Source: a virus | Taxonomy: Duplodnaviria > Caudoviricetes | Length of the DNA: 29,024 nucleotides | Reading direction: 5' to 3' (one strand) | Virus record (IMG/VR): IMGVR_UViG_3300020440_001367 | Span: 1 to 29,024 of that record | Shown here: one piece after another, positions 1 to 29,024 of the stretch | Numbering within the stretch: the first letter of the stretch is position 1 | How the letters are laid out: each line of letters begins with the position of its first letter | Notes under the pieces: model-generated | What the model saw: the letters and a program-made list of their open reading frames with translations, nothing else | Databases searched by the model: none | What the model was told of the DNA's origin: nothing | Made by a program: the position numbers and the translations under genes

Positions 1-69
1 GCGGCACCAGTTTTTGTGTTTGCATTTTTTTATGTTTGCATATTAGTAATGATGGGTAGTGTTAGATGA
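1..69 (+). CDS. 3' end of a small hydrophobic protein (partial)
   Basis: Frame 1 reads APVFVFAFFYVCILVMMGSVR-TGA; the stop overlaps the next ATG (ATGA at 66-69). Confidence 0.5.
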   Translation, partial: AAPVFVFAFFYVCILVMMGSVR

Positions 70-236
70 TTAGATTATGGCACTATTGGTGCAAAGCTAT
101 GGGAAGTCGTGCTTATGATAACGATAGGAAAGACGATCATATACACAATATTATTAGAACATTTTGGTTTTTATTACACATTATAACTTGTTGTATGATT
201 ATAGCAGGTAACGGAAGGATGTTGAATATATGGTAG
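66..236 (+). CDS. small hypothetical membrane protein (56 aa, not in ORF track)
   Basis: Translated by hand: MIRLWHYWCKAMGSRAYDNDRKDDHIHNIIRTFWFLLHIITCCMIIAGNGRMLNIW; overlaps both neighbours. Confidence 0.7.
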   Translation: MIRLWHYWCKAMGSRAYDNDRKDDHIHNIIRTFWFLLHIITCCMIIAGNGRMLNIW

Positions 237-970
237 ATAAATTTATTTTTGATGTTGACGGAACACTCACACCTAGTAGACAAGAGATTGATATGGACTT
301 TGCTGTTTTCTTCACAGACTTCTGTGCTGAAAATGATGTATATCTCGTTACTGGAAGTGATAGAGAAAAAACAATAGAACAGGTAGGAGAGGAAATATAC
401 AGTCTTGCTGACAGAGTTTATAACTGTTCAGGTAGCGATGTATGGGAAGGAAATGTAAATGTTTATACGAGTGATTGGCAAATACCAGAAGAAGCAGAAT
501 CGTGGTTGAAAGCTGAATGTAGATTAAGTGACTTTCCTTTACGAACAGGATTGCATATAGAAAATCGACCTGGTATGGTAAATTTTAGTGTTGTAGGGCG
601 TAATGCAACTATGGGTGAACGTAAAATGTATGTTGAATACGACACCAAAACAAAAGAAAGAATTAGGATTGCTAAAGAATTCCAAAAATTTTTTCCAGCC
701 ATACAAGCAGTGGTTGGTGGTGAAACTGGTATAGATATCTTTCCTTATGGTAAAGATAAAGCACAAATTGTAGAAGATTTTGATGAATTGGAAGATACCT
801 TACACTTTTTTGGTGATAGAATGGATCCAGCTGGAAATGATTACCCTTTGAAAAAAGTAATACTTGACAACAATTTAGGAACATGTTATAGTGTAGACGA
901 TTGGAAACACACATGGAAGATACTAAAAAATATTTCCACGAAGTCTGGCCAGAAGAAGAAGCAATACTGA
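230..970 (+). CDS. HAD-IIB hydrolase, eukaryotic-type phosphomannomutase family
   Basis: Motif I FDVDGTLT, motif II VTGSD, NFSVVGRNA, GG.TGIDIFP.G.DK and FFGDRMDPAGNDYPL, matching PMM1/PMM2-type motifs. Confidence 0.85.
   Translation: MVDKFIFDVDGTLTPSRQEIDMDFAVFFTDFCAENDVYLVTGSDREKTIEQVGEEIYSLADRVYNCSGSDVWEGNVNVYTSDWQIPEEAESWLKAECRLSDFPLRTGLHIENRPGMVNFSVVGRNATMGERKMYVEYDTKTKERIRIAKEFQKFFPAIQAVVGGETGIDIFPYGKDKAQIVEDFDELEDTLHFFGDRMDPAGNDYPLKKVILDNNLGTCYSVDDWKHTWKILKNISTKSGQKKKQY
864..892 (+). promoter_or_regulatory. sigma70-type promoter upstream of uvsE, inside the HAD gene
   Basis: TTGACA (864-869), 17-nt spacer, TATAGT (887-892) with an extended -10 TG. Confidence 0.65.
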
Positions 971-1023
971 AGCAAGGCTTAGAATGGTCAAGACAAAGTA
1001 AGGCAGAGAGAACAAAAAAGAAA

Positions 1024-2043
1024 ATGACAAGACGTATAGGTTTTGCATGTAAGTACATGCACCCGGACCAAACCCAGAAAAAGAAACTGCTAGAAGAGAT
1101 TCAGCGTCCACTAAATACTCGAAGCACAACAGTTGCTTGGTTAAACAGGCAAACAAAAGAAGTTGCTGAAGAACGTTTGTGGGATATCATGGTCCACAAC
1201 ATTAAAAGTTATTACAACTTGATTGAGTATGTAGGAGGATTACCGAATGAACTTAGAATGGTTAGATTGGGAAGTGACGTCTTACCTGTTTATACTGAGC
1301 CTACTTGGTCTTACTTCTGGCGCAAGCCTGATGTACGACAATATTGCGAAAGGCACTTTCCAAACGTCGGCGCAAAGGCTCGTGAACTGGATGTCAGGCT
1401 TTCTATGCATCCTGGTCAGTTTACTGTACTTGCGTCAGATAATCCTGATATCGTAGAGAGAAGTATAGAGGAGTTTGAATATCATGTTGATGTCGCCAGA
1501 TGGATGGGCTTCGGCCAGCAATTCCAAGATTTTAAGATCAATGTCCACATCTCCGGCCGTAAGGGTCCAGCCGGTATCATCGACGTCTACCCAAGATTAT
1601 CTACGGAGGCGAGAAACACAATTACAATCGAAAACGACGAAAACTCGTGGGGCATCGAAGCAAGTTTGGAGTTACGAAAACACCTCGCATTGGTGCTTGA
1701 CATACACCATCACTGGGTCAAAACAGGTGAATATATATTGCCCACCGACGATAGATTTTCTCGCATAGTAGACAGTTGGCGTGGTGTTCGTCCTGTCATA
1801 CACTATTCGGTATCTCGTGAAGACATTTTAGTTGATCACGATTTAGATACATTACCAGACATGGAGAAGTTACTCGAACAAGGGTACAAAAAACAAAAAC
1901 TTAGAGCACACTCTGATTACATGTGGAACAATGCAGTAAATGAATGGGCATTGTCCTTTAGAGACACCGCAGACATTATGGTAGAATCAAAAGCAAAGAA
2001 TCTTGCTAGTATGAAACTACTAAATACTGTATGCGTTTCTTAG
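1024..2043 (+). CDS. uvsE: UV DNA damage repair endonuclease (UvsE/UVDE); start may lie upstream in the same frame (frame open from 901)
   Basis: RIGFACKY, MVRLGSDVLP, RLSMHPGQF, INVHISG, IENDE, LDIHHHW, HYS, RAHSD and MVESKAKN are UVDE motifs. Confidence 0.9.
   Translation: MTRRIGFACKYMHPDQTQKKKLLEEIQRPLNTRSTTVAWLNRQTKEVAEERLWDIMVHNIKSYYNLIEYVGGLPNELRMVRLGSDVLPVYTEPTWSYFWRKPDVRQYCERHFPNVGAKARELDVRLSMHPGQFTVLASDNPDIVERSIEEFEYHVDVARWMGFGQQFQDFKINVHISGRKGPAGIIDVYPRLSTEARNTITIENDENSWGIEASLELRKHLALVLDIHHHWVKTGEYILPTDDRFSRIVDSWRGVRPVIHYSVSREDILVDHDLDTLPDMEKLLEQGYKKQKLRAHSDYMWNNAVNEWALSFRDTADIMVESKAKNLASMKLLNTVCVS
2021..2026 (+). promoter_or_regulatory. TAAATA late-type promoter motif 4 nt before the SOD ATG (leaderless)
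   Basis: ctacTAAATActgtATG; no Shine-Dalgarno between the motif and the ATG. Confidence 0.55.
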
Positions 2044-2591
2044 AATTACAAAATTGCAAAAGAACAAAAGCAAGTAAGTGTCAATGTTCTGATGTAGGTA
2101 AGTTGTCAGAAGATACTGAACAGCCTGTCTTTGCAATTTGTGAATTAGAACATTCTGATACTGTAAAAGGAACAATCTTATTCATGCAAAAATCTGGTTC
2201 ACCTACTCTTATAAAGGGTACCATCAAAGGATTAGAACCAGGAGAGCATGGTTTTCATATACATGAATTTGGCGATTTAAGTCGTGGATGTGAATCAGCA
2301 GGAGCACATTATAATCCAGACGGTGTTGATCATGGCAACCTCGAAAACGGCCATGTGGGCGACTTAGAAAATATTACAGCGAACGAGGATAGGATTTCCG
2401 AATTTACTATTATAGCAAAAAGAGTAGATTTAATTGGAGATCGTAGTGTAATAGGTAGAGCAATCGTAGTTCATAGTGATCAGGATGATCTAGGTAAAGG
2501 TGGAGATGCAGAAAGCCTTAAAACAGGTAATGCAGGCGATAGATTAGCCTGCGGTGTTATTACCTTAACTAAAGGAGAAAACAATGATTAA
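2031..2591 (+). CDS. sodC: Cu/Zn superoxide dismutase with Cys-rich N-terminal extension
   Basis: HGFHIHEFGD, GCESAGAHYNP, DHG, HVGDLENI, RAIVVH and GNAGDRLACGVI; metal ligands and both disulfide Cys are present. Confidence 0.95.
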   Translation: MRFLELQNCKRTKASKCQCSDVGKLSEDTEQPVFAICELEHSDTVKGTILFMQKSGSPTLIKGTIKGLEPGEHGFHIHEFGDLSRGCESAGAHYNPDGVDHGNLENGHVGDLENITANEDRISEFTIIAKRVDLIGDRSVIGRAIVVHSDQDDLGKGGDAESLKTGNAGDRLACGVITLTKGENND

Positions 2592-2751
2592 AAAATGGGT
2601 AAAATCAAGAATTGAAGAACGTACTTCGTGGGATGGCGCGGCCTTAATCCTTATGGGTGTGTTAGTTCTTATCGCTGGTCCATTTGCAAAGTTGGCGGCC
2701 TACGCGGCTATCGCCTATGGTGCATGGACAATCTACAAAAAAGAGGATTAA
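2584..2751 (+). CDS. small membrane protein (55 aa, not in ORF track)
   Basis: AAGGAG RBS; MIKKWVKSRIEERTSWDGAALILMGVLVLIAGPFAKLAAYAAIAYGAWTIYKKED has two hydrophobic segments. Confidence 0.8.
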   Translation: MIKKWVKSRIEERTSWDGAALILMGVLVLIAGPFAKLAAYAAIAYGAWTIYKKED

Positions 2752-3041
2752 AGTTCATCGATTGTGATGTCTGAATTTACAGGAAGATTTAATTTCTTCC
2801 TTTGCTCAACACCTTTTCTTTGAGCAAATCTTTTAGGGTCACAATCGGGGCAAACGTGGACATAAAAGTCGTCAAGTCTTTTAGGGTCCACTTTGCCCTT
2901 CTCTCTTTTAAATTCTTTATGGCATTCGTCACATTGAAAGATAACATAAGACCTAACACGTTTATATGGGTGGTTTTTTCCCTTCTTACTTTTACGTAAA
3001 TAAAAGCGTACTTCTTTTTCAATTCTTTTATACATACTCAT
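2748..3041 (-). CDS. basic Zn-binding hypothetical protein (true start possibly 3035)
   Basis: CDEC...CPDC pairs; Lys/Arg-rich; TAAATA immediately upstream on the - strand; stop overlaps the convergent gene's stop (TTAA). Confidence 0.75.
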   Translation of the reverse strand: MSMYKRIEKEVRFYLRKSKKGKNHPYKRVRSYVIFQCDECHKEFKREKGKVDPKRLDDFYVHVCPDCDPKRFAQRKGVEQRKKLNLPVNSDITIDEL

Positions 3042-3079
3042 ATTTAGTTACGTTAGGATTATAAAATATTATATAAATA
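3041..3079. promoter_or_regulatory. divergent pair of late-type promoter motifs
   Basis: TAAATA on - strand (3046-3041) and a full T4 late consensus TATAAATA on + strand (3072-3079). Confidence 0.65.
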
Positions 3080-3093
3080 CATAGGAGCAGGTA

Positions 3094-3420
3094 ATGGGAA
3101 ACATATTATTTTTAACAGAATCAGCCAAGGAACAAATGGTTAGTATGCTTGAAGAACACAATAAAAGTGCTGTAAGATTAGCACTAAAAGGCGGAGGTTG
3201 TGCAGGATTTAAGTATGATTGGTCTTTGGAAGATGAAACAAAAAATGACGATGAAGTGATAGAATTACCCAAAGGAAAATTTTTAATAGATCCGGCTAGC
3301 ATCATGTATCTATTAGGATCAACAGTGGATTATAAAAAAGAAGTATTTGGCTCATACTTTGATATAAAGAATCCTACATCTACTTCAAGTTGTGGGTGTG
3401 GCGAATCAGTAGGATTTTAA
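3094..3420 (+). CDS. iscA: A-type Fe-S cluster carrier protein (IscA/SufA/HesB family)
   Basis: GGGCAGFKY, IDPASIMYLLGSTVDY and NP...SSCGCGES; AGGAG RBS. Confidence 0.93.
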   Translation: MGNILFLTESAKEQMVSMLEEHNKSAVRLALKGGGCAGFKYDWSLEDETKNDDEVIELPKGKFLIDPASIMYLLGSTVDYKKEVFGSYFDIKNPTSTSSCGCGESVGF

Positions 3421-3423
3421 AAT

Positions 3424-6400
3424 ATGGCAAAACAAGATATTTACTTAGGTGTTGAGGGTAACGACGGTACTGGTGATAGTATTCGTGAAGCCTTTAGAAA
3501 AGCAAACGAGAATTTTACGGAACTATATGCTGTCTTTGGACAAGGCGGAACAATTAGTTTTACTGCACTTAATGACACTCCTGCCGCAATTACACCAGCC
3601 GGAGTATTAATAGGTAATTCTACAGGAACAGAACTAGTACAAAAAACACTTACAGCAGGAACTGGTATTAGCATTGATAATTCAAGTACAACTGCTATAA
3701 CAATTACTAACACTGGTGCGAATATTAATGCTGATACAAGTCCTATACTTGGTGGACCATTAAGCGGAAACAATGTTTATGCAATAGGTAAGATAGGAAC
3801 ATCAACGGCTTCAATTGCAGAATTCAATTCAACACACGGATCCACTATTACTATTGATGATATTGTTGTAGATAAAAAATATCAGGATAAAAATTATGCA
3901 CCACATATTTTACATCAACCAACTAAACCTGTTTTAGCAAGGACTGAACCTACTGATGATACTGGATACACAAAAACTATATCAGAATATAGAAGTGGTA
4001 ATCTTGTTATTAACAGTCATGGTTTTGACAATAGTATTAATGGTGCAACATGGAGATACACTACAACTGGTAGTGCTCCTAGCGGCTTAACAAATAACAC
4101 GGATTATTTTATTAGATTTGTTAATGATAACCAAATAAGTTTACATTCATCTAAGTCAGAAGCACAAAACGACAATGATAATACAAGGGCAAAGGTTAAT
4201 ATTGCTTTAGGTTCAACTACTGCAATTACAGGACAAGATTTTATTAAGGATCAATCATATGATTCTGCACTTTATGGATTTTTCAAAGACGATGAAGTCC
4301 TTCCTAGGAAATCAAGTGTAAGAAGACAAGGCGATGATATGACTGGTGCATTGTACTTGCATGATCATCCAGGATATCTTGCAGGCACAACAGGTGATAT
4401 ATCTGAAAGGCAAGCGGCAACAAAACTTTATGTAGATAATTCTTCCTACGCAAGTACCACAGATTTATTTGTTACCAAACAGGGTGACGATAGCCAGGCA
4501 AATACGCCAGTAGGATTTGAGGGAAGAGGTTTAAGTTATGCTTTTGGAAGTTTAAAGGCGGCGGCACAAAAAGCACAGGAAATTATGGAATCAGCACCAG
4601 TGGAACCAGGTGCATACAGACAAACAATAACATACGATCAAGGTAAGGGCATTGCACTTGTTACGGGTGCAGAAACTAAAACACCAAATGCCGCGGCTAA
4701 GAATGCAGTTACATACCTACAAAAGAACAGACAATTTATTCAGCAAAGTGTGGTTGACTATGTTCAGGACTATTATCCTTCACATGATTTTGCCGCAACT
4801 AATGTACAAAATCCAAATGCAGAAGCACTTCTGTTTAAAAATAAAGCATTTATTCAAGAAGAAGTAACGGCTTGGATCAACTATCAAATTAATACAGGTG
4901 CATCTGTTACATACAGCGACGGTACTGCCAACTACACAGGTTTCAAATACAGTTCTGCTAAATGTAAAAGAGATGTAGGTTATATTGTTGACGCTTGGAT
5001 AAATGATTTATCCAGAGGTGGTAACATTGAAACACGTAGAATAGCATCAAGTTATCTAGCAGGTAATATTAATGCTGTCAAAGTTAATAATTCAAATTCA
5101 AATAATACAGTTGACCAAATAGCACAAACAAATGCCGCGGTTGAATTTGCAAGAGATCTGGTGCAAAACTATGTTTTAAAAAATAAAGTTTATCCTACAA
5201 AACAAGGATACTTTCAGGCTACTGCAACAAACTTTCAACCAAACAGTTTTCAATTTTACATAGGAACTTCTTCATATGCAAATTCTTACGTAAACGGTGG
5301 CACAGTTACAAAGTCAGACGGGACAGTTTTAAATGTAAGCAATTTCACATATGACTATACAACAGGTATTGCCACTGTCACTACTACCACAACACATGGT
5401 CTATCTATAAATGATACAGTATATCTAAAAGATATAAATGTATCTTGTACATATGATGGCGTAGTAACCAATAAAATTTATCCTGAGCATGTAGCACAGG
5501 CTAATGCTGATCAGTTTACTGTTGAAGCAGGAACATACGGAAGTTCTGCTCCTGCAAGTACAACATTTGACATTTATGTAGGCCCTTCGAAGTATGCACA
5601 CACATACGTAAGTGGGGGTAAGGTTTACAAAGGACAAGCGTTCCTTACACCAACTAATGCAACCTATGACCCGGCAACGGGCGTGATGGTAGTCACTGTT
5701 GGTTCTCACTCATTAACAACGTCAGATGTTATATGGATTAAACCTTATGGTATAACATTTACTTGTGGGCAAGATAATAATGCAACTCTTCATCCGTATC
5801 CTAGATCTAAGGATCCAAATTACGGAAAGCCAATTGCAATCACGGCTGTAGATGCTACAACTATTACGGTTAACGTAGGTGTATCAAGCAATACAACCAA
5901 TCACACTTATGTAAGTTCATCTTCTAATGCAATAGAATACTGGTCAAATAATTACGACATCACAGGATTTTCATACAGCAATACAACTGGCTATGCAACT
6001 GTAACAGCTTCAGGACATGGTATGTCAGGAGGCACAGCATGTAAGTTAGATGATATATTAATACAATGCACACAACCAACACCGGCACTTAAAAGATATC
6101 CAGATGCTTTTGTTTGCGAACAAGGTACAGGCATAAGAGATGTAAGTGGTAGAGCAACAACATTAACAGAAACTATTGTTTCAGTAATCGCAGGTGGATT
6201 GGATAAACTAGTAGCACCTATACAGCCTACGCTTTCTAATAATACATGTGAACGTGATCTAGGTTTAATTATTGACGGTATGATTATTGACATACGTAAT
6301 GGTACCAACAGTAACTTTAATGCTTTACAGGCGGCGAAAAGATATTTCAGCACACCAAGTGGACAAAAAGCAAGAGTTCAACAAAGCACACAAACTATTG

Positions 6401-9400
6401 GAGCAATAACAAAAGCAAAGTCATATGTAAATTCAGTTTTAAATAATGTAGATTTAAGAAGAACATCTAAACAGTTTGCAGTAAACTCTGATAACTTAAC
6501 AAGCACACAATTTGAAGTGACACTAGGAACTTCAACTGTTGTTCATACATATATAAGTGGCGGAACAGTTACATTTGGAACTAATCAATATGCAATAAGC
6601 AATTTTGCTTACAATAATACCACAGGAAAAGCTATTATTACAACAACTACTGCACATGGAAGAACTGCTGGAGATGTTGTATTCTTAGAAGATATAAAAG
6701 TTTCCTGTGCTGACGGAACAAAACTTTATCCTTCAGATCATTCAGGATTAATTCCACAATACTTAGATTCATCTATAAACAACGTTTCTAATACAATAAA
6801 AAATGCTATTGCTAATCAATTTGATATCATTGTAGACATACTCACAAACGGATTCACAGCAGTTGATACTTACACCGTTGTTGAAGGAAGTACATATAGA
6901 TTGAGATTTGGAAACGGTGGAACTAACTATTACACAGATCAAGGTATTAATTCAAATGTTGATATACTTCCAGGTAAAATTATAGTAGGTAAGACAACAG
7001 GTGCTAGAGGTAGAATTGTAAAATATACAAGCGGAGTTGATCTTGGCAATGTAAATTATGATGAAGTAGAATGTGTACTAGTTGAACCTAAAGAATTTAG
7101 AATAGGTGAAGAGCTTGAATTTGGTAATCCAACAAATGAGAAACAAATTTGTATTCATGTAGAGTCAGGAATATACTACGAGGATTATCCAATCAAAGTT
7201 CCAGACAACGTGTCAATCAAGGGTACTGATTTTAGACGTTGTCAAATTAGACCTGCTCCTAGGATTTCACAATCACCTTGGGTAAGGACATATTTTTACA
7301 GAGATAAACTTCTTGATAATTTAAAAATTACAGACTTTACAGGGTCTGATATTGCAACAGCTCAACAAATTACAATGACAGGTAATAACACCGCAGGTGG
7401 AACGATTACGGTAACTCCTGCAGATAATATTGCTCCTATTTCTTGGGACGGTGGTTGGTTCTATACTGATAGCGGAGCAGTTGGATTAATATCAAATGCA
7501 GACGGCGGAAGTAATTTTAATGTAACACTTACAATAGACACTCTCCCAAATTTAGATCCTATTGCCTCAGGTGCATGGCACATTAAACAAACTTCAAATT
7601 ACGGTTATCATTATCTTACTGATCCTTTGGATGCTACTAGTACTCCAAAAACAAACGATCAGATGGATGTGTTCTTGATGAACGATGCAACTAGATTAGC
7701 AAATATGACATTCCAAGGACATGGTGGATTTGCACAGGTTCTGGATCCAAGTGGCCAGGTACTAATTAAATCTCCATACACGCAGGTTTGTGGATCTTTC
7801 TCAGGTTCTATTAACAAACAAGCATTTAGAGGGGGAATGTTTATTGATGGTTTTGCAGGTAATTTAGAAACTGTTATTACAAGTAAAGATGATAACTTTA
7901 CTCTGAATGTTCAATCAGTGGCAGGTACGGGTTTAAGAATTAGGAAACCTCAAACACCAGCACCATTCTTCATAGCGGGTGTACGTTATCAAGTTGATGC
8001 TGTTTCAGAATACGATGGTGGAACAGGAACAGCAAAACTTCTAATTAATAAATTATCAAACGGCGGAAACGGTTACACAGATGCTATACCAGGTGGTGGA
8101 ACAAATATCTTTATCCAAACAGCTGGTAACAGAAGTATGTTAGCAAACGACTACACACAGGTTAATGATCTAGGTTATGGATTGTTCTGTAACAATGCGG
8201 CGTTGTCAGAACAAGTTTCAACCTTTACATATTACAACCATACAGCGTTTATGAGTAACAACGGCTCTGAAATTAGAGCTCTAAACTGTTCTAACGCAAA
8301 TGGTAACTTTGGATTAGTTGCAGACGGCGCCGATCCAAACGAAACTGTTGACTTGGTTACATCTTTAAGAAACATGCAACAGCCTGCAAAAGTTTATAAC
8401 GATGGAGACAACTCCGTTGGCTTAGGTGCTATAGCACATGCGGCGGGTGTATTTACAGTACACGTTTTTGATTGTGATTACCATCCTTATGCAAACAGTT
8501 TATTAGACGTTTATACTTCAACAGGTGTAACCACATATGAAGTTACAAGTGTAAGCATTCTTCCAGGTACAGGGTCCACAGCAGGACCTACAGGTAGAAA
8601 AGGAAGCAATCTACCTATATACAAATTAGGTATTGCAGGAAGCACAGGATTAGAAACAGCAATCACAGGTGATTATGATGCTAACTTTGCCAGTGATGCG
8701 GCACCATACGTTGTAATTAGAATGAATAAAAATCATCTGTTTGATGATGTTGCAGGTGTTACAAGTATTAGACCATCAACAGCATTGGTGTTTGATGAAA
8801 ACCCTGACAGGGTATATAGAACTATCAGCTTTAACAATCAAGACTCAGATAACTCTCAACTAGCCGCAGATAGATTCCAAATTGTATTCGACAGTGGCTT
8901 TGGCCATTTAAATCTTACACTTAGAAATACAGAAGCGGCACTAAACACATACGCAGGCACAGGAACCACAATGGGTGCTACAGCCGGCGATGTCGTTTTA
9001 GCTATTGAAAAGTTAACAGATGCACAAGTAACTAGAATTGGCAACAATGATATGATATTTTCCTACAAAGGAAAAACACACATCGTTGGAAGCTACACTG
9101 ATAGAGGATCATATGCAACTGTAGGATTAACAGACCTTGCTAGTTCTAACATCAACAGTGATTCAAGTTTATATAGTGCGGCAGGTATAGGAGCAGATTT
9201 AAGATATTCGCCGGCGGCCACAAGAACAATACCTCTTTCATTACAAGATAATGAAGCTGGTAATATCACAGTAGGTATTTCTACACTTAGAGCAAACGGA
9301 CATGATTTTGATAAAATTGGTACAGGTGGTTTTAACACAACCAACTATCCAAGTATCATTTATGGTGAACCTACCAAATCAGCTACACAGGCAAACGAAG

Positions 9401-11241
9401 TAAGCGAAAGAGGAAAAGGTAGAGTATTTTTTGCATCAACAGACCAAGATGGATTTTTTAGAGTTGGTAAGTTCTTCAGTGTTGACCAAGGAACAGGTAC
9501 AGTTACTTTTGCGGCGTCGATTGCTATTAGTAACTTAGATGGATTAGGATTCAAACAGGGTGTAAGAATTACTGAGTTCAGTAACGATGATACAATGTCT
9601 GACAAATCTCCAGACGCTGTTCCAACTGAATTTGCCGCAGAGGCATTCCTTTCAAGAAGATTAGGGTTTGATCGAGTAGGTGGTGCGTTGTCTGGAGCAA
9701 ATGTTATTGGTCCGGGTGTTGTTGCTAGAGATGGTACAACTCCGCTTACAGCAAATTTAAGTGCAGGTAGTTTTAAAATATTCAATCATGCTGACCCAAC
9801 TAATGCACAAGATGTTACTACAAAATCTTATGTAGATGCAAGAACACCTTTTGGTAACGAAGCTATCGGAACAGCAACAGCTAATAGAGCCGCAAATGAT
9901 TTATTAGTTTGGGATGGTAGTGCTTATGATAATGCAACACCGGCAGGTGATGTAGGTTTAGCAGTATCAGGAAACGTTGTTACATTTTCAATTACAGCTG
10001 GTGCTATTGTAAACGCAGACGTGAACACAAATGCCGGTATAGCTCAAAGCAAGTTGGCAATGAATGCCGCGACTACCAGAGCTAATGCAACAGGAATTAC
10101 ACAAGCCGATCTAGGGCTAGTAGCATTTGACTCAGATGACTTTGCAGTGACAAACGGTTGGGTAACACTTGCCACAGGTGCTGTTGATTATGCTGATTTA
10201 CCAACACAAGCAAATAACACCGTACTTGCAAGATTAACAGCTGGCACTGGGGCACCTTCTGCGGTTTCAGTTGATTCATTAATAGATGCATATAGCAAAT
10301 TTACTACAACAGGTGTTGCAAGTAGAATTGTGCAGACAGGTACTGATGGTAGTATTGATACACAAAAATTAAAACTAGATAATTATGATATCTTAGACCA
10401 AACAAACTTAACCATGACCTTAAAGACACCAGGTCAAGGAGTTGTGTTTAATACTGTTGGTACTATTCCTAGTAATACAACAACGACATTTCCTGGAACA
10501 ATTCAGATAGGTGATACAGATACAACAGCATCATTCTTCCAAAAGAATAGTACTTTTGGTAGTACAACTGATGCAACACTAAATGAACCAAGGTTGGCGA
10601 GTGATTGGGTGTATACTTCATTTATTGAAGCACCAGGTGAAAAACTTTCTGCTTCAACGGGTATTGCCGTAGGTGCAGGAACAGGATTCACAAACGCAGG
10701 TGAAATTGCCATTATTGCAAATAACAATGTGGCGGCAACTGTGTTTACTCAAACTTCAATGAATCCTTCTTCAAACAATGGATATAATTTAGGAACAGCA
10801 TCATTAAGATATGGAAATGTTTACGCAACTGCACTAGACGGATTAGCAACAAGTGCCAAGTATGCTGACTTGGCTGAGAATTATCTAGCTGATGCTGAGT
10901 ATGAAGTAGGTACAGTATTGGTATTTGGAGGTGAAGAAGAACTAACAACTACAGATACCAAGGGTGATAGAAAAGTTGCAGGTGTTGTATCAGAAAATCC
11001 TGCACACTTGATGAACAGTGGACTTGAAGGAGAACATGTTACTCCACTTGCATTACAAGGAAGAACACCTTGTATGATAATTGGAAAAGTAGAAAAAGGT
11101 GATATAATTGTAACGAGTGCTATAGCAGGATATGGTATGGTAGACAATAATCCTACTGTAGGAACTGTGATAGGAAAAGCAGTTGGTAAAAAAGATGACG
11201 ATGGCAAAGGCATTGTTGAAGTTGTGGTAGGGAGAGTATAA
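3424..11241 (+). CDS. very large tail fibre/tail-associated structural protein (2605 aa)
   Basis: N-terminal GNDGTGDSIREAFRKANENFTELY (gp9/gp10-like); AATKLYVD and VTTKSYVD fibre motifs; CxRD(V/L)G repeats; pectin-lyase-like SGIYYEDYPIKVPDNVSIKG; C-terminal YADLAE...QGRTP...IGKA chaperone-like domain. Confidence 0.85.
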   Translation: MAKQDIYLGVEGNDGTGDSIREAFRKANENFTELYAVFGQGGTISFTALNDTPAAITPAGVLIGNSTGTELVQKTLTAGTGISIDNSSTTAITITNTGANINADTSPILGGPLSGNNVYAIGKIGTSTASIAEFNSTHGSTITIDDIVVDKKYQDKNYAPHILHQPTKPVLARTEPTDDTGYTKTISEYRSGNLVINSHGFDNSINGATWRYTTTGSAPSGLTNNTDYFIRFVNDNQISLHSSKSEAQNDNDNTRAKVNIALGSTTAITGQDFIKDQSYDSALYGFFKDDEVLPRKSSVRRQGDDMTGALYLHDHPGYLAGTTGDISERQAATKLYVDNSSYASTTDLFVTKQGDDSQANTPVGFEGRGLSYAFGSLKAAAQKAQEIMESAPVEPGAYRQTITYDQGKGIALVTGAETKTPNAAAKNAVTYLQKNRQFIQQSVVDYVQDYYPSHDFAATNVQNPNAEALLFKNKAFIQEEVTAWINYQINTGASVTYSDGTANYTGFKYSSAKCKRDVGYIVDAWINDLSRGGNIETRRIASSYLAGNINAVKVNNSNSNNTVDQIAQTNAAVEFARDLVQNYVLKNKVYPTKQGYFQATATNFQPNSFQFYIGTSSYANSYVNGGTVTKSDGTVLNVSNFTYDYTTGIATVTTTTTHGLSINDTVYLKDINVSCTYDGVVTNKIYPEHVAQANADQFTVEAGTYGSSAPASTTFDIYVGPSKYAHTYVSGGKVYKGQAFLTPTNATYDPATGVMVVTVGSHSLTTSDVIWIKPYGITFTCGQDNNATLHPYPRSKDPNYGKPIAITAVDATTITVNVGVSSNTTNHTYVSSSSNAIEYWSNNYDITGFSYSNTTGYATVTASGHGMSGGTACKLDDILIQCTQPTPALKRYPDAFVCEQGTGIRDVSGRATTLTETIVSVIAGGLDKLVAPIQPTLSNNTCERDLGLIIDGMIIDIRNGTNSNFNALQAAKRYFSTPSGQKARVQQSTQTIGAITKAKSYVNSVLNNVDLRRTSKQFAVNSDNLTSTQFEVTLGTSTVVHTYISGGTVTFGTNQYAISNFAYNNTTGKAIITTTTAHGRTAGDVVFLEDIKVSCADGTKLYPSDHSGLIPQYLDSSINNVSNTIKNAIANQFDIIVDILTNGFTAVDTYTVVEGSTYRLRFGNGGTNYYTDQGINSNVDILPGKIIVGKTTGARGRIVKYTSGVDLGNVNYDEVECVLVEPKEFRIGEELEFGNPTNEKQICIHVESGIYYEDYPIKVPDNVSIKGTDFRRCQIRPAPRISQSPWVRTYFYRDKLLDNLKITDFTGSDIATAQQITMTGNNTAGGTITVTPADNIAPISWDGGWFYTDSGAVGLISNADGGSNFNVTLTIDTLPNLDPIASGAWHIKQTSNYGYHYLTDPLDATSTPKTNDQMDVFLMNDATRLANMTFQGHGGFAQVLDPSGQVLIKSPYTQVCGSFSGSINKQAFRGGMFIDGFAGNLETVITSKDDNFTLNVQSVAGTGLRIRKPQTPAPFFIAGVRYQVDAVSEYDGGTGTAKLLINKLSNGGNGYTDAIPGGGTNIFIQTAGNRSMLANDYTQVNDLGYGLFCNNAALSEQVSTFTYYNHTAFMSNNGSEIRALNCSNANGNFGLVADGADPNETVDLVTSLRNMQQPAKVYNDGDNSVGLGAIAHAAGVFTVHVFDCDYHPYANSLLDVYTSTGVTTYEVTSVSILPGTGSTAGPTGRKGSNLPIYKLGIAGSTGLETAITGDYDANFASDAAPYVVIRMNKNHLFDDVAGVTSIRPSTALVFDENPDRVYRTISFNNQDSDNSQLAADRFQIVFDSGFGHLNLTLRNTEAALNTYAGTGTTMGATAGDVVLAIEKLTDAQVTRIGNNDMIFSYKGKTHIVGSYTDRGSYATVGLTDLASSNINSDSSLYSAAGIGADLRYSPAATRTIPLSLQDNEAGNITVGISTLRANGHDFDKIGTGGFNTTNYPSIIYGEPTKSATQANEVSERGKGRVFFASTDQDGFFRVGKFFSVDQGTGTVTFAASIAISNLDGLGFKQGVRITEFSNDDTMSDKSPDAVPTEFAAEAFLSRRLGFDRVGGALSGANVIGPGVVARDGTTPLTANLSAGSFKIFNHADPTNAQDVTTKSYVDARTPFGNEAIGTATANRAANDLLVWDGSAYDNATPAGDVGLAVSGNVVTFSITAGAIVNADVNTNAGIAQSKLAMNAATTRANATGITQADLGLVAFDSDDFAVTNGWVTLATGAVDYADLPTQANNTVLARLTAGTGAPSAVSVDSLIDAYSKFTTTGVASRIVQTGTDGSIDTQKLKLDNYDILDQTNLTMTLKTPGQGVVFNTVGTIPSNTTTTFPGTIQIGDTDTTASFFQKNSTFGSTTDATLNEPRLASDWVYTSFIEAPGEKLSASTGIAVGAGTGFTNAGEIAIIANNNVAATVFTQTSMNPSSNNGYNLGTASLRYGNVYATALDGLATSAKYADLAENYLADAEYEVGTVLVFGGEEELTTTDTKGDRKVAGVVSENPAHLMNSGLEGEHVTPLALQGRTPCMIIGKVEKGDIIVTSAIAGYGMVDNNPTVGTVIGKAVGKKDDDGKGIVEVVVGRV
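5280..6735 (+). repeat. about four degenerate 60-70 aa repeats inside the fibre
   Basis: Protein-level pattern (H/S)xY(V/I)xGG.V ... F.Y...TG.A.(V/I)T...HG....D.V.L.DI...C.....(K/H).YP recurs near 5280, 5600, 5900 and 6540. Confidence 0.7.
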
Positions 11242-11522
11242 TGGCTATCCAAACTATTAACATCGGATCCAGTGCTAACAAAGGTGATGGTGATCCTTTA
11301 AGAGTTGCTTTTGATAAAATAAATAAAAACTTTGCAGAACTTGATGTTACAAACACAAAAAGAGATGTTGTAGGTTCAGTATTTGCAGACGACTCTACTT
11401 TACTTGTTGATGCTGTAAATGGAGTGATACCAGGTTATATAAAATTATCAACATTAAAATCAGTAGCGGCGGCTAGCACAGACTTTGCTGACTTTAAAAG
11501 TAGAATAGCGAATCTGACATAG
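11241..11522 (+). CDS. small tail/baseplate protein with gp9/gp10-like N-terminus
   Basis: MAIQTINIGSSANKGDGDPLRVAFDKINKNFAEL; GSVFADDSTLLVD motif; TAATG coupling. Confidence 0.75.
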   Translation: MAIQTINIGSSANKGDGDPLRVAFDKINKNFAELDVTNTKRDVVGSVFADDSTLLVDAVNGVIPGYIKLSTLKSVAAASTDFADFKSRIANLT

Positions 11523-11534
11523 AGAGGATGAAAT

Positions 11535-13463
11535 ATGGCAAATAGATTTCCGATTATAGTTGACAGAGATGATCAAAATAAATTAAAAGAATTGCCAACT
11601 GGTGATAATTTAGATTTAACAGGGTCAGGTATCATTGGTGCTGGAAACATTGCGGCAACAGGGCTTTCTATAGGTGGAGTAAGTTATAATCCTTTTAGTG
11701 GTAGCTATAACGATTTAACAAACAAACCAAACGTAGCAACTGATACAGACGGATTACCAGAAGGTTCAAACAATCAATATTTTACAAATGAAAGAGTTGA
11801 TGACAGAGTAGCGGCAATTTTAAGAGAAGGAACAGGAATAGACATTGTCTATGACGATCTCAATGGTACAATAACAATTACAAATACAGGGACAAGCAGT
11901 GGAGGAAGTGGTGGACTTCCACCTGCAACTAACTTTGATGGATTAGCTAATAATCAAGTTGTAAAGTATAGCACAACTGGTGGTTCTAATAATACAGCGG
12001 CTTGGGTAAATGCTTATATAAACTACAGTGAGATAATAGGAACCCCTGGTCTCGCAACAGTGGCTACAACAGGAAGCTATACAAATCTTGTTAATAAACC
12101 AAATTTGGTTGATGACATAAGTGATCTTACAGATGTTGATACAATTTCCAATCCACCGGCAACAGGACAAGTTTTAAAATGGGACGGAACAAAATGGGCA
12201 CCTGCAGATGACATTACAACAGGTGGATCAGGATTAAATGCAGATACATTAGATGGATTTGATGGATCTTATTATTTAAATTATGCAAACTTTACAAACA
12301 AACCAACTTTATTTGATTCACAATTTAGTTCACTCACAGGAACACCAACCACACTTGCAGGATATGGTATCACAGATTCAATATCTACTACAGGTGATTA
12401 TACACAAAACGGATCGGTAACTTTTAATTCAGATGAGGGCATAAAGGTTGGAGGAAGTTCAACTCCTAGGATGCATTTAAGGATTGATGGATCTACTGTA
12501 ATTGAAAACCTAGTTTCTCAACAAGATTTTGAAATTAGAACCAAACCTGCATCTGGTAATAGTACATTAGCAATTAAGGTTGACGCAGGCACACAAAGAG
12601 TAGGATTGTTCAACGCAAATCCTTCTAAAACACTTGACGTCTCAGGTGATGTACAAGCAACAAACTTTTACGGTAGTGGAGCAAACTTAACAAATATCAC
12701 ATTAGATCAGATAACCACATCGGGATCAGAAACAACAAATAGTGTAACTTTTGGAAACATTTCACCTGCCACTGGTAGTACAAACAGTTTAGGTACAAAT
12801 ACTATCAAGTGGTTGAATGTATACGCAGATAATTATTATGGAAATGGTAGTAACTTAACAAACATTCCTTTTTCAGGAATCACTGGAGTATCAATAGATT
12901 ACACCACTTCAACTATTACAAACAAACCAACAATACCAACAAATACAAATGAACTAACAAATGGTGCTGGATTCATATCAGGTATTACAGCTGAAAGCAT
13001 TAATAGTCTTTCAGACATAAACATTACCAGTGTTGCTAACGGGCAGGTATTAAAATACGATAGTTCTACTGCAAAATGGATAAATGGTACCGGCGGAACA
13101 TCAATCGGCAACTTTACCTTAAGTTCAAGTATCATTGACACAGATGATAGTTCACAAATTGTTATGACACCAAGTGTTAGAATGAGTAGTGATCTAACTG
13201 TTGACGGTAACTTAACTGCTCAAAAATTTACAGCAGATAGTTTTGAAAGTTCAGGTGTAGGCACACCACAGATTGATAGTAACAGTTCTATCGAACTTAT
13301 AGCACAAGATCAAGTGAAAATTACAAGCAGTCCTTTAAGACTTGCAAGTTTCACAAGCACACAAAGAGATGCATTAACAGCCGCAAACGGTGATACAATT
13401 TATAATACAACTACTAACAAGTTCCAAGGTTATGCCAACGGTTCTTGGGTAGACTTACATTAG
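11535..13463 (+). CDS. tail fibre-like structural protein (642 aa)
   Basis: Repeated YxDLxNKP-like motifs, GQVLKWDG and GQVLKYDS, PTTLAGYGITD, twice YGxGxNLTNI; C-terminal IYNTTTNKFQGY; GAGG RBS. Confidence 0.8.
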   Translation: MANRFPIIVDRDDQNKLKELPTGDNLDLTGSGIIGAGNIAATGLSIGGVSYNPFSGSYNDLTNKPNVATDTDGLPEGSNNQYFTNERVDDRVAAILREGTGIDIVYDDLNGTITITNTGTSSGGSGGLPPATNFDGLANNQVVKYSTTGGSNNTAAWVNAYINYSEIIGTPGLATVATTGSYTNLVNKPNLVDDISDLTDVDTISNPPATGQVLKWDGTKWAPADDITTGGSGLNADTLDGFDGSYYLNYANFTNKPTLFDSQFSSLTGTPTTLAGYGITDSISTTGDYTQNGSVTFNSDEGIKVGGSSTPRMHLRIDGSTVIENLVSQQDFEIRTKPASGNSTLAIKVDAGTQRVGLFNANPSKTLDVSGDVQATNFYGSGANLTNITLDQITTSGSETTNSVTFGNISPATGSTNSLGTNTIKWLNVYADNYYGNGSNLTNIPFSGITGVSIDYTTSTITNKPTIPTNTNELTNGAGFISGITAESINSLSDINITSVANGQVLKYDSSTAKWINGTGGTSIGNFTLSSSIIDTDDSSQIVMTPSVRMSSDLTVDGNLTAQKFTADSFESSGVGTPQIDSNSSIELIAQDQVKITSSPLRLASFTSTQRDALTAANGDTIYNTTTNKFQGYANGSWVDLH

Positions 13464-13471
13464 GAATTATA

Positions 13472-13609
13472 ATGAGTGATTGTTGCACAAGAAAAAGAAC
13501 TTGGAAGGACGTAATGTTTTTGCCTATGGCAGTAACGTTCACCCTAATAGGTTTTTCATTATTGCTAGGAATTGAAATGGGCATTGCTTACGCATTAGGA
13601 TTTATATAA
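13472..13609 (+). CDS. small membrane protein (45 aa, not in ORF track)
   Basis: MSDCCTRKRTWKDVMFLPMAVTFTLIGFSLLLGIEMGIAYALGFI; AGGA RBS; its TAA overlaps the protease ATG. Confidence 0.7.
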   Translation: MSDCCTRKRTWKDVMFLPMAVTFTLIGFSLLLGIEMGIAYALGFI

Positions 13610-15213
13610 TGAGTGAAAAAGAATATGTTGTTACCTTAAACAAAGGTGTTGACTACGCACAATTTAATCAAGAAATGATTGCTTCTACTGGAGCAGGAGA
13701 TATTCCAAATAGAACTGTAGACATTGCTGACTCCAGAACTTTATCAACAAGAAATACGCACTATGCTCTTACAGATGCTGAAGCAGTCGCTTTACGCAGT
13801 GATAGTAGAGTTACTGATGTACAGCTACGTCCAGAAGATAGAGATGATATAGAAATAGGATATGATGCTATACAGACTGCAAATTTTAACAAATCATCTG
13901 CAGACTCAGGAGATTATAGAGACTGGGGTAAAATAAGACATAGCTTTGTAGAAAACAAATATGGAACATCAACTTCTTTAAGTTCAAATCCATTTGATAG
14001 GCCTTATTCAATGGATGGAACTGGTGTAGACGTTGTAATACAAGATAGCGGACTACAAGTAGATCATCCAGAATTTAGAGATGCTAACGGAGTATCAAGA
14101 GTGCAACTCATAGACTGGTTTGCCGCCTCAGGAGTTACAGGATCACAAGATGCTAATCACTATAGAGATTTTGACGGACATGGAACACATTGCGGTGGAA
14201 CAGCAACAGGATTAAATTTTGGTTGGGCTAGTAACGCCAGAGTGTATAGTGTTAAAGTTAATGGTCTTAATGGTTCTGGAGATTCAGGAACTGGTATTAG
14301 TGTAAATTCTTGCTTTGATGTAATCAAAGGTTGGCATCAAAACAAACCGATTGATCCAAAGACAGGATACAAACGTCCAACCATTGTAAATGCCAGTTGG
14401 GGTTACAGTGGATCAATAGGAAGTAGTTTTAGCAACATAGAAAGCTATGTCTATAGAGGAGTAACTTACAACTCAAGCACAGCAGGTTGGAACTCTACAA
14501 CAGCATATCATAGAGATACTTATGGATTCTATCCATACTATAGAAATAACGCCTATAGGTATCCATTAAGGATTGCTTCTGTTGATGCTGATGTACAAGA
14601 TTGTATAGATGCTGGTGTACATATTTGTATAGCCGCAGGTAATAATAGTTTCAAAGCAGATACTTCCGTAGGGCCAGGAGTCGATTACGATAATGTAATT
14701 TTTTGGAGTGGTGGTTCAAACAATTACTATCACAGAGGCAGTTCACCTTTTGATGAAACAGCCAACATGGTAGGTTGTACAGATAGCACTCCTCAAAACG
14801 CAACAACAGAAAGAAAGACTAGTTTCAGCACAACAGGACCTGGAGTGTCAATATTTGCCGCGGGTGAAAATATAATGAGCTGTTTCAGTACAACAAATAG
14901 ATATACTGATGGTGCATACTTTGGGGATAGCAGTTTCAGAGTAGGAAACATAAGCGGAACATCAATGGCATCACCACAGGTATGCGGAGTGGGTGCTTTA
15001 TACTTGCAGGCGGATCCTAGTTTAACTCCAGCCCAATTGAAAAGTAAATTAGAAAAAGATGCATTAGCAGTTTTGAAAGATGAATCAAATAATGCTAACT
15101 ACGGTGACACAACAGATATATGTGGTGCTGAAAACAGAATGTTGTTTAATAGATACAATAGAGCTAATCCCTATTCTAGTAACATATATGGCCTAAGAAA
15201 AAAAGATAGGTAA
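13609..15213 (+). CDS. S8 (subtilisin-like) serine protease, probably virion-associated
   Basis: Catalytic motifs VDVVIQDSG (D), HGTHCGG (H), AAGNN (oxyanion N) and GTSMASPQV (S); no signal peptide; lies among tail genes. Confidence 0.92.
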   Translation: MSEKEYVVTLNKGVDYAQFNQEMIASTGAGDIPNRTVDIADSRTLSTRNTHYALTDAEAVALRSDSRVTDVQLRPEDRDDIEIGYDAIQTANFNKSSADSGDYRDWGKIRHSFVENKYGTSTSLSSNPFDRPYSMDGTGVDVVIQDSGLQVDHPEFRDANGVSRVQLIDWFAASGVTGSQDANHYRDFDGHGTHCGGTATGLNFGWASNARVYSVKVNGLNGSGDSGTGISVNSCFDVIKGWHQNKPIDPKTGYKRPTIVNASWGYSGSIGSSFSNIESYVYRGVTYNSSTAGWNSTTAYHRDTYGFYPYYRNNAYRYPLRIASVDADVQDCIDAGVHICIAAGNNSFKADTSVGPGVDYDNVIFWSGGSNNYYHRGSSPFDETANMVGCTDSTPQNATTERKTSFSTTGPGVSIFAAGENIMSCFSTTNRYTDGAYFGDSSFRVGNISGTSMASPQVCGVGALYLQADPSLTPAQLKSKLEKDALAVLKDESNNANYGDTTDICGAENRMLFNRYNRANPYSSNIYGLRKKDR

Positions 15214-15216
15214 ATA
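15211..15216 (+). promoter_or_regulatory. TAAATA late-type promoter motif
   Basis: ggTAAATAtagtataAGGAaacaaaATG; the motif overlaps the protease stop codon. Confidence 0.55.
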
Positions 15217-15233
15217 TAGTATAAGGAAACAAA

Positions 15234-15920
15234 ATGGCAATACAAACTGTAAACATAGGTACAATAGCAAACGACGGAACAGGTGACGATCTACGTGAAG
15301 CCTTTGTAAAAGTTAATGCAAACTTTTCAGAACTAGATAGTAGATCTCCTGAAAAGACTACAGGTGCTAATTTAGGTTCTGCAGGCGAAGGTGTATTTGC
15401 ACAGCTTTCTGGTGCAGAACTACAATTTAAGAAAATTGTTGCTGGAACTGCCGTAAGTTTGACTAGTGACGGAAATGCAATAACGATTAATTCTTCTGCA
15501 ACAGGACTACCTCAGTTACAAGTATTCGCTGACAACAATAATATCACATTAAATAATGCAAATACCACACTTACTCTAGCAGGTGGTAATTTGACTACAA
15601 CTAACCTAAACGGAAGCACAATTACTATTAGTTCTGAAACTTCATTACTAACAGACTTAACTCCTAGACTAGGTGCTAACTTAGATGGTAATCAAAAAGA
15701 GATTACAAATACAAGTGATATTAAAAGTAACATACATGGTTTAGACATACGTAAGATGGATGGTGTGCAACCTTTCTTGCTTATGGACTTGGGCGAAATG
15801 ACTCCTTCAAATTTAACAAGTGTCCTTGCACATTTGGCACATAATCAGGTGATTGATTATGGTGTAAATGGGCTTGGTGATAATACAGTTCCTACAGCTG
15901 ACTTTGGTTCTATTTCCTAA
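15234..15920 (+). CDS. tail/baseplate protein with gp9/gp10-like N-terminus
   Basis: MAIQTVNIGTIANDGTGDDLREAFVKVNANFSEL; FKKIVAG; DLTPRLGANLDGN resembles DTSPILGGPLSGN of the 2605-aa protein. Confidence 0.8.
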   Translation: MAIQTVNIGTIANDGTGDDLREAFVKVNANFSELDSRSPEKTTGANLGSAGEGVFAQLSGAELQFKKIVAGTAVSLTSDGNAITINSSATGLPQLQVFADNNNITLNNANTTLTLAGGNLTTTNLNGSTITISSETSLLTDLTPRLGANLDGNQKEITNTSDIKSNIHGLDIRKMDGVQPFLLMDLGEMTPSNLTSVLAHLAHNQVIDYGVNGLGDNTVPTADFGSIS

Positions 15921-15933
15921 TCTAACTCATAGA

Positions 15934-15939
15934 TAAATA
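15934..15939 (+). promoter_or_regulatory. TAAATA late-type promoter motif
   Basis: gaTAAATAtgtatatAGGAGtttcagtATG. Confidence 0.6.
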
Positions 15940-15958
15940 TGTATATAGGAGTTTCAGT

Positions 15959-18934
15959 ATGAGCGATAGTGTATTATGGACTGTAAATACCGGACATAGT
16001 TTAGGAACATTTCAAGAAAGTGTTACACAAACAATACCATTACCAGTTAATACAGTAGATAGTTTAACACTAATAAGTGGTAGCCTTCCTGGCGGCTTAA
16101 GAATAGAAAATAATAATCAACTAGTAGGAACTCCTTATGAAGTAAACAGACTAAAAATTTTTACCTTTGTTCTAAGAGCAAAAAAAGGTAACATCATTGA
16201 AGATCGAACAATAAAGATTACTATAGATGGGGCTGATGCACCAACTTGGATTACCAATGAAGGATCACTTCCTTTAGGTCCTAACAATTCTTTTTATATA
16301 TTAGACAGCAGTCCTGTAGATTTTCAATTACAAGTTATAGATCCTGACTTACCTGCAGGAGACAATATAGAATATTACATAGGAGAGGGTGACGGAGAAC
16401 TTCCTCCAGGAATTTCCCTCGGTAGAACAACAGGAAGACTTACAGGTGTTACTGAACCTATCCTTGCATTAGAAAAACGAGCAGGATCAGGATACTTTGA
16501 TACTAATCTTTACGGCAGTTATCCATTTGATTTTGGTGTAAAGAGTTTTAATGGTTATGAAAGTTTTTATTATGATACAACGTTTTATGATTATGCAGTG
16601 CCCACACAAAGTCCTAAGAAACTTAATAGGTACTATGAGTTTACAGTAAATGCAAGTGATGGTGTCGTTATTGCTAGAAGAAAGTTCCAAATTTACCTAG
16701 TTGGTGATGATTTCCTAAGAACAGACAATACACTAATGCAACTAGGAACAGGTTTGTTTACAGCAGATAATACTTTCCTTAGAGCTCCTGTTTGGTTGAC
16801 ACCGGGTGACTTTGGATATAGACGGGCAAATAACTATGTTACATTATTTTTAGATGTTTATGATCCTACAAGTAATCAAGGAATAATTAGTTTTACTGTC
16901 AAAAATGCTAATCCAGACGGAACTGCAAGTGCATTACCTCCAGGTATGTCTATTGACAGCACTACCGGAGAAATAGCAGGTAGAATACCTTACCAACCAG
17001 CAGTTACAAAAGAATACAAATTTACAATAGAAGCTTTAAGACAACTTGGTTCTGCGTCAAGCACAGCAACACAATTTTTTGCAAACAATATTGGTGTAAA
17101 CCAAACATGGTCAGGAGGTACAAATACTCCTTTCTTTAATTTTGCACAAAATAATTTTGTAGGAACAAATGACGAAACGGGCTGGATTGTTTTCAATACG
17201 ACTCCTGTAACTGATGCTGATGCTGGAACAGGAATAGATAAAAATAGTCAATATGTAGCAAGTGGTATAATTGACAAAAATGTTTGGGTTGTATCTGCAG
17301 GTAGAGTAATCGCAACTTTTACAGACAAAGCTGTAACAACAATAGACGAAGGTACAACAGATTATCTAAGAGACACATTTGTAGGCACTATAGAAGATGT
17401 GGGATTTACGACTTTTGATAAGAATGGAGCCACCACTGCAAATAAAGTAGTGACTATGTCATTTTACAATTTTAACAGAAGAACAACAACAGAAAAAAAC
17501 CAAACTGTAGCCAAAGACAAAACATTTACCGTAAAACTTTTAGGTGAGGTTGAAAGTACTATCAATTGGAATACACCTAGTGACTTAGGAAATTTACGAG
17601 CAAATTTTGTTTCTACATTGTCCGTAAGTGCTACAAGCACGGTTCCTAATGCTGTATTGGTTTACACATTAGATAGTGGCACAATACCAAACGGAATAAC
17701 ATTAGGTATAAATGGACAGTTACAAGGAAAAGTTAGACAATTTGGTACTTCGGCTTTACCAGGACTAACCACTATAGACAAGGCAACAACGGCTATGACT
17801 TTTGACGGTGGTACTACTACTCTTGATAGAAAGTATACATTTACAATCAAAGCTCAAGACCAGTTTGGATTTTCTGCAACAACAAGGACGTTTACACTAT
17901 CAACCACTGATCCAGATGATTTGCTTTACAGTAGTATTTCTATGGTTCCGATGTTGAAGGCAGAGCAAAGAACTACTTTTACAAACTTCATTGCTGATCC
18001 TAATATTTTTACACCAGCATCTATTTACAGGCCTAATGATCCTACTTTTGGATTACAGAGCCAAATCAAAGCATTAGCTTACGCTGGAATAGAAACAAAA
18101 AATATAAGAGATTTTGTAGGAGCTGTAGCAAAAAATCACAAAAGGAAAAAATACAAATTTGGTAATGTAAGAAAGGCACTGGCTAAAAACCCAGGAAGCA
18201 ATGATACTGTTTACGAAGTAATTTACGTTGATTTGATAGACCCTGCAGAACCTACATCAGGAAAAACAGCAAAGTCTTTTGATTCTAAAACAAAAAATAA
18301 AATAACTGTTGATTCTATCCAATTTGAAGTTAATGATGACAACACCGGTATTGGAACAGGACAAGGATTTTTTGATATAACACTAAGAGGTAGCACAGGT
18401 AAATCTCCAGCATCAAGTGGAGTGTTAACTATCTTAGGACGCACGGGTCCTTTGGTATTTCAACCAGGATCTGCTATTCCTATTGTATTACAAAATGGTA
18501 CTTCTGTAATTGTTGCGAATATAGATGATAGTATTAACAGTGACCCTACAAGATTAAGACCCAAGGGAGATACTATTAAAATAGATAGTGATGCTATCAA
18601 TGTAAGTGAAGGATTAGATCAAAAAAAATATATCAGTAATATTACAAATATGCGTGATAGAATTAGAGCAGTAGGACAAAATTTGAGAGAATTTTATCCA
18701 TTGTGGATGAGAACTGCCCAGGCAACTGGACAAGGTGAATTGGGCTTTGTTTTGGGTGTTCCGCTGTGTTATTGTAAACCGGGACAAGCTGATCAGATTA
18801 TTTTGAACATTGCTAACAGTGGTTTTGACTTCAAAACCCTTAATATTGAGATTGAAAGGTATAATATAGACAGTACAGACGGAAATAGTGAAGAACAATA
18901 TATACCGTTCGCAAATTATACATTCAATGTTTAA
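15959..18934 (+). CDS. large structural protein with putative Ig (He_PIG-like) repeats; baseplate candidate
   Basis: Repeated SGSLPGGLRI, GELPPGISL..TTGRLTG, LPPGMSIDSTTGEIAG and SGTIPNGITL...GQLQG, followed by Y/F-x-FT strands. Confidence 0.75.
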   Translation: MSDSVLWTVNTGHSLGTFQESVTQTIPLPVNTVDSLTLISGSLPGGLRIENNNQLVGTPYEVNRLKIFTFVLRAKKGNIIEDRTIKITIDGADAPTWITNEGSLPLGPNNSFYILDSSPVDFQLQVIDPDLPAGDNIEYYIGEGDGELPPGISLGRTTGRLTGVTEPILALEKRAGSGYFDTNLYGSYPFDFGVKSFNGYESFYYDTTFYDYAVPTQSPKKLNRYYEFTVNASDGVVIARRKFQIYLVGDDFLRTDNTLMQLGTGLFTADNTFLRAPVWLTPGDFGYRRANNYVTLFLDVYDPTSNQGIISFTVKNANPDGTASALPPGMSIDSTTGEIAGRIPYQPAVTKEYKFTIEALRQLGSASSTATQFFANNIGVNQTWSGGTNTPFFNFAQNNFVGTNDETGWIVFNTTPVTDADAGTGIDKNSQYVASGIIDKNVWVVSAGRVIATFTDKAVTTIDEGTTDYLRDTFVGTIEDVGFTTFDKNGATTANKVVTMSFYNFNRRTTTEKNQTVAKDKTFTVKLLGEVESTINWNTPSDLGNLRANFVSTLSVSATSTVPNAVLVYTLDSGTIPNGITLGINGQLQGKVRQFGTSALPGLTTIDKATTAMTFDGGTTTLDRKYTFTIKAQDQFGFSATTRTFTLSTTDPDDLLYSSISMVPMLKAEQRTTFTNFIADPNIFTPASIYRPNDPTFGLQSQIKALAYAGIETKNIRDFVGAVAKNHKRKKYKFGNVRKALAKNPGSNDTVYEVIYVDLIDPAEPTSGKTAKSFDSKTKNKITVDSIQFEVNDDNTGIGTGQGFFDITLRGSTGKSPASSGVLTILGRTGPLVFQPGSAIPIVLQNGTSVIVANIDDSINSDPTRLRPKGDTIKIDSDAINVSEGLDQKKYISNITNMRDRIRAVGQNLREFYPLWMRTAQATGQGELGFVLGVPLCYCKPGQADQIILNIANSGFDFKTLNIEIERYNIDSTDGNSEEQYIPFANYTFNV

Positions 18935-18940
18935 TACAGA

Positions 18941-18946
18941 TAAATA
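18941..18946 (+). promoter_or_regulatory. TAAATA late-type promoter motif
   Basis: gaTAAATAaaacgtagaGAGGAcataatATG. Confidence 0.6.
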
Positions 18947-18966
18947 AAACGTAGAGAGGACATAAT

Positions 18967-19539
18967 ATGGCAAGTAATATTAACGATACTGGTGTTAACA
19001 AAGATTATCCTGTAGCTGGTCAAGACAATGATTCACAGGGATTTAGAGATAATTTTAATGTAATTAAAGACAATTTTGTAGCGGCGAAAAGCGAAATTGA
19101 AACACTACAAACCAATACAGCAAAACTTAATGTTGCTAATGATTTTTTGACAAATAATATTAGTAACGCAAACTTAATCAATAATAGTCAAGGATATTTT
19201 GCTGGTGGTACAATTAATACTAGCCAAAATGTTAACTTTTCAAATGGACATTACCAATCATTCACAATTGGTGCAGATGTAACATTGACACTTACTGGAT
19301 GGCCTGCAACAGGTAAAGCTGGTAAAGTCATTTTATATATTAATAATGACAATGTTCAAAGAACTGTAACTTTTGCCTCAAATGCAGGTGCTGGAACTTT
19401 CAAAAAAATTAGCACTTGGTCGGGAGCAGGTAATACTCTTGTTGTTGACACACCTAACACCAGAACATATGTTGTAGAATTTATAAGCTATGATGCTGGT
19501 GCTACAGTATTTGCCAATTCAGTAGGTTACTTTGCATAA
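18967..19539 (+). CDS. phage structural protein (hypothetical)
   Basis: YPVAGQDNDSQGFRDNF...IK.NF N-terminus, coiled segment and beta-rich C-terminus; last gene of the tail block. Confidence 0.7.
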   Translation: MASNINDTGVNKDYPVAGQDNDSQGFRDNFNVIKDNFVAAKSEIETLQTNTAKLNVANDFLTNNISNANLINNSQGYFAGGTINTSQNVNFSNGHYQSFTIGADVTLTLTGWPATGKAGKVILYINNDNVQRTVTFASNAGAGTFKKISTWSGAGNTLVVDTPNTRTYVVEFISYDAGATVFANSVGYFA

Positions 19540-19772
19540 TGCATCACCCTTTTTCAGAAGACACTTCTAATCTAAGTATCAATCAACTTTATGAAAAAAT
19601 AAACGAATTAACCAAAAAGTATTTTCAATCAAATAATCCTCAAGTAAAACAACAAATTCAGACTTTTATTGACTATTATAAACTAGAAGTTAGACAGAAA
19701 GAAGCGGCAGAGAAGAAAAAAGCCGAAGAAAATGGCGAAATAGATCTTGACAAATTGATCAATATCGAGTAA
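19539..19772 (+). CDS. hypothetical helical protein (77 aa)
   Basis: TAATG coupling; amphipathic, charged sequence. Confidence 0.75.
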   Translation: MHHPFSEDTSNLSINQLYEKINELTKKYFQSNNPQVKQQIQTFIDYYKLEVRQKEAAEKKKAEENGEIDLDKLINIE

Positions 19773-19775
19773 TAT
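19747..19775 (+). promoter_or_regulatory. sigma70-type promoter for the DnaE fragment, inside the end of the upstream gene
   Basis: TTGACA (19747-19752), 17 nt, TAATAT (19770-19775); ATG at 19783, i.e. a near-leaderless start. Confidence 0.6.
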
Positions 19776-19782
19776 AGTATAC

Positions 19783-20313
19783 ATGATTATGAAGACTGAT
19801 GATTTAGGCATTCCTAGATTTACCAATAAAGATCTTATAGATATGATTTATAGTGGTCATATCGATAAGTGCCATGTGGTTCTTTGTGATCCATCTGATG
19901 ACATAGATAAATTTAATAAACTAGCAAAAGAATATGGAACACCTGAATTAAAAAAATACATTCCTATAGATGTAGATAAAAAAGACTTTGATGGTGTTTG
20001 TCAGGGTGAATGGTTTATGCCTGATACATATAAAGACATAAATGTATATCAATATGTTTTAAGTAAGGCGAAAACTCCATGTCCTGAACATGTACAGAAA
20101 AGAATTTGGACAGAATTACAAGAATTTGAAAAGCGTGGTATGATGGATTTGCTACGTTATATGATATATTTGGTTGATTTTATGCGAAAAGAAAATATTG
20201 TATGGGGTGTAGGCCGTGGTTCTAGTGTGGCTAGTTATGTGTTATATCTTATAGGTATACATAAAGTAGACTCAATTCAATATGGCCTGGACTACAAAGA
20301 GTTCTTGAGATAA
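19783..20313 (+). CDS. stand-alone fragment of DNA polymerase III alpha subunit (DnaE/PolC family, N-terminal palm part)
   Basis: RIWTELQEFEKRG..DLL.Y...LVDFMRKENIVWGVGRGSSVASYVLYLIGIHKVDSIQYGLDYKEFL corresponds to DnaE RL..EL..I...G...YFL...D.......I.VG.GRGS.AGSLV.Y.L.IT..DP....L.FERFL. Confidence 0.85.
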   Translation: MIMKTDDLGIPRFTNKDLIDMIYSGHIDKCHVVLCDPSDDIDKFNKLAKEYGTPELKKYIPIDVDKKDFDGVCQGEWFMPDTYKDINVYQYVLSKAKTPCPEHVQKRIWTELQEFEKRGMMDLLRYMIYLVDFMRKENIVWGVGRGSSVASYVLYLIGIHKVDSIQYGLDYKEFLR

Positions 20314-20340
20314 GTAAGTATATAATAAAGGAGGTCAATT

Positions 20341-20739
20341 ATGGCAGTTAGACAAACAGGACGTAAGCAATACAAAACCATGCAAGGTAAAGATATTGAC
20401 ATGGATTTGCTTAGACAACGAAATGAATTAACTCCAGCAGTTGGTAACGTAAGGGTAAATGCACGAGGCGACGAATTAGGTCCAGGTGGTAAGATTATCA
20501 AAAAACGTGAAGAAGTCTTAAGAGACTACTACGAAGATAATGTTGCTCCTACTGAATTTGAAACTCCTACTGCACAACCAATCACAGAACCAATTGTTGA
20601 ACCCGAACTACAAGAAAAGGTTGAAGACACTAAGAAGTCAGCTTCTACAAAAGCAAAGCCTGGAAAAACAAAGGCTGAGTCTAAAGAAGACGAATGGATA
20701 GAAGACGATGACGGCAATTACGTAAAAAGAGGTGCGTAA
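20341..20739 (+). CDS. hypothetical protein (132 aa)
   Basis: Strong AAGGAGG RBS; preceded by the variant motif TAAGTA (20311-20316); AVGNVRVNARGDELGPGG core and a low-complexity tail. Confidence 0.8.
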   Translation: MAVRQTGRKQYKTMQGKDIDMDLLRQRNELTPAVGNVRVNARGDELGPGGKIIKKREEVLRDYYEDNVAPTEFETPTAQPITEPIVEPELQEKVEDTKKSASTKAKPGKTKAESKEDEWIEDDDGNYVKRGA

Positions 20740-21098
20740 TGGCTGGAAACCTTGTAACCATTAAAGTCGATGGACTTAAAGCTATAGGAGACGGGGTTTT
20801 AGTTTCCGAAATGAACTTCGGGGAACAGAAGACCAAATCAGGGTTAATTATTAGAGCCGATGACGGAGAGGTCAGAGGTATCTATGCAAGATGGGGCAGA
20901 GTAATCAGCAAAGGTCCTAAAAACACAGATCCTTATGAAGTAGGACAATGGATTCTAGTCGATCATGGTCGTTGGACTAGAGGAGTCAACATATCAATAA
21001 ACGGAGAAGATTTGACTGTTCGAAAAGTTGATAACAAAGATATCTTAGGATATTCAGATAAACCACTTTCAGATTATAGTGTAGGACAAGAGTTATGA
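20739..21098 (+). CDS. groES: GroES-like co-chaperonin
   Basis: LKAIGDGVLV...EQKTKSGLII...GRVISKGP...EVGQWILV...DILG follows the GroES pattern, including the mobile loop. Confidence 0.8.
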   Translation: MAGNLVTIKVDGLKAIGDGVLVSEMNFGEQKTKSGLIIRADDGEVRGIYARWGRVISKGPKNTDPYEVGQWILVDHGRWTRGVNISINGEDLTVRKVDNKDILGYSDKPLSDYSVGQEL

Positions 21099-21547
21099 TA
21101 GATGTAGAAACAATACAAAGAGAACTTCCCGAAAAGACAGATACAGATATAGTTGACTTAAACAAATATAAACACTTTGTAGAAAAAGTTACATCAGAAG
21201 AATCAAACGATTGGTCCTATACACAGGCCCGATTGCACGAACTGAACGATGACGTAAACATTTCACTGCTTTTAACAGGAGCAATTGGTATAGCATCAGA
21301 AGGAGGAGAATATGCAGAAATTGTTAAAAAGTGTATTTTCCAAGGTAAACCTTTGGATGATGACACAAAGTTTCATATAAAACGAGAATTGGGTGATATT
21401 ATTTGGTATTGGATTAATTCGTGCAGAGCGTTGGATTTAGACCCGAATGAAGTTATAGCTGAAAATGTAAAAAAATTAAGTTCAAGATATCCTGGCGGTG
21501 CCTTTGATGTTCACTATTCAGAGAATCGTAAGGAAAACGATTTATAG
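21095..21547 (+). CDS. mazG: MazG-like nucleoside triphosphate pyrophosphohydrolase
   Basis: GIASEGGEYAEIVKK...ELGDIIWY...N..KLSSRYP. Confidence 0.88.
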   Translation: MIDVETIQRELPEKTDTDIVDLNKYKHFVEKVTSEESNDWSYTQARLHELNDDVNISLLLTGAIGIASEGGEYAEIVKKCIFQGKPLDDDTKFHIKRELGDIIWYWINSCRALDLDPNEVIAENVKKLSSRYPGGAFDVHYSENRKENDL

Positions 21548-21560
21548 TCACCAAAAACAG

Positions 21561-21589
21561 TTGACATTCTTATATTAAGGTGTTACAAT
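21561..21589 (+). promoter_or_regulatory. near-consensus sigma70 promoter heading the replication/auxiliary gene run
   Basis: TTGACA (21561-21566), 17 nt, TACAAT (21584-21589) with an extended TG; intergenic; AGGAG RBS follows. Confidence 0.8.
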
Positions 21590-21611
21590 AAAACACAAAA
21601 TAGGAGTGTAA

Positions 21612-21776
21612 ATGAAGTTTCCAAAAACACAATCCAGTAGTATAGGTACAACAGGAGCCACAGGCGTTGCTCTGATGGTAATGCATCTGACAGGATTTGT
21701 TAATGGTTGGGCATGGCCAATCCTATATATATTTTTAATTTTTTGTGCAATAGTACAAGAGAATAGGAAAGGCTAA
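21612..21776 (+). CDS. small membrane protein (54 aa, not in ORF track)
   Basis: AGGAG RBS; MKFPKTQSSSIGTTGATGVALMVMHLTGFVNGWAWPILYIFLIFCAIVQENRKG; TAATG coupling to the next gene. Confidence 0.8.
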   Translation: MKFPKTQSSSIGTTGATGVALMVMHLTGFVNGWAWPILYIFLIFCAIVQENRKG

Positions 21777-22318
21777 TGGCAGTACACGGAATGATTGATA
21801 TTGAGACACTAGGAGTAGATCCTGGTTGTGTAGTTCTTACAATAGGTGGAATAAAATTTAATCCCTATTCAAATGCAGAACCACATGATGGTTTGTACAT
21901 TAGATGCAATGTCGATGAACAAACAGAATTAGGTAGAACTGTAGATGAAAATACATTAGCTTGGTGGAACAAACAAGATCCAAAAATTAAAGATGAAGCA
22001 TTGTCTGATAATGACAGAGTAAATTTAAATGAAGTGTTAAAACAGATAAACAAATTTTGTGTAGGGCTTGATAACATATGGTGCCAAGGTCCTACATTTG
22101 ATTTTACAATATTAGAAAATTTGTATAGACAACTAGGAACTCCTGTTCCGTGGCATTACTGGCAGATTAGAGATTCAAGAACACTTTTTAAGATGATGCC
22201 TAAAGATCCTAGAAAAGAAATACAAAGCGACTTGCACAATGCATTAGCTGACTGTTATTATCAAGCGAAGTGTGTACAAAAAACTTTTAAACATTTTGGA
22301 GTAGTAAATGGCAGATAG
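21776..22318 (+). CDS. DEDDh 3'-5' exonuclease (DnaQ-like superfamily)
   Basis: MIDIETLG (ExoI), GPTFDFTIL (ExoII), RDSRT and HNALADC (ExoIII). Confidence 0.9.
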   Translation: MAVHGMIDIETLGVDPGCVVLTIGGIKFNPYSNAEPHDGLYIRCNVDEQTELGRTVDENTLAWWNKQDPKIKDEALSDNDRVNLNEVLKQINKFCVGLDNIWCQGPTFDFTILENLYRQLGTPVPWHYWQIRDSRTLFKMMPKDPRKEIQSDLHNALADCYYQAKCVQKTFKHFGVVNGR

Positions 22319-22619
22319 AAAATTAGTCGACGGCACTTGGGCACAAGAGTTGGATCAACCTGTTGATCTAGTGATTAAAACAAAATGTCCAAGCAAATGG
22401 AAAATTGTTGATATGGAAACAGGTAAGGCATACGTTGGGACAGATAAAAATAAAAAGTTTCAGTATTGGGAACCGGTTGATAATGAACGATTAAAGAATA
22501 TCGAATCCGAACTGAAAGAACTTAATAAGCAATTAAGTAAACATATAAAGTTTATTGATGATACTTATGAAGGATTGAAGAATCCAATCAATGCGGCAAG
22601 GAGGTGGTTAGGCAGATGA
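22308..22619 (+). CDS. hypothetical protein with C-terminal coiled coil
   Basis: GGAG RBS; overlaps both neighbours; heptad pattern ERLKNIESELKELNKQL. Confidence 0.75.
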   Translation: MADRKLVDGTWAQELDQPVDLVIKTKCPSKWKIVDMETGKAYVGTDKNKKFQYWEPVDNERLKNIESELKELNKQLSKHIKFIDDTYEGLKNPINAARRWLGR

Positions 22620-23533
22620 AGGAACTTTGGGTTGAAAAATATCGTCCGAAAGACGTGGACGGATATGTGTTTAGAGATGAACATCAAAAACGTCAAGTAC
22701 AACAGTGGATCAAAGATGGTACTATTCCACACTTGCTTTTTTCAGGTAATGCTGGTATAGGTAAAACAACTCTTGCTAAAATATTGTTAGCACAATTAGA
22801 AGTAAATGATTTAGATGTGTTAGAAATAAATGCAAGTAGAACAAATTCAGTAGAAGATGTTAGAGATAAGGTCGTAAACTTTGTACAAATGATTCCATTT
22901 GGAGAATTTAAAGTTGTATTACTCGATGAGGCCGATTATCTTAGTCCAAATGCTCAGGCGGCATTACGCGGAGTTATGGAAGAATATCACACCACTTCAA
23001 GATTTATTCTTACTTGTAATTACCCCAACCGTATTATCCCTGCTTTGCACAGTCGTTGTCAGGGCTTTCACATAGAACGTATTGATCAAACAGAATTTAC
23101 TGCCAGAGTTGCAGAGATTTTGATTGCAGAAGAAATTACTCCAGACTTAGATGTACTTGATACTTATGTTAAAGCAACTTATCCAGATCTACGTAAGTGT
23201 GTTAACATGGTACAAATGAATAGTGTAAATGGTACACTTGTTCCTCCTGAAAAGAGTGATGCTGGAGATAGTGATTACAAACTTGAAATGACTGAGCTAT
23301 TCAAAGCGGGTAAAATTACCCAAGCAAGAAAACTTGTTTGTAGTCAAGCACGTCCCGAAGAAATAGAAGATGTTTATAAATGGTTATATGACAACATTGA
23401 TCTGTTTGGTGACGAAGAAAAGCAAGAAAGTGCAATTCTCATAATTAAACAAGGTCTTGTTGATCATACATTAGTTTCTGATCCAGAAATAAACCTAGCG
23501 GCAACTATGATTAGATTAGCGAGAATGAAATGA
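22616..23533 (+). CDS. sliding-clamp loader AAA+ subunit (RFC small subunit/T4 gp44-like)
   Basis: WVEKYRP, PHLLFSGNAGIGKTT (Walker A), LEINAS, LLDEAD (Walker B) and SRC motif; start moved to ATG 22616 (ATGA overlap). Confidence 0.93.
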   Translation: MKELWVEKYRPKDVDGYVFRDEHQKRQVQQWIKDGTIPHLLFSGNAGIGKTTLAKILLAQLEVNDLDVLEINASRTNSVEDVRDKVVNFVQMIPFGEFKVVLLDEADYLSPNAQAALRGVMEEYHTTSRFILTCNYPNRIIPALHSRCQGFHIERIDQTEFTARVAEILIAEEITPDLDVLDTYVKATYPDLRKCVNMVQMNSVNGTLVPPEKSDAGDSDYKLEMTELFKAGKITQARKLVCSQARPEEIEDVYKWLYDNIDLFGDEEKQESAILIIKQGLVDHTLVSDPEINLAATMIRLARMK

Positions 23534-23955
23534 AAATATTAATTTTTGGTTTACCAGGAAGTGGTAAAACAACACTAGCAAAACCCTTTGCAGAACTTAT
23601 TAACGGTATACATATAAACGCAGACGAAGTAAGGAAGAAGTACGATGACTGGGATTTCAGTCCTGAAGGTCGTATTAGACAAGCTCAACGTATGCGAAAT
23701 CTAGCTGACGGGGTTGAAATGGCAGGTAAGATAGCAGTAGCTGATTTTGTTTGCCCTACTGAAAAAGCAAGAAAAGAATTTGCACCTGATTATACAGTAT
23801 GGATGAATACTATTAAAGAAGGTAGATTTGAAGATACGAATAAAATGTTTGAAGATCCACCTAGTTGTAATTACCATGTACGTGAATGGTTTACTGATAC
23901 ACACCAACAACTTTTAGAAGTTGTTAAAAATTACATGGAGCGAAATAATGTTTGA
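23530..23955 (+). CDS. P-loop kinase, adenylylsulfate-kinase (CysC)-like
   Basis: GLPGSGKTT, ADEVR, DFSPEGRIRQ, ADFVCP and FEDP. Confidence 0.75.
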   Translation: MKILIFGLPGSGKTTLAKPFAELINGIHINADEVRKKYDDWDFSPEGRIRQAQRMRNLADGVEMAGKIAVADFVCPTEKARKEFAPDYTVWMNTIKEGRFEDTNKMFEDPPSCNYHVREWFTDTHQQLLEVVKNYMERNNV

Positions 23956-24358
23956 TTGGAAAAAACCTACAACACAGATGCTGGGAAGATGGCAACCTTG
24001 GCATGATGGTCATACTGCTTTATTTAAAAAAGCTCTTGCAGAAACAGGTCAAGTCATTATAATGGTTCGTGATGTAGGAGGTATTGTGGGAGAAGATGCT
24101 GGTGGAGGAAGAACTGTAGCTCAAACAGATAATCCATTTGACTTTTCAAAAGTTTGTGTTAATATACGTAATGGACTTGAAGAACATGGTTATACAATGA
24201 ATGAAGAATATATAGTTATGAAGGTACCAAACATAGTAGATATAAGTTATGGCAGAGGTGTGGGTTACACATTTACTGAACATGACTTAGGAGAAGAAGT
24301 GCATAAAATTAGTGCAACAAACATCCGTGCTCATTTACGAGAGAAAGGAGAGTTGTGA
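23948..24358 (+). CDS. HxGH-family nucleotidyltransferase (cytidylyltransferase-like)
   Basis: [22 protein letters not shown] and ISATNIR; start taken at ATG 23948 (GGAG upstream). Confidence 0.8.
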
Positions 24359-24690
24359 CATACCTAGTAAACGACAACTGTATAAAGTGCAAACACATGG
24401 ATTGTGTAGAAGTATGTCCTGTAGATTGTTTTTACGAGGGTGAAAACATGCTTGTAATTAATCCTGATGAGTGTATCGATTGTGGTGTATGTGAACCTGA
24501 GTGTCCTGTAGAAGCTATTATACAAGGTGAAGAAGATAATCCTTGGTATGAACTTAATAATAAATGGTCACAAGAATGGCCTAATATCTCACAAGCAAGA
24601 CCTGAAGATGTACCTTCCGATGCCTCTGACTGGAAAGATGTTCCAGATAAAATAAAATACTTTTCAGAAAAACCTGGCAAAGGTGACTAA
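24355..24690 (+). CDS. fdxA: 7Fe-type ferredoxin
   Basis: [21 protein letters not shown]...[17 protein letters not shown]; GTG start with AGGAG RBS. Confidence 0.93.
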
Positions 24691-25028
24691 TGATTCCTAT
24701 CTGTGTCAATCACGGCTGTACTCGTAAGGCTACAAAAAGTGGCAAACATAAATTTAGACCAGTATGTTGGAAATGCCATCAAGCATCATATGGAGCAAGA
24801 GCCTTAGAAGAAGGTGTGAGATTTGCAAAAAAAGTTTACTGCGAAAATGTAGACGGTAGACTAGGTTATGTATGCACCGCACATATTCCTTATTCAGGTG
24901 CATTAGAACTAGACCACATAGACGGTAACCAAGTAAATAATAAATTAAATAATATACAAACACTTTGTAAGGTTTGTCATTCTTATAAAAGTCATAAGAA
25001 CGAAGATTACAAAAAAGGAAGATTATGA
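24690..25028 (+). CDS. HNH endonuclease with Zn-binding Cys pairs
   Basis: LELDHIDGNQVNNKLNNIQTLCKVCH; N-terminal CVNHGC and CWKCH. Confidence 0.85.
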   Translation: MIPICVNHGCTRKATKSGKHKFRPVCWKCHQASYGARALEEGVRFAKKVYCENVDGRLGYVCTAHIPYSGALELDHIDGNQVNNKLNNIQTLCKVCHSYKSHKNEDYKKGRL

Positions 25029-25345
25029 GATTTAAATGTAAGCATATATTATTAAGTCACAAAGATGCTGAAAATAGCTCTCATGAAAGAGCATTAGGTG
25101 TAGCTATGGAAGAAGCTGAAGCAATTATTAAAAAATTAAAAACAGGTGAAATAAAATTTGAAGAAACTGCAAGGCGACATAGTGCATGTTTAAGTGGACC
25201 ATCAGCAGGAGGAGAACTTGGGTGGCAGGAGGAAGAGCATTTCCATCCAGACTTTTCAAATGCAGTTAGAGTCATACCTATAGACCAAATAGGTCCTCCT
25301 ATTATTTCACCTTGGGGAGTTCATGTTGTTTGGAGAACTGGGTGA
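25025..25345 (+). CDS. parvulin/PpiC-type peptidyl-prolyl isomerase
   Basis: HILL, FEETARRHS.C.SG...GGELG, F...F, and SPWGVHVV. Confidence 0.9.
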   Translation: MRFKCKHILLSHKDAENSSHERALGVAMEEAEAIIKKLKTGEIKFEETARRHSACLSGPSAGGELGWQEEEHFHPDFSNAVRVIPIDQIGPPIISPWGVHVVWRTG

Positions 25346-25521
25346 TAGATTATCCAGAAACAATAATTTACACAGAAGAAGAAGGAATATCCTGTATGGG
25401 AGAAGCAATGGATCATCCTAAGGTATACTATGCAGTGCCTGAAGAAGGTTTTGTAAAGTGTAATTACTGTGATATAAAATTTACTAGAAATAAAAAATAT
25501 AAGGACCACAAAAATGATTGA
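25342..25521 (+). CDS. zf-CHCC zinc-finger protein (NDUFS6-like)
   Basis: SCMG....DHPKVY.......VKCNYCDIKF; GTG 25342 in a GTGA overlap with a GGAG RBS. Confidence 0.8.
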   Translation: MIDYPETIIYTEEEGISCMGEAMDHPKVYYAVPEEGFVKCNYCDIKFTRNKKYKDHKND

Positions 25522-26047
25522 ATATGAATACTATGACTGGACACAATTAATCAGTGAAAGAGATATTAATCATATGTGTAGAGATGTTGAAAACGGAATA
25601 AGGGCAGGAAAGTTTTGGCATAATAGTCCTAAATACCAAACAAACTGGAATGTGTTCCAAGACTTTACAGATTTAAAAATGTCTTTCATTTGGTCTTGTT
25701 TTAGATTCCTAGGAAGAGAAGTACAAATTAAAAATATTCAAAGTTGGAGTTTTATGACTTCGTTAAAGAACGAAGAAGATAGAGATAAACTATGGCATCA
25801 TCATAACCATAATACAGCAACTACAACTGTAAGTGGAGTATTCTATATGCGTTTACCTGATGATGTTAAAGATTTAGAAAAAGCTGGCACTGAACTTGCA
25901 CCGACAAGTCCAGAAGGAGAAGGTAATTTTTTTGTTCCTTGGAAAACAGGACACTGGATGATATATCCAGGAAAAGTATGGCACCGACCTGGTGTTGTAC
26001 AATCTATGAACGATAGATATATTGTAGCCGCAGACATGGAGTTTTAA
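25514..26047 (+). CDS. putative 2OG-Fe(II) oxygenase
   Basis: WHHHNH, SGVFYMRLP, GT, WMIYPGKVWHRP and R...AAD fit a double-stranded beta-helix oxygenase. Confidence 0.7.
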   Translation: MIEYEYYDWTQLISERDINHMCRDVENGIRAGKFWHNSPKYQTNWNVFQDFTDLKMSFIWSCFRFLGREVQIKNIQSWSFMTSLKNEEDRDKLWHHHNHNTATTTVSGVFYMRLPDDVKDLEKAGTELAPTSPEGEGNFFVPWKTGHWMIYPGKVWHRPGVVQSMNDRYIVAADMEF

Positions 26048-26731
26048 ATGAGTGTAAGATTAATATCATATAGTAAAGCATCTGAATTCGAAACATATCC
26101 AGATGGACAACCTTTAAATTGTCAGGATCTTGTTGCCTATTGTGCAAGAGTAAGTAATCCTGCAAACCAAATGAATAAAGAAACTAGCGAAAAATTAATT
26201 AAGTATCTAATAAAACATGCTCATTGGTCGCCATTAGAAATGGTAAGTGCTTGTTTAGAAATAAAAACAACAAGAGATATTGCACATCAAATTGTAAGAC
26301 ATCGAAGTTTTAGCTTCCAAGAATTTAGTCAACGTTATGCTGATCCAGAAGCACAAGGTGATATGTTTGAATACAGTGAAGCAAGACTACAAGACCCTAA
26401 AAACAGACAAAACTCTATAGAAGTCGACGATAAAAAATTACAGCAGGAATGGGAATGGGCTCAAATGCGTATAGCACATCTAGCCAAGAAAGAATACGAC
26501 TGGGCTATTAAAAAAGGTATAGCAAAAGAACAAGCAAGGAAAGTTCTTCCGGAAGGCCTTACAAAAACCACACTATATATGAATGGAACCTTACGAAGTT
26601 GGATCCATTATATTGACCTACGGGGTGCTAACGGCACACAAAAGGAACATATGGAAATTGCCCGATTATGTGCCGAAGTCATAGCAAAAATTTTTCCTAT
26701 GACAAACGAGCTTACTTACTCGTCGCCATAA
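26048..26731 (+). CDS. thyX: flavin-dependent thymidylate synthase
   Basis: HWSPLE, QIVRHRSFSFQEFSQRY, AKEQARKVLP and NGTLRSWIHYIDLR. Confidence 0.96.
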   Translation: MSVRLISYSKASEFETYPDGQPLNCQDLVAYCARVSNPANQMNKETSEKLIKYLIKHAHWSPLEMVSACLEIKTTRDIAHQIVRHRSFSFQEFSQRYADPEAQGDMFEYSEARLQDPKNRQNSIEVDDKKLQQEWEWAQMRIAHLAKKEYDWAIKKGIAKEQARKVLPEGLTKTTLYMNGTLRSWIHYIDLRGANGTQKEHMEIARLCAEVIAKIFPMTNELTYSSP

Positions 26732-27438
26732 ACTTCTAATACTTCTTTAACTGCTTCGTGCCTTTCAATGTCAGCGTGATTGAATGTTACACATGCTAAT
26801 CTACTTGCCTTTTGATGCCGTTTCAATTGACTTATAAAGTCTAGTAGGCCGTTATCACTCATCCTGTCAGCTTGGTTTAAGTCACCAGTGACTGCCATTT
26901 TTGATCCTTCGCCTAATCTTGTCAACAACATCTTCATTTGGCTTGCAGTAGAATTTTGCATTTCGTCTGCAACTATAAATGCACGTTTAAAAGTGCGACC
27001 ACGCATATACGCCAACGGTGCAATTTCTATTACACCTTCGTCTATCATGCCAGTAATTTCTTGTGATGTAAAGTAATCTCTTAATACATCAAAAACTGGT
27101 CTGGTCCAGGGTGCCATTTTCTGTTCTAAAGTCCCAGGCAAAAAACCTAAATCTTCGTCTACAGAAACAGCTGGTCTAGTTACAATAATCTTGTCAATAA
27201 CACCTTCTTTGAAAAGTTTTACCGCAGTCAAAACAGCAATGAGGGTCTTTCCTGTCCCCGCCGGACCAATTCCAAAGACTACGTCTTTTCTCGTGTCTGA
27301 CAAGGTAAGCAGGTATGTTTCCTGTGCTCTATTTCTTGGGTAAATCTTAACTGTTTTTTTCTTTTCTGGAAGGTAGTTATTTAATTGTACAACATTATTG
27401 TGAAAGTTCTTACTCTTTCGAGATCGTCTTGCACTCAT
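26716..27438 (-). CDS. phoH: PhoH-family ATPase
   Basis: GPAGTGKT, TRPAV, LGFLPG, PLAYMRGRTF, DEMQN, TRLG and GD..Q.D; start at ATG 27438 after AAGGAGG. Confidence 0.95.
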   Translation of the reverse strand: MSARRSRKSKNFHNNVVQLNNYLPEKKKTVKIYPRNRAQETYLLTLSDTRKDVVFGIGPAGTGKTLIAVLTAVKLFKEGVIDKIIVTRPAVSVDEDLGFLPGTLEQKMAPWTRPVFDVLRDYFTSQEITGMIDEGVIEIAPLAYMRGRTFKRAFIVADEMQNSTASQMKMLLTRLGEGSKMAVTGDLNQADRMSDNGLLDFISQLKRHQKASRLACVTFNHADIERHEAVKEVLEVYGDE

Positions 27439-27485
27439 GAAGCGTCCTCCTTTTGACTTCGTTTGTAGCGTTTTTACTACACAAA

Positions 27486-27539
27486 TATTTAGTAGATCAC
27501 TCCTAGAAGAAATGTACACAGACAATTATCTGATAAATA
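27486..27539. promoter_or_regulatory. divergent pair of TAAATA motifs
   Basis: TAAATA on - strand (27491-27486, toward phoH) and on + strand (27534-27539). Confidence 0.6.
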
Positions 27540-27563
27540 ATAGTACATGATAGGTGTGTTCAA

Positions 27564-28094
27564 ATGAAAGATATTTTAGACGTAATAAAAAACATACAAG
27601 GTATATACGAAAGCGATATGGCTTTCACCATTTTAAAGGACTTTGAAAGGGTGTTAGACGATTTAGACGTGTATGTGTATGAAAATTGGGCTGACGGAGA
27701 ACTTGTATCAGGTCCTAATATAACTAGACATTGGGTAACCTGTGCTTTTATGTGGGATTTAGATAAAATGCCAGACCCTAGTGGTGGCAAAAGACTATTA
27801 GATTATGATTGCAGAGTCACTTATAAAAAAGATAAAATAATCAAACCAAGAAAAATAAGAAATCCAGACGATGTACGTCCTGGAACTAAAAAGGGCAAAT
27901 TAGATACACATAGCATTTGGGTAGTAGAAATAATGATGCCGAAGAAACTTATTGCTGATATTTACGGTGGTTATAAAGCTATGAATGACTATGCTGTTGA
28001 TCCAGCAACTCAACCATCTGTACCAGCTGAGGCACAACCTGCAGAAGCGGCGGCAGATGCGACATTAGATGCTGAAACACCCGAGGTAGCATAA
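27564..28094 (+). CDS. hypothetical phage protein (176 aa)
   Basis: Long ORF with normal codon use; follows TAAATA; acidic Ala-rich tail. Confidence 0.8.
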   Translation: MKDILDVIKNIQGIYESDMAFTILKDFERVLDDLDVYVYENWADGELVSGPNITRHWVTCAFMWDLDKMPDPSGGKRLLDYDCRVTYKKDKIIKPRKIRNPDDVRPGTKKGKLDTHSIWVVEIMMPKKLIADIYGGYKAMNDYAVDPATQPSVPAEAQPAEAAADATLDAETPEVA

Positions 28095-28795
28095 TGGGAT
28101 TAGTCAAAGACGATCTAAAATTTTTAGTCGATAGTATAATTGAAATAGATTCTTACAAGTCAAAGATGGGTGAAGACCAAGACATAGTAACATTAGCCTT
28201 TAGTGTTACTGGACAGGAACCAGCAAAAGATTTAGAAAACTTTGTAGAAAAAGGATATCCTTTTGTACTAGATGCAGATGTTAGCTCAGGCGAACAACCA
28301 GACGGAACATATAAGGTATTTGTTGAATTAGAAAGATCTAAAGATGTTCCAATGCAAATATTAGAATTAGCCGACGGTGTAACAAAACTTTCCGACCTTG
28401 AAGGTTTTAGATTTAGATATCATAAAAACTTTAAAAGCAAAGACTTAAACAACGAAAATATTGCTGAAACTATTCCATTTGATTCAGATAGTTATGTAGC
28501 TAGAATAAAAGAAACAAATTTAGAAAATTATAAAAACTATTTTACTAACAGTTATGCAGAAAGTGTAGAAATGAAAGACGATGTATTGACTGTTAAGAAC
28601 ACTTATTCACAACCTGTGTCGTTTAAGGTTATGGATTTTGGTAAAGATATTGATATTAAGGAAAGTATCAATATGGAGGATATGGCTGAGGTTATCTGGC
28701 TAACTAAATATCTAGGCGATTACAATATAAACAAGTATGGTAAAGATCTAGTGCTAGAAAATCAAGGTTATGTGCTAAAGATAAGAAGGATCTAA
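28094..28795 (+). CDS. hypothetical phage protein (233 aa)
   Basis: GAGG RBS; TAATG coupling; acidic globular sequence. Confidence 0.8.
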   Translation: MGLVKDDLKFLVDSIIEIDSYKSKMGEDQDIVTLAFSVTGQEPAKDLENFVEKGYPFVLDADVSSGEQPDGTYKVFVELERSKDVPMQILELADGVTKLSDLEGFRFRYHKNFKSKDLNNENIAETIPFDSDSYVARIKETNLENYKNYFTNSYAESVEMKDDVLTVKNTYSQPVSFKVMDFGKDIDIKESINMEDMAEVIWLTKYLGDYNINKYGKDLVLENQGYVLKIRRI

Positions 28796-28796
28796 T

Positions 28797-29024
28797 ATGG
28801 CTAAAGAACATTTTAAATTCGAGTTTGAAGAATGGATGGCTGAAGAGCTTATTCATAGAGATGACTGGAAGGAATGGTACGAGGCAATGTGTGAGATATT
28901 GCCTTTGTGGGAAGTAAATACCATAGAAAGAGTAGCAGGGTTTGTTGCACAATGTGGACACGAATCAGCAGGCTTTAGAGTTTTATCTGAAAACTTAAAT
29001 TATAGTGCTAAAGCTCTTAATACA
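28797..29024 (+). CDS. glycoside hydrolase family 19 endolysin/lysozyme-like protein (partial, runs off the window)
   Basis: Translated by hand: MAKEHFKFEF...NTIERVAGFVAQCGHESAGFRVLSENLNYSAKAL, matching the GH19 R.A.F.AQ..HES.G...L.ENLNYS motif; AAGGA RBS. Confidence 0.85.
   Translation, partial: MAKEHFKFEFEEWMAEELIHRDDWKEWYEAMCEILPLWEVNTIERVAGFVAQCGHESAGFRVLSENLNYSAKALNT

Follow-up and report, generated by a model that had tools for sequence, protein, structure and literature searches.

Selection against GCWGC in a marine PA5oct-related jumbo phage, in which other palindromes are lost according to their flanks

Introduction

The avoidance of restriction sites is textbook knowledge. The survey by Rusinov et al. 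2018 (PMC6286503) reports elimination of the site in about 7% of type II cases; as in the non-temperate phages treated there, a palindromic type II site has been fully eliminated from the phage DNA studied here. The present case differs in that most of its purges depend on the bases flanking the site, with one word exempt from this dependence; the main text of that survey never uses the word "flank". The exempt word, GCWGC, is a known type II recognition word (TseI/ApeKI, LmoJ2), and lytic Listeria phages facing LmoJ2 are reported to be depleted in it (PMC10059834). TseI/ApeKI and M.AbaBS3I share this recognition word as described (PMC3643589, PMC6329791), but no such gene is found in our DNA. 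Methylation of GCWGC in marine and lake metaepigenomes has been reported for Chloroflexi, which is not the host group suggested below.

The other pertinent systems concern the chemistry of phage DNA. In the DpdA 7-deazaguanine systems as described (PMC7544227, PMC10516641, PMC6884629), FolE, QueD, QueE and a TGT-fold protein are present, as they are in relatives of our phage, and protection at G-purine steps is common to both. The motif of CAjan is given as GA/GGC (PMC7544227), whereas here copies survive in GGT contexts also (a GG rule), and one distant relative follows GG only; further, the modification is here a prediction from the genes of relatives. The Pseudomonas phages PA5oct and Paride (Wroclawvirus) have the same modification gene cluster as these relatives. 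A preprint reports that PA5oct DNA resists EcoRI, BmrI, ApaLI and XbaI as well as BsaI, which was taken to mean that G is modified in GA and/or GG (PMC12191111).

In this report, we analyze the 29,024-nt record IMGVR_UViG_3300020440_001367 (Caudoviricetes), the whole of which we call the window. It covers part of the genome of an uncultured marine jumbo phage related to PA5oct and has genes for tail fibres, a clamp loader, ThyX, PhoH and UvdE. A virion structural gene (27564..28094, + strand), whose best cultured match is PA5oct/Paride (40.6%), was the marker used for collecting 80 related loci and for the tree. The window's own clade is represented by incomplete genomes. Frames were tested in nine larger relatives of 67–343 kb (G001, G008, G011–G014, G031, G032 and G034), of which G031 is complete and distant; G015 (complete) and G007 are unpurged. 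RNA runs contain just small portions of the window, and a search with one G010 gene matched solely itself.

Results

Neither GCAGC nor GCTGC occurs on either strand of the window, as the first-pass annotation, made by eye, had claimed. A Markov model predicts 32.5 copies of GCWGC, making it the most depleted 5-mer of the window (z = -7.1), and shuffling of synonymous codons within 32 genes predicts 32.7 (minimum 25 over 300 shuffles). Either comparison falls within the published definition of type II avoidance (bias <0.1, >15 expected; PMC6286503). The annotation was also right that other words persist: GATC is found 94 times, CCWGG 36, GGCC 23 and CCGG 22. GCSGC occurs 44 times, and sites have moved to it (43 vs. 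12 expected), a shift that runs counter to the AT bias of the genome. Two additional words are missing, namely GACCG/CGGTC (0 vs. 10.3) and TCTAGA (0 vs. 8.1).

The loss of GCWGC is visible in the choice of alanine codons. The first codon of an Ala-Ala pair is GCG (25) or GCC (13) in 38 of 38 pairs, and in 41 of 41 in an automatic gene set, whereas 536 of the 617 other Ala codons are GCA/GCT and only 13% are GCG/GCC. Because Ala preceding codons that begin with GA, GG or GT shows the usual GCA/GCT use, the recoding is specific to a following GC. Three Ala-Ala-Ala triplets illustrate the pattern when their codons are read directly: GCG-GCG-GCA in the giant tail-fibre gene (4558..4566, +), GCG-GCG-GCT (11466..11474, +) and GCG-GCG-GCA (28047..28055, +). 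The pairs are also somewhat thinned, with 41 in the window vs. 50 expected and 182 vs. 236 in G001, but 159 vs. 144 in unpurged G007.

About 90% of the GCWGC sites expected in the window are Ala-Ala pairs, and just 2.8 are expected elsewhere; the evidence for independence of reading frame therefore comes from the relatives. All nine of the larger ones have no GCWGC in any frame (observed/expected in G001: 0/146, 0/13 and 0/9). The loss thus acts at the level of DNA, irrespective of frame and strand, and reflects selection and not mutation. The gap spans the clade, and the same gap recurs in dozens of independent records. These results support strong, specific selection against GCWGC in the phage of the window, as had been proposed. 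A gap that spans the clade, touches every frame and either strand and leaves no products of deamination argues for selection against a cutter of double-strand DNA.

Other palindromes obey a rule of context. GCGC, CTWAG and AAGCTT vanish only where no GA or GG step overlaps or flanks the site. We term a site shielded if such a step lies within or beside it, and unshielded, or bare, if there is none. In the window, the observed/expected counts of CTWAG are 0/9 unshielded and 34/30 shielded; for GCGC they are 0/9 and 4/9. The window's only four GCGC sites (no strand assigned) are at 1320 and 1370 (within 1319..1374), each with G before it, at 2636 (2635..2640), also preceded by G, and at 8327 (8326..8331), with G and C on its two sides. 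In the pooled relatives G013, G014 and G032, 11 of 54 testable words are lost when unshielded, but only one of 85 when shielded; that one is GCWGC (0/48). In G031, under a GG-only rule, 22 of 81 words are lost unshielded and one of 50 shielded, again GCWGC (0/81). GCWGC is therefore the only word removed even when shielded, both in the pooled relatives and in this complete, distant genome; the window itself is expected to hold merely 7–8 shielded copies. The context-dependent losses, the absence of GACCG/CGGTC and TCTAGA and the likely guanine modification were overlooked by the annotation.

The exemption of GCWGC is not universal. In G002, G003, G004 and G010 its loss is conditional on the flank, i.e. 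flank shielding works there, and the GCWGC copies that survive in relatives obey a strand-symmetric flank rule and include GGT contexts. In the tree, the GCWGC purge recurs in separate lineages, and the conditional G002/G003 and G010 are nested within a clade of absolute loss. A 41-kb stretch of Paride, from a different host and habitat, keeps 51 GCWGC sites, 42 of them bare, unlike the window.

Outside the window, relatives G001, G008 and others have the precursor genes FolE, QueD and QueE. A 489-aa protein of G001 is predicted to adopt the TGT fold: all top Foldseek hits of its structural model are TGT (E 3e-7), and an Atlas lead points to the same identity, whereas sequence searches of the PDB, Pfam, PHROGs, NCBIfam and PADLOC were all empty. 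Its homologue in PA5oct is 36% identical, and among cultured records it matches only PA5oct-like phages, one Sinorhizobium and one Vibrio phage. In the same cluster, a 348-aa gene gave no match in searches, and presumably resembles a glycosyltransferase; a 147-aa neighbour has the motif LxxxHRHxF, the signature given for DpdL. The joint presence of FolE, QueD, QueE and the TGT-fold protein makes a deazaguanine shield on the phage DNA likely, with the genes assigned to the window's phage by kinship.

A tentative clue to the host comes from the FdxA ferredoxin (24355..24690, +), whose best genome matches, in 2 of 64 parts of the scan, are mostly Alphaproteobacteria; this points weakly to an alphaproteobacterium. 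GCWGC is not depleted in candidate host loci. No candidate host yielded a restriction system for GCWGC in a search of five alphaproteobacterial genomes that was confined to C5 methylases (PF00145); two had a match, and none could be assigned to GCWGC. Nor did the genes of the window reveal a cytosine methylase. Of the 422 proteins called in G031, 163 were run through PADLOC; these, like the 280 proteins scanned overall, gave no credible restriction enzyme, but the sensitivity is low, as a 281-aa protein encoded next to a methylase in G005 likewise had no hit. One 179-aa protein of G031 with a weak hit proved to be the chaperone HscB, and a 180-aa HNH protein of G031 was rejected as the cutter, having 45% homologues in unpurged G015 and in Paride. 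A 226-aa protein matching a "nicking endonuclease" model (E 1.5e-14), which we tentatively take to be a repair glycosylase, occurs in the G032 record only. Among 80 protein families exclusive to purged records, the sole nuclease recognized by eye is an HNH protein.

The window encodes this protein, a 112-aa zinc-finger HNH nuclease, at 24690..25028 (+; Pfam PF01844, E 2e-5). Its nuclease fold is intact, with conserved Cys, Asp-His, Asn and His columns across 31 homologues and a structural model of pLDDT 90. In zinc binding and approximate size it resembles GVE2 HNH, Gme HNH, PacI, Hpy99I and T5 SciA. A fold search returned weak matches only (best Z 4.1; SciA 3.1; Hpy99I 2.8), and Foldseek none at E 0.001; no specificity can thus be transferred to it. 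SciA is bound to GCGC DNA according to a PDB entry title, and a literature search on SciA function found nothing. The HNH protein hit no PADLOC restriction-enzyme model. Its carriers were surveyed in 86 distinct loci of at least 5 kb, from 160 fetched, homologues of at least 54% identity being counted as close. The count of GCATGC in 37 carrier loci, 0 vs. 93, hinted that the protein might cut this word as SphI does. This role was rejected: the word is low in non-carriers too, and carrier G042 has two.

Discussion

We regard it as somewhat more probable than not that the phage purged GCWGC by synonymous recoding under attack from a type II enzyme of its hosts, one that the phage's predicted 7-deazaguanine at G-purine steps would fail to block. 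The TGT-fold protein would exchange the G of GA and GG steps for a deazaguanine. Sites such as GATC, GANTC, CCWGG and GGCC would then be shielded and kept. Lacking an internal GA or GG step, GCWGC could be shielded by nothing but a flanking G, and the enzyme facing the window's clade would ignore that flank, so that every copy was removed. The cutter would be the host's, probably that of a marine alphaproteobacterium. That many different palindromes have been purged together, and that the purge recurs in separate lineages, fits pressure from hosts, and of the causes offered by the annotation host restriction fits best. Since flanks do shield GCGC and AAGCTT within these genomes, as they do GCWGC itself in G002, G003, G004 and G010, a flank-blind host enzyme is an added assumption. 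Further, TCTAGA (0/8) and GACCG (0/10) hold GA or GG steps yet are missing from the window, which counts against this reading.

The strongest competitor to host restriction, though we think it doubtful, is that the phage itself makes a GCWGC nuclease without a partner methylase. This would be the HNH protein at 24690, or members of its subfamily elsewhere in each genome, and it would cut the DNA of the host or of rival phages. Host enzymes would first have removed the unshielded copies, and the phage's own enzyme then the shielded ones. The support is correlative. Of the loci with close HNH homologues, 33 of 37 are GCWGC-free, as against 4 of 49 of those whose homologues are more distant. When only loci lacking bare GCGC are counted, the proportions are 33/36 and 3/13, and in a comparison set sharing a mobile transporter-like gene, 33 of 80 are GCWGC-free. 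The subfamily sits at many genome positions, also in viruses of 30–48% GC without a match to the window's phage family. A complete 328-kb carrier lacks GCAGCA on both strands, complete unpurged G015 has no homologue of this protein, and the nesting of conditional G002/G003 and G010 is as nuclease loss would produce. However, the loci are not independent. Bare GCGC is likewise missing from 36 of the 37 with close homologues, and a guild of shared hosts can account for the association. One carrier at 54% identity (L686) keeps 13 bare GCWGC, and four further tips of the same HNH clade keep 2–6. The gene is patchy, being found at one of 33 syntenic loci and in two of 25 purged records (partial, ~1.8 Mb in total), where one per genome predicts ~5. 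G031, complete and purged, has only a distant homologue (E 1.5e-9), and homologues at 30–38% are common in unrelated cultured phages. We hold it possible, if unlikely, that the protein is a mobile GCWGC nuclease of marine phages, which would settle only in already stripped genomes and then force out the shielded copies.

A different phage-encoded GCWGC nuclease, from an unrecognised family or a region not covered, is improbable in our estimation. AGCT, CTAG, CATG, GTAC and GCGC are also lost absolutely, and patchily, across lineages, and the clade's available genomes are incomplete, both of which leave room for such an enzyme; the 80 families exclusive to purged records, judged by eye, and the PADLOC searches of 280 proteins offered no candidate beyond the HNH protein. 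We give slightly less weight still to a host defence other than orthodox type II, whether type IIS, modification-dependent or an unknown DNA-binding system. BbvI is a type IIS enzyme of site GCAGC, and as GCAGC is GCTGC on the opposite strand, an asymmetric enzyme of this kind leaves the same gap. GCWGC is also among the type IIM sites listed by Rusinov et al., but elimination, as reported there, is nearly confined to sites of orthodox type II enzymes (PMC6286503), and the window shows no cytosine methylase.

Mutational loss through deamination of host-methylated GCWGC, which the annotation had entertained, and a codon-pair or RNA-level effect are together very improbable, the concentration of expected sites in Ala-Ala pairs notwithstanding. 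The C-to-T products of deamination are not in excess in the window (99 vs. 100) and are near expectation in the nine larger relatives. It is the central base that has changed, and in the direction of G/C. The word is absent from all frames in both orientations, its survivors in relatives follow a strand-symmetric rule and unpurged G007 uses GCA/GCT as the first Ala codon in 132 of 159 pairs; these observations largely refute both causes. An artefact of library or assembly, as might arise if a GCWGC enzyme had been used on the DNA ahead of sequencing, is hardly credible. It is refuted by 29 kb of intact genes in which Ala pairs are recoded, by nearly identical contigs from four runs belonging to four studies (one possibly the window's source) and by the independent records with the same gap.

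The pattern described here has a use beyond the purge itself. The surviving copies of otherwise missing words predict the DNA-modification motif of abundant uncultured phages without chemistry, as GA plus GG in this clade and GG in G031. If the HNH protein is indeed the GCWGC cutter, the missing words would report on three layers together: the enzymes of the host, the motif that the phage modifies and the nuclease that it makes itself. The exception of GCWGC singles out one enzyme, be it a flank-blind one of wide occurrence among the hosts or a very small nuclease of the phage, which would be simple to produce and assay. Either outcome bears on the defences of dominant marine bacteria and on the assignment of hosts to giant phages.

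Results

Neither GCAGC nor GCTGC occurs in the 29,024 bases of the window. A Markov model, which ranks GCWGC as the window's most depleted 5-mer, predicts 32.5 sites, and synonymous codon shuffling of 32 window genes predicts 32.7 (minimum 25 over 300 runs). The first-pass annotation's claim of window-wide elimination is thus borne out by exact count. Its description of recoded Ala-Ala pairs was also accurate, as was its reading of three Ala-Ala-Ala examples (4558-4566, 11466-11474 and 28047-28055): all 38 pairs begin with GCG or GCC, against 536 GCA or GCT among the 617 Ala codons outside that position. Ala preceding other G-starting codons shows ordinary codon use. Four studies contributed four marine runs that contain near-identical contigs, and one of these may be the window's source; therefore, the gap is not an assembly artefact.

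The gap reflects selection, not mutation. Deamination of 5-methylcytosine had been offered as a cause, but the C-to-T products of GCWGC stand at expectation (99 vs. 100 in the window). The proposed strong selection on the pentamer fares better, in that GCSGC is enriched (43 observed, 12 expected) and Ala-Ala pairs are thinned in purged (GCWGC-free) genomes (41 vs. 50, 182 vs. 236 and 370 vs. 461 expected) whereas unpurged genomes show no such thinning (159 vs. 144 and 813 vs. 702). The loss of sites in every frame and orientation indicates that the responsible agent acts on double-stranded DNA.

The window encodes tail fibres, baseplate-like proteins, a clamp loader, ThyX, PhoH, UvdE, Cu/Zn SOD, FdxA and an HNH nuclease. 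A cluster at 230-3420 comprises a phosphomannomutase-like HAD protein, the UV endonuclease UvdE, Cu/Zn SOD and an ErpA-like Fe-S protein; haem-pathway genes (HemC, HemE, HemB) occur in clade members at L230:5733-7552 (record G013) and L221:11228-12019 (G011). The best cultured match of a structural gene is to PA5oct-like jumbo phages (40.6%), and the same gene matches 80 uncultured viral loci at 49-84%. The gap is shared among related phages: 30 of these 80 loci have no GCWGC, and 43 have no bare GCWGC (no G before, no C after). Among 67 loci collected with two further markers from purged records, many of them close copies, 66 lack the word, and nine larger records (67-343 kb) have none in all three frames. 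A tree was built from 55 rows: the window, the distant record G031 and those 53 of the 80 loci that remained once duplicates and loci without a marker had been excluded. In this tree, the loss spans a large marine clade, reappears in a second group and in G031, and is missing from others.

Where GCWGC survives, its context is constrained. In G002 (n=30), G003 (n=9), G004 (n=24) and G010 (n=4), every remaining site is preceded by G or followed by C. Other window words behave similarly: all four GCGC are preceded by G, each of the eight CTGCAG is followed by A or G, and CTWAG is absent without a GA/GG step (0 vs. 9 expected) and retained with one (34 vs. 30). When all palindromes of 4-6 bases were examined in G013, G014 and G032 together, 11 of 54 testable words were lost unshielded and 1 of 85 shielded, i.e., with a GA/GG step in or beside the site; that one was GCWGC. 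In complete G031, under a GG-only rule chosen post hoc once its GATC pattern had been seen, 22 of 81 words were lost unshielded and again only GCWGC of 50 shielded. Counter to the rule, TCTAGA (0 vs. 8.1) and GACCG/CGGTC (0 vs. 10.3), both containing GA/GG steps, are missing from the window; relatives mostly keep both, and locus L002 has both gaps (0 and 1, respectively).

Other patterns accompany these. In 343-kb G031 (L426-L443), all 295 GATC overlap GG/CC, and survivors follow GG only, which suggests a transglycosylase of different specificity. G001 retains no AGCT (0 vs. 311) and no CTAG (0 vs. 327), and G008 shares both absolute losses (L081-L088 and L097-L100 cover the two records). CATG, GTAC or GCGC is absolutely lost in other lineages; the parts examined yielded no nuclease for any of these losses. 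TGCA stands at 8-20% of expectation in G006 and G013 with no obvious flank rule, and G005 keeps 54 of 256 expected GTWAC irrespective of flanks. At L113:10752-12665 of G005, an N4/N6 methylase gene adjoins an unnamed 281-aa gene, a possible phage restriction-modification pair.

The window's relatives encode FolE, QueD and QueE beside a 489-aa protein that drew no name from any sequence library searched (including PDB, Pfam, PHROGs, NCBIfam and PADLOC). Its structure model matches tRNA-guanine transglycosylases (E 3e-7), and a neighbouring gene carries the signature given for DpdL (PMC10516641). CAjan DpdA is reported to modify GA and GGC and to block enzymes with those steps in their sites (PMC7544227). 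PA5oct, which has a 36% homologue of the 489-aa protein, is reported in a preprint to have modified G in GA and/or GG (PMC12191111). The window phage therefore likely carries a guanine-modification shield, its genes lying outside the 29 kb and assigned by kinship and by the window's obedience to the context rule. Unpurged relatives also carry the cluster; thus, modification shapes the set of copies that are removed but does not determine if a word comes under attack. At L085:12581-16528 (G001), the transglycosylase-fold gene, a 153-aa gene, a DpdL-like gene and an unnamed 348-aa gene form a cluster, largely conserved as far as the Pseudomonas phage Paride, that may make an undescribed guanine derivative. 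The fold family has over 7,000 homologues, with no Pfam labels among the matches listed.

Discussion

That GCWGC avoidance is an escape from a GCWGC-cutting enzyme, whether a host type II enzyme, the window's HNH nuclease, another phage nuclease or another host defence, is well supported, and we hold it with high confidence. In the window's clade, shielded GCWGC is also lost (0 vs. 7.2 in the window, 34.5 in G001 and 42.6 in G034), an exception that means either a host enzyme blind to the modified flank or a phage-made cutter.

A host type II restriction enzyme for GCWGC would drive such removal, and we regard it as somewhat the likelier cause. Three observations favour this reading: the purge takes in many unrelated palindromes at once, the loss recurs in separate lineages, and most of the purged sequence examined lacks the HNH. 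A weak clue to an alphaproteobacterial host comes from FdxA, whose matches (60-71%; scan over 2 of 64 parts) are mostly to that class. In a low-GC alphaproteobacterial genome, a C5 methylase adjoins a 286-aa gene (L548:1489-3358), a putative HaeIII-type restriction-modification cassette. As a weak negative, PADLOC found no credible restriction enzyme among 280 proteins, including 163 of the 422 called in G031, a complete purged genome distant from the window's clade.

The 112-aa zinc-finger HNH nuclease (24690..25028, plus strand) is a doubtful candidate for a phage-made GCWGC cutter. Carriers of the gene are remarkably clean: of 160 loci fetched, 86 distinct ones of at least 5 kb were kept, and in this set 33 of the 37 with HNH identity of at least 54% are GCWGC-free, against 4 of 49 more distant ones (33 of 36 and 3 of 13 among loci lacking bare GCGC). 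Carrier GC content varies from 30% to 48%, and some of the carrier viruses lack any match to this phage family; one complete 328-kb carrier lacks GCAGCA. However, these loci have common ancestry, 36 of the 37 close ones also lack bare GCGC, and locus L686 retains 13 bare GCWGC sites. The gene is also patchy, being present in 1 of 33 syntenic loci and in 2 of 25 purged records not selected for it (~1.8 Mb), with no close match in 22 records (~3.0 Mb) that keep GCWGC, conditionally (only when flanked) or freely, and only a distant homologue in G031. It is predicted to adopt a generic HNH fold, and no restriction enzyme was matched significantly in fold searches.

Virulent phages are known to eliminate type II sites (PMC6286503), Listeria phages are reported to be GCWGC-depleted (PMC10059834), and aquatic metaepigenomes report GCWGC methylation for Chloroflexi (PMC6329791, PMC8919816). 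A literature search of listings and abstract openings, in a collection with few subscription papers, returned neither flank-dependent site loss nor a GCWGC purge in marine jumbo phages. The GCWGC purge is a real, clade-wide feature of these phages, and site avoidance itself was already known. The variant aspects here are the dependence of loss on the predicted modification and the single exempt word, GCWGC; together, these make clear tests possible.
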